Virus record (IMG/VR): IMGVR_UViG_3300010049_000011
Coordinates: 81,123 to 145,122 of that record
Source of the DNA: a virus
Lineage: Duplodnaviria > Caudoviricetes
Length of the DNA: 64,000 nt
Strand: one strand, 5' to 3'
In this document: piece after piece, positions 1 through 64,000 of the stretch
Layout: each line of letters starts with the position of its first letter
How positions within the stretch are numbered: the first letter of the stretch is position 1
The notes under the pieces: model-generated
The model's input: only the letters and a program-made list of their open reading frames with translations
Told to the model about the DNA's origin: nothing
Databases searched by the model: none
Translations under genes and position numbers: made by a program

Positions 1-392
1 TAGCTCGTTCGCTTCGCTCACTCGGTCTATGTGTTACTCGCTCCTCGAATACAGAGTATTCTCGTCGACATTTCAAGCGTTCACTCACTTACGTTCGTTC
101 ACTGTGAAATGTATCGTAACAGAATCAATATTAACTCGCAAAGTATTGCTCGTAAATTGATTCTTGGACCCTAGAACCTATGTTTAGTCGAGAAAGAGCG
201 CTACGCTACTTTCCTCCTAGTTGGCTACCCGCCAGGTCAGATCTACTCTCGAAACAGAGTTTCTCGTAATTAACTTCACTACACAACTGCGTCTTTTAGA
301 GACTTGTTGTTGGTTCAATTAATTAAAGTTCGCTTCGCTCACGATCTGAGAACAGGTAGACCTTTCGGTCCTAAGGGTAGCAAGTTCAAGTA
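1..392 (-). other. Non-coding, multi-branched hairpin region with tandem G.A mismatches and GNA loops on the minus strand (candidate structured ssDNA element / origin); may continue left of the window
   Basis: Nested inverted repeats (68-75/105-112, 121-129/156-164, 225-230/375-380). GTTCGCTTCGCTCAC occurs at 7-21 and 328-342 and its reverse complement is GT-GA-GC-GAA-GC-GA-AC. CTCG-flanked hairpins at 44-64, 135-152 and 248-266. No ORF. Confidence 0.7.
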
Positions 393-419
393 CTGTTTAA
401 TTTCTTCTCTCATGCATGT

Positions 420-735
420 GTAGATCTATTCGAATACTACTAGATAAATCTAGTAGATATTCTCATATCTCTATCATCTGTTATGTTTCTTCTTAATCTT
501 CTTAATCTACTCTACTATTATTTTTATTTATTCTTTCTTCTTACTTATTCTTAAATAATTAATCTATAATGTTATAAAAACTAGGATAACTAGATCTTAA
601 TAAGAATTATTCTGTTTATTATGTTAAGAATATTAAATTATGTATCCAGTTATTTTTAAGATTCTACATCTACAGTATTTATTCAGTATTGTTAAGACTT
701 AGTATTACTCAATTACTCACTTCGTTCGTAATCTC
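420..735. other. Very AT-rich non-coding tract (candidate unwinding element) ending in another G.A hairpin at 712-732
   Basis: Visibly A/T-dominated, short palindromes, no ORF; 712-732 reverse complement is ATTAC-GA-AC-GAA-GT-GA-GTAAT. Confidence 0.5.
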
Positions 736-771
736 GTAAACATAAGTCTTGTAAACCTAGGTAATTTGAAC

Positions 772-1407
772 ATGTTCCAGAAGTTAATAGAATACCTCGA
801 GAAGCTGTTTAAGAAATTACTAGGTGTTCGTGAAGAAGGTTTGGAAAAACGTCTCTCGAAGGACTCTAAGGAAGATAATAACCAATCTAAAGGTGTAGTT
901 ATGACGGAAGTAAGAGAATTTGTAAAAAAGAACGATATGTGGGTAGATTTTGATCCTAAGGATATTTCAGACGAGATCAAAGTGAGGTTGGAGATTACAA
1001 GATCTAAAGTTAATCTCCTGTTAGCTGAAGCACCCGAAGAGCTTACTAAGTTAGTAATTGTTCAGAGAGGTTGGAGATCTCCTGAAAAGAATACTTCAGT
1101 AGGAGGAGTATTGAATTCACCTCACGAGTCTGGAGAAGGAATAGATATTAGGGAACTCAAATTTAGTAAACAAGAACTAGCTAAGTGGTGTGCTAAGAAC
1201 CAAAACTTACTAAAGAAGCATGGGTTGTATCTTGAAGATCCAGCTGTAACTGTTGGGAACTTTACTGATTGGTGTCACTTACAGACTCGCCCAACTAAAT
1301 TAGGTAATGTTGTGTTCATGCCTTATTCTTACACAGGGTATAATTCGTCTAAGGAATCAGTGTCTCAAAAGTGGTGGTCTGATTTAGGTGTTAAGAGGCC
1401 GTTTTAA
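772..1407 (+). CDS. Peptidase M15-family endolysin (Zn peptidoglycan peptidase)
   Basis: GWRSPEKN..VGG..NSPH..GEGIDI and WCHLQ match the M15 SxH-x6-D ... H zinc ligands. Confidence 0.8.
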   Translation: MFQKLIEYLEKLFKKLLGVREEGLEKRLSKDSKEDNNQSKGVVMTEVREFVKKNDMWVDFDPKDISDEIKVRLEITRSKVNLLLAEAPEELTKLVIVQRGWRSPEKNTSVGGVLNSPHESGEGIDIRELKFSKQELAKWCAKNQNLLKKHGLYLEDPAVTVGNFTDWCHLQTRPTKLGNVVFMPYSYTGYNSSKESVSQKWWSDLGVKRPF

Positions 1408-1456
1408 GGTTCTAAACCACAATCGTAACCTGACAGCAAGCCAACACTAAATCGAA

Positions 1457-1496
1457 AAATTACTAAGATGTGCAAGAAATTACTAAGATGTGCAAG
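1457..1496 (+). repeat. Perfect 20-bp tandem duplication spanning the start of the tail fibre gene
   Basis: AAATTACTAAGATGTGCAAG at 1457-1476 and 1477-1496. Confidence 0.9.
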
Positions 1497-2822
1497 ACTC
1501 TCCAGTTAAAGAGGGGTAGTGCTTCCGACAATAATTCTTTTACAGGACTTCCTGGAGAATTGACTGTTGATCTAGACACTCCTTCTCTAAGGCTCCACGA
1601 CGGATTAACATCAGGCGGCTTAACTATCCAGACATCTCCAAGAACGGTCTACGGGTACTACTACTTTCCTACAGATATGTTTTATTGGGATCCAGGTTGC
1701 ACCTTTCCTATAACAGAGGACTACCAGGGAAACGTAGGCTCAGATCCACAAGAAGGAAACAAGTTCTTCGATATTCGGTACGGTGTGGGGAATGCTAAAG
1801 AGTTTATATATTGCCTCGCTGGAGGCGGTAGGTATAGTAGTCGTAGGTTCTTGCGTAAGAGATCGAACTTGGGTGTTAGACCTAATTTCAAGGCCGTAGA
1901 TTACACCCAATCCGTTAGTTCGAACTCTCAATCTCTGGTGTGTAATTTTCGCGGGTCTCTGTTTCACGGAAATCGTGCTAATACCGGTATGGGTTTTCAT
2001 ACGTTTATAGGCTCTCCTGAGGTTATTAGATTCTCGGGTCATAGTATAATTTGGCCTGCATCTAGAGATTGGATAGCAGGGACTTACGTTGGTCGTAGAT
2101 CTAGTGACGGTTCGGATGTGTATTTGTTGGGGTGGACTAATAGAGGGTTAGCGAGAATTGTAGTAGACAACCCTGATAGCGGTACTCCTGCGTTAAACCC
2201 TGAGAGTGCTGAATTACCTCTTCCTGTAGGATGGGTGAACGATATACGTAAATTGAATACGTCGTATTATTGTTGGGATAACTCAGGAACACCAACAACG
2301 GTGTTGGTGGGTAATGGAAACCAGATAGTTGCGTGTACTTATGATGTAGACCTTAACCCTGTTTGGGGAACCGTTAACACCACACCTATAGCTATAGATA
2401 CGTATGCTACTGCCTGTGGGGTGTCTGGACTTCCCTTCGACGACGATATCGTGGAACACTTTCAGACTCAATACGGTGGATCTCAAGGTGTAGTTTCTTA
2501 TATATCTAGATCCACAGGGGAACTGTTAAACTCCATTGCATTCCCTAATGTCGGAACAGGTTTAAATTCCTCGGCGGCGTTTTGGGATCTACAATTAGAC
2601 GTAATAATCCACCAACAGAACGCCTCAGCGAACAATTTCGGCGGTTTTAGTGTGAACACCGACGACTTAGGGGATTCTCCTTCTTGGGTTGCTTACAGGT
2701 TCTGGTTGACGGATACTGCAAACACAACTAATGGAGAGTTCGCTAACTGCGCCTTTGACGGTCTCGGTAACTTCTGGTCTGGTAGGAACGCTGCGGTTCT
2801 CCAGTACGGAAGTTTGGATTAA
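1488..2822 (+). CDS. Tail fibre / receptor-binding protein with Mtd_N-type N-terminal domain
   Basis: LQLKRG...FTGLPGELTVDLDT..LRLHDG..SGG N-terminal motif followed by a beta-rich body; likely start ATG 1488. Confidence 0.7.
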   Translation: MCKTLQLKRGSASDNNSFTGLPGELTVDLDTPSLRLHDGLTSGGLTIQTSPRTVYGYYYFPTDMFYWDPGCTFPITEDYQGNVGSDPQEGNKFFDIRYGVGNAKEFIYCLAGGGRYSSRRFLRKRSNLGVRPNFKAVDYTQSVSSNSQSLVCNFRGSLFHGNRANTGMGFHTFIGSPEVIRFSGHSIIWPASRDWIAGTYVGRRSSDGSDVYLLGWTNRGLARIVVDNPDSGTPALNPESAELPLPVGWVNDIRKLNTSYYCWDNSGTPTTVLVGNGNQIVACTYDVDLNPVWGTVNTTPIAIDTYATACGVSGLPFDDDIVEHFQTQYGGSQGVVSYISRSTGELLNSIAFPNVGTGLNSSAAFWDLQLDVIIHQQNASANNFGGFSVNTDDLGDSPSWVAYRFWLTDTANTTNGEFANCAFDGLGNFWSGRNAAVLQYGSLD

Positions 2823-2837
2823 TTATCCTACCCAATC

Positions 2838-2919
2838 AAATTTATTTATTAGCTTTGCTAGGTTCTTGGTTCAAAAACCAAATTTTCCGCTTGACTTTTG
2901 GAAGGAAGCGAGCTATCGT
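2838..2919 (+). promoter_or_regulatory. Early sigma70-type promoter repeat, copy 1
   Basis: TTGACT (2891) -17 bp- TATCGT (2914); upstream AAATTTATTTA...CTTTGCTAGG box shared with other copies. Confidence 0.8.
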
Positions 2920-2953
2920 TGGAAAGCATGGAACAAAAAGAAAGGGGACAAGG

Positions 2954-3925
2954 TTGGAGAAAGTGAGCAAATCGGGCCATGTGGGGATTTATCCACTCCC
3001 GGAGGACGTCGGGGGATACAGGGTTTGTGTTTTCAAAGATGGGTGGGAGTATAGAATTTCGAAAGTGTCGTCGATCGAAGAAGGTTTGGAGAGACAAGTC
3101 GGTCTCAAAAAATTATTCTTCAAGGCGAGAGAAGGTTTGTGGAGCCCAAACGACGTGAAAAGTCAAGCGGAACTTCTTGGTTGGAGGGTGAAAGACAACT
3201 ATAGAAAACCTGCGGAGATAAAAACAAACCAGGACAAAGTTTCCAGACCAAAAAGACACCTGGGAGCCTGGAGGATATATTTCACAGCCAAAGAAGGTTA
3301 CAAAACCTCGAGGTCGTGGAAGACCGAGGAGGAGGCTCAGAAAGCTTATAAGGATTTTCAGAACTGGATCCTCGAAGGCCGGGATATCTCAACTTGTTTT
3401 GGTCGAGGGAAGAAAGCTCCAGGATGCAGTGCTGTGAAAGAGACGAATTTCAGCAAGCTAACTTTCGAGAACTGGAAAGATAACATACCTTTGGTTCGAG
3501 AGAAGATCAGATTCTCTAGGGAAGAGGGAGTTAACGAGATATACGACCTTTTTGAGAATTCTCTCGAAGGATCCACCCACTTATACCTTAAAGTTTGGGA
3601 CTCGGAGAGAAAAGATTGGGTTATAGAGATCCGTCCAAACACAGAAACCTGCGAGGAGGAGCTATTCTCCATCTATAGAACTTATCAGACCTCTCCCAAG
3701 CCTAGCGTTGGTGTTGTGGAAGAGAGTGGAGATCTCTTGAGACTTTCTGATCCTTGTGGTGGAAAGAAGCAAGGGACGTATAACACGAGAACTCTTCAAC
3801 TGACCACTGAATTTTATGAGGTTAGGTTCTTTTCTCAGGAACAAGCGGACAAGGCTCTTGCTCCGTACGACGTTATAGATTTGGCGGGTTCTGATTTGAA
3901 GTTGATTAAAACAAGAACAAAGTAA
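2954..3925 (+). CDS. Putative DNA-binding protein with two AP2/arm-binding-like domains
   Basis: SKSGHVGIY...YRV and WRIYF...SRSWKTEEEAQKAY resemble AP2-like folds. TTG start at 2954 follows an SD; the longer track ORF runs through the promoter. Confidence 0.45.
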   Translation: MEKVSKSGHVGIYPLPEDVGGYRVCVFKDGWEYRISKVSSIEEGLERQVGLKKLFFKAREGLWSPNDVKSQAELLGWRVKDNYRKPAEIKTNQDKVSRPKRHLGAWRIYFTAKEGYKTSRSWKTEEEAQKAYKDFQNWILEGRDISTCFGRGKKAPGCSAVKETNFSKLTFENWKDNIPLVREKIRFSREEGVNEIYDLFENSLEGSTHLYLKVWDSERKDWVIEIRPNTETCEEELFSIYRTYQTSPKPSVGVVEESGDLLRLSDPCGGKKQGTYNTRTLQLTTEFYEVRFFSQEQADKALAPYDVIDLAGSDLKLIKTRTK

Positions 3926-3947
3926 TATAAACTGGAAGGAAAAGAGT

Positions 3948-4679
3948 ATGGAAAACCAAGAGATAGTCAGCGTTGTGACTGACGTAACGGAAGAAATAAA
4001 AGATATTGTTCGAGACAAGGATGTTCGAGAAAAAATTCTCAAGGAATCTCGGATCACGCGAGAAAAGTGGCTTGAAGACGCTTACTCAAAGCTGAAAGGC
4101 GTGTTCCCAGCGTCCTATGATCTCCCTCAAACAGCCTCTATAAGCGTTGGAGATTGCGGGATGGATGTTTTAGGTAGGTGTTATAACGCAACAATCCATA
4201 CGGGGAACTTGTTCACAATTATCTTGGATTTTACAGAAGACCGACCACTCAATGTCTTGGGAACTCTCCTCCATGAGATGATCCACTGTCTCGAAGGGTG
4301 CAGGAATCACGGAAATAAATTCATGAAGGTCTGTTTTGAGGTCGGCCTCGCTATGGTTTGTAAAAATGGCCACACAGAAATTACGGAGCAGCTCAAACCT
4401 AGGCTCGAAAAGATCGCACAAGAGCTTGGTCCTTTCCCCCACAAGAAAATTGTCAGACCTATCAGGGACAGAAATATGAGGGAACCTGCGATAAAACTGA
4501 TCTGCATCAACGGACACGAAGGACCCGACACAGAGAATCTTCACTGCGAATATCGGATAAAAGAGAAATTCTTCAAGGTAAAGATGGAAGCTTTCAAATG
4601 CCCTGTCTGTGATAGATTGATGCAGGATCTCAGAGTTCATCTCGGAACCAAGAAAGGGGTCGAAGTTGAAGACGTATAA
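3948..4679 (+). CDS. SprT-like zinc metalloprotease with C-terminal Zn ribbon
   Basis: TLLHEMIH...HGNKF motif; C-terminal CPVC. Confidence 0.75.
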   Translation: MENQEIVSVVTDVTEEIKDIVRDKDVREKILKESRITREKWLEDAYSKLKGVFPASYDLPQTASISVGDCGMDVLGRCYNATIHTGNLFTIILDFTEDRPLNVLGTLLHEMIHCLEGCRNHGNKFMKVCFEVGLAMVCKNGHTEITEQLKPRLEKIAQELGPFPHKKIVRPIRDRNMREPAIKLICINGHEGPDTENLHCEYRIKEKFFKVKMEAFKCPVCDRLMQDLRVHLGTKKGVEVEDV

Positions 4680-5049
4680 CAAAATATTCGAGAAAGACGT
4701 CGAGAGGACTTGGGGGTTCTCCCATAAGGATATACCTAATAGGGAGCAAGACATTCTCCACGCTGCGTTAGGGTTGTCTGGAGAAGTTGGAGAAGTCTGT
4801 GATGTACTTAAGAAGTCTCTAGCGGTTGGAAAACCTATAGATGAAGAAAATCTACTAGAGGAACTAGGGGATGTAGCTTATTACGTCTTCATAATCCTAA
4901 ACAGAATCGGGAGATCCCTCTCAGAAGCTCAGAAGAAGAATATAGCTAAGAGGGCTGTCAGGTTCCCTAGAGGATTCTCAGAAGATAGGTTCGATCGTAA
5001 AAACAGAAACCTAACCCAGGAAAGGAAAGCCCAAGATGGACAAAGATAG
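4666..5049 (+). CDS. MazG-like nucleotide pyrophosphohydrolase
   Basis: LGLSGEVGEV..KK...LLEELGDV.YY...NIAK..R all-alpha NTP-PPase motif. Confidence 0.85.
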   Translation: MKTYNKIFEKDVERTWGFSHKDIPNREQDILHAALGLSGEVGEVCDVLKKSLAVGKPIDEENLLEELGDVAYYVFIILNRIGRSLSEAQKKNIAKRAVRFPRGFSEDRFDRKNRNLTQERKAQDGQR

Positions 5050-5329
5050 CGCAATAACGTATTTCCTAGACCACTTCGATGCGTTATTAATATCAGGATC
5101 GGTATGTAGCAAGTGTCGTGTAGTTAAGGATTTATTGTTTAGGAAATTTTCCAGTGTTCCTGTTGGAATTGTAGAGGCAGACTCTGCAACAAGAGATGAA
5201 GACGTGATAATCTTAGAGGCCTTTAATGTCCAATCCATTCCTGTAGTGATAAATCTAAAGACGAAAGAGAAGTTGGTTGGGGACGAGATCACCGAACTCT
5301 CTCTTAAGGAGCTGCTGCATGTACAGTAA
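5036..5329 (+). CDS. Thioredoxin/glutaredoxin-like protein
   Basis: CSKC motif and VQSIPV cis-Pro loop in 97 aa. Confidence 0.7.
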   Translation: MDKDSAITYFLDHFDALLISGSVCSKCRVVKDLLFRKFSSVPVGIVEADSATRDEDVIILEAFNVQSIPVVINLKTKEKLVGDEITELSLKELLHVQ

Positions 5330-5681
5330 GACGGATAGACAGGTCCTGGTTTCTGTGCAAGAGATAATAGACGAGGCCTACCTAAACCTTGAGGATAAAG
5401 GAGATCTTTGTGAGTTTCACGAGAGCCTAAAGGGGTTGTTGAGGGTGGTTAAAAACCACCTATATTTCGAGCACTACAAAACTCTCTACATTGAGGAGTT
5501 AGGTTTGGGAAACAGGTTGGTTTCCGCCTTAAGACGTATAGACGTGAGAGTAGTAGGGGATTTATATAAGCCTCAGGGTCCTGTCCTTAAGGGAATCGCA
5601 GGTATCGGCGCTAAGTCCCTTCTAGACTTGAAAAAGAAACTAAAAGAGCTAGGCCTCGAACTACCGCAAAGGAAGATATGA
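5319..5681 (+). CDS. RNA polymerase alpha subunit C-terminal-domain (alpha-CTD)-like protein
   Basis: IEELGLGNRLVSALRRIDVRVVGDL...LKGIAGIGAKSLLDLKKKLKELGLEL parallels the alpha-CTD helix-hairpin-helix pattern; start ATG 5319 after AAGGAG. Confidence 0.8.
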   Translation: MYSKTDRQVLVSVQEIIDEAYLNLEDKGDLCEFHESLKGLLRVVKNHLYFEHYKTLYIEELGLGNRLVSALRRIDVRVVGDLYKPQGPVLKGIAGIGAKSLLDLKKKLKELGLELPQRKI

Positions 5682-6001
5682 TGGATATAAGAATTGAAAC
5701 ACTACTAGGTAAAGTCGAGAACATTCTTGAGTCAAAGAATTCGAGTTCCGAGACTTTGAATATCTTCCTAGATGATGTAGCAGATTTTGCCAAAAATTGT
5801 GGTATTTTTTACAACCAGCAGGTTGAGAAGTTTAAAGATCTATCAGAAGATGGTAAGGCTTGTGTTGTTGCTCTCGAGTCCTTGCTGGGGGAGTTTAAAG
5901 AGCTCCAGAACACGTCATCTAAAGACACTTTTCACATAGACGTGATGGAACTGATTCGGGCCATCGTCACAGTGTTGGTGAAGTTCGAGCAACCTGCTTA
6001 G
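5678..6001 (+). CDS. Hypothetical protein
   Basis: ORF coupled to the upstream gene, SD present. Confidence 0.6.
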   Translation: MMDIRIETLLGKVENILESKNSSSETLNIFLDDVADFAKNCGIFYNQQVEKFKDLSEDGKACVVALESLLGEFKELQNTSSKDTFHIDVMELIRAIVTVLVKFEQPA

Positions 6002-6014
6002 GTTAGGAACCGAC

Positions 6015-7631
6015 GTGGTAAGGGTTGAAGCAAGAAGTTGTGAACTGAGATCCGTCTCCCTAAAAGAGGCGGATTTATTTTTAATTAACCACCACAGACA
6101 GAAGTCGTGCGTAGGACAAGAACATAGATATGGCCTATTTTATAATAAAGATTTAATTGCGGTTATGACGTTCGGAAAACCTAGATACAATAGACATTTT
6201 CAGTTCGAAATTCTTAGGTTGTGTTTCCGAGAAGGGTACTTAGTGGTCGGCGGCAGCGAGCGGATGTTCGCTAACTTCTTAAAAGACGTTTCCCCTATTT
6301 CTATACTATCTTACTGTGATAAGAGATATTACACAGGGGAAGTCTACAAAAGATTAGGGTTCAACCACTTATACGATTCTCCTCCTCAGAAGATCTGGTG
6401 TAAGGGAGACAAGAAGATAACGTCCAATCTTCTGAGGAGATACGGACCAGATAGACTTATAAGAACCGGGGACGGGAAAGGGTCTGATAACGAAGAGATT
6501 ATGTTGAGGGAAGGGTGGGTTCCCGAGGAAGATCTAGGTCAGGGAGTTTGGGTTTGGGAATCTCCGGTTAGAGGGAAAGTTGGTTACATATGTAGGATAA
6601 TAAACAAGATAAACAACAGTACTTACGTAGGGCAGAAGTATTGGGGAGAGGAAGGTATAGACCCCACGTACTTAGGGAGCGGTACTCTAATAAAGAAGGC
6701 TGTAGAGAAGTACGGAAAAGACAATTTTAAGGTTGAGTTAATCGAGGAGTGTTATTCTGTTTTTGATCTTAATAGGAAAGAAATCGAGTACATAGAGTCT
6801 GAACGGAAGGTGGGGGGAGCTGAGTATAACATCACCTCCGGAGGGTTCTGGGGGTATGGTGTTGTTTCGGAAGAGACTAAGAGAATTATCTCCCAAAACA
6901 GCAAGAAGATGTGGGAAGATGAGGAATTTAAAGAACACATGACTAAAGTGTTTAAAGACCGTTGGAAGGATCTGGAGTATAAGAAGAGGGTAGTAGAGGC
7001 TATAGTTGCTTCTCAGAAAACCGAGTCTTACATACAAAAAGCAACCAACTCGGCTAGGGACCGTTGGATCGATCCCGAGCAGCGGAAGAAGGTATCGGAG
7101 GCCGTCAAAGAATACTACGACAAAACCGAAGGATCTAGAGAGAAGTGTTCGGAGATCTCTAAAAAGACGTGGGAAGATGAAGAGTTAAGAACTCGACAAT
7201 CTAACACTTATAAAGAAAAATGGAAAGATCCTAAGTTCAGGGCAGAGAGGATTAAAAAGACTCAAGAAGCGAGAAGTACTGAAGAGGCTAAGAAGAAGAC
7301 ATCCCAAGCTTCAATAGAGATGTGGAAGGACCCAGAATTCAGGGAAAGAGAGACGTTGAGAAAGAAAGAATCCGTGACTGAAGAATTCCGAGACTTAGTT
7401 TCCCAAAACAGCAAGAATCTCTGGAAAGACGAAGAGTATAGAAGAAAACGTAAGGAATCCTTAGATAAATATAGATCCTCTAGAGAGGGCAAAGAGAAGT
7501 GCTCTGCTGTTTCAAAGAAAGTTTGGGTAGACCCAGAGAGAAGGAAGGCAGCGTCGGAGAAGAGAAAGGTCCTGTGGAAGGACCCAGAATTCAGGGAAAA
7601 GATGAGATTAAACTCCGGTTCTAAACCCTAA
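6015..7631 (+). CDS. Mom-like GNAT domain + GIY-YIG endonuclease + NUMOD3-like helical repeats (homing endonuclease-like)
   Basis: N-terminal FL..HH.Q...YGLF...AVMTFG...EILRLC...GG...SYCD....G.VY..LGF; GYICRIINKIN..YVGQ...YLGSG...E...YN; about nine W-x-D-(P/E)-E repeats. Confidence 0.8.
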   Translation: MVRVEARSCELRSVSLKEADLFLINHHRQKSCVGQEHRYGLFYNKDLIAVMTFGKPRYNRHFQFEILRLCFREGYLVVGGSERMFANFLKDVSPISILSYCDKRYYTGEVYKRLGFNHLYDSPPQKIWCKGDKKITSNLLRRYGPDRLIRTGDGKGSDNEEIMLREGWVPEEDLGQGVWVWESPVRGKVGYICRIINKINNSTYVGQKYWGEEGIDPTYLGSGTLIKKAVEKYGKDNFKVELIEECYSVFDLNRKEIEYIESERKVGGAEYNITSGGFWGYGVVSEETKRIISQNSKKMWEDEEFKEHMTKVFKDRWKDLEYKKRVVEAIVASQKTESYIQKATNSARDRWIDPEQRKKVSEAVKEYYDKTEGSREKCSEISKKTWEDEELRTRQSNTYKEKWKDPKFRAERIKKTQEARSTEEAKKKTSQASIEMWKDPEFRERETLRKKESVTEEFRDLVSQNSKNLWKDEEYRRKRKESLDKYRSSREGKEKCSAVSKKVWVDPERRKAASEKRKVLWKDPEFREKMRLNSGSKP

Positions 7632-7655
7632 CTAACTCTCGCTAGGACTTAACGT

Positions 7656-8255
7656 ATGCCGACTAATCAAATTTCTTCCCAACAGCTGCAACCAGAAGTT
7701 CTTCTCTCGCTCGTAACTCAGCTTGGGTCCAATTTCCTACCGACTCAGATAATTTTAGGACAACCAGGGTCCACTCGTGCCCTTCAAGCTGTCGTTAATA
7801 CGTATACCTTGTTTAATAAGACTATAAACGGGACTGGAAACGATGTGAACGGCGTAGCATTCAATGGAATAGCATACGGCGCTAATTATATGGATGTAGC
7901 GGAATACTACGTGTCGGATAGAGATTACGCGCCAGGCACGTTGATCAGGTTTGGTGGATCTAAAGAGATCACCCAAACAGAACCAGATATGGAAGTACAT
8001 GGAGTTGTCTCTGAGAAGCCGGGATTGATATTAGGGGAGCCTGGAGAGGGTAAACTGAAGGTTGCGCTCATAGGTCGGGTTCCCGTCCTATTCGACGGTG
8101 CTGAGTGCCCTCCTAAGGGAACTAAGTTGTATAGATCGAGAAGTATCCCTGGAAAGGCATCTACGTCAATCACCGGTATTCCTTTCGGGGTAGTCGTCGG
8201 AGAAGCTCTCGATTCCAAGGGACGTGTAGAGTGTGTTGTTCGCCTTTCCTTCTAG
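7656..8255 (+). CDS. Tail-associated protein with peptidase G2 / intramolecular chaperone-like domain
   Basis: DVAEYY...YAPGT....GG..EIT...GVVS..PG......VALIGRVPV pattern. Confidence 0.65.
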   Translation: MPTNQISSQQLQPEVLLSLVTQLGSNFLPTQIILGQPGSTRALQAVVNTYTLFNKTINGTGNDVNGVAFNGIAYGANYMDVAEYYVSDRDYAPGTLIRFGGSKEITQTEPDMEVHGVVSEKPGLILGEPGEGKLKVALIGRVPVLFDGAECPPKGTKLYRSRSIPGKASTSITGIPFGVVVGEALDSKGRVECVVRLSF

Positions 8256-8296
8256 TCGGTTAGTTAAATTCGCTAATCTATTGTAAGGAATCTAAT

Positions 8297-8617
8297 ATGT
8301 CTGCAAGTCAATATTCTGACTTAACCCCGTTTAATAATACCTTAATCGTTAAAGAAATAGATACCTCAGAGCAAGATCTCGGGGCCGGTTTGTATTCTCC
8401 TCCTTCTTCAGGCAGCGTTGTTGAAGCAGAGGTACTAGCTGTCTCTGAGTTGGTCTACAACGATCGAGAATCGAAGATCGTGCCCTCCAACAGTCCTGTG
8501 GTTGCTGGAGATATCGTTATTTTTAGTAAGTTCTCGGGGACTGACTACGACTACAACGAATCTAAGTGTAAGTTGATAAAAATCACAGACATAATGTCCT
8601 ATAGGAGGAAAATCTAA
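8297..8617 (+). CDS. groES: Co-chaperonin GroES
   Basis: LTPFNNTLIVK...AEVLAV...VVAGDIVIFSKFSGT...DIM; TAATG overlap with groEL. Confidence 0.9.
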   Translation: MSASQYSDLTPFNNTLIVKEIDTSEQDLGAGLYSPPSSGSVVEAEVLAVSELVYNDRESKIVPSNSPVVAGDIVIFSKFSGTDYDYNESKCKLIKITDIMSYRRKI

Positions 8618-10251
8618 TGCAGATGGTAGCGACTAAAGTTCTCTTCGGAAAAGAGGCTCAGGATAAACTAATAGAGGGAATCGAGCTCGTCCATAACGCG
8701 GTCTCTTCGACTCTAGGGCCTGGAGGTCGTTGTGTTCCTATTATGGTAAGCAATGCTCTCAACTTTAAGATCAGCAAAGATGGAGTTAGCGTGGCTAAAT
8801 GTATCTCCTCTAGAGATGCGGCGGTCAATGTTGGTGTTAGACTGATCAAGCATGCAGCAGAAACCGCAGGTAGAGTGGGAGACGGAACGACGACAGCTAC
8901 AGTTCTCGCATACTCTCTAATTAGAGAGGCCCAGAAATATATAGTTCCTGGTACTAACGTAAACTCCTTGACGGAGGGAATAGATCTCGAACTCACGAGA
9001 GTCCTAAACTATCTAGACGATAAGAAAGTTAAGATTGATATAAGCAGCTCTATGCTTGATCATGTGGCGGCAGTTTCTTGTAATGGAGACATTAAATCTT
9101 CTTCGATAGTCGTCGAGGCTATTAGATTCGCCGGAGAAGACGGGTCTGTTGTAGTCGAAAAATGTCCCGAGTACCAACACACACAGATCAAGAAGGTTGA
9201 AGGGATGAAATTCGCTAAGGGTTTGTTCTCGTCCAACTTCGTAAACACTCCTGAATCTGGAGAAGCTGTATACGAAGATGGTATAATCTTAGTGACGGAT
9301 AAGTCGATAGTGTCTAAGAACTCCCTCATGCCTTTATTAAGAGAGCTTGCAGGATCTAACACTCCAGTTGCAATAGTCTGTCCTAAACTGTCTGGAGAGG
9401 CCCTCGAGTTTTTATCTTTCAATAGGTTAAAATCAAATCTCCCTGTAGCGGCTATCTTGGCTCCTGGGATTGAGGGGTCGGAACACCAGAAAGAAATCCT
9501 AAAAGACATAGCGGCCTACACAGGAGGAACTTTCATCTCCTCTGAGACAGGGTACTCCAGTATAGAGACTGTTAAGATCTCTAATCTAGGGAAATTCCGC
9601 AAGATAGTTTCTTCGAGAGGAGATCACCCCGAGACCACCATCCTTGGCACTACAGACTCTACGATACAAGCAGTAAGAGACGATCGAATACTTCTTCTTA
9701 AGTCCCAGAAAGAAGCAGCTACTAATACGTTCGACAAGGAAAGGTTCGCTGAGAGAATCGGTTGCCTTAGCAGCGGAATAGCTGTGATCCAGGTTGGAGC
9801 TAAAACAGAACAAGAAATCCCTGAGATAAAAGACCGTATAGACGACGCTTTGTGCTCAGTTAGATCGGCTCTGAGAGATGGAGTGCTTCCTGGAGGTGGT
9901 TCCTCTCTGATCTCTGCAAAAAGTTCTCTCGGGAAACCCTCAGACTCCGATAGGGATGTAGAGAGCGGTAAGATGGTCCTCTGGAATGCTTTAGAGTCCC
10001 CTCTCAGGGTGATAATGGCGAACGTGGGAATATCCTTCGACGAGTATAAGAAGGATCTGCAATCGTGCGACTTTGGTCTCGGTTATAATGCTAAATCTAA
10101 GAAGATGAGTAATCTCATAGAAGATGGAGTTATGGATTCCTTTGGGGTTGTGTCTTCCTCCCTAAAAGCAGCAGTAAGTACCGCAACGCTTATTCTTAAA
10201 TCCTCTGCTCTTATATGTCCTGACATAGACATTAGTGGGATTGAGGGGTAG
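8617..10251 (+). CDS. groEL: Chaperonin GroEL (divergent, phage-encoded)
   Basis: TLGPGGR, ISKDGVSVAK, GDGTTTATVLA, EGMKF, KDRIDDAL, GVLPGGG; 544 aa; no GGM tail. Confidence 0.97.
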   Translation: MQMVATKVLFGKEAQDKLIEGIELVHNAVSSTLGPGGRCVPIMVSNALNFKISKDGVSVAKCISSRDAAVNVGVRLIKHAAETAGRVGDGTTTATVLAYSLIREAQKYIVPGTNVNSLTEGIDLELTRVLNYLDDKKVKIDISSSMLDHVAAVSCNGDIKSSSIVVEAIRFAGEDGSVVVEKCPEYQHTQIKKVEGMKFAKGLFSSNFVNTPESGEAVYEDGIILVTDKSIVSKNSLMPLLRELAGSNTPVAIVCPKLSGEALEFLSFNRLKSNLPVAAILAPGIEGSEHQKEILKDIAAYTGGTFISSETGYSSIETVKISNLGKFRKIVSSRGDHPETTILGTTDSTIQAVRDDRILLLKSQKEAATNTFDKERFAERIGCLSSGIAVIQVGAKTEQEIPEIKDRIDDALCSVRSALRDGVLPGGGSSLISAKSSLGKPSDSDRDVESGKMVLWNALESPLRVIMANVGISFDEYKKDLQSCDFGLGYNAKSKKMSNLIEDGVMDSFGVVSSSLKAAVSTATLILKSSALICPDIDISGIEG

Positions 10252-10308
10252 AGTTCGCTAGCGAACTTTCTAAATAATGCGTAATAATCAGTGGTTTTGA
10301 GCTAATTT

Positions 10309-10974
10309 ATGGATCACAATAAGAACCTTCGAAGTGAAGTGATAAATAGATCGGCTCTTTACCAATCTGAGCTTAGAGACAGAGCAATACGTATGTACGG
10401 CATTAAGGTCTCCCATAAGAGGCCTAAAGAAGACCCTAAATATCAGGGCGTGTATACAGACTATGACAACGAGACGGAATTTGAGACTAAAGAGGTGTAT
10501 GTACATCCTCAATTCAAAGAATACTACTCTGTAATAAACGAAGCAGGATATAACGCAGAGGACAACTACCCTCTAACAGTCTCTATAATGTCTAAGGAAT
10601 ACGTTCCAGAGAACTCGAGATTTATTATAGACAGGCTCGGAGATAACGGCGAGACGTACAATCAAGAATGGAAGGTACTGTCGACAGAAGTAAAACAGAT
10701 CGACGGGACTTATTCAAGGATAGCTTCCTGTGTTCCCGCGAGGACCAACAAAACTCGAACGAGTCGCTTAGGTCTAGTTGTCGCTCGGTTCGATATCTCT
10801 TCAGTAGAGATGCACTCATCTAAGAACGCATCTACAGATAACGTGCAATTAGCTCCGATCGAGGAAAGGTTTATATTTAATCTTGAGACTGGGGTGCAGA
10901 GAACCGACCACAGACTGAGGCCTTTAATGGTTCGGTTCTCGGCCCGCATAAGACAACCATCAATACTAGCATAA
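10309..10974 (+). CDS. Putative neck/head-closure protein (T4 gp14-like)
   Basis: AIRMYGIKV N-terminus, beta-rich body, position near portal. Confidence 0.4.
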   Translation: MDHNKNLRSEVINRSALYQSELRDRAIRMYGIKVSHKRPKEDPKYQGVYTDYDNETEFETKEVYVHPQFKEYYSVINEAGYNAEDNYPLTVSIMSKEYVPENSRFIIDRLGDNGETYNQEWKVLSTEVKQIDGTYSRIASCVPARTNKTRTSRLGLVVARFDISSVEMHSSKNASTDNVQLAPIEERFIFNLETGVQRTDHRLRPLMVRFSARIRQPSILA

Positions 10975-10983
10975 GGAATTAAT

Positions 10984-11394
10984 ATGTCTGGACTAACAAA
11001 CACAGCTCGCGATGCTATACTAAATTGGGTCGCTCTAGGGAATTCTGGAGAGTTTCTCCCCCCTAAGAATCTAACGGTGGGACTTTTCCTCGAGGATCCG
11101 ACCCCCGGAAACGTGGGGGTGGAGGTATCTACTGAGAATACAGGGTACCAGCGCATGTCTATGTCTTTTATCCCTGGCCTGAATCCAGGTTCCGTCCGAA
11201 ACGGGAGTGCGATTATATATCCTCAGGCGACCTCTAACTGGGGTATTGTAAAGTTCGTTGGAGTATTCGGAGTTATAGACGATACTAACGTAGAGCAGCT
11301 ACTCTTTTACACCAACTTAATCTCTCCGACTGAGGTTCCTGTTGGAGCTGTTACGTCGTTTAACCCAGGAAATCTGGAAATATCTTTGGTCTAA
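10984..11394 (+). CDS. Virion (tail/fibre-associated) structural protein
   Basis: VGLF..DP.....EVS...GYQR....F...NGSAIIYPQATSNWG.V..VGVF...LLFY..L pattern of a common small phage tail protein. Confidence 0.65.
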   Translation: MSGLTNTARDAILNWVALGNSGEFLPPKNLTVGLFLEDPTPGNVGVEVSTENTGYQRMSMSFIPGLNPGSVRNGSAIIYPQATSNWGIVKFVGVFGVIDDTNVEQLLFYTNLISPTEVPVGAVTSFNPGNLEISLV

Positions 11395-11565
11395 GAGGCG
11401 TATTGTGGATAAACAGAATCTATTAGAGCAGCTTGGAGTGTCCCAGGCCCCTGTTCAAGAACAAATAGTTAAGATAAACGAGACAGGTACTCACGTAGCC
11501 TACCTGAACGAGGACTCTCAGATGGTTGTTAAAACGATCCTCAACGGTTAAGGAAGGATTTAGTT

Positions 11566-12027
11566 TTGAACCCTCTAGTATTGTCTTATTATGCGTCAGT
11601 TAAAAATCTAAGAGATGAAAAACACTCTTACGTTTTCGCATTCAGGTTTTACAACTACATAATCGAGTGCGATGTACCGTTTGCTAGAGGGGATGTGTTA
11701 GAGATAATCTCCCTTGAATGCGGAGATAAGTACAAGAAGATTACTGTAAAAGTTAAGGAAGATTTTCAAGGAGACAGAAAGACCTTGAAAACATTAATAT
11801 TTACATCTGTTCGCATGATATATAGTAGGTATAGTTCTTTTGACTTTGTCTCTAGAGATGTGTCTAAGCTAGATCTTTACGATAAATCAGAATTTTTAAT
11901 TAATCACAATCTGTCTGTTGTTTGTGCGGTTTTAGTCGCGGAAGGTAAGCATGTTGCCACCCTGGTGGATAAATACCTAAAGAACAAGCTACAGTTAAAG
12001 TATGACCTTAAATTTATAGAGGTATAA
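11566..12027 (+). CDS. Hypothetical protein
   Basis: ORF with SD directly upstream of portal. Confidence 0.55.
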   Translation: MNPLVLSYYASVKNLRDEKHSYVFAFRFYNYIIECDVPFARGDVLEIISLECGDKYKKITVKVKEDFQGDRKTLKTLIFTSVRMIYSRYSSFDFVSRDVSKLDLYDKSEFLINHNLSVVCAVLVAEGKHVATLVDKYLKNKLQLKYDLKFIEV

Positions 12028-12029
12028 GT

Positions 12030-13757
12030 ATGTCGAAGATAATAGACCAAATCAGGGGCCTCTCTAAGAGATCTACAATAATTGAGGGCCTCTCTTACAA
12101 TGCTAAATCTAAAACGGCAACCGTAGGGGTAGACAATAAGTACCTCAACAACTTAAAAGAGTTTGCTCGTAGACAAGGTCTAGACATTAAGACCGATAGG
12201 GAAGGTAAATATATAACAATCCCTGGAGGATACTCTAGAGATGAGCAGAACTCCTTTATATCTGATTGGCTTACCTCGTTCAATCTTCCTGGGACTGAAG
12301 TAGTTAAATCTTATTACGACGCTTACGACCTTATGGATTCCAACGTCAGTTTGATAACCTTAGCTCTCGATACTTACGCAGATGAAGCTCTGTCTGTTGG
12401 GTTCCTCGACAACGACCCTCTCAAGATAGAGATATCTGATAAAGAGATTCAGGAGAAAGTAGAGAAGGTACTAGATATTAATAAGTACTATAAGAAACAG
12501 CGTGGTATAGTTAGATCTCTCGCCAAATACGGGGACATAGGAATCGAGTTACAACCGGAAGGGGTAGTGTCTGAAGAGCATAGTATTAAGTTAACAACTA
12601 GGAGAGCGACTTTAATCACCCCTATCGTGATGGATGACTCAGAAGTAATCTCTTCTTTCAAAATTAAGATGGATCTAAAGCGTCTGTCGCGCCTCAGGAA
12701 CTTTACTAAGACACGCTCTGAGAGAGTGGTTCAATCCTACGACTTTGCCTACTATTCCCTTTACGACGAAGAACTGTTCCCGTACGGTCGGTCTATGCTG
12801 TATAACGCCAAACCTATAGCTGACCAGCTTACAACTCTAGAGACTCTTCTGGCTCTTGGCCGCGCTAATAATGTAAATCGCTTAATTATTAAGGTTCCCG
12901 CTCCTGAAGGAGACGCTGTTGAAGCCTTCGAGAAAGTCTCGCAAGTTAAAGGGATGTATAAAAACACTCTGTTCGACGAACCTAACCTAGGTCAGAAGGC
13001 TGGTAGGAAGATTCCGGGTGTGAACGAGATACTTTGGATGCCTAATACCGAAGGGTTCGATATATCGAACCTAAAAGTCGATGTTAATATGGCAGACACT
13101 GCTGACGTTGACCATTTTGAAAATAAATTAAAAGACGCCACGAGGCTGCCCAAGGGCTTCTTCTCGGGTGATGAAGTAACTTCCCGAGGGGGTGCATTAG
13201 CCGAACAAGACTTGAAGTTCTCTCGGTTACTCCTCACGCTCCAGGACGCGTATTGTGAGGGAGTAGCTGATCTTGTTCTCCGAATAATCCTTAAACTGGG
13301 ATGTGAGATTACAGACGATCTAGAGATTAAAGTCTCCCTAGAGAAACCGATACAGCTCTCTGCAGACATGATCGCTCAATTCTCAGATAAGATTAATCTC
13401 GCTAAAGAATTCCTCAGCCTGAACTCTGAAATAACGGCAGTTCCAGGGCAGGAATCCCCCAAACCTATGGTGCAATCTAACGCTTATCAGCTCCTACAGC
13501 TTCTCGGTATACCCGAACAGATAGCTAAGTTGGTTACATCTGTGGGTGCCCTCGAAGTTATGCCTAAGGCCCAGGATAATTTCCTGCTAGGCCAGAAGGT
13601 TGCAATATCTGAAGGTAGTAAGAACGAAAGCAAGAATAAAGACGTAAAGGATTCTGGGTACTCAATAAGAGTCCCGATTACATCTTATACTTTAAAGTGT
13701 AAGGACACTGCTCCTAAGACTCTGATAGAATCGTGCCGAAATCCTGTAAAGGTCTAG
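12030..13757 (+). CDS. Portal protein (T4 gp20-like)
   Basis: ALDTYADE, PYGRSML..A.....QL..LE......R, DVDHF..KL.....LPK.F, QDLKFSR....LQ motifs. Confidence 0.88.
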   Translation: MSKIIDQIRGLSKRSTIIEGLSYNAKSKTATVGVDNKYLNNLKEFARRQGLDIKTDREGKYITIPGGYSRDEQNSFISDWLTSFNLPGTEVVKSYYDAYDLMDSNVSLITLALDTYADEALSVGFLDNDPLKIEISDKEIQEKVEKVLDINKYYKKQRGIVRSLAKYGDIGIELQPEGVVSEEHSIKLTTRRATLITPIVMDDSEVISSFKIKMDLKRLSRLRNFTKTRSERVVQSYDFAYYSLYDEELFPYGRSMLYNAKPIADQLTTLETLLALGRANNVNRLIIKVPAPEGDAVEAFEKVSQVKGMYKNTLFDEPNLGQKAGRKIPGVNEILWMPNTEGFDISNLKVDVNMADTADVDHFENKLKDATRLPKGFFSGDEVTSRGGALAEQDLKFSRLLLTLQDAYCEGVADLVLRIILKLGCEITDDLEIKVSLEKPIQLSADMIAQFSDKINLAKEFLSLNSEITAVPGQESPKPMVQSNAYQLLQLLGIPEQIAKLVTSVGALEVMPKAQDNFLLGQKVAISEGSKNESKNKDVKDSGYSIRVPITSYTLKCKDTAPKTLIESCRNPVKV

Positions 13758-13759
13758 GC

Positions 13760-14092
13760 ATGAAGCTTCCGGATCTCTTTATTCTTAGGTTCAATCCCGA
13801 CGATAACTTAAACCAGGTTAGTATAGAGGATCCCTTAAACAAACAGAGGTTTAGATATGGGTTCGAACCTTTCTTCTTCGCTTTAGGGGGGAAATTAACC
13901 GAGGACTTAATTGACAAGGTTAAGAGCCTACTGTTTGGGGGAGAGCAAGTAATAATAAACTACGATGCTGGGAAGATCTACAGAGAGAAGAAGAGCGACA
14001 CACCTCCCGAACTACAATTCTTCCTAAACGAGATGAAAGAATTTAGAGAAGACATAGATTCTGGAAATAAAAAAGGAGTTACACAATGGTAA
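13760..14092 (+). CDS. Hypothetical protein
   Basis: ORF between portal and protease. Confidence 0.5.
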   Translation: MKLPDLFILRFNPDDNLNQVSIEDPLNKQRFRYGFEPFFFALGGKLTEDLIDKVKSLLFGGEQVIINYDAGKIYREKKSDTPPELQFFLNEMKEFREDIDSGNKKGVTQW

Positions 14093-14382
14093 GGTTGGTA
14101 CCAACGGCTACTACTAAGACTTTAGTGTTAAACACTAAAACTCTAACAGAGGAGGAGAAGAGAGATTTAGACGCCATCCTCAGGGACGTCTTCTCCTCAG
14201 AGAAGGGTAACAAGTTTTACGATAACGTGTCCTACATGAGAGAGAACTCTAAGACGTGGGATTTCTTGTTTCCTGACGAAACTCCCGCAATATATGTTCC
14301 GATTAGAGATATGTTTTATAAACTGGATCCGGACCTACAGTTTCTTATTATGGGATATATAGTCTCTCGTCGGCAGTTCTAA
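14086..14382 (+). CDS. Hypothetical protein
   Basis: ORF with AAGGAG SD. Confidence 0.55.
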   Translation: MVRLVPTATTKTLVLNTKTLTEEEKRDLDAILRDVFSSEKGNKFYDNVSYMRENSKTWDFLFPDETPAIYVPIRDMFYKLDPDLQFLIMGYIVSRRQF

Positions 14383-14432
14383 ATCCTAGGATATTCCCTC
14401 TATTATGTCGTTCTCTCTAGGTATATACATCA

Positions 14433-15968
14433 GTGTCTAAAGAAATTCTCATCGAATCCAGTGGATTCTCTGTAGGTCTATCTGACTTCGAGTCCTCTAA
14501 ATCCCTAGTCGAATCTGTTGACGGAAATAAGCCCTTCCTAATAAAGAGGGTGCCTTGTTCTATACTCAATAAAAACACTCTCAATGGTAGGTTTTATTCC
14601 ACAGACGTTGTTAAAGCGTCTTTAATAAAAGCTGTTGAGGCTATGAAAGCTAAACGCCTGATATGCCAGGGGGATGATCACCCAGTAAAGACATCTTATG
14701 TAAAACCCACACACACCTCGCACGTAGTCGTCAATGCTTGGGTCGAACCTCTTAAGAATAAAAGAGGGGAGACTAACGACGTCTTGTTTAACGATTGGTT
14801 GATAATCCCTACTGTCGAGGGGGATAATCTTAAAGCGCTTATAACTTCTGGGGTATCTTTTGGTACATCGATCAGAGGTCTGGGGGAAGTTGTCGGAGGA
14901 AAAGTCTCGGACTACGAGTTCCTAGGAACCGATGTAGTAGGGAATCCTGCGTCTGGTACCTTCTCTGAAATGTATGACGGGTCTAAAATGGTTGTTGAGT
15001 CCTGCGAGACGGATGAGGCTGTAAAGTCTTTGACTGAAGAGGCTAACGTCTATTCCTCGGAAGAGACCGCAAACGTCGAAGGCGAGTGGGCTGAGAATCT
15101 AGCCAATAACGAGGGAGGAGACGTAAACCTCTCTAGTGTTGCTGAGAAGGTCGAAGTTGAGATTGAAAACTCTCCTGGAACCACGGTTGAAATAAAGACC
15201 GAAAAAGAAATTACTAACTCTACTATAGATAAATCTAGCTCTGAAGGAAATACCATGGACGCTGTAAACAATGTAGCTGCTTCCGAGAACGCTCTCGAGA
15301 ACGGCACAAAAGTGGAAGTCAATATGGGTGACGGTAAGGTAGCGACTGGCGATGTTATTTCGACTGTCCCTGCGTCTGACGGTGAACCCGAAAAGGCTTT
15401 CGTAAAGATAGATTCAATCGTGAACACTGAAGGTTCTGCCAAAAACGACGGCGCTGCACTTAATGCGGCCCTCGATAACGCGAACATTGCTATGCGTGAT
15501 CTTGAGAATCTGAAGATCGAAAACGCCGCTCTTAACAATACTGTGAAAGATAAAGAATCTGAGATCAATAATCTCGGTGAATCCGTCAAGAAGCTCTCTA
15601 AGCTTCTTGAAGCTGCTCTCTTGAAAGCCGCTGAGGTTCGTAAAGAATTCGGGGACCGCAACTTCGAGCAATACGAAGATGCTGTGAACGACTGGGCTGA
15701 GAAAGAGACTAAAAGGGCCGTAGCAAATAACGCTAAGCTCTTACATGAAGCTATGCTGCATGCCCGCACACTCCATCGCGACCTTATGGAGCGCTACGAG
15801 GAAGTCACAGAAGCTCTTAAAGAGACTACCGCAGTCCGTAACGCAGCTATCCGCGTAGCGAACACCGTTACGACTGAGATGCAGAAAGTCCGTGCCCTTA
15901 ACAACAAGCGTTTCAATCGCGTAGAGTCTTACGCTGAGAAGATCCGCAACAAGAAAATGGGAGGCTAA
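14433..15968 (+). CDS. Prohead protease (T4 gp21-like) fused to an acidic/coiled-coil scaffold-like C-terminus
   Basis: NGRFYS, DHP, SHVV, T.EG..LKALI..GV.FG.SIRGLG, DVV.NPA; then about 300 aa of acidic and coiled-coil sequence. Confidence 0.88.
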   Translation: MSKEILIESSGFSVGLSDFESSKSLVESVDGNKPFLIKRVPCSILNKNTLNGRFYSTDVVKASLIKAVEAMKAKRLICQGDDHPVKTSYVKPTHTSHVVVNAWVEPLKNKRGETNDVLFNDWLIIPTVEGDNLKALITSGVSFGTSIRGLGEVVGGKVSDYEFLGTDVVGNPASGTFSEMYDGSKMVVESCETDEAVKSLTEEANVYSSEETANVEGEWAENLANNEGGDVNLSSVAEKVEVEIENSPGTTVEIKTEKEITNSTIDKSSSEGNTMDAVNNVAASENALENGTKVEVNMGDGKVATGDVISTVPASDGEPEKAFVKIDSIVNTEGSAKNDGAALNAALDNANIAMRDLENLKIENAALNNTVKDKESEINNLGESVKKLSKLLEAALLKAAEVRKEFGDRNFEQYEDAVNDWAEKETKRAVANNAKLLHEAMLHARTLHRDLMERYEEVTEALKETTAVRNAAIRVANTVTTEMQKVRALNNKRFNRVESYAEKIRNKKMGG

Positions 15969-15970
15969 CC

Positions 15971-16474
15971 ATGTCTAAACGTATTAACCTGAAGTCTCTC
16001 GCGGAGAACTACGAAGCTGGTAAAAAAGCTATCTCTGAAGCTGCCGAGAAGAAAGCTCTAGCAGAGTCTTTTGAAGCTAAATCTGGTGAGGTGTGGAAAC
16101 TTCCTAACGAATCTGTTATGCGTAAGTTCGTGAACGGGTACGCGACGAACGGAAACGAAATCACAGTTCCAGCTGGTACTGAAGTTCTTGTTGTCGAACA
16201 ACCTCGTGCCGGAACCAACTCTTATAAGGTGGCCTATAATAACACGATGTGGTTGGTCGATCCTGAGAACAGACTCGTTGTTACAGAATCTACTGAGGAC
16301 GAAGACTCCGCAGAAGAAGGCGAAATTCGTTATCTGGTGGGAGAGATCGAGAGGGCTTGTAAAGTCCTTAAGGATTCCGTGAATAAAGGGAACTACGAGG
16401 CAGCTACTACCCCTACGAGGCTGCTCTACAACTATTGTTCCGACATTCTTCCTTTGTTGAGTAGAGTTTCCTAA
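15971..16474 (+). CDS. Putative prohead core / internal head protein
   Basis: Follows the protease, strong SD, repeated (L/I/V)xE motifs (SLAEN, AISEA, ALAES, VVTES). Confidence 0.5.
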   Translation: MSKRINLKSLAENYEAGKKAISEAAEKKALAESFEAKSGEVWKLPNESVMRKFVNGYATNGNEITVPAGTEVLVVEQPRAGTNSYKVAYNNTMWLVDPENRLVVTESTEDEDSAEEGEIRYLVGEIERACKVLKDSVNKGNYEAATTPTRLLYNYCSDILPLLSRVS

Positions 16475-16495
16475 GTCTTCACGAAACCACTTAAG

Positions 16496-16521
16496 AAGCC
16501 CTGCCTCCGGTGGGGCTTTTT
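16496..16521 (+). terminator. Rho-independent terminator
   Basis: AAGCCCTGCC-TCC-GGTGGGGCTT followed by a T run. Confidence 0.8.
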
Positions 16522-16565
16522 CGTTTACCCTTCTACGTGTTTGGGTCACTACTTTAGGAGGAGTT

Positions 16566-16802
16566 ATGGTAAAAGTTTCCACTTTGATTTTTTGCTTGTT
16601 GCTTGGTTTCTTCACGGGGTATTCTTTCGGTGTTAGTCCGTCGATCTATTTCTTGAACGATAACATTATACACAAGAACGCTGTTGCAGAGTACTGTTAC
16701 AATCTTCTTAAGTCTTCTCACGGCAGTGCTGCGTTTTCTCGACACGTTATAGATTGTGACGACACGCTGCGTAAGATAGAGGAGGGAACCTATGAAAATT
16801 AA
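16566..16802 (+). CDS. Small membrane/exported hypothetical protein
   Basis: AGGAGGAG SD, hydrophobic N-terminus. Confidence 0.55.
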   Translation: MVKVSTLIFCLLLGFFTGYSFGVSPSIYFLNDNIIHKNAVAEYCYNLLKSSHGSAAFSRHVIDCDDTLRKIEEGTYEN

Positions 16803-17277
16803 AGTATCTAAAAAGTCCCCTTGCCTAGAGATAATCAACGTAGACTACGTGGACGTAAAAGGAAACAAAAACAAACTAGTCGACGTTTATCTACAGGTTC
16901 CTGGGTTACAAGACGTAAACGGGTGTGGTGTGTTTCTGGGAAGTCTAGTTTACCCTCTCAAGAAATTCCTTTGTGAGACAAAGAGGTATCCCGCCGAGAA
17001 TGCTTTCTTCGGGGAAGAATCTGTAGAGAAGGAGGTTCCTTTACCTGAAGGGTTCGAGAATGTCTGTGAGAAGCAAGTAGGAAAAGACGAAAGGATCTAT
17101 CGTTGGGCCTTCGATTCAAGGGAACCTCCTCTACAGGTTGTGTACTCTAAGAACAGATTTGGGTTTTGTCTCAGAGATAGAAAAGGTAATCTTTCTAGGC
17201 TTAACTTTAAAGATCTTTATTTCGTCGCAGGCCACAAGATCTCTGAAATCGAGAAGGTAAAACGTGAATACTCCTAA
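16792..17277 (+). CDS. Hypothetical protein
   Basis: Coupled ORF with SD. Confidence 0.55.
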   Translation: MKIKVSKKSPCLEIINVDYVDVKGNKNKLVDVYLQVPGLQDVNGCGVFLGSLVYPLKKFLCETKRYPAENAFFGEESVEKEVPLPEGFENVCEKQVGKDERIYRWAFDSREPPLQVVYSKNRFGFCLRDRKGNLSRLNFKDLYFVAGHKISEIEKVKREYS

Positions 17278-18160
17278 ATTATTTATACAGGCGGGGATAA
17301 GTGGAACGGGAAAGGGGGTAAGAGTATCCAGCCTCCTGGAATTTCTTAAGACCAAATTCGCTTGTGAATCTTACGTGATAGAGGAGTGTAACGGGTTCTT
17401 GTTCAAGAACCCTCCTCAGATAGCCGTAACCTTCCCGGAGATTAAGGTCGCCTTTATCGGGAAGTGGGTTAGATCTAATAAGGGAGAGAGGTTAATATCT
17501 TTCCAGGGTTTAGACGCCTACTCGTTCGATGGAGGAAAATCCTATCCGGCACTATGCGAGTACTTCTTGTCTAGAGGGTTCCATCTATTCGTAGAGGGTT
17601 ATTTTGCATTTAACGCTAGGATGGTTAACTTCCTTAAGGCAATCGGGTACTTACTTAACGACAGAAGCATACCTGAGTTTGCAGGAAATAAGTATTTTCC
17701 GAGCATAGTGCATTGGTTGTACTCCGACGTCGAAGAACTCCAACAGAGAATGCTTCAGAGGTCTGGGTCTCGTATAAAGGGAACTTGTTGGGGAGACAAT
17801 AAATCCTGCAATAAACCTGAGAACCAGAAGATCCGTTTGAAAGAAATGCAGGAATTTTCTTGGGGAGAAGGCCGAGGGATCGTAACTCCCGTAGAATACT
17901 CTTTTAAGAACGCTCAGGAAGACCCCATCTATTACGGAATGGTGTGTCTCGCGAAGATTGGTTACTCAGACCTCGCAAAACAGTACGCAGAGTCTGGAAT
18001 AAACACTCACAGGTCCGTGAACGATCCTGAAGGGAACTCTAAGTATTCTAGGAATATCCCTACGGACTCTTCTACGATCCATCGGATTAAAATCTCCGAC
18101 AAACTTTGCAACGAAATATTTACCAATCCCCGTGGTGGGGTTAAAAAGAAGGAGGCGTAA
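17264..18160 (+). CDS. P-loop kinase resembling 5-hydroxymethyluracil DNA kinase (5-HMUDK / Ploopntkinase1 type)
   Basis: GISGTGKG Walker A, then FIGKW...QGLD...LFVEG and R...RSG lid, the pattern of kinases linked to T hypermodification; consistent with the AADT/PLP genes nearby. Confidence 0.65.
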   Translation: MNTPKLFIQAGISGTGKGVRVSSLLEFLKTKFACESYVIEECNGFLFKNPPQIAVTFPEIKVAFIGKWVRSNKGERLISFQGLDAYSFDGGKSYPALCEYFLSRGFHLFVEGYFAFNARMVNFLKAIGYLLNDRSIPEFAGNKYFPSIVHWLYSDVEELQQRMLQRSGSRIKGTCWGDNKSCNKPENQKIRLKEMQEFSWGEGRGIVTPVEYSFKNAQEDPIYYGMVCLAKIGYSDLAKQYAESGINTHRSVNDPEGNSKYSRNIPTDSSTIHRIKISDKLCNEIFTNPRGGVKKKEA

Positions 18161-18741
18161 TGGATTGGGGGTACATACTTCTCTCTTTAGGAATTATTTG
18201 TGCGGGAGTTAGTTTGGTTAAGTGGGGTCTAGATCAGAAACACCCTGCTTACTACATTATAGGTTATAACAACAAATATCCCATAGGAATCTTAGGAATA
18301 GGAGACAATTTCTTCTACGATACCGAGTATTTAAAAAGCTTCACCTTCAAATTCTGGGCCAATAGATACCTAAAGGTCTTGGTTAATAGGCGGAAGAGTA
18401 GGAGTATGGAATCTAAGTATGAGGTTATATACTTGAGAGACTCCACAGACCTTGTGTCTGAGACGAGTAAAATAAGGGAGGAGAGCTTGAGAAAACATAG
18501 AGAGTGTAATGGAGCGTTCTTCGGGGAAGAACCTAAACCAGAACCTATATTAAGGAAGTGGAGGCCCGCAACTATTCCCTCCGGGGTAAAGAAGGGTTCT
18601 CTAAAGAGGATCTTGAGTAAAGATCTACCTAAGAAGAAAAGAGTCAGTAGATCTCCTGCTGTGAAAATTATTTCCCTAGCGGATCTTAAAGGTAAGAAGC
18701 TCGGAGTTACTAAGGCAGGAGTGCTTAAACTCGTAAGTTAA
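18160..18741 (+). CDS. Hypothetical membrane-anchored basic protein
   Basis: N-terminal TM segment, Lys-rich tail. Confidence 0.5.
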   Translation: MDWGYILLSLGIICAGVSLVKWGLDQKHPAYYIIGYNNKYPIGILGIGDNFFYDTEYLKSFTFKFWANRYLKVLVNRRKSRSMESKYEVIYLRDSTDLVSETSKIREESLRKHRECNGAFFGEEPKPEPILRKWRPATIPSGVKKGSLKRILSKDLPKKKRVSRSPAVKIISLADLKGKKLGVTKAGVLKLVS

Positions 18742-18775
18742 GTAAGTCTATTATCAGTGTCGAGGAGAATATCTA

Positions 18776-19027
18776 ATGCCTAAAATTTATGTCCGTGTCG
18801 GTGAAGAAGACAAAGTAAGAGAACCCTTGAAGAAAGAAGACGTCTCTAGGTGTGAACAGATAAAACCAGAAGACATCGTTAAGTTTGACGGCAAGATGGT
18901 TCAGTACAGGTTTGGGGTGATCGGAGAATACCGAGAAGCTGTAAAGGAAGACGTTTATATTGAAGGCGTTCTCAGATGGTGTGGTAAATTCTATACAAGA
19001 AACTTTAATGGAGGAATAGTAGAGTGA
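18776..19027 (+). CDS. Hypothetical protein
   Basis: ORF with GAGGAG SD. Confidence 0.5.
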   Translation: MPKIYVRVGEEDKVREPLKKEDVSRCEQIKPEDIVKFDGKMVQYRFGVIGEYREAVKEDVYIEGVLRWCGKFYTRNFNGGIVE

Positions 19028-19674
19028 AAACAAGAAGGATTGCAGGAGTAGGGGCAGGAGGGTCAGGAAAGACCACTACCTTAGATCTCGTAGCGAAGAA
19101 GCTTAATATTCCAGTGGAACAAGTAACCACTAAACAGGTCAGAGATAAGTACTTACTAAACTCCCAAAACGAGATACTCGCTGTCGGGAATACAGTACCT
19201 CACATAGGGATAGCTTTTCAAGAAGAGATGATAAGAACCCGGAAGGACCACTTTGATTTTTTATGTGACGGGAAATGTGTTACTGAGTTCTGCACCGACC
19301 GCACCCCGTTAGACTCTCTGGCTTATACATACTTGCAGAACTCTTATTGGGATACCGAAGAGCATATAAACGTGTTGAAGGATCTCGTCAGAGACTCTGC
19401 TGATAATTATGACTATATTTTTATGTTCCCTACTGCAGTGTTCCCTATAGAAAATAACGGGCAGCGCGGTTTGAATAGAGAATATCATAGGATGGTCGAG
19501 ACGGTTATTCGTTGGCTTGCCCCCCAAGTTGGGTACGAGCTAATCGACGTACCAGTGTTCGACGATCTGGAAGCCCGCGCTCAGTGGATTTGTGATTACG
19601 TGAGTGGGGTATTCGAAACAGAAAAGATTAAAGAGATGGTGGACGATGTAGATTTTATCCACGAAGCGAGGTAA
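19024..19674 (+). CDS. AAA_28/NadR-like P-loop nucleotide kinase (candidate dNMP/5hmdUMP kinase)
   Basis: GAGGSGKTT, TDRTPLDSLAY, YDYIF, E.NG.R motifs. Confidence 0.7.
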   Translation: MKTRRIAGVGAGGSGKTTTLDLVAKKLNIPVEQVTTKQVRDKYLLNSQNEILAVGNTVPHIGIAFQEEMIRTRKDHFDFLCDGKCVTEFCTDRTPLDSLAYTYLQNSYWDTEEHINVLKDLVRDSADNYDYIFMFPTAVFPIENNGQRGLNREYHRMVETVIRWLAPQVGYELIDVPVFDDLEARAQWICDYVSGVFETEKIKEMVDDVDFIHEAR

Positions 19675-19675
19675 C

Positions 19676-20314
19676 ATGCTAACGTACATAGAAGTTTCGG
19701 ACAAATTCGACAGCGCAAGAAAGTCTGGTGTTAGTACTGCAGAACTCAAAGTCTGGGCCGAGCTGAGACATCTATATCAGTACAAGGCTATAGAGTTGGG
19801 GACAGACCCAGAATCCTTAGAGGAAGACGTTAGATCTAAAATCGTAAACAAGGCTCTAAAAGAACATAGAGAGACCTTCAAGGACATCGTAAGATATCTG
19901 CACGAAGAAGGGAAGAATAGCCAAGACAAGGGTGTACTGTTCCAAACGCAACGAGCGAGCGAAGAAGAGAGAATTATTAAGGTCCTCGAGAGTTTGTCGC
20001 CTAAAGAGTTGACTGTTGAGGAGATAGAGAGGGAGATACATACTATAAAGTTCTCCGAGGACGTAACGGAGTGGAAACAGGGTGATTGGGCGAAAAGGTT
20101 AAAGTCTGTTAAAGGTATGAGTATCGCTAGCGCGTTTGTTATTCTTAAGCGCTTGGGAATGCTGTGTCTGGCTTTAACTGCGGCGGCCTGTTCCCCTACT
20201 AAGGAAGCTCCTGCTACGATCGTACGAACCGTACCTATCTACGTAGTTCAATCTTGCGATTGTACTTTCGTGAACTACGGGGAATTAACTTGTAACGTGG
20301 AGGTATCAAACTAA
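19676..20314 (+). CDS. YqeY/GatB-like helical protein with a lipoprotein-like C-terminal segment
   Basis: K.....RE......E..I...LESLSPKELTVEEI pattern; LALTAAAC near the C-terminus. Confidence 0.45.
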   Translation: MLTYIEVSDKFDSARKSGVSTAELKVWAELRHLYQYKAIELGTDPESLEEDVRSKIVNKALKEHRETFKDIVRYLHEEGKNSQDKGVLFQTQRASEEERIIKVLESLSPKELTVEEIEREIHTIKFSEDVTEWKQGDWAKRLKSVKGMSIASAFVILKRLGMLCLALTAAACSPTKEAPATIVRTVPIYVVQSCDCTFVNYGELTCNVEVSN

Positions 20315-20928
20315 TGTCTAAATCCGGGAAAACTCCTCTAGCATACAACAAAGCCTCCCTCTGTGATAGGAGAATAGACTGGGAGAAGTATAAACCAACC
20401 CTGTGGGAATTGTTCCTAGCGGATTATTGGTATAACGGTTTCCTCCTACTATTCCGTAGAGGAACTTGGGTTAGGTTGTTACAGAGACTTACTAGGGGTT
20501 GGGACGATTCAGATACGTGGTCCTTAGATGTATCTGTAGCTAAGTTTTTGCTTCCTCGATTAAAGAGATATAGAGAGTTACGCCAAGGAGTCCCCGCGGA
20601 TTTGTATAGAGTGTGTTGTATGAAGTACACTCATAAGAGAATCAAGTCTGGGCAGAAGTACGAGGGCGAAGAATGCTACGAGTATATAAAAATAAAAAAC
20701 GACTGGGAACTCACGGAGAAGCAGTCTAGGGACGTCCATAATAAGGCTGAAAAGATGTGGGATACGGAAATCCGCGAGATGATAGATTGGCTTCAGGATA
20801 TTGTGGACGAGAATTCGGATGAGTTCTTCTCTCCCAAGTTCCAAAGGATTAGCCACGAAGAACGCGGCAAACTTCGTGAAAGAGGAAAGAAATTGTATTG
20901 TGAACGGTTTGAGGACTTGTGGTGGTAG
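20314..20928 (+). CDS. Conserved phage hypothetical protein
   Basis: RGWDDSDTWSLD...A.FLLPRLK ... F.DLWW pattern common in large phages. Confidence 0.55.
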   Translation: MSKSGKTPLAYNKASLCDRRIDWEKYKPTLWELFLADYWYNGFLLLFRRGTWVRLLQRLTRGWDDSDTWSLDVSVAKFLLPRLKRYRELRQGVPADLYRVCCMKYTHKRIKSGQKYEGEECYEYIKIKNDWELTEKQSRDVHNKAEKMWDTEIREMIDWLQDIVDENSDEFFSPKFQRISHEERGKLRERGKKLYCERFEDLWW

Positions 20929-21233
20929 CTGTGAATAAACTTACGTTAGGCCTATCGGCCACATCGATAGCACTTATCGGGCTGTTCTTCGGTCTCTGGA
21001 GATATAACGCCGCTAAGAGAGAGACTGCAGAGAATACAGTTAAAGAGAGGGATGCGACAATAAGCACTCTTAAGAAGGAAGTCGAGAACCAAGTAGCGTT
21101 CGTCAAGGCCAAGGATTATGAGAATAAGAAGATTCAGGCAGAGTACGAGTCGAGGTTAGCTTCGATCCCCAGAGACGAATGCGGCGACGCTAAACCTTCT
21201 ACGGAATTATTAAACTATTTGAGAGGGAACTAG
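20919..21233 (+). CDS. Putative inner-membrane spanin (Rz-like)
   Basis: N-terminal TM, coiled coil, C-terminal C...P...L..L. Confidence 0.6.
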   Translation: MVVAVNKLTLGLSATSIALIGLFFGLWRYNAAKRETAENTVKERDATISTLKKEVENQVAFVKAKDYENKKIQAEYESRLASIPRDECGDAKPSTELLNYLRGN

Positions 21234-21235
21234 TT

Positions 21236-21733
21236 GTGGAAGCGAAGAAAATTGTAGGGACTTTTTATTTAGAGCCAGACGAGCACATAGACTCTGATAC
21301 CGTTGTCCTAAAGTTCAAAACTAATAAGAGAAACCTAGTAATAGATACATCCTGTCCGGAAGCTGCTGAGTACGTTCAGACAGGGGATTATGTTATCCCT
21401 AAGGCGAACGAAGCTGGATGTCTGTCGGGGGCCTTTATGGTTGCCTTTGGAGACATTAAGTGCAAGGAATATCTAAAGACCTTGTACAAGGATCGGGATT
21501 ATTCCGAGAGGAACTGGTTCACAGGAGATCTGCACAGCAATTTCTATCTTCAGAATTTCCAGTTAGATCCCTTGCTCTTCGAGATCCAACCATCCGAGAT
21601 GTACGAACCTGAACACGAGAACCACGTGCCTTTAAAGGTGGCCTTTTTCAACTCCCTAATCGCGGACAAACCCGCCGCAGAGATTGAGTATTCGTTTTAT
21701 TTCGCTAAGAGGAAAGATGGGGTATCCGCATGA
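21236..21733 (+). CDS. Hypothetical protein
   Basis: ORF between the two spanin candidates. Confidence 0.5.
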   Translation: MEAKKIVGTFYLEPDEHIDSDTVVLKFKTNKRNLVIDTSCPEAAEYVQTGDYVIPKANEAGCLSGAFMVAFGDIKCKEYLKTLYKDRDYSERNWFTGDLHSNFYLQNFQLDPLLFEIQPSEMYEPEHENHVPLKVAFFNSLIADKPAAEIEYSFYFAKRKDGVSA

Positions 21734-21966
21734 ATTGTTCTGTCTCGAAGATACTACGGAGTCTCGCTCTATGTGTGGTCGTGGCAGGTTGTACCGTAGA
21801 GCGTAGAGACGTTATACAGACCAATCGATTCTATCAGGAGAACTTCGATAGCGGTTGCATTCGAGATGGGGTGTCTTTCTCAGAGATGATTCTGTGCCAG
21901 CAAAAAGACCTCAAGTCTGAGCATTCTCAGAACGAAATAACTAATAGACTAGTGTTTGGAGAGTAA
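21730..21966 (+). CDS. Putative outer-membrane spanin lipoprotein (Rz1-like)
   Basis: Signal peptide with VAGC lipobox, 78 aa, two further Cys. Confidence 0.55.
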   Translation: MNCSVSKILRSLALCVVVAGCTVERRDVIQTNRFYQENFDSGCIRDGVSFSEMILCQQKDLKSEHSQNEITNRLVFGE

Positions 21967-21968
21967 CG

Positions 21969-22151
21969 TTGGAAGATAAGAAAGATACGAAAGTTTCAAA
22001 CCCAAGCAGAACTAAGTGTGAAGTATGGACACGTGCTATGGGATACCATCGACCTGTCGAGAACTTCAACGTCGGAAAACGTTCTGAGTTTAAAGAGAGG
22101 GTTTTCTTCTGCGTGAAGAAGACTGAGAAGAGAGTACTGGAGATAGCTTGA
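21969..22151 (+). CDS. Stand-alone NrdD C-terminal (glycyl-radical loop)-like mini protein
   Basis: CEVWTRAMGYHRPVENFNVGKRSEFKER matches the RxxGY...GK..E...R tail of class III RNR. Confidence 0.8.
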   Translation: MEDKKDTKVSNPSRTKCEVWTRAMGYHRPVENFNVGKRSEFKERVFFCVKKTEKRVLEIA

Positions 22152-23230
22152 ATTACGGATTCAATAGGAGTGAGAGTAAATGGGAGGACTCTGTTTGGCG
22201 GTTAACTCCCGTAGAGATCCACGATACTCCTCTAGGAAGCATATATCTTAAACGCGAGGATAAGTTCTTCCTCGGAGGAGAGATGTTGTCTAACGGGTCT
22301 AAAGCTCGTCAAGGAGTATATCTCGCAAGTATGTACGCGAATAAACCCGAGATCCACACAATAATCTCTGGTATGGCTAAGAATTCCCCTTCACATTTTC
22401 ATGTTCCGTCTATAGCCAGGCACTTTGGCAAAAAGTCAGTGGAGGTGATTGGTCAATGTAGGCTAGATTCCAGGTTCCTGGAAGAGACTGAGATGTGCGC
22501 TGCTGCAAACTACCTTGGAGCGTCTTTCCTCCGCGCTCCGTGCAATTATAATGCGGTTATCCAAAAGACTGCTCTCGAGTACTCTAGGAAGGATCCAGGG
22601 GTGTATTACCTTGAATATGGAATCACGTTAGATCACAAGAAACATCCTTCTGAAGAGATCTTTTTCTTCCACAGAGTGGGGGCTAACCAGGTAAACAACA
22701 TTCCCTCACACATAAAGAAGTTGGTGATTGCGTTAGGTAGTGGAAACTCTGCTACGTCTGTGCTTTTAGGTATAGCGATGTTTAGAGATAAACTCCCGAA
22801 CCTTAGGAGTATTGAATTAATCGGGACAGGGCCGGATCACCTATATTACGTGAAAGAGCGTCTCAATACTATGTCGGAAGTCTCAGGAGTTGACACGGAC
22901 ATCTTTAAGTGGGAATACGCCTCTCTGGAACCTAGAATACTTCAAGGCGGAGGTCTGTTGGACTTCAGTGGAAAAATCCTAACAAGATTTCACGACTGCT
23001 CCGGATCCTTCGGTCTCTACAATTACGACATGAAGATACCTAACAAGATAGGAAACGTAGAGCTACACCCCCGCTACGAGGGTAAAATGTGGGATTATAT
23101 TAAGAGGTCCCATCCTAGCTGGGTCAACGAAGATACTCTGTTCTGGGTTGTGGGTTCTGAACTAAAACTAGACAAGCTTAAGCAGGCCGTAGACGGATAC
23201 GAAGGAAACCCTCAAGAAGTGTTTATCTAG
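22148..23230 (+). CDS. PLP-dependent fold-type II enzyme (ACC deaminase-like), predicted decarboxylase of amino-acylated thymidine in DNA
   Basis: LTPVE...YLKRED...NGSKARQ, SP, LGSGNS, LHPRYEGK, LFWVVG; lies next to the amino acid:DNA transferase. Confidence 0.8.
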   Translation: MNYGFNRSESKWEDSVWRLTPVEIHDTPLGSIYLKREDKFFLGGEMLSNGSKARQGVYLASMYANKPEIHTIISGMAKNSPSHFHVPSIARHFGKKSVEVIGQCRLDSRFLEETEMCAAANYLGASFLRAPCNYNAVIQKTALEYSRKDPGVYYLEYGITLDHKKHPSEEIFFFHRVGANQVNNIPSHIKKLVIALGSGNSATSVLLGIAMFRDKLPNLRSIELIGTGPDHLYYVKERLNTMSEVSGVDTDIFKWEYASLEPRILQGGGLLDFSGKILTRFHDCSGSFGLYNYDMKIPNKIGNVELHPRYEGKMWDYIKRSHPSWVNEDTLFWVVGSELKLDKLKQAVDGYEGNPQEVFI

Positions 23231-23242
23231 GAAGGAGAAGTT

Positions 23243-23581
23243 ATGGTTAGTATACAAAAGTCCTTAGGATTTGATTATACGGAGTTTACAGAAGGAAGAT
23301 TGTTTTGTGTGTTAGACGTTCACGGAATGTCTTTAGATAGCAGTTATAGGTATGTTCGAGGATCTATTGAATATCTCTACTCTCAGAATCTTCGCAACGT
23401 TAAAGTTATTACAGGTCACGGAGAAGTGTACAACAAGCTCGAGGAGTGGCTCGAAGACATGTTTGACTCGTTTATTTCGATGGATCGGAAGAATGGCTGG
23501 TATGAAATAACTCTAAGGAAACAGGAACATCTACGTGCTTCTAGCCTGCGTAAAGGATCTAATTGTGGAAAAAGACTATAG
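23243..23581 (+). CDS. Stand-alone Smr (small MutS-related) domain protein
   Basis: LDVHGM...VKVITGHG....L.EWL motif. Confidence 0.8.
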   Translation: MVSIQKSLGFDYTEFTEGRLFCVLDVHGMSLDSSYRYVRGSIEYLYSQNLRNVKVITGHGEVYNKLEEWLEDMFDSFISMDRKNGWYEITLRKQEHLRASSLRKGSNCGKRL

Positions 23582-24677
23582 GATCAACGACCTCGCGACC
23601 CGTCAAGAGTACTTCGATGACTGGTTCGCGTTTATGGCTGAGTACGGCATCTTCGCAGGATGTGTTCAGCTATATTTTCCTGAGTTCGCGAAGAGATTGA
23701 ATCTGAGTCGCGAGCAGAGGTTCTGGTGGGCCTGGGTAAACTCCCACTGCCAGAATGCTTGTGTGACATATACGATCACGAGGTTCTTCCCAGACCTCCC
23801 TCGAACCGAAGAAGAAATATCTCGCCTGGAAGAATGGTACAGTAAAAACTGGCGTAGAATGGAGTACGACACGGACCAACGTTATAGAAAGGCTAAGCTC
23901 GTTAGCGAGTTGCGTGATTATTTGTCTCTTTTAAATGGTAGGACCCAAGAGCAGGTTTTCGACGTTGATCTAGCAGACCCTGACCCAAAGAAATACTTCC
24001 GTAACGTGCATGACTTTATCGAACAAATAAAGGGTTGGGGAAGACTCACTTGCTGGTCTGGGACAGAATTCTATAAGTGTCTAGCAGATCTCCCTGTCGA
24101 GTGGGATTCTTTCATGATGTATAACGTTGATGGGTCAAAATCTCACAGGAACGGGTGTTTCAAATCCTACGCTAAGGACGACTTAGTGTGGGATAAGAGA
24201 GAACCCGTCTTCGACGAGAAGAACAGACCAGATTCCCAACTCTGTTCGTTCGCAGAATCTTTAGGTTGGCAGACCGTAAAGAGGTTGAGAGAGAAATATA
24301 AAGAAAAACCCTGGTTCAGGTTTATCGGGCCGGAGACAGTAGAGACAGCCTTCTGCTCTTACAAGAACAGCTTTTACGGACGCAGGTACGTAACCGTGTA
24401 TTGTGATATGTCTTATAAACGGATTAAAAGAGCGGAGAGGGATTGGCCAGAAGTGAACTACTCTATCTTCTGGGATATACGCAGAGAACGCCTCCCTAAG
24501 AAGATTCTCCTCGAGTATAACCCTCGAGATGCGGAGATATGCAACTCGATGTCCGATCTATCTAAGGTTAAGAAGGCGCACGTGTTTAAGGAAACTGGAA
24601 CCCCTCCTATGATGTCCGTCTTATTTCCGGGTAAGTATCGCAGCAGTTATGATGAAGAATTTTTGGAACAGAATTAA
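23565..24677 (+). CDS. Amino acid:DNA transferase (AADT, aGPT-Pplase2 family) for thymidine hypermodification
   Basis: EQRFW.AW.N...QN, W...W..MEYDTD.RY.K, GWGRL..W...E, GSKSHRNG, ETAFCSYK...RRY..VY.DM motifs; GTG start at 23565 after AAGGA. Confidence 0.85.
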   Translation: MEKDYRINDLATRQEYFDDWFAFMAEYGIFAGCVQLYFPEFAKRLNLSREQRFWWAWVNSHCQNACVTYTITRFFPDLPRTEEEISRLEEWYSKNWRRMEYDTDQRYRKAKLVSELRDYLSLLNGRTQEQVFDVDLADPDPKKYFRNVHDFIEQIKGWGRLTCWSGTEFYKCLADLPVEWDSFMMYNVDGSKSHRNGCFKSYAKDDLVWDKREPVFDEKNRPDSQLCSFAESLGWQTVKRLREKYKEKPWFRFIGPETVETAFCSYKNSFYGRRYVTVYCDMSYKRIKRAERDWPEVNYSIFWDIRRERLPKKILLEYNPRDAEICNSMSDLSKVKKAHVFKETGTPPMMSVLFPGKYRSSYDEEFLEQN

Positions 24678-25192
24678 GTCTCTCAGGGACAGTCTCAACT
24701 TAGAGATCCTGTTTGGCCCCTTTTGGTTCCTCTTTAAGGACCTGTTATACGATCTTTTACACATCACCGTTTTCTCAGTTAAATTTACTTTTAAGTTAGG
24801 GTTTTATCTTCTATTTTGTGTTTTTTGGACACTGAACCTTCCAGTCATGATGTTCCAATCAAAAATAACAGTCTTGAACAGTGTGCAGAATCTAGTAAAT
24901 AAGATCAGATCAATCAACGGAGAAATAAGTGAGTAAATCAGACAATCAAGAGAAAAACGTATATATTAGTGCTAAAGAGCAGCAGAGGTTGGATAAGAAG
25001 TTATATCACGAGAATTTTTTAAAAAAGAATGCGCTACACGTACTCCATCAAAATTTTAGGACAGATGAGGAATTGCGTGATTATTGTTTTAACACTTACG
25101 GCCCTTATTACGGTGCAGATCTATACGCCTATTTAGGTAAAGCGTCCTAGGAATTGTTCTAAATCTTAGCTAATTATGTACGGATTTCAGTA

Positions 25193-25705
25193 ATGGATTT
25201 GCTCGCTCTCAAGACACTTGTTAAGGATTTTATCACCTCTCCCGAGGAGGAAGCGACGTTCAAGTCCGTAGCTTCTGACGAATCTTCGAAGATGGTAATG
25301 TTCTTGACCGAAGAGTCTAGAGGAAAGATACAGGAATTCTGCGAGAGATGGGAACTTCCTTGTAGTCAAGAGAAACTTCTCGAACCGATCGTACTGCTCC
25401 GCTCAGACAAGGAACTTAGGTTCCCTGAACTAATCGAAATTGAGGGCCAGGTTATACATACTAGTGGTTTAAGCATCGAAAACACAGACGAAGGCTCTGA
25501 TATATTCTTCATCTACCGTAGCCCAACAATCGACAACATAGTCGCTAGGACTGTAGAGATGCTCTCAGAACTTAAGATAGATGACGAGAGAAACGAAAGA
25601 GTAGTTTTCTGGAGGGATGCTAACCCCAGACAGGCTCTGGACTCTAATAACGACTTTAATCCTAGACTCGAGTTGAGTGTTTATTTAGAGATCGAGAAAG
25701 CGTAG
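25193..25705 (+). CDS. Hypothetical protein
   Basis: 170-aa ORF. Confidence 0.5.
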   Translation: MDLLALKTLVKDFITSPEEEATFKSVASDESSKMVMFLTEESRGKIQEFCERWELPCSQEKLLEPIVLLRSDKELRFPELIEIEGQVIHTSGLSIENTDEGSDIFFIYRSPTIDNIVARTVEMLSELKIDDERNERVVFWRDANPRQALDSNNDFNPRLELSVYLEIEKA

Positions 25706-25950
25706 TGGTCGCATCAATTCCTCTGAGATTCTACTATACGTGCACTAAGTGTAACCTAAACTCGGTAGAGTTCGTCACTAAGGATGGCAAAGTTCCATCT
25801 GGGACCCAAAAATTCATGAAAGACCGTGGTTGGTATCTAAGCGTTGATATTTGTTTGTGTCCTAAATGTAATAAACGAGATCCTACTAAGACGCACCACT
25901 CCTTACTTAAATACAAGTTAAAAGATAAGACAAGCAATTTTCAATTATAG
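25705..25950 (+). CDS. Small Zn-finger protein
   Basis: CTKC ... GW.....LCPKC. Confidence 0.55.
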   Translation: MVASIPLRFYYTCTKCNLNSVEFVTKDGKVPSGTQKFMKDRGWYLSVDICLCPKCNKRDPTKTHHSLLKYKLKDKTSNFQL

Positions 25951-25960
25951 AGACACCTAG

Positions 25961-28264
25961 ATGGCAGCAACAGTATTTCTTCCTCGCAGAGGCTCAACGT
26001 CCCAGATGGCGTTATTCACCGGACAACCAGCCGAGCTAACAGTAGATACTACTAAGAGTGTTGTAGTTATGCACGACGGTATAGTTCCTGGGGGCTACCC
26101 GCTGTTGAGGGAAGATTTCGGAAACGTAAACCCTGCTACCGCAGCAAACTCCCTAATAGCCCTCAGGTCTATGTCTAACGTTTCTCCAGACAGTATTGCT
26201 CAGCTAGGAATAGCTTACGCTGACCTGAATAACATGACGAATCTATCGAGTCAGGGTAAGTCTGTTATTCTTGAGTCTATAACTCCTTCTGATCTAGACG
26301 GACTCGGAGCAGCCTTGGTAGACATGTCTAACGTCTCTTTATCTGCTGTGTTGGATCTTGGAGTAGCCGCCCAAGACATGACTAATGTGAATAGGCAGAA
26401 CGTGCTAAACTTGGGTATAGCTTCCAGCACCCTGGCCGAGAACACGGATATACTCTCTTACATTGATCCCTTAGCAAATAACGATTTATCGAACATAAAT
26501 TGGGATGCTGTAGATTTCTCTGCGATGCCTCTATTAAACGTAGACGGGTCTAATGCAGCGTCAATAAGTAAGGTTTTGACCCAGTCTCTGAGAAACTTGG
26601 TTATTAACGGAAACTTCTCTGTAAACATCGGAGATTACGTTCCGGGTACTCCCGTGTCTGTTCCTGTAAACCCCGATCCGGAACCCCTACCTCTATATAC
26701 CGGTTGGAGCACCGTTGTAGATGGATCTTACGTTGATAAGACTCAAACATCTTCTTCGGGACAAGACCCTATCGGATCATCCATCGTGTTTGGAGAAATA
26801 TTCTCTGACGTATGCGATTGGCAGGAGACTCAGTTCAATAGGAGCTCTCCTAGCATAACTGCTTGGTTTACTTCGCAAACGTATGTTGAAGACGGTTCCT
26901 TCCAAATAAACCTCATCTCTGAAAATGGAACCGTAACCTTATGGAGCTTCGGCCCGTTTACGGAAGACGCCAACAACCCAGGACTATGGGTCGGTGATAA
27001 CCCTTTAACAAGCACGGCTGCTAGCGCTCTAGAGACGTTCAGAATTCAAATAATCTCAGGAACTTCAGGGTCGTATAAAGAAACTACGTTCAACATGCTA
27101 ACTCTAGATTTGTGCGGCCACGTATCCCCGTACGAACAGAGGCCGATTACTTTAGAGAAGTGCTTAGCTGCTGACCCCGTACAGATGGTCCAGGACGAGA
27201 CTGAGAGAGCTATAGCAGCAGAACGTGCACTACAGGCCCTCGGAGGCAAGTGGATCGGTGAGAATTTCCCTAACTACTACATGTCTCTTCCGTCAACGGT
27301 TAACTTTATTAGGCCCTCTAACTTTGATCCAGTCGGGTATAATAACGTAGAGTTTGCTTCCTTAACTGATCTCCAAAACGCTGACCCGTCTCCCTCAGAA
27401 GGAGATGTAGGTATAGTAACAACGGACTGGAGGACAGTAACTTACTACTTATACACGAGCGGATCTTGGGTTGCTCAGACCCCGGACGCTAACTCAGCCT
27501 ACACATACTTGCAGGGAGTCGTAAGTGGGTCTAACCCGACTCCTGACCCGAACGATTGGTTTAGGATTCAGCAAGACATGCCTAGAGGAGGCAATACTAC
27601 TCAGTGGGTTTGGTCTACAGCAGTTTCACAGACTCAACCTACGTTTAACTTTAACTTTATACTATCTATAAAACCTAGAGATTTTGAGACCGACCCCATA
27701 CAGTTAGACGAGACGTCTACAGTAATACAGACTTTATTGTCTTACGTGGATACGGGAGACAGTATTTCGACTCTGTTGGCCGGTAAGCAGAACACAATAG
27801 GGCTGACTCCAGGGTTCTTTGTTCTGCGAGGAGATCCTACAGGGTCTTTTATCCAGAATACTTGGGTCGTATCTACCTCTGATTCTTACGCTGTATCCAC
27901 AGACAGTGAGATTTACACTGCGGCGCGAGTGGATGCCTTGGTGGCAGCTTCGATAGGATCTATCCCTATTGGAGCACTCCCCTTGCTTCCTACTAATGTA
28001 GGGCAGTATACTCTGTCGTACGACGGGACTAACTATTCTTGGAGGAACCAGCAGTTCCAAGAAACGGATTTAACCCCACAGATAACTGGGTCTAACACAG
28101 TATTCAATATTAGCTCTCTGATAAACAACACTTGCTACGTCCAGGTCTTCTTTAACGGGTTAAAACAGAGGGCTACTAACTTTACGATAAACTATAGTGC
28201 GTTGACGCTGACCCTCGGATTCACTCCGGCTACGACAGACGCCTTAGAGATAGTGTGGGTCTAG
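25961..28264 (+). CDS. Long tail fibre protein with Mtd_N-type N-terminus
   Basis: RRGS......FTG..AELTVDT....VVMHDG...GG.PL; repeated LG.A..DM.NV; NLVINGNF domain; C-terminal VFFNGLKQ..NF. Confidence 0.75.
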   Translation: MAATVFLPRRGSTSQMALFTGQPAELTVDTTKSVVVMHDGIVPGGYPLLREDFGNVNPATAANSLIALRSMSNVSPDSIAQLGIAYADLNNMTNLSSQGKSVILESITPSDLDGLGAALVDMSNVSLSAVLDLGVAAQDMTNVNRQNVLNLGIASSTLAENTDILSYIDPLANNDLSNINWDAVDFSAMPLLNVDGSNAASISKVLTQSLRNLVINGNFSVNIGDYVPGTPVSVPVNPDPEPLPLYTGWSTVVDGSYVDKTQTSSSGQDPIGSSIVFGEIFSDVCDWQETQFNRSSPSITAWFTSQTYVEDGSFQINLISENGTVTLWSFGPFTEDANNPGLWVGDNPLTSTAASALETFRIQIISGTSGSYKETTFNMLTLDLCGHVSPYEQRPITLEKCLAADPVQMVQDETERAIAAERALQALGGKWIGENFPNYYMSLPSTVNFIRPSNFDPVGYNNVEFASLTDLQNADPSPSEGDVGIVTTDWRTVTYYLYTSGSWVAQTPDANSAYTYLQGVVSGSNPTPDPNDWFRIQQDMPRGGNTTQWVWSTAVSQTQPTFNFNFILSIKPRDFETDPIQLDETSTVIQTLLSYVDTGDSISTLLAGKQNTIGLTPGFFVLRGDPTGSFIQNTWVVSTSDSYAVSTDSEIYTAARVDALVAASIGSIPIGALPLLPTNVGQYTLSYDGTNYSWRNQQFQETDLTPQITGSNTVFNISSLINNTCYVQVFFNGLKQRATNFTINYSALTLTLGFTPATTDALEIVWV

Positions 28265-28268
28265 TAAT

Positions 28269-28646
28269 ATGGACGAATATAGGCAATTATCCACAGGGGT
28301 GCTCGAAGTAGTCCTTCAGCGCCAGGGAACTGTCAACTGGCACGACTTAATGTTGTCTACATCAAACGGTGGTGTGGCTCTAAATACCCCTCCTGTGACT
28401 ACTATAGATCCCGATTCAGGAGTTATAACTACCGTTGTAGGGAACAACGTAACCAAGACTCGGATTGTCAGACCCCAACCCAACGACTGTGGTTGGATGG
28501 ATGGTACCCAGACGCATTCTTTAGACTTAGGAGTGATTGGAGATCTTGTTGACGATTCTCTTGACCTAGGATCTCCAACTAATGTTGTAGAGCAGCCTTG
28601 GATGGTTATGCCTGAAGATATTACTCTTCCTTGGGTTTCTGTTTAA
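28269..28646 (+). CDS. Probable virion-associated hypothetical protein
   Basis: Follows the tail fibre; LDLG repeats. Confidence 0.45.
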   Translation: MDEYRQLSTGVLEVVLQRQGTVNWHDLMLSTSNGGVALNTPPVTTIDPDSGVITTVVGNNVTKTRIVRPQPNDCGWMDGTQTHSLDLGVIGDLVDDSLDLGSPTNVVEQPWMVMPEDITLPWVSV

Positions 28647-28726
28647 ATTTATTTAATACCTTTGCTAGGTTATTACTATCACACCTAAACTTTTCACTTG
28701 CCTTTTGGAAAGAAGCAAGCTATAGT
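28645..28726 (+). promoter_or_regulatory. Early sigma70-type promoter repeat, copy 2 (drives glyA-hydroxymethylase)
   Basis: TTGCCT (28698) -17- TATAGT (28721); CTTTGCTAGG at 28660-28669. Confidence 0.85.
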
Positions 28727-28778
28727 TCGTTCTGAGTTGTGTCCGCAAGTAAAATGTTTGAAGGGAGATTACGGTTGG

Positions 28779-30167
28779 ATGTGTGTTATGAACTATAGAG
28801 AAATAAGCTCGGACTTACAGATCTGCGTAAACGGGCAGAAGAAACAATACGCAGATTCTATCCAACTTATAGCCTCAGAGAATTACCCAAGTCAAGCAGT
28901 TCTCGATCTCATGGGTAGTTGTCTGTCTGCAAAATATTCCGAAGGATATCCAGGTAAAAGACATTACGGAGGTTGCTCGATAGTTGATGAAGTTGAGCAA
29001 TTCGCAATAGACAAGGCGTGTGAGTTGTTTAAATGTGATTATGCGAACGTCCAACCTTGGAGCGGAAGCCAAGCCAATCAGGCGGTGTACTTAGCTTTCC
29101 TAAAACCGCATGAAGTTATACTGTCTATGTCTTTGTCTAGCGGAGCTCACTTAACTCACGGAAGCAGGTTTACTTCCTCCGGTAAGTTTTATGTTCACAA
29201 GGAGTTTGATCTTGACGAGAATAACGAGATAAGCATGATTCTTTTGAGTAAGTCTCTAAAGGAACACCAACCACGTATGCTAATCATGGGGTACTCTGCG
29301 TACTCCCGAAAGATTAGCTTCGCACAAGTGCGTGAAGAGGTTGATCGCCACAACACTTGGTTGTGGTTGCACTTAAAAGAGATGTCTATCGGTATAGAGG
29401 AAGCGATCGTAGAGGAAACTTACGAGAGTAAGAAATGTCTCTTGATGGTCGATATGGCCCACTTTGCGGGTATAGTAGCAGCCTCCACCCGCACGAACGT
29501 TCAAGATCTGTTAAACGACGCAAACCTGTTGTGGGAAGATGAATGTCTCCCGTTCCCCTATGCAGACGTCGTGACTAGCACAACCCACAAGACTTTAAGA
29601 GGGCCGAGAGGAGGCCTTATTCTCTGGAACGATGAATCCTTTACTAACAAGATAAACCATGCAGTATTTCCAGGCATCCAAGGAGGAGCCAACCAAGCAA
29701 CAATAGCAGCGAAGGCCCAGTGTTTTATAGAGGCCCTGGACTCTGAGTTTAAAAGATATATAAACAACGTTCTCAGGAACACCCAGGCCTTAATCAGAGG
29801 ATTGCTCAGTACTGACGATAGGCTGAAGGTAGTGACTGGGGGTTCTGACAACCACATGATTTTGTTGGACTTGAAAGGGATTAACTTACTGGGGTCGGAC
29901 GCTGAGTCCGCATTGGAATCTGTAGACATCATCTGCAATAAGAATTTAATGCCGGGAGACAAGAAACCCGCTGAATCTTCTGCTATACGTTTAGGGACAG
30001 CCGCTATGACTTCGCGAGGGTTCACAGAACAAGTGTTCGAGGACTTAGGAGTTGTGATTGCCAAAGTGTTAGCGAAAGCTGCAGGAAGATGTCTCTTCTA
30101 CGAGGATAAGACCGTTTACTCGAGACAGGTTGCTGGTTGGGTTAAAGAGTTCCCGTTGGAGTATTGA
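28779..30167 (+). CDS. glyA: Serine hydroxymethyltransferase
   Basis: LIASENY, KYSEGYPGKRHYGG, NVQPWSGSQAN, GAHLTHG, DMAHFAG, TTHKTLRGPRGG, VFPGIQGG, IRLGTAAMTSRG; two insertions near the DMAH motif; start is 28779 or 28788. Confidence 0.97.
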   Translation: MCVMNYREISSDLQICVNGQKKQYADSIQLIASENYPSQAVLDLMGSCLSAKYSEGYPGKRHYGGCSIVDEVEQFAIDKACELFKCDYANVQPWSGSQANQAVYLAFLKPHEVILSMSLSSGAHLTHGSRFTSSGKFYVHKEFDLDENNEISMILLSKSLKEHQPRMLIMGYSAYSRKISFAQVREEVDRHNTWLWLHLKEMSIGIEEAIVEETYESKKCLLMVDMAHFAGIVAASTRTNVQDLLNDANLLWEDECLPFPYADVVTSTTHKTLRGPRGGLILWNDESFTNKINHAVFPGIQGGANQATIAAKAQCFIEALDSEFKRYINNVLRNTQALIRGLLSTDDRLKVVTGGSDNHMILLDLKGINLLGSDAESALESVDIICNKNLMPGDKKPAESSAIRLGTAAMTSRGFTEQVFEDLGVVIAKVLAKAAGRCLFYEDKTVYSRQVAGWVKEFPLEY

Positions 30168-30344
30168 ATAATGTGCTACGATGTATTTTGGTGCCCTATG
30201 TGTCGAGGTTCTGGTAAGATCTTGAGTTGCGACGTGTTCTCGTTCTTATGCGGGCCGAGATTCGAAGTATGTACGTTCTGTCGTACCTGGAGTGGTTGAT
30301 TGTGTTCTGAGTTATATTGAACAACCGTGTAAAGGAGGAAAATA

Positions 30345-31493
30345 ATGCCGTTTAAATTTGCAGAAAAGAAGTATATCCACCGAAACGCAGACACTCTGAT
30401 CGTGGATATCGTGAAGGACTTGAGAGAGATAGACGATGTCCAACAGTCCCGCCTCGGAGATTACACCAAGGAGATTCTCGGGGCCTCCTCTGTCTTGACC
30501 GATGCCCGGAATGTGTGGCAGACCAATAAGGGGAGGAAATATAATTTTATCCACGCCATCGCAGAAACTGTCTGGATGCTATCCGGGAACAAGGATCTAG
30601 ACTTCCTTGAAAAGTTTCTTCCACAGTGTCGAGCGTTCTCGGATGATGGGTTACATTGGCGTAGTTGTTACGGTCCGAGAATCCGTAATTGGGTCGGAAG
30701 GAACGATAACAACTACTGTCGTAAAGGAGAACCCGAAGAAATGGTTCTCGACCAGTGGAAAAATGCTATAGAAGAACTCCAAACGCGACCGGACTCTCGA
30801 CAAGCTATAGTTCAGATATGGGATCCTTGTGTTTGTGGAGATTTCCGTGGCCGCGAGAAAGTTCTCGACAGGGCGTGTAACCGCAGTGTTGACTTCAAAC
30901 TGCGGGATAACAAACTGTCTATATTTATTGAAAACAGGAGCAACGACGTCTACTGGGGGTTGTCTTCCATAAATCTTGTTGAGTTCAGTATAATGCTCCA
31001 ACTAACCGCCTCCGTACTCGGTTGCGAGTTAGGGCACCAACAACACGATTCGAGATCTCTCCACGTCTATAACAGGCATTTCGATAAAATTGAAGAGTTA
31101 CTGACGGACAAAGAATTGCTCGAAGATTTTAGCATATCCAACACTGAGGGGGATTCTTGTAATTTTGAAAAGTTGCCGAACTTCGCGACACTATCAGATA
31201 TATTGGATCTTACGTATAAGAACATTGAACATGCAACGAAGAATCCTGGGAGGAAACATTTACTGGAACCTAACGACCTCTTGGAGGGACGTAGGGAAGA
31301 TAAACTGTCCGAATATGCGAAGCTCTACCCCAATATAGTATATACTTTAAACATCCCTGTGTTGAAGTACGTTGAGGAAGATTCCCTCCGCGGAGAAGTC
31401 TTCGGCCTTATGAACAGGAATCTACACCCTGCCTTGAAAATCCTCCTCGAAAGGAAGTACTTGAAGGTAGACGCAGTTATTATCGGGGGTTAG
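30345..31493 (+). CDS. Thymidylate-synthase-fold dUMP hydroxymethylase (predicted)
   Basis: YGPRIR, DSRQA..IWDP, catalytic ACN, RSNDVYWG...N (Asn = dUMP specificity), SLHVY; divergent from canonical ThyA. Confidence 0.8.
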   Translation: MPFKFAEKKYIHRNADTLIVDIVKDLREIDDVQQSRLGDYTKEILGASSVLTDARNVWQTNKGRKYNFIHAIAETVWMLSGNKDLDFLEKFLPQCRAFSDDGLHWRSCYGPRIRNWVGRNDNNYCRKGEPEEMVLDQWKNAIEELQTRPDSRQAIVQIWDPCVCGDFRGREKVLDRACNRSVDFKLRDNKLSIFIENRSNDVYWGLSSINLVEFSIMLQLTASVLGCELGHQQHDSRSLHVYNRHFDKIEELLTDKELLEDFSISNTEGDSCNFEKLPNFATLSDILDLTYKNIEHATKNPGRKHLLEPNDLLEGRREDKLSEYAKLYPNIVYTLNIPVLKYVEEDSLRGEVFGLMNRNLHPALKILLERKYLKVDAVIIGG

Positions 31494-31514
31494 GTTGGAA
31501 TTATTCTAGCGTCT

Positions 31515-32057
31515 ATGAAGACTTTGATCGTAAACATATTTGGTTCTCCGGGAGTAGGAAAGAGCTCCTTCGCGGCAGATCTGTTCGCACGTCTTAAGTA
31601 CTCTGGAATATCCTCAGAACTAGTCACAGAATACGCTAAGAGGTTGGTGTGGGAGGAAGACTGGAGAGGGTTAAGAAACCAACTCCAGATCCTCTCTGAA
31701 GCCGTCCGTACCCTTGAAACTTTGGATGGTAAAGTAAGGGTTATTGTGAACGAGCAATGTGTATTGAATTCTATCGTTTTCGTAACTCCCGAGTCCAGGA
31801 TCAATACAGATTACTTTGCCCAATATGTACTATCTCTAGACGAGAAATATGGCGGACTCAACTTCTTCGTCGACAGGGAACCTGTGTTCACAGAAGAAGG
31901 TGCTCGCGTTCAGAAGACTAAAGAAGAATCTGACATGCTAAAGGAGAGAATTTTAGGAGTCCTTGATATGTCAAAAAGACCCTACGAGAGGGTCTCTTCT
32001 TGTGACAGCATGTTCGATGTGGTTATAGGACTCTTAGAGAACGATACCTTCGTCTGA
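31515..32057 (+). CDS. AAA_28-like P-loop kinase/ATPase
   Basis: NIFGSPGVGKS...ELVTEYAK.LVWE...RVQ..EES. Confidence 0.75.
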   Translation: MKTLIVNIFGSPGVGKSSFAADLFARLKYSGISSELVTEYAKRLVWEEDWRGLRNQLQILSEAVRTLETLDGKVRVIVNEQCVLNSIVFVTPESRINTDYFAQYVLSLDEKYGGLNFFVDREPVFTEEGARVQKTKEESDMLKERILGVLDMSKRPYERVSSCDSMFDVVIGLLENDTFV

Positions 32058-32390
32058 CATCTCTTTCCTCATCCTTATTTCGTCTTCTCTTACTTGGAGC
32101 TCTATGTCTAAGAGTTGTTTGATTCTCTGCGATTCTGGGTGTCCTTCATCTTGGGCCACGTCGAACGCTGCAGTGAGTAGGAGTATATTCTTCCACTCAC
32201 ACTGGTCCAGTACATCCCTCTTTTCTTCTCCTAAAGCACACCCAAGACCTAATATTGTGTTCTCGTAGGAATAAAAGTGTCCTATAATAAGAGCACCGAA
32301 GTCGTGAGACATGTCTGGAACGTCGTAAAACTTAGATTTAACAGCTTCCACGAACCGTTTGTTGTCTACGCACAAGTATCTGTTCTTCAT
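32034..32390 (-). CDS. Hypothetical protein
   Basis: Minus-strand ORF with AGGAG SD filling a gap. Confidence 0.6.
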   Translation of the reverse strand: MKNRYLCVDNKRFVEAVKSKFYDVPDMSHDFGALIIGHFYSYENTILGLGCALGEEKRDVLDQCEWKNILLLTAAFDVAQDEGHPESQRIKQLLDIELQVREDEIRMRKEMSDEGIVL

Positions 32391-32434
32391 GAGGTTTCTC
32401 CTGTTTGGTTAGGGGCTAGAAGATTCTACTCAAT

Positions 32435-33052
32435 ATGGTTGTTATTAAACACGATTACGACGAATTCTGGTCTAGCTTTAACCAATTAGACCTTTTTAAG
32501 AAGACGTTGGACCCGAGATACACAGCAGACGAACTTAAACTAGTTCTTATGAAGTGGTGGAGATTTGACCGCAGACACGACCTAATAGCCACAGAGGTGG
32601 GTCGGGGAATAAACGCCGACGCTTTAGGGATAGATATTGCAGATCCCGCGAGAGGAGAGATTACAGAGTTCGAGGTGAAGGTTGACTTCGAAGACATGAA
32701 GGCCGATCGAGACAAGCCTAAACACAAGAGATATCTAATAACTAAGTCCGGACTTATTCCTGATTATTTTTACTACGTCGTCCCAGAAACTCTAGAGAGT
32801 AGAGCTAAGCGGTGGCTGGAGGATACCAACTGTCCTTACGGTCTTATTGTATATTGTCGATGTTCTCAGGCTCTGTATAGATATAAGACTTGTCCTAAAC
32901 TATGTAGTTCTCTCGAGAAACGTGCTGAGCTGTTTAGACAACTATGTTGTAGGGCCTCTAGCCAGTTAATCTCTAACAACCAAGACTACCTCGTAGAGAG
33001 AGATAAAACAAAGGAAATGGTTAAGGAACTTCTCAAAACCAAATTTATTTAA
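32435..33052 (+). CDS. PD-(D/E)xK nuclease-fold protein (MmcB-like)
   Basis: TEV....AD......EFEVKV...D..AD..K.KH...PDYFYYVVP...YGLI. Confidence 0.7.
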   Translation: MVVIKHDYDEFWSSFNQLDLFKKTLDPRYTADELKLVLMKWWRFDRRHDLIATEVGRGINADALGIDIADPARGEITEFEVKVDFEDMKADRDKPKHKRYLITKSGLIPDYFYYVVPETLESRAKRWLEDTNCPYGLIVYCRCSQALYRYKTCPKLCSSLEKRAELFRQLCCRASSQLISNNQDYLVERDKTKEMVKELLKTKFI

Positions 33053-33122
33053 TACCTTTGCTAGGTTCTTACTCTCACAACCAAATTTTCCACTTGCCTT
33101 TTGAAGAGAAGTACGCTATAGT
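33041..33122 (+). promoter_or_regulatory. Early sigma70-type promoter repeat, copy 3
   Basis: TTGCCT (33094) -17- TATAGT (33117); CTTTGCTAGG at 33056-33065. Confidence 0.85.
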
Positions 33123-33158
33123 TGAAGGTATGAACAAAAAGAAAGGGATAGGGTTGAC

Positions 33159-34311
33159 ATGGCTATAAAGTATTACAAAGTTGGTGGTTGTGTTCGAGAC
33201 GGAATCATACGAGAAGTCCATAAAGATTTAATTATACCCGTTAAGGGGGGATATCGACTGTGTTGTAACAGGAGCCACTCCTCAACACATGTTGGACAAC
33301 GGGTTCGCTCGCGTCGGTAAGGATTTCCCTGTGTTCTTAGACGACGTGGGAAACCAAATAGCTCTCGCCAGAACAGAGAGAAGTACCGTAGAGTCCAACA
33401 CAGATTTCGATTTTGATTACAACCCCGAAGTCACTATCGAGGAAGATCTATTCCGCAGGGATTTTACCATGAACGCAATAGCTGTCGAGTGTGTCGGAGA
33501 ATTTGAAGCTCCCAAGGAGATTGATCCTTACGGAGGGAGAGAGGATATAAAGAACAAAACAATACGACACGTTAGCAAACATTTCTGTGAAGATCCTTTG
33601 AGAGTTTTGAGAGCCTATAGATTCTCTGCTCAATTAGGTTTTAGTATACATGAAGACACGAGAAAATTGTGCCGGAAGATGGTGAAAGATAAGGCCCTCT
33701 CCTCCTTGTCTAAGGAAAGAATAATCGAGGAGATTTATAAAATCTTTACACAACACTTCTCTACTGCCGGGACCTTGCGGTACATGCTTGAGGACAAAGT
33801 GTTCGATGCCCTTGGGATTATGAATTCTTCGGTAGGAGACGACGCAATCGAGAAGGTCCTATACAACGAAGACTTAGTTTCCGAACAGAAGCTCGTTTTA
33901 TTTTTGAAGTCGTGCGATAGAAATTTTAATAGCTATTTCTTTTCCGAGAGAGGTTACAAGACAGACACTTGTACTCTGTATGAGGATGCCCAGCAGGATT
34001 TCTATAGCAACATAGTGAACGCTGTTGAAACTGTGACTAACGGTTTTCAAGGGCCTTTGAGGATTGAGAGGGTCTTACCTGTTGTCTCTGCCTTTTTCCA
34101 TGAAGACAAACACAACTCGCTTATTACGAAACACCTGAGGAAGATCCAGCTTGAATCCAAGGTCCTCTCCGTCTATAACGCGGGCAGGCTTATAACTTTC
34201 GATCTAATTCGTAAGACTTACTTTCCGAATATAGGGGATGTTACAAAATATCTAGATGTTATAAAGAAAAAGCGCCTAGATGTAATTTCTGAAGTATTAA
34301 CGGAGGACTGA
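33159..34311 (+). pseudogene. cca: CCA-adding tRNA nucleotidyltransferase with a +1 frameshift in a G6 run (real or sequencing error)
   Basis: YKVGGCVRD is in the frame of ATG 33159. DIDCVV, VGKDFPVF, ALARTER, EDL.RRDFTMNAIA and EDPLRVLRAYRF are in the +1 frame after GGGGGG at 33245-33250. Confidence 0.85.
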
Positions 34312-34418
34312 GGCGGTTAACAACACTGTCCGCTTAGGTGCTGGAAGCGTCGGGAGATGTTCGTCAGCAAGATACCTTTCTACGCTACGTACTGATATAA
34401 CGTAGCGTAGAGGATTAC

Positions 34419-34793
34419 ATGACTGACTTAAGCGACCTAACACAACCTAAGAAATCCGAAGACACACTAATCCAGATAGACACTAAAGATCCACGTGATC
34501 TTATTGCTCATGCAGAAAGAGTGGCTCTAGAGAGAGGTCTGAAGGCATATATAAACATGATGCCTGCGATTGGGTACGATCATGATAAGGGGAAGTGGGT
34601 TGCTCCTTGGGAGTTAACCGTGGGAGGGGAACACCCTCAGGCCTATTTTTCCCTCGAGACTGAAGCATTCAGGACTCATGAAGAGTCTAAGAAGAGATGG
34701 GGAGAAGCTCACAACAACTTAGTTGAGGCTTATCAGAAGGACGAGGCTAGGAAAGAGTCTCTAGATACTCAGGAAGCAGAACCTTCGGAGTAG
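34419..34793 (+). CDS. Hypothetical protein
   Basis: ORF whose SD lies in the 3' arm of a 12-bp hairpin. Confidence 0.55.
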   Translation: MTDLSDLTQPKKSEDTLIQIDTKDPRDLIAHAERVALERGLKAYINMMPAIGYDHDKGKWVAPWELTVGGEHPQAYFSLETEAFRTHEESKKRWGEAHNNLVEAYQKDEARKESLDTQEAEPSE

Positions 34794-34830
34794 TTTCTTC
34801 TACCCATTCGAAATATAATGGAGGAAGTAC

Positions 34831-35097
34831 ATGCTTACACAAGCAACTCTTACGCTGTCGCTGAAAGATTTGAAGTCGAAGAAATCCGTGATTAAGGTAT
34901 TCCCTGATATAGATTTTCCGTGCGAGACTCTAGCGGAGGTCCGAGGGACCAAGCTGTACCAAGAATGGGTCAGGGCCGCAGCTCCTAAAGGGGACTTTCT
35001 GATTAACTCTACTCACCTGTCCTTAAAGATGCCTAAGCCTCCAACAAAAAGAGATTCTAGCGGGGATATAATCGACGTTAGGAATTCGGTGAGCTAG
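34831..35097 (+). CDS. Hypothetical protein
   Basis: ORF with GGAGG SD upstream of the helicase. Confidence 0.55.
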   Translation: MLTQATLTLSLKDLKSKKSVIKVFPDIDFPCETLAEVRGTKLYQEWVRAAAPKGDFLINSTHLSLKMPKPPTKRDSSGDIIDVRNSVS

Positions 35098-35098
35098 A

Positions 35099-36454
35099 TT
35101 GGTAGAGAAGAACTACAACGCGGACGAGGGGACTCAGAGGAAGATTTTAGGCCTTATAATCTCTGATAAGACTTACTTTCTTTCCACGGCGTCGGACACA
35201 ATAAAGGCTTCTTACTTTACCTCACAGATACATCAACTCATGTGTAGATGGGTTTTCGATTTTTACCAAAGATTCCCGGACAACCAGTGCACTGAATCTT
35301 TCCTTCAGGATATGCTAAAGAGGTATTCCACAACGTGTCGGTTCCGCTCAGACGTTTTAATGCGTTATGAAGAGGAGATAACTCTGATCTGCGAGTCGGA
35401 GATACTGGACGAGGACTACGTTAAAGAGCGGGTTCTTGAGTTCGCCAAAAGACAAGCGATGCACGAGGCTTTCCTGAAGTCCATAGAGATTTACGAGTCT
35501 CACGGAGAGACGGATAAAATAGAGCAAATCTGGAAAGAGGCCCTGTCTGTAGGAGGTGGGGATAATCTAGGAATAAACCTCCAAACAAGCCTTGAGGACT
35601 TCCCTGACAAATTAAAGAAGACATTTGATCGAGGGAGCCTGATTCAGACCCAGATTCCTGGGTTGGATGATTCTCTGTTAGGAGGAGTTGGAAAGGGAGA
35701 GCTACACATTCTGATGGCAGCGTCTGGAGGAGGAAAGTCGAAGGGTCTAGCTTACCTGACTAAGGCTGCCTTGTTACAATCTAAATCCGTCTTGCACATT
35801 ACCTTCGAAATATCTGAAGAGGAATCCCTAGCAAACATAGTGTCGTCGTTAACCGGTATGGGTTTGTTAGACCTAATAGATGAGGGAAAGAGAGAAGACT
35901 ACAAAAGGAGAGTCGAGAGATTCAAAAACCTCAACCTGAAACTGATGGTTAAAGAATTCCCGAACTATAGCGTCAACTGCAACAATCTCCGTGCTTACAT
36001 TATGAAGGTTATAAATAAGGAGAACTTTAAGCCGGATATAATCTTCCTAGACTATGCCGACCTTATCCTCCCGATAAAAAAGATTAAGAGTTCTGGGGAA
36101 GATAGTACCTACGAGGCCCTCGGGACGGTGTTTTACGATATAATAAACCTAGCAAAGACCTTTCAGGTTCCGATCTGGACTGCATCACAGACAAATAGAG
36201 GAGGGTGGAATTTGCAGGAGGAGGGTGTCATAACTATGGAGAACATAGCTGATAGTGCCCGCAAAGCCCACACGGCTCACTCCATAGTCACAATAAATAG
36301 CAACGCAACCGAGAAGAGGTTAGGTAAGGCCAGGCTGTACACAGCGAAGGTTAGACGAGGGAAGGACTTCCAGACCATACACGTGGACTTCGATAGGAAG
36401 AATTCGACAATAAAACAGATCGAGCCTTATACTGTAAAATCTCTCGAGGGATAG
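35099..36454 (+). CDS. Replicative DNA helicase (DnaB / T4 gp41-like)
   Basis: GG..KGEL....AASGGGKS, ITFE, IFLDYADL, IWTASQTNR, IADS..K, K.R.G. Confidence 0.92.
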   Translation: MVEKNYNADEGTQRKILGLIISDKTYFLSTASDTIKASYFTSQIHQLMCRWVFDFYQRFPDNQCTESFLQDMLKRYSTTCRFRSDVLMRYEEEITLICESEILDEDYVKERVLEFAKRQAMHEAFLKSIEIYESHGETDKIEQIWKEALSVGGGDNLGINLQTSLEDFPDKLKKTFDRGSLIQTQIPGLDDSLLGGVGKGELHILMAASGGGKSKGLAYLTKAALLQSKSVLHITFEISEEESLANIVSSLTGMGLLDLIDEGKREDYKRRVERFKNLNLKLMVKEFPNYSVNCNNLRAYIMKVINKENFKPDIIFLDYADLILPIKKIKSSGEDSTYEALGTVFYDIINLAKTFQVPIWTASQTNRGGWNLQEEGVITMENIADSARKAHTAHSIVTINSNATEKRLGKARLYTAKVRRGKDFQTIHVDFDRKNSTIKQIEPYTVKSLEG

Positions 36455-36456
36455 TT

Positions 36457-37053
36457 ATGGCTGTTGGGTTAGACATGCTTCTTCACAGGCCTAAGGAAAT
36501 TGGGAACATAAAGGTTCGCGACGTCCCGACAGAGAAATACACAAACAATAACTATAGTCGTAAAAACATTCTCTTAGGAGAACGTAGCGGGAATTCGACA
36601 TATCTTAGAGTATTAGGTTCGGTCCACTGGAATCGTGTTAAGTTTCCCTACCAGTCCTATGAGGTAGAACTTGAAGGAGGAGAGAAGATATACCTGTCTG
36701 GGAATCAAGAGGTTAGGACCGATCTCAGGGGGTGGGTCAGGGTTAAAGATCTCTACGAGGGAGAAGACCTGTATACATTCGAAGATTCGAAAAGATTCGG
36801 AAAGATATTTGAGAGGATAGAACATCACGGAGACTCAATCGAAGGCGCTTACGTCGCGATATCTAAAAACAGAGGCCTCCCCTTTAAATTAGAGAATGCT
36901 TTAGAGGAAGGAAAATCTATAGAAGAGTTTAGGGAGGAGAAGAAAGAGTTCTATAAAGACTGCCTCCAGAAAGCAATTGATTGGAGGAAGGACCAAGCTC
37001 TGAAGAAGTTTGAAAGTAAACTATACGGAGATGACAACGAAAACCATTATTAG
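36457..37053 (+). CDS. Protein with a degenerate Hint (IntN-like) domain
   Basis: YEVELEGGEKIYLSGNQEV.T..RGWVRVKDLYEGE resembles intein block B to N4 but lacks TxxH and the N-terminal Cys/Ser. Confidence 0.5.
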   Translation: MAVGLDMLLHRPKEIGNIKVRDVPTEKYTNNNYSRKNILLGERSGNSTYLRVLGSVHWNRVKFPYQSYEVELEGGEKIYLSGNQEVRTDLRGWVRVKDLYEGEDLYTFEDSKRFGKIFERIEHHGDSIEGAYVAISKNRGLPFKLENALEEGKSIEEFREEKKEFYKDCLQKAIDWRKDQALKKFESKLYGDDNENHY

Positions 37054-37071
37054 CTTTCCTAGGATTTTTAC

Positions 37072-37140
37072 TTTTATTTAATACCTTTGCTAGGTCAGTG
37101 AAATTTTTCACTTGCCTTTTGACAAGAAACAAGCTATAGT
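37072..37140 (+). promoter_or_regulatory. Early sigma70-type promoter repeat, copy 4 (short-spacing class)
   Basis: TTGCCT (37112) -17- TATAGT (37135); CTTTGCTAGG at 37085-37094. Confidence 0.85.
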
Positions 37141-37260
37141 TGGTTGTTGGGGAACAGTTCCCGAGAAAACAGAAAGGAGCACAAAGGGCAGGAAAGTATG
37201 GGAAGTATAGCCTTGAAAATTATTCTACGATTTATTTAACCGCAAGCAGAGGAGAGAACA

Positions 37261-38820
37261 ATGCATGCACCTTATAAGAAACCTCTGAGGACTTTTGTCC
37301 TCGAGGGCAAGAAGAACGTCCTTAAAGCTCTTAGGGACCCCAAAAACCAACACTATTTGAGAACCTATGACTTTTATCCAGATTCTGTGCCTGGGTATGA
37401 GATCCGAGTTCCCGACAATGTGTCTCAATTCAAGTGGATCAGCGAAGTCAAGATCAGAGTTCCTTGTCCCGAGACAGGATCTGAGAAAGAGAAGTGGGAT
37501 ATACGCCGAGACGAAGAGGGGAGACCTCTTTACTGGCAGAGAACCGGCAACCCATTCACAGAGAAAGAGTTCCCTAAGACCCCGTTGAAGGATTGCAAAT
37601 CCGTAAGGATACCTAGGTTCGGTAAGGGGGAGAAAGAATGGACAACTATGCCTGGCACTGGTATAAGGTCCCACTTAACCAAACTAGGCATCGAGCGAGG
37701 ACTTCTGAGGAACCTCACGTGGATAAATCGCCGTAAACCTTTCCGCACTGCTGAACTTGTCGGAGAGTATATCGATAAATATTTCGAGAAGTTTCTCCCG
37801 CGGTTAACCAGAGAAAATTGGGACAAATGCGTAGACCTTGCTGTATTTTACTCGAAGAACAAGATGATAAATGTGGCTAAGAAAATTCACAACTCCTACT
37901 GTTCCGAGGACGATATTGTGGCGGAGATGAAGGTTAAGGCCTTGGAAGTGGCTCAATTTGTGAAAGAGGAGTACATCGAAGATGGGCACTTCTTCATAGA
38001 GCTTTGGGGTTATGTGATATATTGTATAGGTACCCACACAGGGGAACTTATGACCAGATTCTCGAGACAACCAGATTCCTCAGTCTATAGCCGAGTAGCT
38101 TTACCCGAGACCGACGACGAAGGTAACGACAATGCTCACACGACCTTTACAGAGAACGTGATAGCTCAGAACCCGGACCTAGCTGTAACTACCCCAGACG
38201 AAACGTACGAGCACCACCACCTAAAGAATCAAAACATGAGAGAACTCCTGAAGGAGGAGATCCCTCACGTATGTTTGGACATGTCTGAAGAGGAGGAGGA
38301 ATTCTTCACTAAACTCTCGAAGAGCCTCGTAAGTTTCTCAGAGGAACCGGAAGATCTTACAGTTACCTTTCGATACAAAATCGGCGAAGACGAACACCTA
38401 CATTGCCAGTTTTACGAGTTTTTCTGCAAGGTTAAAATCTTCGATGGGAAGGTCTGGCTGTTCAACAAGACTTACTCTGTGAAAGAGGACGGCAGTCTGG
38501 TTCCTGAGAGAACGACCCCGCAAGGCATTTCCAAGCGTTGTGTTCCTAGCGATTACAATACAACGGATAGGGGAGACAGGGTTGGTTACCTTAAGATGAA
38601 GACGTTTCTCGACTCTCTCGGGTTGTTTTTATGGTCTATAAACGCACCCCAGACACGTATGGACGAAGCTATGGATGTTTTAAAGAAGATCTTCCTGACT
38701 TCGAAGTATAGAGTCCTGGGGTCCTTAGACGAGGACGATAAGAACGTCGTACGTGTTTCGGATCAAGAATGGAAGGACAACTGGGACAAACACCGAGTTG
38801 GCTACGCAGGACAGTGGTGA
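37261..38820 (+). CDS. Large protein with a central sigma-factor-like (region 2-3) segment; candidate phage sigma factor
   Basis: MINVAKKI...SEDDIVAE.....LE......F..LWGYV...I, then an acidic LPETDDEG..PDE.YE linker as in sigma70 regions 2/3.2; sole gene behind promoter copy 4. Confidence 0.4.
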   Translation: MHAPYKKPLRTFVLEGKKNVLKALRDPKNQHYLRTYDFYPDSVPGYEIRVPDNVSQFKWISEVKIRVPCPETGSEKEKWDIRRDEEGRPLYWQRTGNPFTEKEFPKTPLKDCKSVRIPRFGKGEKEWTTMPGTGIRSHLTKLGIERGLLRNLTWINRRKPFRTAELVGEYIDKYFEKFLPRLTRENWDKCVDLAVFYSKNKMINVAKKIHNSYCSEDDIVAEMKVKALEVAQFVKEEYIEDGHFFIELWGYVIYCIGTHTGELMTRFSRQPDSSVYSRVALPETDDEGNDNAHTTFTENVIAQNPDLAVTTPDETYEHHHLKNQNMRELLKEEIPHVCLDMSEEEEEFFTKLSKSLVSFSEEPEDLTVTFRYKIGEDEHLHCQFYEFFCKVKIFDGKVWLFNKTYSVKEDGSLVPERTTPQGISKRCVPSDYNTTDRGDRVGYLKMKTFLDSLGLFLWSINAPQTRMDEAMDVLKKIFLTSKYRVLGSLDEDDKNVVRVSDQEWKDNWDKHRVGYAGQW

Positions 38821-39149
38821 GATTTGTGCCAGTTAATGGCATCGTCAAAAGTACGCCAGAGGAGATATGTGTGGCCCAGACCCTCAACTCTCCTCTGGAA
38901 TTCTATCTGGGTGTCTGTTTGCTTTGACGCTTTATCGGGGGTTTTAATCTCAACAAACACAACTCTACCCTCAGGAAGAACAATCACAAGGTCTGAGACT
39001 CCCGCAAGGACTCCTTCACTCTTCATGATGGAGGCTTCGATTATACTTCCACGATAACCTCCGTTCGGGCAAGCGAAGACGTAGTAACCGAGTGTTCTGA
39101 GATACTTAACGATCCCTTGCTGTATCTTGGATTCTTTGTGGTTCGGCAT
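38802..39149 (-). CDS. VRR-NUC domain nuclease
   Basis: ESKIQ..I..YL...PNGG...GV.AGVSDL...FVEIK......Q..FQ. Confidence 0.9.
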   Translation of the reverse strand: MPNHKESKIQQGIVKYLRTLGYYVFACPNGGYRGSIIEASIMKSEGVLAGVSDLVIVLPEGRVVFVEIKTPDKASKQTDTQIEFQRRVEGLGHTYLLWRTFDDAINWHKSHHCPA

Positions 39150-39195
39150 AGAGTTCTAGGGGTTGTGCTTTACGTTTAGAAGCTAGGAGGATTAT

Positions 39196-39666
39196 TTGTC
39201 GGGAAGCTTTTACTCAACGAACCAGATATCTCAGGAACTGGATTTTATTACAGATCAGGAACTTTCTTTTCTTCTCGAGGATAGGGCATCTTATGATCAT
39301 CTAAGAGTCTTATTGGAATCTATACGGAACTTCTCCAACAAACTCGTAGAGGAGAGAACTAAGATTCTCGCTGATGTTAGTTTTTGGAAAGGGGAATTCA
39401 CTTCTCTCAAACTCCAGCTACAGGCGCTGGTTAAGAAGAAAGAGGCTCTACAATTTAACAAAATCATGGAAGATATGCGAGTGTCTGGATCCAAGTATTC
39501 TTCCGAGATTGTGACTAATAAAAAAGACGCAACTCTAGCAGAGGACACAGCCTTCAGTAAGATCGAAAGGGCCTTATTCTACGCTAACAAGTGGGGAGAC
39601 ATATTCACGGATTGTTATTACATATTAAACGGAACGCATAAGATACTTGACAAGGATATAATTTAA
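39196..39666 (+). CDS. Putative recombination mediator (UvsY-like) helical protein
   Basis: Size, all-helical pattern and position before the SSB. Confidence 0.35.
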   Translation: MSGSFYSTNQISQELDFITDQELSFLLEDRASYDHLRVLLESIRNFSNKLVEERTKILADVSFWKGEFTSLKLQLQALVKKKEALQFNKIMEDMRVSGSKYSSEIVTNKKDATLAEDTAFSKIERALFYANKWGDIFTDCYYILNGTHKILDKDII

Positions 39667-39690
39667 ACAACTAAATAAAAGGTAAACACG

Positions 39691-39927
39691 ATGACAAGAC
39701 TAAACACAAACGTAATACAAGAAAAGATAGACAACTCTAGCATTGACATAGTCTTGCTTGAAGGATATATACAGGAAGCTAAGGACAGAGAAAAGACAGA
39801 CAACGTTGATTACGAGAAGAGTATAGACAATATAGTCGCTCAATCAGAGATGAAGCTAAAATCCCTAGAAGTTTCTCGTGCAAAGCTTACACTTCTACTC
39901 GAAGAAGAACTAAAGAAGGGAGAATAA
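39691..39927 (+). CDS. Hypothetical coiled-coil protein
   Basis: ORF with SD. Confidence 0.5.
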   Translation: MTRLNTNVIQEKIDNSSIDIVLLEGYIQEAKDREKTDNVDYEKSIDNIVAQSEMKLKSLEVSRAKLTLLLEEELKKGE

Positions 39928-39929
39928 AC

Positions 39930-41030
39930 ATGAACGCGAAATTCGAAAAGAAATCTATCGATCTATCGTGGGTTAAGGACTACCTACAGAAGAATAAAAA
40001 AGAAGATCGTCAGTATGAGGATGACGGACCTAAGATATGGTGGTCGTCAGTTCGCAGCAAGGTTGCGGGACAGTACGTTACGAGCCAGTACAACTTTAGG
40101 CTAGTCCCTAATTCCGAAAAAGACATTCAGCGAGGCGAGCGATTCGGTCTAATGGTTTACCGCCACTGGGGTATGCCTACGAACGGAGGGAAAGATACTC
40201 GCTTCCTTTGTCCCGAGTACACTTATCCTTCTTCGGACGTTAAGTGTCCTATCTGCGAGGCAATTCGGGAGATGGAGAGGGCAGGTATAGATCCTGAAGC
40301 TCTCGACGACTACAGGCCTTCGGACGAGTTTTATATGCGAGGAGTAATGCTTGATACTCCGAATCCTGGAGACGCAGATTCTGTGGGCAAAGCTGGAGTA
40401 ATCCAGATGAACGGTCTTGGTAGCAAGAATGCTCTTATCGCCGAATATGCTCGAGAAGATAGGCCGGACTATCTAGACACGAGCGATGGCGAAGTAGTAT
40501 CTTTTATGTTCGATAAATCGCAAGGGAACTTCGGGATGTGGAAGCGCGAACTGAACGCATACCACCCTATGAGCAAAAAACCGTTGAACAGTGAAGTAAT
40601 CGAGGTATTCAAAGATCTCAACCTAACAGACGTCTTTCCCGTCCCCACGGATAATAGAGTCAACTCCATGATCGACAGCGCTAATCTTCTCAAGTCGAAG
40701 ATTCTCCCTGCAGGAGCTGCTATAAAAGAAGCAGTGTCTGTGGTTAAAGAAAGTGTAGTTGGCGACGACCGTATCCCGGAAGAATTCAAAGCGCAGCCGC
40801 GCTACGACGGGGAAGGTAATCGTCTAGACAACAACGGTAAGAAGGAAAACACCCCGACCATCGAGGACGATAATATAGGAGAAGTCTTCGGGCCGAGAAA
40901 AGAGGAGACTCCTAAGCAAGTTGAGGGTGAATGTATTCTCGGGGATAAGACTAAGTACTCTCTAAGCGAGCAGGCCTGTATGGGTTGTCCAATGGGGTTT
41001 AACTGCTACAAAGCTTCGGTCAATAAATAA
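39930..41030 (+). CDS. Single-stranded DNA-binding protein (gp32-like)
   Basis: FRLVP, HW...CP......CPICE zinc site, acidic C-terminal region, replication context. Confidence 0.75.
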   Translation: MNAKFEKKSIDLSWVKDYLQKNKKEDRQYEDDGPKIWWSSVRSKVAGQYVTSQYNFRLVPNSEKDIQRGERFGLMVYRHWGMPTNGGKDTRFLCPEYTYPSSDVKCPICEAIREMERAGIDPEALDDYRPSDEFYMRGVMLDTPNPGDADSVGKAGVIQMNGLGSKNALIAEYAREDRPDYLDTSDGEVVSFMFDKSQGNFGMWKRELNAYHPMSKKPLNSEVIEVFKDLNLTDVFPVPTDNRVNSMIDSANLLKSKILPAGAAIKEAVSVVKESVVGDDRIPEEFKAQPRYDGEGNRLDNNGKKENTPTIEDDNIGEVFGPRKEETPKQVEGECILGDKTKYSLSEQACMGCPMGFNCYKASVNK

Positions 41031-42076
41031 TGCCGAAAGATCCAGCGATTCTCTCTTTAGCTGGAAATATTGAAGGGTCAGGGAACAAAAACTCTGACCC
41101 CATTTTTGATATAATAATCGTAGACCTTGCTTGTGTTGTGATGAGTCGTTTGACCTCTAATAACGTAGATCCTATTGAGATTCGTCCGGGAGAGTGGTTG
41201 TGTGTGGAGGGGGTGACGGAGACAATGCTAGCGCTTAGGCACTATTCCGGGAGGTTCCAGTGCCGTAAGATTGTCTGCTGCTTCGAAGGCTACCCAGCTT
41301 ACCGATATGGGTTGTTCGAGTCCTATAAAGAAGACCGGAAGACAAATCCTAAAGACCCTAGAGCAGTGATCCTGAGGAGATCTAGGAAGTATGCTTTCAA
41401 TGTCCTAAAGGATCTCCTTCCCAGGCAAGGAATTAACACAACAGATTACGATAATCTCGAAGGAGATGACCAATTATATTTGGCAACTCAAACAGCAATA
41501 ACTAGCGGTTATAAAAAGATCCTGATAGTGTCTGAAGATAGAGACCACTACCAGCTCATGAAATATTTCCCTAGTATTGAGATATATCATCCTGTGAAGA
41601 GGGTCGTGGTATCTGCCAGCAATGTTCACGAACACTATTATTTAGGTGATCCGACCTGGATCGTCGTAGCTAAGGCCTTGACGGGAGACTCTGGAGATTG
41701 TATACCTCCATGTGTGAAGGGTCTGGGGGAGAAGAAAGCTCAAGTTATGTGTAAGATTCTCCAGCTTAGTGGAGTCAATCCAGATTCTCAAGACGTGTTT
41801 GTTAGACTGTCCCAAATAATCCAGAATAATTCTGAGAACGTGATTGAGAGGGCCTGTATCTCTTGCAGCACTACTCCTGGTAGAGTTAGGTCTACTCTCG
41901 AAGATTACGTATCCTCTGGGGTGAAAACGGCGGAGAGGAACAGAGAGCTTGTCGACTATCGTAGGGTTCCTATCTCTGAGGCTACTAAAGAAGACTGTTT
42001 GAGGATGGTTTCTACGCTGAGAGATTTCGAATATAGGAGAGATTTAATTGAACAATCGGTACTTAATCGCGGGTGA
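41030..42076 (+). CDS. 5'-3' exonuclease / RNase H (FEN family)
   Basis: IVD, R.....YK.DR, EGDD, SEDRD..QL, KALTGDSGD.IP...GLGEKKA. Confidence 0.9.
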   Translation: MPKDPAILSLAGNIEGSGNKNSDPIFDIIIVDLACVVMSRLTSNNVDPIEIRPGEWLCVEGVTETMLALRHYSGRFQCRKIVCCFEGYPAYRYGLFESYKEDRKTNPKDPRAVILRRSRKYAFNVLKDLLPRQGINTTDYDNLEGDDQLYLATQTAITSGYKKILIVSEDRDHYQLMKYFPSIEIYHPVKRVVVSASNVHEHYYLGDPTWIVVAKALTGDSGDCIPPCVKGLGEKKAQVMCKILQLSGVNPDSQDVFVRLSQIIQNNSENVIERACISCSTTPGRVRSTLEDYVSSGVKTAERNRELVDYRRVPISEATKEDCLRMVSTLRDFEYRRDLIEQSVLNRG

Positions 42077-43088
42077 CGAACATATAAATTCCTGCCACGA
42101 ATTTAGCAAACCCACAAAGGATGGATTGTCTGTTCGGCTGCAACAACATCTACTTCACGCCAGACAGATCTCCCAGAGGATCCTCGATTATAAACCTAGC
42201 TGTTTCGTCTCTTTAGGGGACATCTTCCACACACATACCACAATCGGTGTTGACTCTCTTATCACTGCCAAGAGGTGGTTTGATACGATATACGCGGCCT
42301 GCCGGAAAGTCGGTGCGCATTTTTATATAGTGGTCGGAAACCACGACTACTACTCCCTAACCTCTAACCTACATGCTTGTGAAATATTCAAGGGTATCGA
42401 AGGAGTTACGGTGGTTGATGAGTTCCTAGACACTCCCCAGGGAGTATTTATTCCTTACATGGAAGATTTTCGAGTAGTGGAAGCTCTAGTTAATGGGGTC
42501 TCTGATAAAGAAAGTAAAGTCTGTTTTTCTCACATCAATTTTCTCGGTGCAGGATTTTCTCCGACAATAAAGGACACTACCTCCAAGAACTTACCTGATT
42601 GGTTTAAGGACTTCAGGAAGGTTTATGCGGGCCACATACACATGCCTCAGGTTCTGGGGAAGAACATAAAATTCCCCGGATCACTCAACGACTTTTCCTT
42701 CAAATCTCCTCGGGCAGATAGGGGTCTAATCCTGTTCGACTCAGGAACCGGAGACGAGGACTTTATTCAGATAATCTCTCCTGATTTCTTAACATTCAAC
42801 GACGACAACATACAAGACGTAGGTCTGGGTAGTGGAGATTTTTATGCCAATATAAACTTATCCTCTAAGATGGTGTTGGAGGCTCACGGTTATTCAGAAG
42901 AATGGCTCAAGGAGAACACCGCAGGATACTATATAAATTACGACTATCAGAGAATCAAGAAGGGAGAGGCCCTTTCTGAGTCAGTACAGGAGAGATCTTT
43001 CCAGGAGATACTGAGCGAGTACGTCTCTTCTTCCATTGAAGATCCTAAAGACCACATTAAGTACGCACAGTCGAGGTTGTTGAAGTGA
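42048..43088 (+). CDS. Recombination nuclease subunit (SbcD/Mre11/gp47-like)
   Basis: GDEH, LGDIFH, GNHD, SH, GHIH..Q metallophosphoesterase motifs. Confidence 0.9.
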   Translation: MNNRYLIAGDEHINSCHEFSKPTKDGLSVRLQQHLLHARQISQRILDYKPSCFVSLGDIFHTHTTIGVDSLITAKRWFDTIYAACRKVGAHFYIVVGNHDYYSLTSNLHACEIFKGIEGVTVVDEFLDTPQGVFIPYMEDFRVVEALVNGVSDKESKVCFSHINFLGAGFSPTIKDTTSKNLPDWFKDFRKVYAGHIHMPQVLGKNIKFPGSLNDFSFKSPRADRGLILFDSGTGDEDFIQIISPDFLTFNDDNIQDVGLGSGDFYANINLSSKMVLEAHGYSEEWLKENTAGYYINYDYQRIKKGEALSESVQERSFQEILSEYVSSSIEDPKDHIKYAQSRLLK

Positions 43089-44908
43089 ATTTAAAAACAA
43101 TAAAATTACAAAATTTTAGGTCCTTCAAGAATTGCGAATTTGATGTGACTGAAGGTCTCTGGTTGGTGCAAGGAGAGAACCTAGACGACGGTATGTCGAG
43201 CGGGAACGGATCTGGGAAGAGTTCTTTGATCCTAGAGTCTATTCGGTGGTGTCTGTTCGGTTCCTCAAGAGACCCCGAGAAGGTTATTAATAACGCCGTC
43301 GGTAAGAATTGTTGCGTCTCCTTAGTGTTTGACAAGGACGGAGAAGAGGTGGTAATATCTAGGTATCGAAAGCATTCCGACTTCGAGAACGGTTTAAAAC
43401 TTTCTCTTGGAGGTCAAGAGGTTACTGGTTACAGAATAGCGGATACCCAGAAGAAGATAGAGGAGATACTAGGGGTTTCTGAGGATCTCTTTAATTCTCT
43501 GGTTGCTATGACCTACGATCTATCTGGGAGTTTCTCCCGACTGACTCCTGCTCAGAGGGTCGAGGTTTTAGAGTCTCTCGGGGTGTCTCAGAACTATGAC
43601 GAGATGAGGAATCGGGCGAGAACAGACTCTGCGGAAAGCAAACGAGAGATGCAACGTTTACAGGTTTCTCTGAGCGGGCTGCAGGGGTCCTTGGTCGAGA
43701 AGAAGAAAAGGTTAGACGATCTCGTGGAGGAATTAAGCAAGACTCCGGACGTAAAAGAACTCTCAGAGCAGAAAGCATCGGCCGATCAGGAAGTCGTGTT
43801 TCTCGAGAAGAACTTAGAGGGTATCCAAGAAAAAGTAAAAGAGCTTCCCTTTAAAATCTCAGAAACTAGGGACAACCTCGCTAATACTAAGGTAGGGATT
43901 CAAGAACATAATAACGAGTTAGATAAGAAAATTCTCACCCTATCTAGTGAAGAGTCTAACAATAATAAAGAAATTCATACAATAAAAAAGACCTTAGAGA
44001 GCGGTATATGTCCTGCCTGTAAGTCCGTTATTAAATCCTTCAGCGAATCCGAGAAGGCCGAATATACTTCGAAGATTATAGAGCTGGAGGGCAGGAACAA
44101 ATCTATAAACGAGGAGAAAGACTCCCTAAGTAAGTCTCGAAAGACCACAACCCCCGAGATCGAAGACTACGCTAAACTAATCACGCAACTAGAGTCTGAG
44201 CACCTCCAAATTAATAACGTAGTTCGGGAGATGCGGTCTAAGATCTTCACGGCCAAGACCCAGTCTAGTGTTATCGAGCAAAAGGTTTTAATCTTGTCGG
44301 AGAGTAAGGACAAACTGTTAATCGAACGCGAAATTAAACTAAAAGAAATAGACTTTGTTGAGGGGGAACAGAAAACTCTAACAGCGAGGGCTAGGGATGA
44401 ATCTAAAAAAGCAGCGATAGCGGATTACTTTTTTAAGACCCTATCTCCCGGAGGAGGTTTAAGGAATAAAATCCTCGAGAACACAATTAGATCTCTCAAC
44501 GTAACTCTCCACAAATACATCTCTAGGCTGTTCCAAAACTCCTTCGTAGAGATGGAAATTATAGACAAGAACATTGAGATTAAGTTTAAAGATGTGCGAG
44601 GAGAGAGAAGCGTAGAGACTCTATCCCAGGGAGAGATGCGGAGAGTAGACCTAGCGATACAGTTCGCTATATTAACTCTGGCTAAGAACTGTTCAAAGAC
44701 GGACTTTAATTTCCTCGTGTTAGATGAAGTTGGGATAGGTTTAGACGTTGTCGGTGTCCAGCAGATGATATCTCTCCTAGAGGTGTTGCAAGGGCGCATA
44801 CCTTCGATTTACGTTGTCTCGAACGACCCGATGTTCACTAATGCGATAGAGACACGCATTCTAGTCCGTAAGCAAGGTGGAGAGTCTAGAGTTGTCGGAA
44901 ACAATTAA
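43085..44908 (+). CDS. Recombination ATPase subunit (SbcC/Rad50/gp46-like)
   Basis: NFRSF, NGSGKSS, CPAC zinc hook, LSQGE, LVLDE. Confidence 0.93.
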   Translation: MNLKTIKLQNFRSFKNCEFDVTEGLWLVQGENLDDGMSSGNGSGKSSLILESIRWCLFGSSRDPEKVINNAVGKNCCVSLVFDKDGEEVVISRYRKHSDFENGLKLSLGGQEVTGYRIADTQKKIEEILGVSEDLFNSLVAMTYDLSGSFSRLTPAQRVEVLESLGVSQNYDEMRNRARTDSAESKREMQRLQVSLSGLQGSLVEKKKRLDDLVEELSKTPDVKELSEQKASADQEVVFLEKNLEGIQEKVKELPFKISETRDNLANTKVGIQEHNNELDKKILTLSSEESNNNKEIHTIKKTLESGICPACKSVIKSFSESEKAEYTSKIIELEGRNKSINEEKDSLSKSRKTTTPEIEDYAKLITQLESEHLQINNVVREMRSKIFTAKTQSSVIEQKVLILSESKDKLLIEREIKLKEIDFVEGEQKTLTARARDESKKAAIADYFFKTLSPGGGLRNKILENTIRSLNVTLHKYISRLFQNSFVEMEIIDKNIEIKFKDVRGERSVETLSQGEMRRVDLAIQFAILTLAKNCSKTDFNFLVLDEVGIGLDVVGVQQMISLLEVLQGRIPSIYVVSNDPMFTNAIETRILVRKQGGESRVVGNN

Positions 44909-47627
44909 CACAAAATTTAACATCATGGTTCCCTGGGCAGACGGGAAGGCCTGCCTAGAGAATGGTAGGATACTTCTTCTTTTTCGGGCCCCTGCGGGAG
45001 AGTACTTTACGGGTAAGGGAGAGGCTCGACAGTTTACAGATAAAATTCTCCCTGTTCGCATCAAGAACTATTTTAACATAATCAAGAACCAAGGGTTCGA
45101 TCTATACGGGGAATTCTTCGTGAACTATCTATGCTCCGAAACTCTCGGGACTAAGGACCCCGTCCCACACAACCAGATACCCCAAGGCTTGTCGGGTTTG
45201 GAGGGGTTGATCTCAAGCACTCCCTCAATTCAACTAGTGATGTTCGCAGGAACCAACACTTTCACCGAATTCTTCTCTGAAGAAAAGGTAGAGATGAAGG
45301 AGAAGGAAACAGGCGTAAAGGCTGTTAAGTCCGGTCTAAAGCAGGGAGTTGTCTACGAGATCGTATGGCGGAGTTTATCGTTCGAGTTTGTAATAACTCC
45401 CTCAGAATATTACTCAGATATGTTTGGGCAAGCGAGAGATGTTCAACACAAGAGATTTATCGAACAAGCGACAAGTTTATACAGATATCTGAACCCCGAT
45501 GTAGTCGAGGAAGACTACGGGGGTCTGGTGACCCCGGAAGAGTTTATAGAAACCCTCAAAAAGTACGAGGAGTGGTACCATTCCGGAGAGATAGATCGTA
45601 TCGGGTTCGATATAGAGACTACCGATTTTGACCCAACTAACGAGAACGCTAGGATCTGTATGTTCTCGATCGCAGATATGAAAACCCATCGAGGATATGC
45701 GGTAGCCCATTACCACCCCGAAGTCTGGATGTCGCAGAAGAAAAAGGAATACTGGACAGCTCTGTTGGGGAAACTACAGGTCCTCCAGAACGTAGTATCT
45801 GCGAACAACGAACACTTTGTTAAAGCCCTAACGATTGAACTTCAGGGGGTTAAGAAGGAGTGGGAACTACTTTTAAAGTCTACAGGAGAAGTTCCGTCGT
45901 CGGACGAAGACTCAATCATAGAGGCACTAGATACCTTCGTCGCCTTCTCGAGGCTAAAAGCGGTCAAGTACCCGAAGGACGAGTTCGAGTTTACTCTTCT
46001 GAAGATCAACACTCTATCCCAAAGCCTTAGGAAGCTGATAGCTTCGGACTACGACAGTAGGATCAAAGCAGTCGAAAAGCAACTAGACTCGACGCTGAGG
46101 AAAATCCCCTTAGTCGGGCATAACATTAAGTTCGACTTAGGTTGGTGTTACTCGAGAGGTATAGCTAACGACTGGATGAAGGTTTATGCGGATACCTATG
46201 CTTACGCTGTCGCCTTCGAGGGAGTCGAGGCCCCTAAGAACCTCGAAGATATCTCTATAAAAAAGCTAGGCGTCGATAACAAGTGGAAGTCTAAGTTTAA
46301 ATCCCACCCACGCCTGACTACTAGGTTGTGGGGCCTGAGGTATGATAACGTACCTTTAGATATTCTCGGACCGTACTCCTCGGGAGACGCTCTCGCTACT
46401 CTTCTGATAGAGGAAAAGTATAGGCCTGAGGCCGAGGAATTGAAGGTGTCTCCTCTCATGAAGGAAGTAAATATGGCTATAGAGGCCTACGCTTCGGCTG
46501 AGGCTGTGGGGTTCACTATTATCGAAGAAGATGCGAGAACCCTTTATCACCACCACAAGGAAAACCTAGAGAGGAATTTCTCGGAGATAAAGGCTATGAA
46601 AATGCCTCAGAAATTATTGGAAGATAACCCAGACCTCCAAGAAGAATGCGCTTTAAAGTTCGAGGGAGTCACTCGGTTATTCCGTATGAAGAAGGGAGAA
46701 GTCCTCCAGATAGCGGACGATAACCCTAACGGGCCGACTTTAAAGGAGTACACAGAACTCGAGGTCGGAGACAAAGTTTACGATAACGACGGAGAGTTAC
46801 GCGTCATAAAAGAAATTCGCTTGTCTGGGGGGTTCTCAATAACAAACACGGGAGCTAAATCTCACAGAGCTCAAGTCCTGTTTGGGAAGGATTACTACAA
46901 CATTCTCACAGATGTTAAGACAGAGACGGGAGAGTTCTCGACTAACACTAAGGAAGTATTGAAACCTCTCCAATCAAAGATCAGAGGTTGGTTGAAAGAA
47001 TACGAGGAAAACGGACAGGCTAACGAAGAATACATCCTCGAGATCGAGAGAAATAAAAAGGAACCACATTCTTACCCGATAACCTCTGAGAGGTATGAAA
47101 TCTTGAAGGAATGTCTGGAGTTCGTTACGAGACTAATAGACTACTCCGCAAGCAGTAAACTGTTTACGGCCTACCTGTCCCCCACTTTCGACGAGTTGAC
47201 TAACAAGGTTAAAGCACGGTTCCAAGGAGAGTTCAAGCTGGTTGGTGGGACGGTCTCGGGGAGAATGGCGTGTCTTCTCGGGGAAACTTTAATAGATACT
47301 GACTGCGGTATTTTACGCATAGATGATATTGTTGAGAATCAGAAGAAAGTTTCAATAAAATGCATTGATGAGTTGGGTAAAACTTCTTATAAAGAAGTGC
47401 AATCGTCCGTATGTAGTAAATTTGTAGACTGTTGGGTAGAGGTGGAATTGGAAGACGGTTCAGTAGTTAGGTGCACTCCCGATCACAGATTCGTTATAAA
47501 AAATCCGAGACCTTTAGATTGTAAAATAATTTACGAATTCGGAGTACCGTATAAGGAGGCTCAGTTCCTAAATTCGGACGATATCCTACAGACTGATAGA
47601 GCATATAAGGAGAAAGATGAGAATTAA
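44877..47627 (+). CDS. polA: DNA polymerase A, fragment 1: UDG-like N-terminus, 3'-5' exonuclease, thumb, ending in the N-half of a split intein
   Basis: FDIET, GHNIKFD and YSSGD exo motifs; TVSGRMA then CLLGET. Confidence 0.9.
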   Translation: MESLELSETINTKFNIMVPWADGKACLENGRILLLFRAPAGEYFTGKGEARQFTDKILPVRIKNYFNIIKNQGFDLYGEFFVNYLCSETLGTKDPVPHNQIPQGLSGLEGLISSTPSIQLVMFAGTNTFTEFFSEEKVEMKEKETGVKAVKSGLKQGVVYEIVWRSLSFEFVITPSEYYSDMFGQARDVQHKRFIEQATSLYRYLNPDVVEEDYGGLVTPEEFIETLKKYEEWYHSGEIDRIGFDIETTDFDPTNENARICMFSIADMKTHRGYAVAHYHPEVWMSQKKKEYWTALLGKLQVLQNVVSANNEHFVKALTIELQGVKKEWELLLKSTGEVPSSDEDSIIEALDTFVAFSRLKAVKYPKDEFEFTLLKINTLSQSLRKLIASDYDSRIKAVEKQLDSTLRKIPLVGHNIKFDLGWCYSRGIANDWMKVYADTYAYAVAFEGVEAPKNLEDISIKKLGVDNKWKSKFKSHPRLTTRLWGLRYDNVPLDILGPYSSGDALATLLIEEKYRPEAEELKVSPLMKEVNMAIEAYASAEAVGFTIIEEDARTLYHHHKENLERNFSEIKAMKMPQKLLEDNPDLQEECALKFEGVTRLFRMKKGEVLQIADDNPNGPTLKEYTELEVGDKVYDNDGELRVIKEIRLSGGFSITNTGAKSHRAQVLFGKDYYNILTDVKTETGEFSTNTKEVLKPLQSKIRGWLKEYEENGQANEEYILEIERNKKEPHSYPITSERYEILKECLEFVTRLIDYSASSKLFTAYLSPTFDELTNKVKARFQGEFKLVGGTVSGRMACLLGETLIDTDCGILRIDDIVENQKKVSIKCIDELGKTSYKEVQSSVCSKFVDCWVEVELEDGSVVRCTPDHRFVIKNPRPLDCKIIYEFGVPYKEAQFLNSDDILQTDRAYKEKDEN
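47271..47624 (+). mobile_element. Split intein N-fragment (118 aa)
   Basis: Cys1 CLLGETLI; block B VELEDGSVVRCTPDHRF; N4 YKEAQFL...D; then stop. Confidence 0.9.
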
Positions 47628-47862
47628 AGAAGTTAGATTTATAGGCGTTTCTGAGGATAGAAAAGTTCCTGTGTACGATCTTATTCTTGGATCCGATCCT
47701 CACAATTTTAAACTAGGTTGTGGGATTTTTGTCCACAACTCAAATTTTCACCTAGTTCCTCGACACGGGGGTATAAAGTGTATGTATACATCCCAATGGA
47801 ATTCGAGATCCAAGAGATTTGATCCAGGTTATAAAACCTCTAACTGGTCGTGTGAGGAGTAA
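47617..47862 (+). CDS. DNA polymerase A, fragment 2: split intein C-fragment (41 aa) + about 40-aa C-extein
   Basis: AAGGAG SD; MRIKEV...VYDL....PHNF....IFVHN then Ser+1 (47740) SNFHLVPR..IK.MYTS. Confidence 0.88.
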   Translation: MRIKEVRFIGVSEDRKVPVYDLILGSDPHNFKLGCGIFVHNSNFHLVPRHGGIKCMYTSQWNSRSKRFDPGYKTSNWSCEE

Positions 47863-47863
47863 T

Positions 47864-48067
47864 ATGGCAGGAAGGCCTAAGAAAGAAATCAAGCATCCGG
47901 CGTACTTTACGGTGTACGAAGACCCAATATTCCCTGGAAGGTGGAACGCTAGCGCTAGCGATTCTTCTTGCGCCTACAGCTGCTTTAATACTCCACAGGA
48001 GATGGCTGATTACGTGAAATCGAAGCACCCTAGTTCTGATATAAAAATAAGGGGGAAGGATGCCTAA
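47864..48067 (+). CDS. Small hypothetical protein inserted between polymerase fragments 2 and 3
   Basis: GAGGAG SD; 67 aa; its end overlaps the start of fragment 3. Confidence 0.6.
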   Translation: MAGRPKKEIKHPAYFTVYEDPIFPGRWNASASDSSCAYSCFNTPQEMADYVKSKHPSSDIKIRGKDA

Positions 48068-49217
48068 AGGAGGTCTAATTGGTTATCAGGATTTTAGTAC
48101 CCTTGAAATTCGCGTAATGGCTGCTTTGTCTAAGGACGAAGGTCTTATAAAGATCCTCAACTCTGGAGCCGACCTTCACTGCTCAACGGCTCAACAGATA
48201 TGGCCTAGTGAATTGGCAGGTAAATCTATTGAAGAGATTAAAGAGAAGTATGCCGAACACCGCAGTCGGGCTAAAGCCGCGATTTTCGGTATCGCGTACG
48301 GAGCTAGTGCTAATAGCTTGTCAGAGAGTTTTAACATCTCTCTAGCAGAAGCCCAGGGAATTGTTGATGGGTTGTTCCAAGGTTTCCCTGGGATCCCTGA
48401 GTTTATAAAAGAAAGCCACGCTCACGCAATAAAGCACGGATACGTCGTGACCGCTTTGGGTAGGAAAGTATTGATCCCCGACGCTTTGATAGACCTGAAC
48501 GATAAGACTAAGGTGGGTCTAAGAAACCATGCCCTAAGATTCAGCCAGAACGTCCGGATACAATCTCCGAGCTCTGAATTAGCGTACATCTGTTCGTCGC
48601 ATATCTGGGACGATTTTAAACTCTTAGGCATGAGATCTCGCTTACTGGGGTCTGTCCACGACTCAATAGAGTGCGACATATACCCAGGAGAACTGATAGA
48701 TCAGCTATACATCTATAAGTATCACGGAGAGATAGTTCCAAACACAATATATCCTTGGTTAAACGGGATAAAGATGAAGACTGATCAGGAGACGGGAGTG
48801 TCTTGGGGGCGCGGAGTAGAGGTTAAAAGATTCGGGTTTACCAAGGACCTAAACTACTTCGACGTTGTATACTCAGGAGGCAACACTAATATAAGACAGA
48901 TGCTCGAAGAGATGGATGGGTATTACGACTATGAAGTTATAGATAGGCTCGATAAAGACCCTTATGAAAAACCAGAGAACACTGTCTTAGAGCCCAACAC
49001 TCACGACGTCAAGATAACTCTGAGGTTAAAGAATAACTCGAGAGTGCTAAACCGAGAAACTGGGTTGATGGAATTTAAAAGCAAGTACCACATAGGAGAC
49101 CATACTAAGCTCGGACCGATACCCCCTTTTGGGGACATTGATCTCGATATTCAACAGGAACGAGACAGATCTGCTCAGAAAGAGTATCTTGAAGATGCAG
49201 TACACCAACTCAGATAG
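48060..49217 (+). CDS. polA: DNA polymerase A, fragment 3: palm and fingers (motifs A, B, C)
   Basis: DFSTLEIRV (A), DLH..TA, RSRAKAAIFGIAYG (B), N..IQS, VHDSIE (C). Confidence 0.93.
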   Translation: MPKGGLIGYQDFSTLEIRVMAALSKDEGLIKILNSGADLHCSTAQQIWPSELAGKSIEEIKEKYAEHRSRAKAAIFGIAYGASANSLSESFNISLAEAQGIVDGLFQGFPGIPEFIKESHAHAIKHGYVVTALGRKVLIPDALIDLNDKTKVGLRNHALRFSQNVRIQSPSSELAYICSSHIWDDFKLLGMRSRLLGSVHDSIECDIYPGELIDQLYIYKYHGEIVPNTIYPWLNGIKMKTDQETGVSWGRGVEVKRFGFTKDLNYFDVVYSGGNTNIRQMLEEMDGYYDYEVIDRLDKDPYEKPENTVLEPNTHDVKITLRLKNNSRVLNRETGLMEFKSKYHIGDHTKLGPIPPFGDIDLDIQQERDRSAQKEYLEDAVHQLR

Positions 49218-50101
49218 GGAGATAAATAATGCTGACAAGCGACGAACTAAATCAAGTATGTCCAACAGAATTCAACCCGAAGTTGAAGAAAGTAATCGTA
49301 TATTATGAGGAAGTTGAGGGAGAATACCCTAACGTGGTAAACGTACACTCCAGCCAACTCTCTAAAGGAGATCTTATAGAACTGTTCTCTAGATGCAGAG
49401 ATTTTGTGGAGGACTTGTGATGGAAAACAAGATTAAGAAACTTAACCTAACACCCGGAGAAGGTGGAGGACCTGTAGATGAGAGTGATAAGGATCGTGCA
49501 GAGAACGGGTTCAGAGGAATTTATAACGATTATTGGTTGAATTCTCCGATAGAAACTATTCCAATACTCTATAAGGCCTTAGAGAACGCTCGTACGGAAC
49601 CTACTAGACTTTCGTTAGTGACTGAATTAGAGCTACTTATAGGTTCAACAGAGCAATGCCACTGGATAATAGATTTAGGAGAACAGCAGAAAGCTGTAGA
49701 CTTCTGGGTAGATTTTTTCTCAAATCTAGATGCAACGATAGAGGAAGTCTTTGTGGAGAACCATCTCGAATACAGCCTATTAAAAATAAAGATAGAGCAT
49801 AAGGCGTTTCCTGGGGGTATTAGATTTACATCCCAACCTAACGGAAACTTAAACGAGGAGAAAACTGTACGTGAGAATAGTTAATATAAGTCTAGACGCA
49901 ACTGACTACAACGAGAAGGAAGTGGTATACGAAACTTCGAACCTCGAAGACCTAACGGATAAACAAGTTCAAAGAACCAGAGAGATTCTCATGGACGTAA
50001 CTAGGAAGCTCTGGCAGATCCAGCAGGATAGAAGTCCCGTAGCAGGCAAGAACGGTAATAGAGGAAAGTAAGCATTCTACGTCTCTGAAAGAGAGAATAC
50101 T

Positions 50102-50386
50102 ATGACTGACTTACTCAACCTCACGCCCGAGCCGTGTAAGGCTTGCAACAGAGGCATTAAACGTGGTAAAATCTACACAACTCCTAAAGGCACTCAATCA
50201 CTACCTATAATAAAAGAGGTAGAGGGGTTACACTACGCTCGATGCTCTAACACAAACTGCACTAAATACGACCTATACGAATTCCTTGGAAGAGACCCTC
50301 TCCACGCGCTTAAGGTGTGGAACGACGCCATGATTAGTTGGAAGGATAACAGGTTAGTTCGAGATAGGAAGAAGGAATCTAAATAG
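50102..50386 (+). CDS. Small Zn-ribbon protein
   Basis: PCKAC ... CSNTNC ... A...WN. Confidence 0.5.
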   Translation: MTDLLNLTPEPCKACNRGIKRGKIYTTPKGTQSLPIIKEVEGLHYARCSNTNCTKYDLYEFLGRDPLHALKVWNDAMISWKDNRLVRDRKKESK

Positions 50387-50883
50387 TGTTCCACGTTACA
50401 ATAGATCCTCACACCAACGAGACTGTAATACACCACTACATCGGAGCTCTCACTCAAAAATTTCTCCACTGTAAGATACGATGGTTGGATCAATAAGGAA
50501 TGGCCTTCTCTAAAAATTTGTCTAGACTCTAAGAATATACCTCTACCTACTCATCTAACAGAGATACAGGAAGTAGATGGAAAATTAATAACTAAATCTG
50601 TCAGAGTGGAGTCTTACAATTCAAACATCTAGGAGTGAGGGAAAAGTCGCTCAAGAACCAGACCCACCTTACCTTCTGTATCTTAAAACTCTAAAAACGA
50701 AGACACAAATATTGTAATATTGTTGTCTAGTTTGCTGACTCTCGTAACACAGTAAACTTACAACTGAAAGGAATATCTAGGGTTTGCAAGAGAATCTACT
50801 AGAGTCTTAGAGAAGATGTTCTGAGTATTCTGCGATAGTAATGTTGTGCTGTTCTTGGGGGGGTGCGAGATCTGGTTCAACCG

Positions 50884-50922
50884 AACTTTCCGCTTGCCTT
50901 TTGGAAAGAACCAAGCTATAGT
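50884..50922 (+). promoter_or_regulatory. Early sigma70-type promoter repeat, copy 5 (no upstream CTTTGCTAGG box)
   Basis: TTGCCT (50894) -17- TATAGT (50917). Confidence 0.8.
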
Positions 50923-50959
50923 TGAAGTTATAGAGCAACAAAGAAAGGAAACGGAAAAC

Positions 50960-51382
50960 ATGTTTGAAGTTGAGCAAAAAGTAAAAGTAAAACCAAGAGA
51001 CGTATCAAATCTCTCTGAACACGAAGGTAAGACTGGGTTTGTGTTTGGCTACGGACCGGAAGATATCGTGGCCGTGATGCTCTACAAAACCGGCGAAGTA
51101 ATTGTAGCCCACTACAGCTGCTTCGAGAAAGAAGAGGGTTTTACGTGCGTACACGAGACATTAAACTACGACCCCAAGACAGAACTTTTTCGCAACGCCG
51201 ATAACTCCTTGGTGTTTGACAAGCACATGAATCAGTTTGGAAACCCACACGTTGAACTGAAGCATGGGAGGAAAGAAAAGACGTTTATGCTGACCTCTAA
51301 GGCTCGCGGCGGTGGGCACTGTGAATTCCACGTGGACGAGATAGACGGTCTTATAGAAAAGCTTAAACGGATCAAAGGCTAG
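50960..51382 (+). CDS. Hypothetical early protein (KOW/SH3-like N-terminus)
   Basis: ATG 50960 downstream of promoter copy 5. Confidence 0.5.
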   Translation: MFEVEQKVKVKPRDVSNLSEHEGKTGFVFGYGPEDIVAVMLYKTGEVIVAHYSCFEKEEGFTCVHETLNYDPKTELFRNADNSLVFDKHMNQFGNPHVELKHGRKEKTFMLTSKARGGGHCEFHVDEIDGLIEKLKRIKG

Positions 51383-52229
51383 AGGGAGGTACGATAAACA
51401 TGACTAATTACGTGAAGAGTAAAATTGGAATAAGCAGACGAATTATATTGTTCGTTCTGAGTTGTATCGAAAGGAGAATATAGTATGAAAAACATAAAGC
51501 CTTGGGTCAAGTGGTTGTTCAAGCTCCCTAACCCGAACAGTAAGGGCCTGGTACCAGTTAATTGGTTCTGGCAATCGTGTTGGGCGTCTATCCTACTCAC
51601 CTCGTTATTGATAGTGTCTCTCGAGGCATACACCAATAAGGTCGCAAACCTGAAGAGTGAGGTGTGTGACTTGAAGCGGGAACTTGAGTTGTCTCGGATT
51701 GATGCGCAGTTCTGGGAACAAGAGTTCAAGAAGCGCGTGAATAGGGAGAAGTAGAGACACGTAAGTAGTTCTACGGATTGTGGAGGATTATATGAATATT
51801 CTTGGGTTGGTTCTTTCTGGCGTCGCTTTAATAGCTCCAACGTTCAGAAAAGAGATACGAGAGTGGTGGAGAAATTACCGAGCCTTTCGCGAATTCGTCA
51901 GAGGATTGGATGGAGAGGAAGACGATTGGTGTTGAGTTTTAAACCGAGAGTGGTGGATTAAGTTCTTCCACTCTTTTTAATTAACATCTACTATATACGA
52001 GAGAGGTATAACGATGACACAAAAACTACTTAAGGCCCTATTGAAGAGACAGGATAGAATAGACGCAGCAGTGTTTAAGAAATACGAACAAGAGATTCGT
52101 CTGTTAAATCTGATCAATGCTATTTCTTCCGCAAAATAAACTTCTACTAATTACGATGTCCCAGGCGAGCCAGTTTTACTCCAGTATTGACTGCAGTACC
52201 CTGGGACTTTTTAATTTATTAATGGAGAG

Positions 52230-52808
52230 GTGATGGATCTCATAGAAGCTAAGAAAGATGAGATCTTGAGGAGAATCGGATCCCTTACAGAATCCTCCAG
52301 CGACCTTGAGCGTAGACATACGTATTATTACGTGAAGAACCTACTAGAGGAGATCACGTCTACAGAGGATCTGAAAGAGTACGTAGAGGAATTCCTTCAA
52401 GCACCTCTAGATGTAGATGGGGGGAGGCACTCTCTCCTCGAGATGGTTACCGTGGCACATAAGAAAGACGGTATAGGTGTTATATTGAGAATATATAACG
52501 ACCACTTCCCTCCACATATCCACGTAGATTCTTACAGCGGCAAGACAATAACTAAGATAGAGCTGCCGCTAAGGCGCCCCGTAAGCGTCTCCGACGTACG
52601 ATCTATAGACAGACACTCCGAATTGAGTCTAAAGTTTAAGAAGAACATATTTGACTGGTTCCAGAGGGAATCTAAGATCTCTGGAAAGAGTAATTGGCTT
52701 TATTGTGTCTGGTCCTGGAATCAAGAGAACTGTGAAAATAGGTTCCAGATAGTTCCTGTTGACGGGAACTACGAGGAGTTTGAGTTAAAAGAAGCCTCTA
52801 TAGCATGA
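52230..52808 (+). CDS. DUF4160-like protein with N-terminal propeptide-like segment
   Basis: LLEM...I.NDHFPPHIHV ... I.DW......W. Confidence 0.6.
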   Translation: MMDLIEAKKDEILRRIGSLTESSSDLERRHTYYYVKNLLEEITSTEDLKEYVEEFLQAPLDVDGGRHSLLEMVTVAHKKDGIGVILRIYNDHFPPHIHVDSYSGKTITKIELPLRRPVSVSDVRSIDRHSELSLKFKKNIFDWFQRESKISGKSNWLYCVWSWNQENCENRFQIVPVDGNYEEFELKEASIA

Positions 52809-52867
52809 GGGTCGTGCAACGGTTTTGTAAACCGTGGGTGTTAGTTCGATTCTGACTAGAGGCACCA
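52794..52867 (+). tRNA. tRNA-Thr(TGT), CCA encoded
   Basis: GCCTCTA/TAGAGGC acceptor, ACGGT-ttTGTaa-ACCGT, GTTCGATTC. Confidence 0.9.
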
Positions 52868-53118
52868 AACAATAATAAAGGAACAATTATGATGTATAAA
52901 ATAAAAAAAAGTTCAGGACCTACTAAATATCCCGGAGGATAAGATCTCCTCTATGCTTGTGGACTTAGAGAGTTGGATAAGGAGTACTAAGGTTAAGAAG
53001 GACTTGATCGATAAAGTACCTGGTGTGGAGTCTTGTGAGTTCGGGTTTACATGGATAGATGATGGAAACCCGGGCAGGAGATCGACTGACACAAGCATAA
53101 TATATAAATAGTTAATAC

Positions 53119-53207
53119 GGATCTGTGGGAGAGAGGTTTAATCCAACGTCTTGGAAAGGCGTCGTACCCACAAGGTACCGTCAGTTCGAATCTGACCAGA
53201 TCCGCCA
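53119..53207 (+). tRNA. tRNA-Ser(GGA), CCA encoded
   Basis: GGATCTG/CAGATCC acceptor, ttGGAaa loop, long variable arm, GTTCGAATC. Confidence 0.93.
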
Positions 53208-53229
53208 TAAATCGTAGGTTCTACTCTCT

Positions 53230-53988
53230 ATGTTGAGATATTATCCCTTTTCAGAGCAAGTAAACCCCAGGCCCTTGGCGTTGTGGCAGTTCGTAGCAGG
53301 AGTTAGTGCCGTGTCAGAGTCTTCTGTCGACAACAACCACTTCGCTAGGTTAGCTACATCAGAATACGACTCTTTTGTGAAGGTCCTCCAGAGAGATTAC
53401 AGGTCTCCTCGAGAAATTCATAATACGGACTATCCAGGGATTGGGTTTGAAGTGAACAACATATTATACAATTTTCTGCCTAGAGGGTCTCTAGGAGAAG
53501 GAAGAGAGTTCGCGACAGATGACGAACACCCTAAGATGGTCCTCTTTGCTCTACTACCGGACCCACGCACCATAGACGTTTCCGTAGTTAACAAAATAAA
53601 ACATAGCAGAGAAGCTGTCGAGCATAAAATAACCCACGTCATGGATCAAGAGAGGGTTTCTGGATCACCGAGTCCTGGAGCTTATTACGAGTCTCCTAAA
53701 GCGTATTATAACGACCCCTTAGAGTATAATGCCTACTCTATGGAAATCCTAAAAACTGTTAGATACTCCCTTAAGCACGAGTGGAATACAAAACAACCCT
53801 CTATAGTGAAGAGAGAAGTTTGTACTTATCTACAGAGAGCTAGGGACGGTGCAGTTGTGTCGGGGTTCAGTAGACCTTTCGTTATGAACCTTACAGAGAA
53901 GAATTACGTTCGATTAGTGAACCGAGTAGTAAACTACGTAGACTACTTCTGGGACCCTAAAAAGAACCAGTATAACGTAGATCTTTAG
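53230..53988 (+). CDS. Zincin-like protein, paralog 1 (HKITH, catalytic Glu lost)
   Basis: Paralog of the next ORF (DYPGIGFEV..ILYNF.PRG; Y.N.PLEYNA). Confidence 0.6.
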   Translation: MLRYYPFSEQVNPRPLALWQFVAGVSAVSESSVDNNHFARLATSEYDSFVKVLQRDYRSPREIHNTDYPGIGFEVNNILYNFLPRGSLGEGREFATDDEHPKMVLFALLPDPRTIDVSVVNKIKHSREAVEHKITHVMDQERVSGSPSPGAYYESPKAYYNDPLEYNAYSMEILKTVRYSLKHEWNTKQPSIVKREVCTYLQRARDGAVVSGFSRPFVMNLTEKNYVRLVNRVVNYVDYFWDPKKNQYNVDL

Positions 53989-54001
53989 GTTCTACTCTCT
54001 A

Positions 54002-54760
54002 ATGCCTGTCACTAGCTCTAAAACTAAACATGCACCGAGAAGGAAACTCTCTACGTGGGAATTTATTGCAGGTATGTGCGAAGGTCTTTACGAATCTGTC
54101 GAGGAAAATAAGCATTTTAGGAAACTAGCAGACAAACATTACTCTATATTCCTTAATAAATTAGAGCGAAATTTTGATGATCCGGAGGTTATTGAGAACT
54201 CGGACTATCCAGGGATCGGGTTTGAAGTAGATAGCATCCTATACAACTTCCAGCCTAGAGGTAAGATCAAAGGAGCCTACGGAGTAGACGAGAACAATCC
54301 TAACATGATAATCCTCCCAATACTAGACGATCCTGCAGTTATAAGCTGGAGTAACGTTAAGAAGGTCAGGGAGGAATCTGACGCGATCACTCACGAATTA
54401 ATACACGTTATGAACTTTAGGAGATCTGAAGGACGAGCCAGAGCAGACGATTCAGGAGAAAGTGATGAGAGATATTTTAACAACCCCCTGGAGTATAACG
54501 CATTTTCTCACGAGATAATAGATCTAGCGAGGAAGAACGTAAAGTCCCTGAAAGACGCTGGTGAGTCCTTTATTAGAGCGAAGGCTAGAGTATTGGGTTT
54601 CCTTCAACTTGGGAGAGAAGGTAAACCTGGTGGGTATCGAGAGGATTTCTTATCTAATATATCTGAGAAGAACTATAAGAGACTTGTAGATAGAGTACTC
54701 ACTCACGTGGAGGATGTGTACGTTCAATCACAAGGCCATAATGGAGAATTACCTAAGTGA
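54002..54760 (+). CDS. Zincin-like metallopeptidase, paralog 2 (HELIH)
   Basis: HELIH plus downstream YFNNPLEYNA (third-ligand Glu). Confidence 0.65.
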   Translation: MPVTSSKTKHAPRRKLSTWEFIAGMCEGLYESVEENKHFRKLADKHYSIFLNKLERNFDDPEVIENSDYPGIGFEVDSILYNFQPRGKIKGAYGVDENNPNMIILPILDDPAVISWSNVKKVREESDAITHELIHVMNFRRSEGRARADDSGESDERYFNNPLEYNAFSHEIIDLARKNVKSLKDAGESFIRAKARVLGFLQLGREGKPGGYREDFLSNISEKNYKRLVDRVLTHVEDVYVQSQGHNGELPK

Positions 54761-54929
54761 AGTGTAAACAATGTAATACTAAACTAAGCACCTTCGACTT
54801 CCAGCAAGGGAAGTGTCTGAATTGCCAGCAGTATCTCACTGACTGGGAAAAGAACCAATTACTAAGAGAGTGGAAGAGAGATAGTTGGTTGAACCAGATC
54901 GGGTTTATGAGATGGGGGGGGATGCTTAA

Positions 54930-55301
54930 GTGAGTGTTTTAGTCTTAAACAAGAACTGTACTCTAATGTTCTCTTCTCCTCTAGTAGCAGGTACTGCAGA
55001 GTTCGAATCTGGAGAGTCTCCTAATGTCTACATAGAGAATTCAGAGGTCTTACTAGACCAATCTAACTTCACAGTCTCTGGTTGCGACGACGGGGTCAGT
55101 CTTCAGAATGCTCCAGAAGTACATCCTTTCCCTGCTGCTGTAGTTAAGACTTCCTTAGTGAATAATAAATCTCCTCTCTCTATAGATGATGTTTTAGAGG
55201 GAGTAGTTCAGGGGACTAACAAAACGACCGGATCTCCGGCCCCGATCAGCTTTAAGTTCACCGTATCGAATGCTGGTCAGTCTACCGTCTTCGCTTCGTA
55301 A
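54930..55301 (+). CDS. Putative baseplate spike-tip (PAAR-like) protein
   Basis: Small beta-rich protein with V.I....VL, V...PL..DD and C-terminal AGQSTV.A. Confidence 0.5.
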   Translation: MSVLVLNKNCTLMFSSPLVAGTAEFESGESPNVYIENSEVLLDQSNFTVSGCDDGVSLQNAPEVHPFPAAVVKTSLVNNKSPLSIDDVLEGVVQGTNKTTGSPAPISFKFTVSNAGQSTVFAS

Positions 55302-55303
55302 CC

Positions 55304-55385
55304 AAATTTATTTAACACCTTTGCTAGGTTCTTAGTTCAAAAACCAAATTTTCCGCTTGACTTTTGGAAAGAAATGTGCTATAGT
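55304..55385 (+). promoter_or_regulatory. Early sigma70-type promoter repeat, copy 6
   Basis: TTGACT (55357) -17- TATAGT (55380); CTTTGCTAGG at 55319-55328. Confidence 0.85.
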
Positions 55386-55415
55386 TGAAGTTATGAAAAG
55401 CAATAGGAGGATAGT

Positions 55416-55622
55416 ATGGCAACGCCATTGACAGTAGGGCAGTTAATAGAGCACTTGCGTGCCCTACCGCAAGACTTACCAGTTCGTATATCTCGTTTCG
55501 ACGAGCACTGCGACTATGGCGGTTGCACGCAGGATCATGATTTGGAGTTAAGCGATATTTCTATCCACCGCAGCTTTCCTCCAGCTAGGGAGCCACAAGC
55601 AGTAGTAATATACGGAGGCTAG
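55416..55622 (+). CDS. Small conserved phage protein
   Basis: LTVGQLIEHLRALPQDLPV motif; AGGAGG SD. Confidence 0.6.
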   Translation: MATPLTVGQLIEHLRALPQDLPVRISRFDEHCDYGGCTQDHDLELSDISIHRSFPPAREPQAVVIYGG

Positions 55623-56462
55623 TATGGAACGAACAAGACCGGTATATTACTTCGGGAAGAAGATTAAGAAGAAACCTTTGAACAACTACAGCACCTTAGG
55701 TCTGTGGAGGAACTATCGCGTAGGTTCTGTCGTAAGATTCAGATTAGGCCCAAGTAAGATTGTTGAAGGTAAGATCGGTTACGGACCGTTTAGGGACGTC
55801 GTCTACCGCAAGATTGCCTACTTTGTTCATGTTGATGGTTTTAAGTACGAAGTGCTCGAAGAAAAATTTATTAAGGATTAGCGTAACTGTGAATAATAGA
55901 CAGAACAAGTACGAACTAACACGTAAAGAACGAGAGCTACTAAAGAGAATATTACTCTCTGAGGAGAGAACTAAGCAGCTCAACGTTAGATTCTGTGAAT
56001 CGATTTTCTCTAGATTGAAGATCCCTGACCTAGCTAGGAACATACTACATAATAGGAATCACAAAGACTTCGAGAAGATACTGGCTTACTACTTTAAGTT
56101 AGCTAAGAAAATTCTCGAATCAACCAACTAAAGGAAGGACAACAACATGAGTAATGCAACAGTGTTCCAAGAGTCGTACAAAGAAGGCTACAGCAAAGGC
56201 AGGAAGGACTCCGGTCATAACGCTACTACATGTAGTGTAGTCCCTCGAAGCGATAAGGTAGACAACTACTTAAGAAACAACAAAGCTAGTTCTTCTGATG
56301 ACGCTCGAAGGCTTGGCTACAGCGCAGGGTATGCAGATGGTAAGAACGGCAGAGGAACCTTCTTCTAGACAACCATGAATAAGATGAAACAACTCAACGT
56401 GCTATATTATTACCCCACTCAGGTAGGTGAATAGGTCGTTGCACGTACAGTCGATTTGTCGT

Positions 56463-56496
56463 AAGGCCCTATTCAAAAGTCGAGTAGGGCCTTTTT
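56463..56496 (+). terminator. Rho-independent terminator
   Basis: AAGGCCCTATTC...GAGTAGGGCCTT followed by a T run. Confidence 0.75.
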
Positions 56497-56526
56497 GTGG
56501 TCTAGTTAAACATCGTGAATAAGAAA

Positions 56527-56609
56527 GCTCCCTTGGTGAAATTGGTATACACGCCAGATTTAGGTTCTGGTCCGAGAGGGTGTAAGTTCAAGTCTTACAG
56601 GGAGCACCA
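56527..56609 (+). tRNA. tRNA-Leu(TAG), CCA encoded
   Basis: GCTCCCT/AGGGAGC acceptor, CCAGA-ttTAGgt-TCTGG, variable arm. Confidence 0.9.
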
Positions 56610-56771
56610 AGCTTAGGTATGGCCTAAAGACGTGGAGAGTGTGATTAGACGGTGTAGATATCTAGATCCCTAATTGCGAATATAGTCTGAAATAACTCCA
56701 AGATAGTTAAGGCGCGTCCTCGCGGGAGAGGCGAGCTGTGTACTTAGTCGATACACTACCTAAAACAAGTT

Positions 56772-56847
56772 CGGAAAATATATCAATTGGTAGATTGCAT
56801 GGTTTGGGTCCATGTGGCTCCGAGTTCGAGTCTCGGTTTTCCGACCA
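56772..56847 (+). tRNA. tRNA-Pro(TGG), CCA encoded
   Basis: CGGAAAA/TTTTCCG acceptor, CATGG-ttTGGgt-CCATG, GTTCGAGTC. Confidence 0.9.
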
Positions 56848-56848
56848 A

Positions 56849-56936
56849 GGAAGAGTATTCTGATAGAGGGTCAGAGCAGTCTGTAAAACTGAGGCTTTAA
56901 TTGGTTCCGTAGGTGCGTCTCCTACCTCTTCCACCA
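56849..56936 (+). tRNA. tRNA-Tyr(GTA), CCA encoded, atypical T-loop
   Basis: GGAAGAG/CTCTTCC acceptor, ctGTAaa loop, long variable arm, T-loop TGCGTCT. Confidence 0.8.
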
Positions 56937-57400
56937 ATAACTTACAAGATCGTTCTCTATTACATGTTCGACCGTAAAAACGCATTACTAATGTACGCAG
57001 AGACTGAACACGATATCCTCCTGGGATACGTTGTAGGAGTACATGGGGGATTTAGGCTAGAGCTCTTGAAGAGATATAGAGATAGGTTTAGGAGGATGCC
57101 TAACGTTGTTGGTTACTGGGACGAAGAGTCTAGACTTGAGAATGTGGAGATCCCTGCTGGTGCCTACTACACTTTAGAGGGTGTTGCTCACTACAATTCG
57201 CGAGACGGTGTACTTTGGAACATTAAAAACCTAAGGATGGCTTCAGAGAAGGAAATAGAGGAATACGAACACCACAGAAAGTGGAATAAGAAAACATACG
57301 ACTGGATCTGTGATACATATTAGCGGTCATCTCGACGGTTGTACTTACCCTCGTTAAATAGATGACCTACGTGTTGTGGCGGTATCTAGTAAACAGTTTC

Positions 57401-57476
57401 TGGTAAGTAGCACAGCGGTAGTTGCTACGGTCTGTTAATCGAGTGGTCATGTGTTCGAATCACATCTTGCCAGCCA
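57401..57476 (+). tRNA. tRNA-Asn(GTT), imperfect anticodon stem
   Basis: TGGTAAG/CTTGCCA-G-CCA, ctGTTaa, GTTCGAATC; the anticodon stem pairs only with a 1-nt shift. Confidence 0.65.
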
Positions 57477-58046
57477 TTTCTTCTAAGTTTCCATGAAGAT
57501 TCACCAACACACATTCGAACAGATTTCAGTTAAAGATTTTATGTCTGAGCTAAAGAAAGTAGAGACGTCCGGCAGAAAGGTGTGTGGGATGTCGTATAGA
57601 GGACATCTAAAGGAAGGTAAGATCGAGTATTCCGGTGAGATCTACGATTTCAAAAAGGCTATACAGAAGTGAGTACTCAGAATCCTCGAACGACTCTCAA
57701 TAATCTAGAGAAGCAACTAGTTAACACGACGGACTGCGTTAAGAGGCTCAATATAGAGAAACGTATAAAAGAGATTAGATCCTCTATAGCTCAAGAGAAA
57801 GAAGAGCATGTTAAACGTAAATACAAGAGTTATGTAAAGTGAAGTGTCCCCACGGCTGCAGTAAGAAAGACTTAGGATTACAAGATTTCTTCTTTAGGCA
57901 GTGCTGTGGTTGTAAGACTCTATTAAGCCCTAATCAGATGGATACTCTCTATGAAGAGATTAAGGCTATGAATCACGCTAAAGCTCTCCACGTAGCAGAC
58001 AACGTCAGAGGTCCTGTTAAACAATAATCTTCTACGAATCAATCAA

Positions 58047-58121
58047 GCGGCGAGTATCTTAATTATTAGAGTACGAGCATTCCTGTTCGTTGTGTAGGTG
58101 TAAGTCCTATCTCCCGCTCCA
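58047..58121 (+). tRNA. Degenerate tRNA-Gly(TCC)-like
   Basis: GCGG...CCGC-T-CCA Gly-type acceptor with a bulge; TCC in an irregular loop; T-arm present. Confidence 0.55.
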
Positions 58122-59830
58122 AAACCTTCTCCTTCTACCACCATATTCTCGTAAACCTGTGTTGCTCTCAACAAGGTTTGTGGGCGCCGTTATAGGGCGT
58201 TATCTAAACTTTGAGGTGGCGAGATCCATCCAGGGTGCGAGCAGAGAGCATTAGCTCGAGAACACCCTGCAAACACTGTAGAGGGAGCCGTGTAGTAAAG
58301 CTTGCGGTTATTAGCAAGATACCGAGTTCCCTCCTTAAAAGAGAGTATTGCTTTGTTATCTTGCGGGTGTTACGGCTCGAGGGGGCATACAAGGACTTCA
58401 GAGACGCTCGCAAGAAGATAGAGAAAAGACTTAAGACTAGATTCTTCTAATTCCTATAGATACTATGGCCTTTCAATTCAACATCGGAGATACTGTGAGT
58501 TTCCCTAACTTTGGGTTTGCTTCAGAATTACTCGGTCAAGGGGAAGGTACGGTAGTAGATCAAGTAGACATTGGTGGGTCTAACTACTACAACCTCCAAG
58601 TACCTATCGGAGACTCCGGATCCTTTATACCGAACTTGGTTCAAATACCTGAGTCTCAACTTACCCTCGTATAATTCTTTTAACTGTTCGCTTATTCTAG
58701 ACCCCGCAATTACGGAGGTTGATGTCCAACACTTTTCCTAAAATCGGGTTCGTAAACCTTAAGAGGGTATCTGAGCGGGACCTTGAGGTTTCGTTTTCTC
58801 TCGAGAATTTCTCCAAACTTACCCACGAAGATAACAGCACCGTGGGTCCTTTCGAGTTGACTTTTGAGAGAATATCGTCCTTAGATACGTCTCTACTCTC
58901 CGTGAGTTATACGTTTGACGAGAACGGGGTTCTTCACTCTATGACTCTCTATGGAAAGAACGAGAGATTAACTAGAGATACCACAACTGTTTCCGGAGGA
59001 GACCCTCGAGAGAGAAGAGTCTCTTGTACTTACCAACACAGAAACGATCTACTGGTGGTGTCTCTACAAAACCTAAGTAAACATCGCTTAGAGGAAATAT
59101 ATAGATTTCTTGTAGATATCCACGAAAACCAGAAATCGACCAGATCCTAAGCAATACATAATTCTAGGAGGAAGCTGTAGTGGCTTTTCTCTATTCTATA
59201 TCTCTCTAGATAGACACTCTAAAATGGGTTCTGAACACGTAATACTATCTCTAGGAGGCAACACTCCCGAACAACAACAAGTATGTCTCGGGGAGCTGTT
59301 AGGTATGAATAAACTCAACAACACAACTAGACCAACCCAGAACACCTTCTCTTGCTCCTTCGAACTACTCCACGACACTCCTCAGTCGACTTACATACAA
59401 TTCCTAAACCTCGTTAACTTCGAGCGTAGAGCGTCCATTTGTACTCCTTACAACACCACTTGCACAATACACTGTCTATTAAACCGTCCCCCTAAATATA
59501 TAAAGAAACTTATCCAGTATATAGATACCTCTCTTAAGTTTAAGATTGTCTTAAGAGAGATCGAAGCACGTTCGAGGGAAGCTCTGTCTTCGAGCTCTGA
59601 GGCCCTGCTGAGGTCTATAGAGTCTACCTGTCCCTCCCTTATCGTCGTGTTCTAAATCTCGATACATACCTCTACTTTCCTATAGATTCTTGTAGGCAAT
59701 TCGTGTTCAACAGTGCCCCTAATAAGTCTGGACGTAAGACGTTTCTCTCGTACCCTTACAGAGAGAATCCTGCGATTGATAACGCTCTCCCAGATTCAAT
59801 ACAGGTAGACGACGTTGCAGGATTGCCGGA

Positions 59831-60199
59831 TTGCCGGAAGCTCTCGAGGATGCTATAGTTGGGGGTTCTTCCCTGACTGAAATTAACGTCCCCTTCCTGT
59901 TTAACGTCGAAGGAACCGTTACATACCAGAATTCTCTTACGGCTGACTTGATTCTGCAGTCATCTCTCTCGGGAGACTTAATAATACAGAGTTCCTTAGA
60001 TGCTGCATCTATAGACTGGACTATTACATCAGCTATAAACGCTATCCCCGAAGAGAAGTACATATTAGGACAAAAGCTTACGTTCAACGTCAACACTATG
60101 GCCGTCTGGGAGACCTACCAGTTCGTAGGATTGGATCTCTCTACGGCCACATACCAATCTGCTGCAAATTGGGTAAAACTCTACTCAACTAATCCATAG
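59831..60199 (+). CDS. Probable virion-associated protein (start uncertain)
   Basis: GQKLTF......WE.YQF.G ...NW.K pattern, directly upstream of a fibre gene. Confidence 0.4.
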   Translation: MPEALEDAIVGGSSLTEINVPFLFNVEGTVTYQNSLTADLILQSSLSGDLIIQSSLDAASIDWTITSAINAIPEEKYILGQKLTFNVNTMAVWETYQFVGLDLSTATYQSAANWVKLYSTNP

Positions 60200-60209
60200 G
60201 AAACTATAA

Positions 60210-62057
60210 ATGTCTACAGTTACATCAGTACTTTTGAAACAGCTAATTCAACCTATTGCTTTCTGGCAATCCTACAACCAACCGATTCCTCAGGGAGTGC
60301 AAGTGTTTGCTCAATACCCTGACAATTCGTATAGATACGTAGTTGGTAATGGTGTCCTACTTTATAGTGATCTAGTTGAGCACGGAGCTCCTGCCCCGGA
60401 TGTATCTACATTCATAACCGACGCTCCCGAAGATGGAAAGATCTACGGAAGACAGGATGGTGAGTGGGTCGAGATTGTTCAAGACGACGACTCAGACTTC
60501 GCCCAATTAGATACTCCGAACGATTTTACTGGGTTGAACACGTTTAATACGACCGGAACTCCAATAACTCAAAACCCCGACTATGACACTGACGCTGATG
60601 TAATAGCAAATAAACTTAGCTGTCATAACGAGCTGGTAGTGCTTGGCGACGCTGTGTGGGAACCTCAACCAGAGGCTACAATAGACTTGATTAAGATCGG
60701 TAGCAATATTACAAACATCAACTTCCAATCTAACGGGACCTATACTCCAGATGTAGCGAGCTCTACATCGAATTTTGTATTACAAGATTTGTATGGTAGA
60801 CAGATTACAGTAAGACGTGAAGCTACTGTGAACGGGGGGAGGTTGACTCTGATCGCAGGATCCGACTTCAGCGCTAATGGAGGTATCTCTGGTACTGTTG
60901 TGGTTTGGGCTGACGGCCCTGTCCCGGCCCAAGGATGGAACTTAAAGACTGATTGGTCTGTAAGCGACTTGTTCGGGTCAGATATCTCTAGAGTGTTTGT
61001 ACTACGTAACGAGTTCAGCGTAATCTCTTCCGGAAACTTGGTCACCAACACTCACGTAGTATCAACAACAGCTACGGAGAGTCTCTCTGTAATAAGGACG
61101 AACGCTCTTAGGGCGAACAACGCGACAGTCTTCGGGTCTCTGGTTATACCCACACCAACTGCTGGAGATAAGTCTAGCAACGCTGCCAGCACTTACTACG
61201 TGCAGAACGAACTGAACAACATAAACACCAACTCGATAAACGTCGCTAGCAGCTTAGTTGCTTTAGGCGATGTGGAGTGGGTAGACGGACAACTATACCC
61301 CGACATGACTCTCCCTATTGGAATCTCTATATCTAAGATAGATTTCACTGCTATGGCCGCAGCCGGCACTCCTAACTTCGTGTCCGGTGGAGCTTATCAA
61401 AATATAGTAGTTGTCGACGACTTAGGTAGACAAGTTAGGATTACTGTGGATAGCTGGAACAACCAGGTATGGTTTATGCCTGTAGTCCCTCTAGATAATG
61501 GGGGTCTCACGGCCACAGTGTACGTCTATAGGAACGGAGCATGGGCTAGCAAACTGTCATACACCATGACCGAGATTTACGCTACAAGCAACCACGCTAC
61601 TGTTACTCAGAATAATTTCACGAACTACAACCTAGGCAACACTCCCATAGAGTTCACCAGTGCAACCATGAGCACTAGCGACGCAAGCACTAAGCTCAAC
61701 GCAGCGAGGACTAATAGACTGATTGTTCTGTCGTCTTCTTCGTTCCCTACTCAGGCGTTGTACGATACTAGCTCTAACGCTGCCAACTGTAATTTTGTGC
61801 AAAACGCAGTAGACGATTTTGCGTACAACTACTTACCAACGACAGTAGCATCTGAGGATTCAGTGTTCGATGGATCTAACTACGTTATCACTACAGCCAA
61901 TACAGTGTCCTTAGTCGTTAGTGTCAAAGCATGGGATTCGACTTCTGTCACGGAAATAATGGACTATACGGTGAGTGGTAATACCATCACGATCAACAAC
62001 ACAACTCTAACTTCTGGAGATAACCTCAGAGTAGTCTATTTCAGTTTTGGCCCTTAG
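60210..62057 (+). CDS. Tail fibre protein with a fibritin-foldon-like motif and a duplicated internal module
   Basis: DAPEDGKIYGRQDGEWV; PT......SNAA...FVQ fibre repeats twice; LV.LGD..W...GRQ..I...NGG module twice. Confidence 0.75.
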   Translation: MSTVTSVLLKQLIQPIAFWQSYNQPIPQGVQVFAQYPDNSYRYVVGNGVLLYSDLVEHGAPAPDVSTFITDAPEDGKIYGRQDGEWVEIVQDDDSDFAQLDTPNDFTGLNTFNTTGTPITQNPDYDTDADVIANKLSCHNELVVLGDAVWEPQPEATIDLIKIGSNITNINFQSNGTYTPDVASSTSNFVLQDLYGRQITVRREATVNGGRLTLIAGSDFSANGGISGTVVVWADGPVPAQGWNLKTDWSVSDLFGSDISRVFVLRNEFSVISSGNLVTNTHVVSTTATESLSVIRTNALRANNATVFGSLVIPTPTAGDKSSNAASTYYVQNELNNINTNSINVASSLVALGDVEWVDGQLYPDMTLPIGISISKIDFTAMAAAGTPNFVSGGAYQNIVVVDDLGRQVRITVDSWNNQVWFMPVVPLDNGGLTATVYVYRNGAWASKLSYTMTEIYATSNHATVTQNNFTNYNLGNTPIEFTSATMSTSDASTKLNAARTNRLIVLSSSSFPTQALYDTSSNAANCNFVQNAVDDFAYNYLPTTVASEDSVFDGSNYVITTANTVSLVVSVKAWDSTSVTEIMDYTVSGNTITINNTTLTSGDNLRVVYFSFGP

Positions 62058-62147
62058 TTGTAGGTGATAGATTCTAAATAAATGTGGTTGCCGAAAGGGA
62101 CCGCTACTCTACTATAACAATAACTTGCTGTAACCACAGGAGTAATC

Positions 62148-62636
62148 ATGGAACAGAAAACGCTCGTACTACGTAAACGTACAACCACAACCCCCTTTAA
62201 TAACGACCCTCTAAAGAATCTCTTACGAGACTTTTTCGGTGTTGGAACAACTCTATTGGACACCATGCCTGTTAGGTATTTTCTTCCTGAAGAGCAATCC
62301 TATCCTCGTTACGATGTAATAGATAGATCAATTGAGGGTAAAACTAATTCTATAGAGATAAGGATGGCTCTAGCTGGGTGGTCTAAGGAGGACCTAGAGA
62401 TAACCTCCAAGGACGGTTACTTAGTTGTCTCAGGAATCATGAACCGCGAAGGCAAGCCCGTCGAGGACGTATCTTATTACCGACGAGGGATATCTGCGAA
62501 AGACTTTGAGTGGAGCGGTAAGATGCCTGAGGACTCTGTTGTAGGGGGCATATCTCTTACAGACGGTATACTCTCCATTAAAGTGTCTAGAGAAATCCCT
62601 GAAGTTGAGAAGACTAAAACCTACAAAATAACTTAA
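62148..62636 (+). CDS. Small heat-shock protein (Hsp20/IbpA-like)
   Basis: YPRYDV, IRMALAGW.KEDLEI...L.VSG, Y.RGIS...F, DGILSI. Confidence 0.92.
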   Translation: MEQKTLVLRKRTTTTPFNNDPLKNLLRDFFGVGTTLLDTMPVRYFLPEEQSYPRYDVIDRSIEGKTNSIEIRMALAGWSKEDLEITSKDGYLVVSGIMNREGKPVEDVSYYRRGISAKDFEWSGKMPEDSVVGGISLTDGILSIKVSREIPEVEKTKTYKIT

Positions 62637-62690
62637 AACATTCCAGCAGATAATCGGTCCTTGGTGGATTGGGAAGTACTGCAGTGAATA

Positions 62691-62723
62691 GACCCTCTTT
62701 ATCCCCATGAAGAGGGTCCTTTT
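62691..62723 (+). terminator. Rho-independent terminator
   Basis: GACCCTCTTTAT-CCCC-ATGAAGAGGGTC followed by CTTTT. Confidence 0.7.
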
Positions 62724-62735
62724 ATAGCTAAAAAC

Positions 62736-62806
62736 AAATTTACTTATTAGCTTTGCTAGGTCAACCAAACTTTCCACTTGCCTTTTGAAGAGAAGTACGC
62801 TATAGT
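62736..62806 (+). promoter_or_regulatory. Early sigma70-type promoter repeat, copy 7 (short-spacing class)
   Basis: TTGCCT (62778) -17- TATAGT (62801); CTTTGCTAGG at 62751-62760. Confidence 0.85.
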
Positions 62807-63037
62807 TGAAGGTATGAACGAAAGGAAGCACTATGCTTACAAAAGTATCGGAGCAGCACTTTGCGGAAATAGCCGCTCAGAAGCTACAAGAGTATTATGA
62901 ATCCCCACAGACCCCCAGGATAAAACAAGCCATACGGGTCTGTGAAGCGATTCTACGGGAACACAACTCCAAAATGTTCGGAGGAGAGCAGAACTACCCG
63001 AACACGAACGCAATCGCTTAGGATGTAACAATGTTAC

Positions 63038-63122
63038 GCTCTCATGGAGGAATGTATACTCAAGAGACTTAAAATCTCTCGCTCGTAAGAGATTGTGGGT
63101 GCGAGTCCCACTGAGAGCACCA
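63038..63122 (+). tRNA. tRNA-Leu(TAA), CCA encoded
   Basis: GCTCTCA/TGAGAGC acceptor, AGAGA-ctTAAaa-TCTCT, variable arm. Confidence 0.88.
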
Positions 63123-63144
63123 GGAACCGAGGAAGGAAATTAAG

Positions 63145-63495
63145 ATGACAAGATATTTATGGGAGATGGCTAACATAAGACCGCACGAGTCTGGTCTTTC
63201 TATGAATGTTTGGTTAGACGATTCAGGAGAGAAAAGGCAAGTTCAACACAAGTCCCCTAGATTAAAAGTCCAACGGAATAAAGGAAGGGTCGGGCAATTT
63301 GATTCAGCTTTATCTGTAAGCATTTGCATGGATCCTGACTTCCTTGGTAGGGTGAGGGATTCTGATATAGAGTTGTCTCGAAAAGATTTAGAGAAACTAG
63401 GAGAATGGATTCAATTGAACCAAGTTGAGCTTCTGAGGCATTGGGTTGGGGAGATATCTTCAATCGAGTTCGGAAGCCTCGTGAAGAAGGTTTAA
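63145..63495 (+). CDS. DUF4160-like protein, tandem paralog 1
   Basis: YLWEMANIR...L..NVWLD.SG....H.SPR.KVQ...WI.LN...LLRHW. Confidence 0.6.
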   Translation: MTRYLWEMANIRPHESGLSMNVWLDDSGEKRQVQHKSPRLKVQRNKGRVGQFDSALSVSICMDPDFLGRVRDSDIELSRKDLEKLGEWIQLNQVELLRHWVGEISSIEFGSLVKKV

Positions 63496-63512
63496 CAAGA
63501 AAGGAAACTAAT

Positions 63513-63866
63513 ATGGCGCATTATTTGATGGAAATGGCCAATCTAAGGAAGGACGAGACAAACCTTCCCGTAAATGTCTGGCTGGACGAATCGGGAAAGG
63601 ACAGGCCTGTGAAACACAATTCTCCAAGAATCAAAGTCCAAATTAACAAAAGAAGTTCCACAAATGTTCGCATGATGTACCCCGTCAGCATTTGTGACGA
63701 ACCTGATTTCTTAATAAGTCCTAAGGGAGACAAAGACTTCGACTTAACGACAAAGGACCTCCAAAAGATAGCAAGATGGATAATCCTCAATAAAGATCTT
63801 CTCTTAAGACACTGGAACAAAGAAATAGGTATAGCTACGTTTGTGGTTGAGATGAAGAAAGTTTAA
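63513..63866 (+). CDS. DUF4160-like protein, tandem paralog 2
   Basis: YLMEMANLR... collinear with paralog 1; ATG 63513 after AAGGA. Confidence 0.6.
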   Translation: MAHYLMEMANLRKDETNLPVNVWLDESGKDRPVKHNSPRIKVQINKRSSTNVRMMYPVSICDEPDFLISPKGDKDFDLTTKDLQKIARWIILNKDLLLRHWNKEIGIATFVVEMKKV

Positions 63867-64000
63867 CAAGAAAGGAAGAACTGATATGGCTAACAACAAA
63901 GAAATAAAGCAGAAGATTCAAAAAGACGAACTTCACGCTAACGACTACTTTAACAATATCAAGAGTAGCCTAAACAAGGTTACACAAGAAAAGCTAAGGA

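Follow-up and report, generated by a model that had tools for sequence, protein, structure and literature searches.

One-strand array of G.A-stepped hairpins in the largest non-coding gap of an uncultured phage contig: a possible origin-like region

The largest non-coding gap in a 145-kb contig of an uncultured phage was found to carry a back-to-back array of hairpins, in which short Watson-Crick steps alternate with tandem GA/GA mismatches on the minus strand. The single-strand folding of the minus strand was supported by a comparison of both strands with shuffled sequences, and hairpins of the same design recurred in other phages, where they appear to be selected for pairing. We tentatively propose that the gap may be an origin-like region for DNA opening and priming that works through one folded strand.

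Genomic setting of the gap

The window, that is, the whole stretch of 64,000 nucleotides that was analyzed, covers the final 64 kb of one viral contig of 145,122 bp, classed in IMG/VR as linear and about 58% complete. Nearly all genes of the contig are carried by the plus strand. A stretch of 925 bp without any credible gene, located at 80963-81887 of the contig (10963-11887 of locus L001, -160 to 765 of the window), is the largest non-coding gap in the contig. Positions 1-735 of the window form the larger, right part of this gap, and the element begins approximately 160 bases to the left of the window. On the left side, the minus strand encodes a 118-aa ORF and an SF2 helicase of the DinG/Rad3 type in a leftward helicase operon. 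On the right side, the plus strand encodes an M15-peptidase/endolysin-like gene followed by a tail-fibre-like gene. The gap thus separates divergently read genes. The GC skew climbs steadily through the gap, following the gene direction, and the skew switch to which the initial annotation had looked is absent there.

The 118-aa ORF belonged to no family, gave no useful Atlas match and had a poor predicted model, and the small ORFs within the gap (69 and 76 aa) belonged to no family either, both crossing period-4 repeats. The replisome genes of the phage, which include those for a family A polymerase and a DnaB-type helicase, are not T4-like, and the neighbors of the DnaB-like gene showed no family match in the contig. 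Searches of the 145-kb contig, corresponding to about 58% of the genome, detected no Toprim_2 or Prim-Pol match for a primase and no PF00940 (RNA_pol) match for a single-subunit RNA polymerase, and identified no initiator gene. The largest ORF in the contig is 916 aa. The scan for tRNA and tmRNA detected none.

No close relative was present in any collection searched, with no DNA match in the phage collection and no match to the flanking small proteins in IMG/VR. The closest relative of the helicase among 5.8 billion proteins was 36% identical, and the next one was not syntenic. The DinG-like helicase of Serratia phage phiMAM1 was rejected as a positional homologue, as no comparable gap lies beside its gene.

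Architecture of the hairpin array and the AT-rich tract

Eight hairpins with GA/GA steps were recognized on the minus strand (Table 1). Their sequences differ, and the design alone is common to them. Four of the eight are the tips of longer stems with 7-9 perfect pairs. The outer stem of H3 consists of 8 perfect base pairs (68-75 with 105-112), and H7 is a 57-nt stem with an additional GA/GA step, ending 20 nt short of the peptidase gene. The spaces are filled by four ordinary hairpins, giving about a dozen hairpins back to back over 420 nt.

Table 1. Features of the gap and its right flank in window coordinates; negative positions lie to the left of the window, and loops are in brackets.
Feature	Position	Strand	Description
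GA hairpin	-48 to -15 (L001 11074-11107)	-	very clear; 7-bp stem, two GA steps, TTTA loop
H1	4-24	-	C-GA-GT-GA-GC-[GAA]-GC-GA-AC-GA-G; holds mini-hairpin heptamer and 15-base core
H2	41-67	-	5-bp Watson-Crick stem, TCT loop, two CGAG/CGAG-type closing steps
H3	68-112	-	core 79-102, GT-GA-AC-GA-AC-[GTAA]-GT-GA-GT-GA-AC
H4	121-164	-	core 134-153 (CGAG-closed stem, TACT loop) in 9-bp perfect outer stem
Ordinary imperfect hairpin	190-217	-	4-bp G+C stem, 3-nt loop, A/T-pair extension
H5	248-266	-	CGAG-AAAC-[TCT]-GTTT-CGAG
Long imperfect hairpin	268-326	-	inner stem 283-310
H6	328-342	-	GT-GA-GC-[GAA]-GC-GA-AC; exact repeat of H1 core
Small hairpin	358-372	-	GAAA loop
AT-rich tract	409-708		23% G+C; plus strand 46% T; candidate unwinding element
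H7	694-750	-	core 712-732, ATTAC-GA-AC-[GAA]-GT-GA-GTAAT
M15-peptidase/endolysin-like gene	772-1407	+	right flank, first of the rightward genes

The Watson-Crick steps between the GA steps were almost all R-Y dinucleotides (GT, AC and GC), so that the design can be written as (GA-RY)n with GAA, GTAA or other short loops. The context 5'-Y-GA-R-3' was found in 22 of the 24 GA arms, and this is the context in which tandem G.A pairs take the stable sheared form. The C-GAA-G triloop form occurred in three of the eight hairpins (H1, H6 and H7). On the minus strand, H1 (within 7-21) and H6 (within 328-342) each contain the GCGNAGC-type heptamer with a GAA loop. There are 3 + 4 copies of this heptamer type genome-wide, and the two plus-strand-complement copies in the gap are those of H1 and H6. 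The 15-mer forming the core of H1 and H6 has no further copy in the genome.

Within the AT-rich tract, positions 437-456 form a perfect 9+9 palindrome, and a 9-mer is doubled near 487-506. H7 lies on the opposite side of the tract from the other hairpins. Iterons, taken as several phased direct repeats of about 17-22 bp, were not found in the gap. As the repeat search gave only two-copy short families, an iteron-type origin was rejected.

The hairpins that the initial annotation had read at 4-24, 44-64, 79-102, 135-152, 248-266, 328-342 and 712-732 were all present on the minus strand at these positions, and the AT-rich tract that it had placed at about 420-710 proved to be real. The covariation of Watson-Crick steps that it described lies between paralogous hairpins of one region and not between orthologues.

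Promoter elements and the terminator-like hairpin

The left edge of the gap holds an eighth copy of the repeated early-promoter cassette of this genome (upstream box and -35). The AT-rich run, the TTTGCTAGG box and the TTGCCT -35 element are retained in this copy, while its -10 is degenerate, and the first GA hairpin sits in the spacer and at the -10 position. The cassette is directed rightward into the array, and its template would be the minus strand. No such hairpin was detected in the seven other cassettes of the genome. Scanning of the gap for sigma-70 promoters gave only weak matches on either strand and no credible leftward one. The k-mer enrichment analysis of non-coding DNA detected a recurring GGTTCTAAA-type word, without a useful occurrence in the gap. 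Between the array and the 118-aa ORF, at L001 11011-10990 of the minus strand, a terminator-like hairpin carries a short U-run and marks the downstream end of the array on that strand. A search of L001 10500-12100 against Rfam 15 on both strands gave no match at E up to 10.

Clustering and strand-specific folding

The whole contig was scanned on both strands for hairpins whose stems contained nothing but Watson-Crick pairs and a single chosen type of tandem mismatch. The minus strand of the 145-kb genome contained 20 tandem GA/GA hairpins, seven of which were located in the 925-bp gap, where 0.13 would be expected (Poisson P about 1e-10). The identical scan for 11 other tandem mismatch types detected no hairpin in the gap. 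When two or more GA steps were considered, four distinct hairpins lay within 150 nt, compared with two weak ones in the other 290 kb (both strands counted).

Folding of the 470-nt array with Turner RNA parameters, in which tandem G.A pairs are scored, gave -139.6 kcal/mol for the minus strand (z -4.33, none of 100 shuffles as good) and -101.7 kcal/mol for the plus strand (z -0.84, 19 of 100 shuffles as good). This difference indicated that the fold belongs to the minus strand, and the stems are explained neither by a symmetric cruciform nor by a plus-strand RNA. With DNA nearest-neighbor parameters the contrast between the strands was small (minus z -1.9, plus z -1.45). The DNA parameters of ViennaRNA have no terms for tandem G.A pairs or GNA loops and scored even a classical mini-hairpin core at 0 kcal/mol, so that folding with them was uninformative. 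Folding of both strands with DNA parameters, as envisaged in the initial annotation, left them nearly equal, and the RNA parameters separated them. Its claim of a folded single DNA strand held for the folding of the minus strand in place of a symmetric cruciform, whereas the distinction of DNA from RNA did not follow from these data; the sequence rules (Y-GA-R, GNA and GNNA loops) are valid for DNA and RNA alike. The minus strand is 58-60% purine, resembling the sense strands of this genome.

Recurrence of the core in other viral contigs

The 15-base core of H1 and H6 was found in at least 117 stretches of IMG/VR, compared with 53 for the reversed control. Ten of the former were multi-copy, while the 53 control stretches were all single. 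Among the matches listed, 58% of the core sites and 17% of the control sites had no open frame of 100 codons across them. By a crude gene call, 65% of the core sites listed were intergenic, most often in divergent gaps. The GA strand was more often sense than antisense to the gene on its 3' side (44 vs 24 among the matches listed, P 0.02), which would fit a transcription-linked role. Conversely, among the co-directional cases in the matches listed, the core was antisense to both neighbors in 12 of 30, which argues against a purely mRNA-level role.

Variation around the core was consistent with pairing. In the contigs with the core, the skeleton NN-GA-NN-GAA-NN-GA-NN had both steps complementary in 26 further variants, where about 0.9 would be expected, and the same skeleton in unbiased control contigs gave 3 against 0.24 expected. 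In the reversed skeleton, both steps were never complementary outside the control search word itself. The retention of the GA positions and of the loop G and A with compensating Watson-Crick steps, as first noted for the window, was thus also found in analogous elements of other phages. In four contigs (L037, L078, L094 and L100), the period-4 design was extended, or copies lay on both strands around iteron-like repeats and AT-rich DNA; in L037, an AT-rich run and iteron-like repeats are bordered by copies of the core on both strands. The core was identical letter for letter in unrelated viral contigs, sometimes as inverted pairs and beside homing endonuclease genes. The genes beside it in other contigs were mixed, including SbcCD and helicases, homing endonucleases and terminases.

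A related module in Ackermannviridae

The core matches included phiMAM1, in which the core forms the tip of a CGAG-closed hairpin in the gap that separates uvsW from gene 45, the sliding-clamp gene. Behind it come a second hairpin, C-GA-GC-GAA-GC-GA-G, and then an AT-rich stretch of 45 nt. The phiMAM1 genome has three paralogous copies of this module, located before genes 45, 6 and 5 and each sense to the following gene. Among these copies the outer stems covary, and the loops vary as GAA/GTA or GAA/AAA/TTT. The gene-45 copy, in which AT-rich DNA of 40-45 nt comes after a pair of GA/GNA hairpins, was conserved in five genera of Ackermannviridae. Its hairpins showed a double change from C:G to T:A and a change from T.G to T:A, and the loop in phage 3M was changed from GAA to GGA.

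All skeleton matches from the module regions of Ackermannviridae and from the window were aligned, together with one variant chosen by eye. Pairing was retained in 94% of the cells, with double changes at three of the four pairs, and the GA columns and the loop G and A were invariant. The observed score was not reached by any shuffle or slid register. Pairing maintained through double changes indicates that the G.A-hairpin design is, as judged from this alignment, under selection for pairing in independent phage lineages.

The module has the same design as the array of the window: in both, CGAG-closed and GA-stepped hairpins capped by GNA loops form on a single strand, an AT-rich run comes directly after them, and a helicase is encoded next to the gap. 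It differs in its length of about 130 nt, in being sense to the downstream gene and in occurring three times in phiMAM1. The window has a 300-bp AT-rich tract and a dozen hairpins, and shares no sequence homology with the module beyond the hairpin cores. The layout of the module resembles the promoter and AT-rich unwinding element of T4 oriF and oriG (PMC3016281). Full-text literature searches gave no description of it.

Possible function of the array

In our preferred reading, to which we give somewhat less than an even chance, DNA is opened and primed in the gap much as at an origin, by way of one folded strand. We infer that the folded strand is DNA and that the region is opened, loaded and primed as follows; its roles as an origin, primase site or hairpin promoter would likewise be putative and drawn by analogy. 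Negative supercoiling, aided by divergent transcription on either side, would melt the 300-bp AT-rich tract. To either side of it, the minus strand, rich in purines, would snap into small hairpins, locked by sheared G.A pairs and GNA or GNNA loops, and the pyrimidine-rich plus strand, unable to fold, would remain single. The one-strand hairpins would keep the bubble open, so that the unstructured plus strand could take up the helicase, presumably the DnaB-type helicase of the phage. The hairpin-marked strand would offer SSB-resistant landmarks for a primer, made by a primase or supplied as a transcript, and synthesis templated by the minus strand would proceed to the right, as the reading of nearly all genes does. 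In phage N4, promoter hairpins with GNA loops extrude from the duplex at physiological supercoiling, and SSB keeps only their stable strand folded.

This origin reading is favored by the location of the array in the largest non-coding gap, between divergent genes and with a tract of 23% G+C beside the hairpins. The one-strand fold, the mainly intergenic placement of the core among the matches listed, its location beside DNA-metabolism genes in several other contigs and the conserved Ackermannviridae module, with a layout like that of the T4 origins, also speak for it. Against it stand the lack of a GC-skew switch and of iterons in the gap, and the lack of any gene found for a primase, an initiator or a hairpin-reading polymerase in a contig that is about 58% complete. 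The module of phiMAM1, present three times and each time before a gene in sense orientation, would also argue against an origin. That the strand is DNA is favored by the C-GAA-G loops, which would represent the DNA-type form, and by the lack of a credible leftward sigma-70 promoter in the gap. In addition, since H7 lies beyond the AT-rich tract and close to the plus-strand gene, a leftward RNA starting from the tract would not contain it. Conversely, a minus-strand RNA gene would produce just such a contrast in z-score between the strands, and the terminator-like hairpin with its U-run lies just downstream of the array on the same strand.

The main alternative, which we regard as somewhat less likely than the origin reading, is that transcription of the array yields a structured minus-strand RNA. 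It could be a non-coding RNA of roughly 450-550 nt that stops at the terminator-like hairpin, or else a long regulatory leader (attenuator) preceding the 118-aa ORF and the helicase operon, with tandem G.A pairs and GNRA-type loops serving as tertiary or protein-binding motifs. Under RNA parameters the minus strand, not the plus strand, folds far below shuffles, and its purine content is sense-like. A promoter for the downstream helicase operon is needed somewhere in the gap, and the bias of the GA strand toward the sense of the next gene in other phages, among the matches listed, points the same way. Nevertheless, no Rfam family was matched, no credible minus-strand promoter was found to the right of the array, and H7 is placed past the AT-rich tract, adjoining a plus-strand gene. 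The C-G-closed GAA triloops have the form of DNA mini-hairpins, and the RNA model gives the 15-mer core only -0.2 kcal/mol. The cases in which the core is antisense to both neighbors, among the matches listed, also disagree with an RNA.

A variant joins the RNA to the origin reading, in that a non-coding transcript would prime replication, as proposed for PE1-T of Ceduovirus, whose origin is a transcribed non-coding region between divergent gene blocks (PMC7150918). The PE1-T region of phage c2, however, itself folds with a z of -0.17 and is without such hairpins. If a purine-rich leftward transcript lay in an R-loop with the hairpin strand displaced, the DNA and RNA readings would merge, but this needs the promoter that was not found.

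It is improbable that the gap is an ordinary control region of two divergent operons, acting at the duplex level, with the words and palindromes as protein-binding sites and the hairpin potential as a by-product. Words on the plus strand of the gap are indeed far above expectation and strongly strand-biased, with CTCG occurring 13 times against 1 for its complement, CTCAC 6 times against 0 and CTCGTAA 4 times against 0.13 expected. The upstream box and -35 of the eighth cassette at the left edge, directed into the array, and the perfect palindrome of the AT-rich tract would suit this explanation as well. Sites for dimeric proteins, however, would neither restrict the mismatches to GA/GA on one strand (7 vs 0 for the 11 other types) nor keep the Y-GA-R context. 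The -10 of the promoter copy is degenerate, and the compensatory changes in the analogous hairpins point to pairing rather than to base-specific reading of the duplex.

Mobile or recombining repeats, such as REP/BIME-like elements or PeSL-like cassette ends, piled up in a tolerant gap without a dedicated role, have an equally low probability. The letter-identical core in unrelated viral contigs, with its inverted pairs by homing endonuclease genes, would be in line with mobility. In this genome, however, the multi-GA hairpins and both copies of the 15-mer are confined to one gap, so that dispersed REP/BIME or PeSL repeats were rejected. The seven other promoter cassettes have no such hairpin, and the eight hairpins share a design and not a sequence.

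It is very improbable that the hairpins are N4-type promoters, that is, template-strand hairpins for rightward transcription by a phage single-subunit RNA polymerase. In favor of this reading, N4 virion polymerase promoters are template-strand mini-hairpins with GNA loops (PMC13037366), all eight hairpins have the orientation that such transcription would need, and H7 is placed suitably for a start about 40 nt ahead of the peptidase gene. Against it, the contig (about 58% complete) has no PF00940 match and no ORF above 916 aa, the stems are broken by G.A steps and most hairpins have no following gene.

More generally, hairpins in which R-Y steps alternate with tandem sheared G.A pairs beneath a GNA loop might be a strand-specific DNA signal that is common among large dsDNA phages and has so far gone undescribed. 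Beside AT-rich tracts, such hairpins would hold the displaced strand in place where the DNA is melted or R-looped, and so define the start of replication or of clamp or helicase loading. We offer this generalization as a speculation of low probability. If it were true, the window would hold the most elaborate array, and the Ackermannviridae module would be a tractable example in cultured phages. To our knowledge, the origins of most large dsDNA phages are unmapped, and we know of no sequence signature for them. If one-strand G.A/GNA hairpins by AT-rich tracts mark opening and priming, origins would become predictable from sequence, metagenomic phages included, and the biology of DNA mini-hairpins, so far that of small ssDNA replicons and N4, would extend to duplex genomes. 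If the array is an RNA, it would add to the structured RNAs of phages a new one, about 450 nt long, whose repetitive G.A architecture is unusual. With either reading, the Ackermannviridae module provides cultured phages in which the question can be settled.

Comparison with known systems

The origins of lactococcal Ceduovirus phages (c2, bIL67 and 923 types) are non-coding, transcribed and located between divergent gene blocks. Their non-coding transcript PE1-T may prime replication, and function was proposed to depend on the structure and length of this transcript (PMC7150918). The present gap is similar in that it, too, spans several hundred bp of non-coding DNA and has gene blocks on its two sides that are transcribed divergently. 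The c2 region, unlike the gap, is flanked by mapped promoters, and the two have no sequence similarity. The c2 origin was rejected as a structural relative, its fold being ordinary (z -0.17 / +0.75) and devoid of G.A hairpins.

T4 oriF and oriG consist of a promoter and an AT-rich unwinding element, at which a persistent R-loop displaces the non-template strand, and the T4 origins that are active are situated close to where transcription diverges (PMC3016281). The gap shares with them an AT-rich tract by a promoter-like element, transcriptional divergence and an adjacent SF2 helicase gene, and a purine-rich RNA together with a self-folding displaced strand would favor a persistent R-loop. Unlike at oriF and oriG, no functional leftward promoter was found in the gap, the sole recognizable promoter element being the plus-strand cassette copy with its degenerate -10, and the T4 origins are without such hairpins.

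Mini-hairpins of the GCGNAGC type are exceptionally stable as DNA, and their natural sites are the complementary-strand origin of G4, ssiA of RSF1010 (the site of the RepB' primase) and the N4 virion-polymerase promoters, the last with stems of 5-7 bp (PMC13037366). Our full-text literature searches yielded this mini-hairpin review and no account of G.A-stepped hairpin arrays in large dsDNA phages. The array would work in the manner of these initiation signals. With respect to the GCGNAGC / GCGNNAGC mini-hairpins, it contains the exact heptamer with a GAA loop twice (H1 and H6) and the C-GAA-G variant in H7. As in the known sites, one strand only is stable (here by fold prediction), and the site is non-coding, with initiation of synthesis a plausible function. 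The stem of an N4 promoter is uninterrupted and carries a 3-nt purine loop, whereas the stems of the array alternate with G.A steps, and H7 alone among the GA hairpins precedes a gene. Each known site consists of one hairpin, in an ssDNA replicon or an N4 early promoter, whereas the array comprises about a dozen hairpins in a large dsDNA, myovirus-like genome, with the mini-hairpin extended by alternating 2-bp R-Y steps and tandem G.A pairs.

Possible transcription signals around the hairpin array

The early-promoter cassette at the left edge of the non-coding gap is directed into the array of minus-strand G.A hairpins, and the 800 nt downstream of it are free of genes. In this copy the TTTGCTAGGTTCTTA box, the AT-rich run and a TTGCCT -35 element are present, the -10 is degenerate (TAAATC or AAATCT), and the palindrome usually found in the spacer is replaced by the first G.A hairpin.

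On the opposite strand, 27 nt upstream of the 118-aa ORF's start codon, lies a terminator-like hairpin followed by AAUUUUUAAU. This hairpin could be the end of a minus-strand RNA coming from the array; it could also be an attenuator, or a 5' hairpin on the mRNA of the helicase operon. A further recurring word, GGTTCTAAA(T/C)CC(T/A)A..TAA, is non-coding at each site and follows or separates plus-strand genes, and may be a phage promoter or processing signal.

Positions of the features (L001, locus numbering around the gap; L037, an IMG/VR contig; L189, L190, L191, L193 and L124, Ackermannviridae regions)
Feature	Position	Strand or orientation	Detail
Early-promoter cassette	L001 11015-11069 (contig 81015-81069; window -107 to -53)	rightward	eighth copy in genome
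Terminator-like hairpin, then AAUUUUUAAU	L001 10990-11011	minus	7 pairs, 8-nt loop
GGTTCTAAA word	contig 43873, 65476, 82530 (window 1408), 88739 (window 7617)	plus	
Double G.A hairpin module	L037 12040-12560	two direct, one inverted	three copies
Unannotated module, uvsW / gene 45 gap	L189 775-900; L190 795-900; L191 780-900; L193 380-500; L124 3225-3330		

Genes in the window

To the right of the gap, a 20-nt unit is perfectly duplicated in tandem (window 1457-1496) across the predicted GTG start (1470) of a 450-aa Mtd_N tail-fibre-like ORF. Tail-fibre-like genes also flank a 538-aa ORF (window 6015-7631) with PHROG matches to HNH and homing-endonuclease.

Window 23535-24677 encodes an amino acid:DNA transferase domain (PF18724), and window 28698-30167 a serine hydroxymethyltransferase; both are consistent with a thymidine hypermodification pathway. 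The plus strand of the gap is T-rich and the hairpin strand T-poor; if T is modified, the two strands would differ chemically.

Similar hairpin modules in other viruses

In the unrelated contig L037, the double G.A hairpin modules flank two iteron-like direct repeats of 19 nt, along with three CTTCAAAGTA-like words and an AT-rich run. SbcCD-like genes border the region on one side and a helicase gene on the other, and its layout strongly resembles that of an origin.

The unannotated module between uvsW and gene 45 is conserved across five Ackermannviridae genera. In it the word TGTTGAA occurs twice, and a TAnTAT hexamer, invariant among the genera, stands one base 5' of a CGAG-closed G.A hairpin; a second G.A hairpin with a GAA loop and 40-45 nt of AT-rich DNA complete the module. 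A terminator-like hairpin follows it in Kuttervirus and Limestonevirus, and Serratia phage phiMAM1 has two extra copies, one before gene 6 (contig 22.4 kb) and one before gene 5 (contig 112.4 kb). The module may be an origin of the oriF type or a small unit of transcription.

Follow-up and report, generated by a model that had tools for sequence, protein, structure and literature searches.

A predicted ViI-type thymine hypermodification gene set with a serine hydroxymethyltransferase gene adjoining the dUMP hydroxymethylase gene in a large uncultured phage

Results

Gene content of the locus

The window, that is, the whole stretch of DNA analyzed here, comprises the final 64 kb of a 145-kb contig with an estimated completeness of 58%. 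Its source is a large uncultured phage, whose portal protein was at most 30% identical to that of any cultured phage. An initial annotation had listed a thymidylate synthase (TS)-fold enzyme, a 5-hmdU DNA kinase, an amino acid:DNA transferase (AADT), a PLP-dependent enzyme, two further P-loop proteins, a MazG-like pyrophosphatase, and a serine hydroxymethyltransferase (SHMT) gene, glyA. All of these genes were found at or near the positions proposed for them, and their family matches exceeded curated cut-offs (Table 1). The pathway genes were dispersed, as had been described, and the ViI genes are likewise scattered.

Table 1. Features of the pathway locus (window coordinates)
Feature	Position	Strand	Basis
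MazG-type NTP pyrophosphohydrolase	4666..5049	+	PF03819, 28 bits (cut-off 22), E 2.7e-6
5-hmdU DNA kinase, HMUD2 type, ViI gp243-like	17264..18160	+	PF18747, E 2.9e-18
AAA_28 P-loop protein	19024..19674	+	PF13521, E 1.3e-9; phrog_2107 'thymidylate kinase', E 4e-14
PLP-dependent fold-type-II enzyme, ViI gp226-like decarboxylase (predicted)	22148..23230	+	phrog_3650, 4e-70
AADT / aGPT-Pplase2, ViI/Montesquieu subfamily	23535..24677	+	PF18724 (ADDT), E 1.5e-19
Promoter-like repeat before glyA	28661..28727	+	TTGCCT-17-TATAGT plus conserved upstream box, ~67 bp
SHMT, glyA (start revised from mechanical 28698)	28779..30167	+	PF00464, E 5e-118
42-aa Cys-rich small ORF (CPxC...CxxC), glyA-hydroxymethylase gap	30171..30299	+	Read from sequence
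dUMP hydroxymethylase, TS superfamily (predicted)	30345..31493	+	Thymidylat_synt, E 2e-24
AAA_28 P-loop protein, directly 3' of hydroxymethylase	31515..32057	+	PF13521, E 1.3e-7; phrog_2107, E 9e-14

Copies of the promoter-like element were counted across the whole contig at ≤16 mismatches over 67 nt. Five copies were detected, one of them at window positions 33057-33123 and another, on the minus strand, upstream of the HMUDK_hel operon. The copy at 28661 is followed by glyA, the 42-aa Cys-rich ORF (no Pfam match), the hydroxymethylase gene, and a P-loop protein gene, in this order. The earlier proposal that these genes lie behind one early promoter held in that the repeated element precedes glyA with no further copy before 33057; a scan of this region for generic sigma-70 sites did not bear it out, as their number was not above chance. 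SHMT and hydroxymethylase apparently form one operon.

The mechanical glyA ORF (28698-30167) overlapped the promoter-like element with its first 27-30 codons. The true start is probably ATG 28779 or 28788. The public gene call encodes 459 aa, and ATG 28779 is preceded by an RBS (AAGGGAG).

Enzymes of the predicted pathway

The 30345 protein carried Asn at the position of E. coli N177 in the alignment, as noted before. Its best phage matches were SPO1 gp29, ViI thyA, the SP10 dUMP hydroxymethylase, and Montesquieu MONT_51, with BLASTP scores of 120-150 bits to these phage hydroxymethylases compared to 59 bits to E. coli ThyA. It displayed Cys-Asn instead of Cys-His, FSDDG, NRSND, Asn177, Phe in place of Trp83, and a long helical C-terminal extension, a signature set common to five known dUMP hydroxymethylases and missing from E. 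coli ThyA and T4 td. In the tree, the TS clade was set apart from its hydroxymethylase group with support of 97/96. It is the sole TS-family gene of the whole contig, in which (58% complete by estimate) a second TS, ThyX, DHFR, and Tet/JBP were not found.

The 17264 kinase had been annotated as a 5-HMUDK-like P-loop kinase, which agrees with its HMUD2 match and its Walker A motif (GISGTGKG). It was 28.6% identical to ViI gp243 across 203 aa (E 3e-13), and its tblastn matches were gp243 orthologues of Ackermannviridae. An HMUDK_hel gene was located beyond the window (genome 51341-52339, minus strand; PF18723, E 2e-36), and no HMUD1-type kinase (ViI gp67 type) was found in the contig of 58% estimated completeness.

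The PLP enzyme, for which the Pfam search gave no match, was 32-35% identical to ViI gp226 over its full length and shared an insert with it. Its Schiff-base lysine, Lys52, aligned with ViI K92 and M6 K36. The AF2 model (pLDDT 88) best matched D-cysteine desulfhydrase and the ACC-deaminase homologue 1j0a in the PDB, both of fold type II as expected, and the Foldseek top matches were 7ysl and 1j0a. A PLP homologue occurred within 10 kb in 65 of the 80 related AADT loci, directly upstream of AADT in the loci inspected.

The AADT start given earlier (23565) is a GTG lying in frame 10 codons into the mechanical ORF, and the family assignment itself was upheld. The metal and base-clamp residues E270, T271, and C274 (E-T-x-x-C motif) were conserved. 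The glycine-binding W146 and K150 of PaMx11 gp46 correspond to L171 and S175, and both are replaced in ViI too. The AF2 model (pLDDT 88.6) matched PaMx11 gp46 in fold, its top three PDB matches being 8z2m/8z2n. In the tree, the AADT grouped with ViI gp247 in the PLP-associated clade, apart from the glycine and putrescine enzymes (SH-aLRT 99), as a deep, long, unresolved branch with 28-29% identity to ViI gp247 and at most 35% to any tree sequence.

The two further P-loop proteins belong to AAA_28, and neither had PDB relatives. Homologues of the 19024 protein were present in just 2 of 80 related AADT loci. Atlas neighbours of the 31515 protein were phage AAA_28 clusters, in part auto-named thymidylate kinase; its position makes it a candidate 5-hmdUMP kinase. 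The MazG-type protein, also confirmed, is a candidate dTTP/dUTP-clearing enzyme by analogy with phage 15599, which has a dTTPase/dUTPase (PMC13458397). It showed no sequence similarity to the ViI dUTPase.

Beyond the window, the contig contains HMUDK_hel, dUTPase (genome 57784-58245), and NrdG, as well as five radical SAM paralogues, which are divergent and none of which resembled the M6 gp53 isomerase. Within the 64-kb window no radical SAM gene was found, as had been stated. No homologues of M6 gp53, PaMx11 gp47 (FAD lyase), or PaMx11 gp48 (acetyltransferase) were found in the contig. A dCMP deaminase, suggested for the rest of the genome, was not found in the contig either (58% complete by estimate).

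SHMT and its distribution

The SHMT is intact: all 12 of the E. coli catalytic and binding residues checked were conserved, including K229, and PDB SHMTs matched at E 5e-100. The placement of glyA just upstream of the hydroxymethylase gene was confirmed with the corrected start. Its homologues in a phage-borne clade are 50-54% identical to it, have the same insert of ~30 aa, and are encoded on phage-like contigs as long as 248 kb.

The relatives' SHMT genes sit in a conserved tail-tube/ClpP/RecA neighbourhood, and no TS gene was seen within 10 kb of them. In the studied phage, the RecA-to-dUTPase block is retained at genome 49-58 kb; the SHMT gene is no longer there and is now directly before the hydroxymethylase gene. 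A test for co-occurrence of glyA with AADT, as had been proposed, showed none: not one of the 80 related AADT loci had SHMT within 10 kb, and AADT was present in 0 of 4 SHMT-bearing IMG/VR phages, one of which (96% complete) had no TS at all. The nearest hydroxymethylase relative had no adjoining SHMT. The link of SHMT to the pathway is thus peculiar to the studied phage and not general, and because of the 0/80 loci and the clade without a nearby TS, it rests on adjacency in one genome.

Comparison with known systems

For 5-NeOmdU, phage ViI (Salmonella, Kuttervirus) has a thyA-type dUMP hydroxymethylase, the 5-HMUDKs gp67 and gp243, gp160 (HMUDK_hel/aGPT-Pplase1), the serine:DNA transferase gp247, and the PLP decarboxylase gp226 (PMC5889632, PMC8989533). 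The studied phage displayed the same families (hydroxymethylase 37% identity, HMUD2 kinase 29%, AADT 29%, PLP enzyme 32-35%) and also HMUDK_hel, and its contig likewise lacked a gp53-type radical SAM, FAD lyase, and acetyltransferase. However, the proteins are just ~30% identical, the virion lineage is unrelated, the AADT donor pocket is not identical, the PLP and AADT genes are adjacent instead of 10 kb apart, and a gp67-type HMUD1 kinase was not found in the incomplete contig. A further difference is the SHMT gene ahead of the hydroxymethylase gene in the studied phage; two ViI stretches (47 of 157 kb) carry no glyA annotation, and no ViI-like phage was among the listed phage SHMT matches.

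Glutamicibacter phage Montesquieu and metavirome clusters combine an AADT of clade 2 with an ACC-deaminase-like PLP enzyme, a P-loop protein, and a hydroxymethylase. Their AADTs are of the same clade as ours and 31-35% identical to it. These clusters have PLP immediately upstream of AADT and the hydroxymethylase within a few kb, as in the studied phage; Lee et al. 2021 (PMC8989533) listed clusters of this kind. Unlike the studied phage, the related AADT loci have adjoining HMUD1 (59/80) and HMUDK_hel (58/80) kinases, and HMUD2 or SHMT lay within 10 kb in none of the 80.

Pseudomonas phages M6 and PaMx11 arrive at 5-NedU and 5-AcNmdU by way of a glycine:DNA transferase. They share with the studied phage the hydroxymethylase, the 5-hmdU DNA kinase, the AADT fold, and the metal/clamp motif, and the 22148 enzyme has a 25% homologue in the M6 PLP decarboxylase. 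In contrast, the studied AADT is without the glycine-binding Trp and Lys and lies outside the glycine clade, and the gp53 isomerase, gp47 lyase, and gp48 acetyltransferase have no counterparts in its contig.

The T4 dCMP hydroxymethylase likewise releases THF, recharged by SHMT without DHFR (PMC6400193), and T4 uses the host SHMT. Phage-borne SHMT also occurs in Aeromonas T4-like phages and ~240-kb metagenomic phages. The other SHMT-bearing phages examined had no adjoining TS-family gene and no AADT, in contrast to the one apparent SHMT-hydroxymethylase operon described here.

Discussion

The gene set points to the replacement of thymine by an amino-acid-derived base, a known kind of pathway of the ViI type. 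The core reading, in which a hydroxymethylase, a 5-hmdU DNA kinase, an AADT, and a PLP enzyme act together with SHMT adjoining, survived the tests run. We put the probability at about 0.6 that the phage carries out ViI-type hypermodification with a 5-NeOmdU-like product, SHMT recharging THF for the hydroxymethylase.

The steps proposed below are inferred from the family membership, conserved catalytic residues, and gene order observed for the five enzymes. dUMP would be supplied at least partly by the phage dUTPase, after class III ribonucleotide reductase. The pre-replicative steps would be expressed from the repeated promoter-like element. The 30345 enzyme would convert dUMP to 5-hmdUMP with 5,10-methylene-THF and release THF, which the apparently co-transcribed SHMT would recharge using serine, so that DHFR would not be needed. 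Hydroxymethylases are known to yield THF that SHMT recharges without DHFR (PMC6400193), and the two-enzyme folate cycle put forward earlier is therefore established biochemistry. The 31515 protein would, together with host kinases, phosphorylate 5-hmdUMP up to the triphosphate, the MazG-type enzyme may clear dTTP and dUTP, and the phage polymerase would build DNA containing 5-hmdU.

The post-replicative enzymes appear to be encoded among late genes. The 5-hydroxymethyl group would be phosphorylated by the HMUD2 kinase, perhaps with the HMUDK_hel protein. The AADT would then swap the phosphate for an amino acid with a free alpha-amine, most likely serine via its hydroxyl, and the gp226-like PLP enzyme would decarboxylate the adduct to 5-(2-aminoethoxy)methyl-dU (5-NeOmdU) or a close analogue. 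In ViI, gp243/gp67, gp247, and gp226 convert 5-hmdU DNA and serine to 5-NeOmdU (PMC8989533). Since the kinase, AADT, and PLP enzyme are each closest to ViI among characterised counterparts, a 5-NeOmdU-like base formed via O-linked serine and subsequent decarboxylation is retained as the default prediction.

The AADT is a deep branch with ~29% identity to ViI gp247, so its donor is not settled. It is conceivable, though we consider it rather unlikely, that it uses not L-serine but a different donor, for example threonine, homoserine, cysteine, or some other free-alpha-amine compound, giving an undescribed base after the PLP step. Donor choice in the family is set by few pocket residues, of which two suffice for a switch, and AADTs of one cluster can differ in donor (PMC13458397). 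Compared to ViI, the pocket differs at S175 (N189), A41 (N51), and K295/K298 (D310/D313), and several unassigned ORFs lie between the 17264 kinase and the PLP gene. However, these ORFs recur in 0 of the 80 related loci and several resemble lysis genes, the sole characterised AADT of the PLP-associated clade takes serine, and the PLP partner is gp226-like throughout, including the insert shared with ViI.

A second alternative, to which we give a similarly low likelihood, is that this group of large phages carries SHMT as a general auxiliary metabolic gene that boosts one-carbon, glycine, or serine metabolism, and that its adjacency to the hydroxymethylase is incidental. The distribution described above favors it: the tail-tube/ClpP/RecA context of the homologues, the separate occurrence of SHMT and AADT, the SHMT-bearing phage without any TS, and the nearest hydroxymethylase relative without SHMT. 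Against it, the gene has moved out of the RecA-to-dUTPase block to directly before the hydroxymethylase, a single promoter-like element precedes both with no copy between them, and the two reactions are stoichiometrically coupled via THF/methylene-THF (PMC6400193). This alternative touches SHMT alone and does not conflict with the pathway reading.

That 30345 is an ordinary TS, with SHMT aiding dTMP synthesis and the kinase, AADT, and PLP genes being relics or having other targets, is highly improbable: Thymidylat_synt is its only Pfam assignment, and both enzyme types have the catalytic Cys, Asn177, and most of the dUMP-binding residues, but His147 and Gln165 are replaced by Asn, neither Trp80 nor Trp83 is kept, and the long helical extension stands in place of the TS C-terminal tail, all as in proven hydroxymethylases. 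In addition, hydroxymethylase scores are two- to threefold above ThyA, the contig has no DHFR to recycle DHF, and the genes downstream are all intact and retain their catalytic residues.

Hypermodification of the ViI type with SHMT support stays the preferred reading. More than 1000 metavirome contigs with the pathway have already been catalogued (PMC8989533). What is new here is a divergent member of this pathway and a previously undescribed, apparent SHMT-hydroxymethylase operon, the SHMT link being a modest twist on a known theme.

Contig, lineage and gene confirmation

The window is the final 64 kb of a single IMG/VR viral contig of 145,122 bp, classed as linear, with nearly all genes on the + strand; the protein database also contains a 148-kb version of this contig. 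Its CheckV completeness estimate is 58%, so absence of a gene from the contig is no proof of its absence from the phage; the full phage genome is probably well over 200 kb. A near-identity DNA search of phage genomes with the region matched no cultured phage, indicating that this lineage lacks close relatives in culture. The portal protein shared at most 30% identity with that of any GenBank phage, the best match being Pseudomonas phage QdP_Psa3. The phage is an uncultured, deeply divergent tailed phage.

All genes named in the initial annotation were confirmed by profile searches, and every Pfam or profile score was above the curated cut-off. PDB sequence searches with both AAA_28 P-loop proteins and the PLP enzyme returned nothing useful. 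Judged by the profile matches, the presence of four pathway-specific families together in one genome cannot be chance. Several parts of the pathway lie outside the stretch that had been flagged initially.

Table. Coordinates of the features discussed. Positions are those of the window; those marked "contig" refer to the whole contig.
Feature	Position	Strand	Match or remark
Promoter-like element, more diverged copy	2854-2920
MazG-type pyrophosphohydrolase	4666-5049		profile search
GroEL-type chaperonin	8617-10251	+	Cpn60_TCP1, E 2.5e-54
Portal gene (head)	12030
Protease-like gene (head)	14433
Terminator-like hairpin	16503
Predicted 5-hmdU DNA kinase	17264-18160		PF18747 (HMUD2, 5-hmdU DNA kinase 2), E 2.9e-18, 66.5 bits (cut-off 25)
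AAA_28 P-loop protein	19024		profile search
Lysis-like gene	19676-20314	+
Lysis-like gene	20919-21233	+
Lysis-like gene	21730-21966	+
60-aa glycyl-radical ORF	21969-22151	+	last 32 NrdD profile positions (PF13597 531-562), E 2e-7
PLP enzyme	22148-23230		phrog_3650, 4e-70; no Pfam match
Smr-domain ORF	23243-23581	+	E 1.6e-6
AADT	23535-24677		PF18724 (ADDT, amino acid:DNA transferase; aGPT-Pplase2), E 1.5e-19, 71.1 bits (cut-off 26.2)
Tail-fibre gene	25961
Promoter-like element	28661-28727
SHMT (glyA)	28698-30167		PF00464, E 5e-118, 394.6 bits, full length
glyA, 42-aa Cys-rich ORF, hydroxymethylase, AAA_28 protein, nuclease-like ORF (gene order)	28727-33057	+
42-aa Cys-rich ORF	30171-30299	+	no family match
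Predicted dUMP hydroxymethylase	30345-31493		PF00303 (Thymidylat_synt), E 2e-24
AAA_28 P-loop protein	31515		profile search
Promoter-like element	33057-33123
CCA-adding/poly(A) polymerase-family nucleotidyltransferase	33289-34311	+
Promoter-like element, more diverged copy	55320-55386
Radical SAM cluster	contig 2267-11135
RecA-to-dUTPase block	contig 49-58 kb
HMUDK_hel	contig 51341-52339	-	PF18723, E 2e-36
Promoter-like element	contig 53101-53167	-
dUTPase/dCTP-deaminase-fold protein	contig 57784-58245		E 4e-12
nrdD/nrdG genes	contig 58.5-62.7 kb

dUMP hydroxymethylase

The best matches of the thymidylate synthase (TS) homologue among 50,697 phage genomes were SPO1 gp29 (a dUMP hydroxymethylase according to its GenBank record), ViI 'thyA', the SP10 dUMP hydroxymethylase and Montesquieu MONT_51. 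BLASTP gave 120-150 bits to these phage enzymes, compared to 59 for E. coli ThyA and 49 for T4 gp42. The length of 382 aa was similar to that of SPO1 gp29 (383 aa) and the SP10 enzyme (382 aa).

The protein was aligned with five known hydroxymethylases (SPO1, SP10, ViI, M6 and PaMx11), E. coli ThyA, T4 td and T4 gp42. The catalytic Cys (E. coli C146) and the equivalents of R21, R126, R166, S167, D169, H207 and Y209, which include the Arg/Ser that bind the dUMP phosphate, were all conserved. At the E. coli N177 position the protein carries the Asn of the uracil type, whereas cytosine hydroxymethylases such as MilA carry Asp. The FSDDG and NRSND motifs, a Cys-Asn pair where the synthases have Cys-His, and the loss of Trp80/Trp83 were shared with the five known hydroxymethylases, but not with E. 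coli ThyA or T4 td. Furthermore, a C-terminal helical extension of more than 100 residues replaces the short TS tail, as in the known hydroxymethylases. These signatures distinguishing hydroxymethylases from synthases are empirical rather than proven determinants. In an ML tree, the two thymidylate synthases were split from all other sequences with 97/96 support, and the protein was placed among the hydroxymethylases. These comparisons identify it as a predicted dUMP hydroxymethylase.

A TS profile search of the contig found this gene as the sole member of the family, and no ThyX, DHFR or Tet/JBP gene was found in the contig. A second TS at contig ORF 33275-34279, with a weak BLAST match to SPO1 gp29 (E 8e-4), was rejected, as Pfam gave only sub-threshold matches to unrelated families and the TS profile finds one gene.

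Judged by portal and TS-like protein, QdP_Psa3 (locus L017, 2691-11539) was the cultured phage most closely related to the present one. It encodes a hydroxymethylase-type TS with the Cys-Asn signature next to nucleotide-sugar epimerase and UDP-glucose dehydrogenase genes, which hints that its 5-hmdU may be sugar-modified.

5-hmdU DNA kinases and nucleotide supply

The HMUD2-family protein retains the Walker A motif GISGTGKG and was 28.6% identical to ViI gp243 (E 3e-13). Its tblastn matches were gp243 orthologues of Ackermannviridae, and the protein is a predicted 5-hmdU DNA kinase of the ViI type. HMUDK_hel, of the former aGPT-Pplase1 family that includes M6 gp55 and ViI gp160, was detected outside the window. 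Compared to the full ViI kinase set, HMUD2 and HMUDK_hel are thus present, whereas an HMUD1-type kinase (ViI gp67 type) was not found in the contig, which covers about 58% of the genome. A dCMP deaminase was likewise not found in this portion. NrdG adjoins the dUTPase/dCTP-deaminase-fold protein, and this region may supply the route from NTPs to dUMP.

PLP enzyme

The PLP enzyme aligned over its full length with ViI gp226 (32-35% identity, E 3e-59), and the two proteins share an insert that is absent from the Montesquieu and M6 enzymes. Lys52 aligned with ViI K92 and M6 K36, which Lee et al. proposed as the lysines forming the Schiff base (PMC8989533), and was invariant in 29 homologues. An AlphaFold2 model built with the 29 homologues had a mean pLDDT of 88. 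Its best Foldseek matches in the PDB were D-cysteine desulfhydrase and the ACC-deaminase homologue 1j0a, with 7ysl, 1j0a and 4d8u at E values of about 4e-11 to 5e-11, and the model thus assigns the enzyme to fold type II. The same template was previously reported for gp226. Since these structural neighbours are lyases and deaminases, it is the homology with gp226 (35%) that carries the assignment of the enzyme as a predicted decarboxylase of an amino-acid-thymine adduct.

Amino acid:DNA transferase

The AlphaFold2 model of the amino acid:DNA transferase (AADT; pLDDT 88.6) matched the gp46 structures 8z2m and 8z2n with a probability of 1.00 and a TM by target of 0.62-0.65. These were the sole meaningful PDB matches, corresponding to the all-helical gp46-type fold, and the next TM was 0.15. 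In the crystal structure of PaMx11 gp46, Glu-Thr-x-x-Cys is the metal-binding and base-clamp motif, and Trp146 and Lys150 bind glycine (PMC11472151). The AADT residues E270/T271/C274 aligned with gp46 E243/T244/C247 and were invariant in six family members. The positions of Trp146 and Lys150 are occupied by Leu/Ser in the AADT, Leu/Asn in ViI gp247 and Leu/Ser in Montesquieu.

In a tree of 73 AADT sequences, a branch with SH-aLRT 99 split the glycine and putrescine transferases (M6, PaMx11 and PhiW-14) from a large clade comprising the present AADT, ViI gp247, Montesquieu and 67 metavirome enzymes. The AADT forms a long branch without a resolved position within this clade. It is therefore predicted to be a divergent ViI-type amino acid:DNA transferase.

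PLP-AADT module and the amino acid donor

A PLP homologue was located within 10 kb of the AADT gene in 65 of 80 related IMG/VR loci, and in those inspected it lay directly upstream, as in the present phage. PLP-AADT is therefore a conserved module. A hydroxymethylase was present in 56 of the 80 loci. The sole characterised PLP-AADT representative makes O-seryl-thymidine and then 5-NeOmdU (PMC8989533). Using homology to 5-HMUDK, Lee et al. collected metavirome contigs, over 1000 in all, some of which carry clusters that variously combine an AADT with PLP, radical SAM and flavin enzymes (PMC8989533). In one IMG/VR contig (locus L073:2302-4437), a 711-aa ORF fuses a gp226-like PLP domain to an AADT; such PLP-AADT fusions were reported by Lee et al. 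2021. The Smr-domain ORF between the PLP and AADT genes overlaps the AADT start, and none of the 80 related AADT loci contained a homologue of it.

In contrast to the M6 glycine route, no homologue of the gp53 radical SAM isomerase was found among the ORFs of the incomplete contig (BLASTP, E <0.01), and no ORF in the contig resembled the PaMx11 FAD lyase gp47 or acetyltransferase gp48. The PLP enzyme requires a free alpha-amine, and the contig contains no glycine-route isomerase or lyase; an O-linked (side-chain-linked) donor would therefore be the economical reading, with serine as the precedent.

A different donor is a realistic alternative, because the AADT is 29% identical to gp247, differs from it at several aligned donor-pocket positions, where the alignment is uncertain at this identity, and belongs to a family in which two substitutions can redirect donor choice (PMC13458397). 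That the deep-branching AADT uses a non-serine donor, which would give a new thymidine hypermodification in this phage, is a tentative proposal to which we assign a probability of about 0.3.

The initial annotation had relied on the absence of radical SAM genes from the window, a premise that the rest of the contig qualifies. Outside the window, at contig 4.1-11.1 kb, lie genes for five radical SAM paralogues, each about 300 aa long with CxxxCxxC near the N-terminus (residues 12-32), and between them genes for another set of paralogues, 216-239 aa long, that have no assigned function. The radical SAM paralogues matched phrog_1802, and tblastn of one of them against 50,697 phage genomes, M6 included, gave no match. 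A role as gp53-like isomerases was rejected, as they showed no similarity to gp53 and their Atlas neighbours are phage-only clusters of generic radical SAM proteins. They belong to a phage-specific family distinct from gp53, and nothing points to an action on DNA.

Seven window ORFs (16792, 18160, 19676, 20314, 21236, 25193 and 28269) had no Pfam or PHROG match and no homologue in the related AADT loci; nothing marked them as enzymes of base tailoring, and some resemble membrane or lysis proteins.

SHMT gene and its distribution

The mechanically called SHMT ORF starts inside a copy of the promoter-like element. An in-frame ATG at 28779 has the RBS AAGGGAG upstream of it; in the public gene call the start is 28788 (459 aa). 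The protein is intact and carries the TTHKTLRGPRGG motif. Of the E. coli GlyA residues for catalysis and for PLP and substrate binding, all 12 that were checked were conserved (Y55, E57, Y65, H126, D200, H203, T226, H228, K229, R235, P258 and R363). The protein has two insertions, one of which (about 30 aa) is common to a large phage-borne clade of 456-470 aa with 50-54% identity.

Members of this clade occur on phage-like contigs that reach 248 kb. In four of these contigs SHMT has conserved neighbours (tail tube, ClpP, RecA and GapR genes), and TS genes were absent within 10 kb; the clade neighbourhood (loci L108, L110 and L115-L118) also holds a 1220-aa protein and a dUTPase. SHMT thus appears, from these neighbourhoods, to be a widespread auxiliary gene of a large-phage group. 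The present phage has a comparable RecA-to-dUTPase block, and its SHMT gene is located at contig 109.8 kb, directly upstream of the hydroxymethylase gene.

A co-occurrence of glyA with AADT across phages, as had been suggested initially, was contradicted by the counts. SHMT was found within 10 kb of AADT in none of the 80 related loci, and AADT in none of four SHMT-bearing IMG/VR phages, one of them 96% and another 100% complete. Neither a hydroxymethylase nor an AADT gene was located within 10 kb of SHMT in any of the four SHMT-bearing contigs. The nearest hydroxymethylase relative (39% identity) is preceded by a homing-endonuclease-like gene rather than SHMT, and the thymidine-hypermodification literature searched does not mention SHMT. 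Therefore, as far as the present data go, the SHMT-hydroxymethylase link is specific to this genome.

Promoter-like element and operon organization

A 67-bp repeated element contains TTGCCT/TTGACT-17-TATAGT and a conserved upstream box (TTTGCTAGGTT...). Its copies include one preceding glyA, one following the nuclease-like ORF, and a minus-strand copy that heads a small operon ending with HMUDK_hel. The element, taken for an early promoter in the initial annotation, is a promoter-like repeat, of which the repetition itself was confirmed; in a generic scan for sigma-70 promoters and terminators, site numbers did not exceed those in shuffled sequences. No further copy was found between 28727 and 33057, and the hydroxymethylase gene has a strong AAAGGAGG RBS. 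The 42-aa ORF (CPxC...CxxC, zinc-ribbon-like) occupies most of the interval that separates glyA from the hydroxymethylase gene.

The kinase, PLP and AADT genes follow the terminator-like hairpin and lie among head, lysis-like and tail-fibre genes. An early nucleotide-pool operon separated from late DNA-level enzymes would make functional sense. The three lysis-like genes are located between the kinase and PLP genes. One encodes a protein with a TM segment and a coiled coil that weakly matches an Rz-like spanin; lipobox-like signals (LALTAAAC and VVVAGC) are present in two. The 60-aa ORF matching the glycyl-radical segment of NrdD is far from the nrdD/nrdG genes and looks like a free-standing 'spare-part' glycyl-radical peptide.

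Proposed pathway and significance

The folate product of hydroxymethylases is THF, not DHF, and SHMT converts it back to methylene-THF with no need for DHFR, as stated for T4 dCMP hydroxymethylase (PMC6400193). Together, SHMT and the hydroxymethylase would convert serine + dUMP to glycine + 5-hmdUMP. The AAA_28 protein at 31515 is a candidate 5-hmdUMP kinase from its position and analogy, and MazG may clear dTTP/dUTP, from position and analogy with phage 15599 gp18 (PMC13458397). Following the published ViI scheme, 5-hmdUTP would be incorporated into DNA, the hydroxymethyl group phosphorylated, the phosphate displaced by an amino acid, and the adduct decarboxylated by the PLP enzyme.

The pathway is of a known kind, the contig is a very divergent new representative of it, and the SHMT-hydroxymethylase operon is a previously undescribed accessory feature. 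As far as the searched literature and the 80+ related loci show, this is the first phage with both halves of a DHFR-independent folate cycle adjacent to each other.

Hypermodified thymidines shield phage DNA against nucleases, restriction enzymes included, and serve biotechnology as a source of DNA-modifying enzymes. The gene set is not surprising to a specialist; the contig adds a ViI-type set about 30% identical to the characterised enzymes from a lineage without cultured relatives. The contig is promising for the discovery of enzymes and bases, and its AADT and PLP enzyme lend themselves well to work on donor range. In the reading with a non-serine donor, SHMT would be co-transcribed with the hydroxymethylase, free the phage from reliance on the host for the one-carbon unit, and possibly tune the serine/glycine pool that supplies the donor. 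The logic of the pathway is established already; the pairing of SHMT and hydroxymethylase would imply that one-carbon supply can limit 5-hmdU synthesis.

Follow-up and report, generated by a model that had tools for sequence, protein, structure and literature searches.

Sequence evidence for a natural split intein and a second, intein-free break in the family A DNA polymerase of a large termite-gut phage

Dassa et al. (2009; PMC2677866) described fractured genes among the replication genes of phages and metagenomes, in which the halves of an intein flank a free-standing gene for a homing endonuclease. The locus that we describe here has much in common with the fractured genes gp41-1, NrdJ-1, IMPDH-1 and DnaE (PMC2677866): a class 1 intein cut between blocks B and F, with IntN on the upstream gene and an IntC of about 40 aa on the downstream one, the nucleophiles Cys1 and Ser+1, a phage replication enzyme as host and an insertion at a conserved catalytic motif. 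It differs from them in its host, a family A polymerase (an enzyme absent from the eight types of that study), in an 11-nt overlap that takes the place of the endonuclease, and in a C-extein of merely 40 residues. In cyanobacterial DnaE and Nanoarchaeum PolB a replicative polymerase is likewise obtained from two genes via protein trans-splicing, as we propose here, although these are enzymes of families C and B, encoded by halves that are not linked in the genome, and they lack any additional non-covalent split. Furthermore, Aeh1 NrdA-a/mobE/NrdA-b and the split gp43 of T4-like phages are cases of an essential replication enzyme made as two non-covalently assembled polypeptides, with a break that is frequently associated with a homing endonuclease (PMC2677866); our locus has no endonuclease gene, and endonuclease-like genes are found at the break only in some relatives (L002-L004 and L022). 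Lastly, the polymerase of the OM43 phages MEP401 and MEP402 (gp13, gp14 and gp15; PMC10580990, OP830906) is cut in the same loop as the enzyme studied here, past the strand after TGRLSS/NLQN and just before the motif A strand, and the authors left open whether this reflects an intron or a true split (PMC10580990). MEP401 also has a small ORF between the pieces (77 aa, versus 67 aa here), although the two small ORFs are dissimilar, and it is a Zobellviridae podovirus of 43 kb without an intein. The gene layout of our locus combines known kinds, namely fractured genes and genes in pieces.

The DNA belongs to a large termite-gut phage (IMG/VR record IMGVR_UViG_3300010049_000011), and the window, that is, the whole stretch of 64,000 nucleotides that was analysed, corresponds to positions 81,123-145,122 of this record. 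According to the ORF listing, the polymerase locus consists of four successive + strand ORFs, each in the +1 frame with respect to the preceding one. We read them, with a probability of about 0.7, as four translationally coupled cistrons whose products would be put together by intein trans-splicing and by non-covalent pairing with ORF3. The features of the locus are the following (a slash within a sequence marks an extein-intein junction in the text below).

ORF1: 44877-47627, + strand, 916 aa from the first GTG (database gene call P0008: ATG 44925, 900 aa)
ORF1 N-extein: 44877-47270, + strand, N-terminal domain, 3'-5' exonuclease, N-terminal palm and thumb, to ...SGRMA
Putative IntN: 47271-47624, with stop TAA at 47625-47627, + strand, 118 aa, CLLGETL...TPDHRF...KEKDEN
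Shine-Dalgarno sequence AAGGAG: 47607-47612, + strand, 4 nt ahead of the ORF2 ATG, within the 3' end of ORF1
ORF2: 47617-47862, + strand, 81 aa, TAA stop
Putative IntC: 47617-47739, + strand, 41 aa, MRIKEV...VPVYDL...HNF...GIFVHN, +1 frame with respect to ORF1
C-extein micro-exon: 47740-47862, + strand, 40 aa (S + 39), SNFHLVPRHGGIKCMYTSQW... and a short tail, TAA stop
ORFx, a small ORF: 47864-48067, + strand, 67 aa, GAGGAG Shine-Dalgarno sequence upstream
ORF3: 48060-49217, + strand, 385 aa, overlapping ORFx by 8 nt
ORF3 as C-piece: 48060-49217, + strand, motif A DFSTLEIR, fingers and motif B, motif C VHDS, and a lineage-specific C-terminal domain of about 170 aa

The true start of ORF1 is likely the ATG at 44925, since the gene call begins at residue 17 of the ORF. 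Strong Shine-Dalgarno hexamers lie upstream of ORF2 and ORFx, and such a hexamer is found upstream of only 17 of the 752 ATGs in the window (2.3%). All four ORFs show gene-like codon usage, and in their own frame only, while a promoter and terminator scan inside the locus gave nothing beyond shuffled expectation. An alternative genetic code was rejected, as the tRNAs of the window include no suppressor and another stop follows within three codons of the ORF1 TAA. With one PF00476 match in the 145-kb record, the locus is the sole family A DNA polymerase of the phage within this record, which is 58% complete, so that a second polymerase elsewhere is possible.

The frame change between ORF1 and ORF2 falls in a stretch of 56 nt (47572-47627) that is open in both frames, and a single-base difference within it would yield a cis mini-intein of 156-159 aa. 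The locus could then hold a contiguous cis mini-intein and the frame change could be a sequencing or consensus error in a short A-rich stretch; IntN and IntC together have 159 aa, which is a normal size, as homologous cis mini-inteins have 136-153 aa. However, a Logan contig of run X2 (17.8 kb, word depth 12.8) reproduces positions 44500-49500 of the window with no substitutions and no indels; X1 gave a stray match of 35 nt and X3 and X4 gave none, and no RNA run was listed for the sequence. Runs X1 and X2 may be the source sample of the record or the same data filed twice, which leaves a point in favour of an error, and the X2 contig stands for a second assembler and not for an independent sample; nevertheless, the identity of this second assembly indicates that the frame changes are in the DNA and excludes an assembler artefact. 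In addition, ORF1 runs for 2.7 kb without a frame error and yet three frame changes follow within 450 nt, each with a start codon and a Shine-Dalgarno sequence, and homologous inteins clearly come in two separate halves, parted by spacers, with the break in the same loop. All these data make a cis mini-intein highly unlikely.

The initial annotation had assigned to ORF1 the exonuclease and thumb up to SGRMA, followed by a 118-aa IntN, and the coordinates given above agree with this. ORF1 matches DNA_pol_A_exo1 (PF01612, 7.6e-08, Pfam) and its N-extein corresponds to PHROG_17 (DNA polymerase), with 33% identity over residues 190-798 to the N-piece of the jumbo phage G001. Thus, an exonuclease (PF01612) in ORF1 is accompanied by PF00476 with motifs A, B and C in ORF3, as in a family A polymerase. 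Cys1 of IntN comes right after the conserved extein motif (SGRMA/CLLGETLIDT) and is aligned with Cys1 of four homologous inteins, and the block B TxxH motif is TPDH, which aligns with TPDH, TPEH and SVDH of relatives and with TKDH of the solved DnaE inteins. IntN matches the solved DnaE split inteins with an E value of 1.6e-06, and DnaE inteins, not gp41-1, are the nearest solved relatives of this intein by sequence. Intein_splicing (PF14890, Pfam) scored 18.8 bits at residues 813-875 of ORF1, below the 35.8 cut-off; this low score is expected because the IntN half of a split intein is scored alone, and the homology rests on the alignments with DnaE and with relatives.

ORF2 had been described as having its own AAGGAG and ATG, a 41-aa IntC ending in HN/S and some 40 extein residues, all of which are seen at 47607-47862. 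IntC aligns with the IntC of L020, which also starts with MRIK, and with that of the G001 DnaB intein, and the block F Asp, the terminal His-Asn and the +1 Ser are all present (VPVYDL...HNF...GIFVHN/S). IntN is 35% identical to the DnaB split intein of G001 and 32-35% identical to cis and split relatives. The intein is 31-35% identical to this DnaB split intein (107-nt spacer), to the split intein that L020, another phage, has at the same PolA motif (55-nt spacer), and to cis mini-inteins in the Pol C-pieces of the relatives P0002 and P0003. The halves are parted in the variable loop that connects the YKxAxxL helix to the first IntC strand, the same as in G001 DnaB and L020 PolA; by alignment this is the canonical loop between blocks B and F, where endonucleases are inserted. 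IntN and IntC are found on separate ORFs, with a TAA at 47625 after IntN and the IntC ATG at 47617 preceded by AAGGAG. The retention of all splicing residues, the restoration of the extein motif and the existence of homologous split inteins cut in the same loop support the proposal that the two halves constitute a natural split intein, and trans-splicing is probable from these sequence features.

A related explanation would be that the halves still bind each other but no longer splice, so that the polymerase would be a non-covalent assembly of ORF1, ORF2 and ORF3, perhaps with ORFx, in which the intein acts as a clasp. IntN is long (118 aa) and block B is followed in it by 13 inserted residues, which could be taken in this sense. 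However, many relatives of this intein have the same insert, the G001 DnaB split intein among them, and the catalytic positions (Cys1, TxxH, block F Asp, His-Asn and Ser+1) are all retained, so we regard a loss of splicing as quite improbable.

As the initial annotation had also stated, no endonuclease gene lies between the intein halves, which overlap by 11 nt. The locus corresponds to the later 'endonuclease lost' stage of the fractured-gene model (PMC2677866). In further support of a natural split intein, at least 12 lineages of PolA N-fragments terminate in an IntN at this motif: 12 cluster representatives stop 98-107 aa past TGRL(S)/C, and one of them (P0084) also overlaps its downstream gene by 11 nt. 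Counted in public metagenomes at 50% identity, split inteins at the TGRLSS site of family A polymerases form at least 12 clusters, next to about 11 clusters of cis inteins at this site, and we found no account of split inteins at this motif in the searchable literature; they are thus a populated and apparently undescribed class. In addition, Cys1, Ser+1, an IntC of 41 aa and a very short native C-extein make the intein of this phage a reasonable candidate for an orthogonal trans-splicing tool.

When the intein is removed, GRMA is joined to SNFHLVPRHGGIK..., which matches the TGRLSSGFHLxPK..D(I/V)KK of relatives, where this segment is contiguous. Compared with a profile of relatives, the ORF2 extein scores 36 bits (E 3e-13, as a single comparison), and BLASTP against the G001 N-piece gives 1e-06. 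The C-extein is accordingly predicted to complete motif 2 and to give the first strand of the hairpin ahead of motif A.

ORF3 opens with MPKGGLIGYQ-DFSTLEIR, just ahead of motif A, and has motifs B and C, in agreement with what had been annotated. DNA_pol_A (PF00476, Pfam) is matched with 1.8e-39 at profile positions 157-347, from motif A onwards, and DFSTLEIR, RSRAKAAIFGIAYG and VHDS align with relatives. ORF3 is 40-43% identical to the stand-alone C-pieces P0002, P0003 and L005, and no relative above 43% identity was found by blastn against phages, in IMG/VR with ORF3, in word searches with ORF2 and ORF1 or in JGI metagenomes; the ORF1 word search returned only the phage itself, and the best JGI metagenome matches were 34-38% identical.

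With identities of 33% (N-piece) and 40-43% (C-piece), the nearest relatives come from a jumbo lineage with a two-gene PolA, which we compiled from G001 (IMGVR_UViG_3300013426_000013, a jumbo phage of 313,762 bp, CheckV 100%) and from the ENA and Logan contigs L002-L004 and L021-L023. They have in common with our phage the C-terminal domain and the position of the break. The lineage is also intein-rich, and L023 shares the SbcD-SbcC-PolN synteny with this phage. Unlike our phage, these relatives lack an intein at the TGRLSS motif, and they have a tail of 30-60 aa on the N-piece and a leader of 12-17 aa on the C-piece. Their two pieces can be neighbours, lie 25 kb from each other or have a mobile DUF7487 gene between them. 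In G001 the + strand carries the N-piece, at about 287-289 kb, and the C-piece is encoded on the - strand, at the beginning of the contig, about 25 kb away, while in L021 the two pieces adjoin with a TAATG overlap. L002, L003 and L004 are independent assemblies and show the same C-piece start. In our phage the N-piece ends past the strand following TGRLSS/xFHxxP and the C-piece opens at the strand of the motif A Asp. The break in the same loop in the nearest relatives and in MEP401 gp13/gp14/gp15 supports the second part of the initial annotation, that is, a putative second, intein-free split before motif A. Furthermore, its recurrence in unrelated families (the jumbo lineage and Zobellviridae MEP401) suggests that this is a permissive or a targeted site of PolA, and it bears on the question of intron versus true split in MEP401.

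Two explanations would restore a continuous polypeptide across this region. In the first, programmed +1 frameshifting would join ORF1 to ORF2, giving a cis intein, and perhaps ORF2, ORFx and ORF3 into one polypeptide. Each next ORF is indeed in +1, neighbours overlap in a short doubly open stretch and, after ...PGYK, the ORFx frame reads PLTG, which by eye is like the PG-x-R-Y-x-P-x-x-G of relatives. However, there is no known +1 shift motif (CUU UGA, CCC UGA or similar), each of the downstream ORFs comes with an ATG and a Shine-Dalgarno sequence of its own, and joining the ORF2 and ORFx frames brought no gain against the family profile. Moreover, the pieces of relatives come from genes 25 kb apart, which indicates that joining is not needed, and frameshifting is therefore exceedingly improbable. 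In the second, the approximately 260 nt between ORF2 and ORF3 would be bypassed or would be a self-splicing intron. Phage PolA genes are known to harbour group I introns (literature cited in PMC10580990 and PMC2677866), and an intron was raised by the MEP401 authors for their split (PMC10580990). Nevertheless, the second break gave no group I or II Rfam covariance match at E<=10 with lax filters and no unusually stable RNA fold (z-score 0.20), the interval holds ORFx with its gene-like codon usage and strong Shine-Dalgarno sequence, and the two pieces of relatives are unlinked or overlap by one base. We consider an intron the least probable of the alternatives weighed here.

In the mechanism that we infer, with its splicing activity, chain assembly and 1:1 coupling, ORF1 would produce the exonuclease, thumb and ...GRMA fused to IntN, and ORF2, translated from its own Shine-Dalgarno sequence and ATG inside the end of ORF1, would produce IntC fused to the 40-residue C-extein. 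The intein halves would associate and trans-splice, giving an N-chain of 838 residues (822 from the ATG start), whose junction GRMA-SNFHLVPR would restore the TGRLSS-xFHxxP motif and the first beta-hairpin strand before motif A. This N-chain would then bind ORF3 non-covalently, and ORF3 would contribute the fingers, motif C and the hairpin's second strand, on which the motif A Asp is located. Such an arrangement would be that of the relatives, which invariably encode the N and C pieces in separate genes. The leader (12-17 aa) and the tail (30-60 aa) of the relatives are missing from ORF3 and from the spliced N-chain, respectively, and this suggests that chain assembly may be weaker or need another factor.

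The absence of this tail and leader, the three frame breaks in 450 nt and the incompleteness of the record could also mean that the phage is a defective or host-dependent variant whose polymerase gene is decaying, the ORFs being functionless fragments. Against this, motifs A, B and C are preserved, as is every intein residue, the four ORFs are gene-like in codon usage in their own frame only, each with a Shine-Dalgarno sequence and a start codon, and a split architecture is the norm in the lineage, so that decay is very unlikely. Under our reading of coupled cistrons, one essential enzyme would be mended twice within 450 nt, by protein trans-splicing and by non-covalent subunit assembly, and the locus would be a compact natural example of how genes fragment yet stay functional.

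The presence of a 67-aa ORF after ORF2 had been noted initially, with the ORF taken as unrelated; it should not be set aside as filler, because its codon usage is typical of genes. ORFx scores 0.40 per codon, compared with 0.33 ± 0.10 for the genes of the phage, above every off-frame window, and is a real coding sequence. The enzyme annotated as two-chain could include a small third protein. ORFx has a GRPKK N-terminus and a predicted small beta-beta-beta-alpha-beta domain (ESM Atlas pTM 0.61; AF2 pLDDT 67), and its ESM Atlas structural neighbours are DUF1508 and DUF2188, with TM values of merely 0.63-0.70. It has no Pfam or PHROG match, Foldseek against the PDB gave no solved relative at E<=0.001, the best VIA-align hit (AcrIF5, Z 5.1) was within noise, and structure comparison of the model gave no intein match. 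A more elaborate scenario, which we find doubtful, is that ORFx derives from an inserted domain, which in relatives makes up the tail of the N-piece and the leader of the C-piece, and that in our phage +1 frame changes have cut it loose at either end. ORFx would then be a free third subunit, with the GRPKK as a DNA hook and a small alpha/beta domain, bridging or loading the N- and C-chains of a four-gene, three-chain polymerase with one covalent (intein) and two non-covalent steps.

The identity of ORFx with the N-piece tail of relatives gained no support from sequence comparison, as BLASTP found nothing, a profile search gave no match and fusing the ORF2 and ORFx frames brought no gain. The possibility that the tails of relatives are intein remnants was not borne out by Pfam, which found no intein in them; a profile of these tails gave weak matches to the IntN strand VEVELEDG (E about 1). 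As a separate observation, comparison by eye of ORFx with the tails of relatives picks out VxYED, an IKI strand and, in the other frame, PLTG, which we note as a weak lead.

The initial annotation described a family A DNA polymerase (PolA) spread over several reading frames at 44877-49217, and the ORF listing bore this layout out, with four successive ORFs, all on the + strand:

44877-47627, +, ORF1: N-extein and N-terminal intein half (IntN); the database gene call begins at ATG 44925
47617-47862, +, ORF2: C-terminal intein half (IntC) and C-extein, in the +1 frame, beginning 11 nt ahead of the ORF1 stop, with AAGGAG 4 nt upstream
47864-48067, +, 67-aa ORF: 1 base past the ORF2 stop, with GAGGAG 4 nt upstream
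48060-49217, +, ORF3: C-terminal piece, overlapping the 67-aa ORF by 8 nt and matching PF00476 from motif A on (1.8e-39)

ORF1 carries a 3'-5' exonuclease domain (PF01612, 7.6e-08) and ends in VSGRMA, then Cys and a 118-aa tail bearing TPDH, and the ORF2 product runs for 41 residues to FVHN, followed by Ser and 39 further residues. The PF00476 match in ORF3 is the sole one within the 145-kb virus record containing the window (termite-gut metagenome, estimated completeness 58%). By eye, ORF1 also has an insert of ~55 aa in its thumb region (46647-46878) relative to the PolA N-piece of the related jumbo phage IMGVR_UViG_3300013426_000013 (G001). An assembler artefact as the cause of the frame changes was ruled out by a 17.8-kb Logan contig of sequencing run X2, with a word depth of 12.8, that is identical to 44500-49500 with zero indels. 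Runs X1 and X2 have their longest record in common and may come from the source sample itself, so that this contig is not an independent sample. Furthermore, the three frame changes lie inside 450 nt, as against 2.7 kb over which ORF1 is open, and after each comes an ATG that has its own Shine-Dalgarno sequence; a strong 6-mer of this kind precedes 17 of the 752 ATGs in the window, those of ORF2 and the 67-aa ORF among them. Random error does not give such a pattern.

The complete set of splicing residues (Cys1, TxxH, block F Asp, His-Asn and Ser+1) is present in the ORF1/ORF2 intein, and IntN matches the solved DnaE split inteins (E 1.6e-06). When aligned as a joined sequence, IntN and IntC are 31-35% identical to four homologous inteins. 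Two are cis mini-inteins that interrupt relatives' polymerase C-pieces (proteins P0002 and P0003); the others are split, one at the P-loop of the G001 DnaB-like helicase (107 nt between halves) and one in PolA on contig L020 from another phage (55 nt between halves). The L020 break, TGRL|C...VHN|SSGFH, is one residue away from the window intein site, and its IntC starts with MRIK as in the window. The window, G001 and L020 split inteins are all broken in one variable loop, past the YKxAxxL helix and ahead of the first IntC strand. In addition, in an exhaustive phmmer search with ORF1 as query, PolA N-fragments stopping 98-107 aa past TGRL(S)|C made up 12 cluster representatives, and about 11 others carry a cis intein at that site. 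One database protein (P0084) overlaps the next gene by 11 nt, as at ORF1/ORF2, and another (P0070) has a 240-aa gene between the PolA N-fragment and a PF00476 gene. The motif after block B is common to a wider intein family, in which many members are either split or joined to GIY-YIG-like sequence. The proposal of a natural split intein thus held at the level of sequence, with complete splicing residues and homologous split inteins broken in the same loop, and the intein is very probably split in the DNA itself. With the intein removed, the junction reads GRMA-SNFHLVPRHGGIKCMYTSQWNSRSKRF, and relatives uninterrupted there read TGRLSS(G/R)FH(L/T)xPKxxD(I/V)KKLxxSAWNxxSxR; a profile of these relatives matches the ORF2 extein at 36 bits, and BLASTP matches it to the G001 N-piece at 1e-06, so that the extein sequence fits its relatives.

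The split intein of the G001 DnaB-like helicase (helicase locus on contig L015, 515-2454, minus strand) is 35% identical to the window intein, and the two share an insertion of 13 aa past block B that cis relatives lack, which hints that an already split intein may have moved between host genes. The window's own DnaB-like helicase (within 35099-37053) is contiguous, its P-loop free of intein. Near IntN relatives occur in other host proteins, RNR-like and SbcC-like (P0041, P0055, P0062, P0076), where they read in frame into GIY-YIG-like sequence (YVYxLIDNRP...KPFYIGI). The L020 phage PolA (5001-9288) carries a UDG domain at its N-terminus together with three inteins, split at TGRL|C, cis after HTLPKK and cis in motif B.

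A second, intein-free split before motif A had also been proposed, and this was confirmed in relatives. The nearest relatives of ORF3 (40-43% identity, with an unusual C-terminal domain in common) are stand-alone genes starting 12-17 residues ahead of (R/K)GGG-x-IL-x-x-DFS. In G001 (313,762 bp, CheckV 100%) the N-piece, at ~287-289 kb on the + strand, is uninterrupted at the window intein site and stops ~60 residues past CSAW; the C-piece is encoded on the - strand, where the contig begins. Among other relatives' contigs, the two pieces adjoin with a TAATG overlap in L021, a zinc-finger gene directly follows the N-piece in L022, and L023 has the SbcD-SbcC-PolN order of the window, with no C-piece found within 6 kb. 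Remoter relatives (P0011, P0012, P0014) have a contiguous polymerase with a ~30-residue loop at this position. In the published Methylophilales (OM43) phage MEP401 (OP830906; 6111-8221), gp13 ends in LFLSRYGE, gp15 starts with MILNADAKALEW and a 77-aa ORF, which is helical, lies in between; PolA is thus broken in the same loop as in the window, with a small ORF between the pieces in both. The intein-free split is therefore characteristic of the lineage and lies at a point where PolA has broken repeatedly; damage was rejected as its cause since it recurs across the lineage and in MEP401, and the split is very probably real and functional.

Several features were observed around these breaks. In three assemblies (L002 6867-7982, L003 3984-5099, L004 271-1386) the polymerase C-piece is immediately preceded by a 371-aa DUF7487 gene, which is absent from the otherwise syntenic L005. 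This absence, together with features seen by eye (Cys pairs like those of a zinc ribbon, KERYGVE repeat units, a nuclease-like C-terminus), makes it look like a mobile gene of homing-endonuclease type. The relatives' N-piece tails (L016 1939-2148, L021 8200-8409, L022 947-1156) share a (V/I)xVx(Y/L)EDG strand-turn-strand resembling the intein strand before block B (VEVELEDG in the window IntN), and the C-piece leaders KKIKAIKPV and KKIQQIVAH resemble the first IntC strand, both without statistical support. The top match of the N-tail profile, a 198-aa ORF 2 nt past the window DnaB-like helicase, is not significant (E 0.19).

An intron at the second break was rejected: Rfam with lax filters gave no match at E<=10 in 47000-48600, shuffled controls fold as well as the 281-nt interval (z 0.20), and this interval is occupied by the coding-like 67-aa ORF, which scores 0.40 per codon for codon usage, a value typical of the phage's genes (0.33 +/- 0.10) and above every off-frame window. 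This ORF starts with MAGRPKK, and no sequence relatives were found, Pfam and PHROG included. It is modelled as a small beta-beta-beta-alpha-beta domain (pTM 0.61 in ESM Atlas, pLDDT 67 in AF2), with weak structural neighbours in DUF1508 and DUF2188 (TM 0.63-0.70) and AcrIF5 (Z 5.1). Its collinearity with the relatives' N-tail and C-leader is by eye only, profile tests giving no support.

The cistron spacing (11-nt overlap, 1-nt gap, 8-nt overlap) suggests that the four cistrons are tightly coupled, from which matched product amounts would be expected. IntN and IntC would then associate and trans-splice, which is likely if the intein is indeed split at the DNA level; the 40 residues gained in this way would complete motif 2 and supply the first hairpin strand. 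The second strand, which bears the motif A Asp, would come from ORF3 along with the fingers and motif C, and ORF3 would bind the spliced N-chain non-covalently, as in relatives. We put the whole chain, from coupling to non-covalent assembly, at a probability of about 0.72.

Phage replication genes are already known to contain split inteins (Dassa et al. 2009, PMC2677866), in eight host enzyme types that do not include PolA, and none in family A polymerases was found in the literature searched. Intein-free split PolA has been published for MEP401 (PMC10580990), where the intron question was left undecided, and for clade B of the T7-like cyanophages, with the break between exo and pol (PMC12695635). 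The new features here are the PolA host, the absence of an endonuclease and the tiny C-extein, together with their combination with a second, putatively non-covalent split. Elsewhere in the window, ARAGORN called a tRNA of undetermined identity with a two-base anticodon at 57401-57476 (Rfam tRNA score 34 bits), among six clustered tRNA genes (52794-63122).
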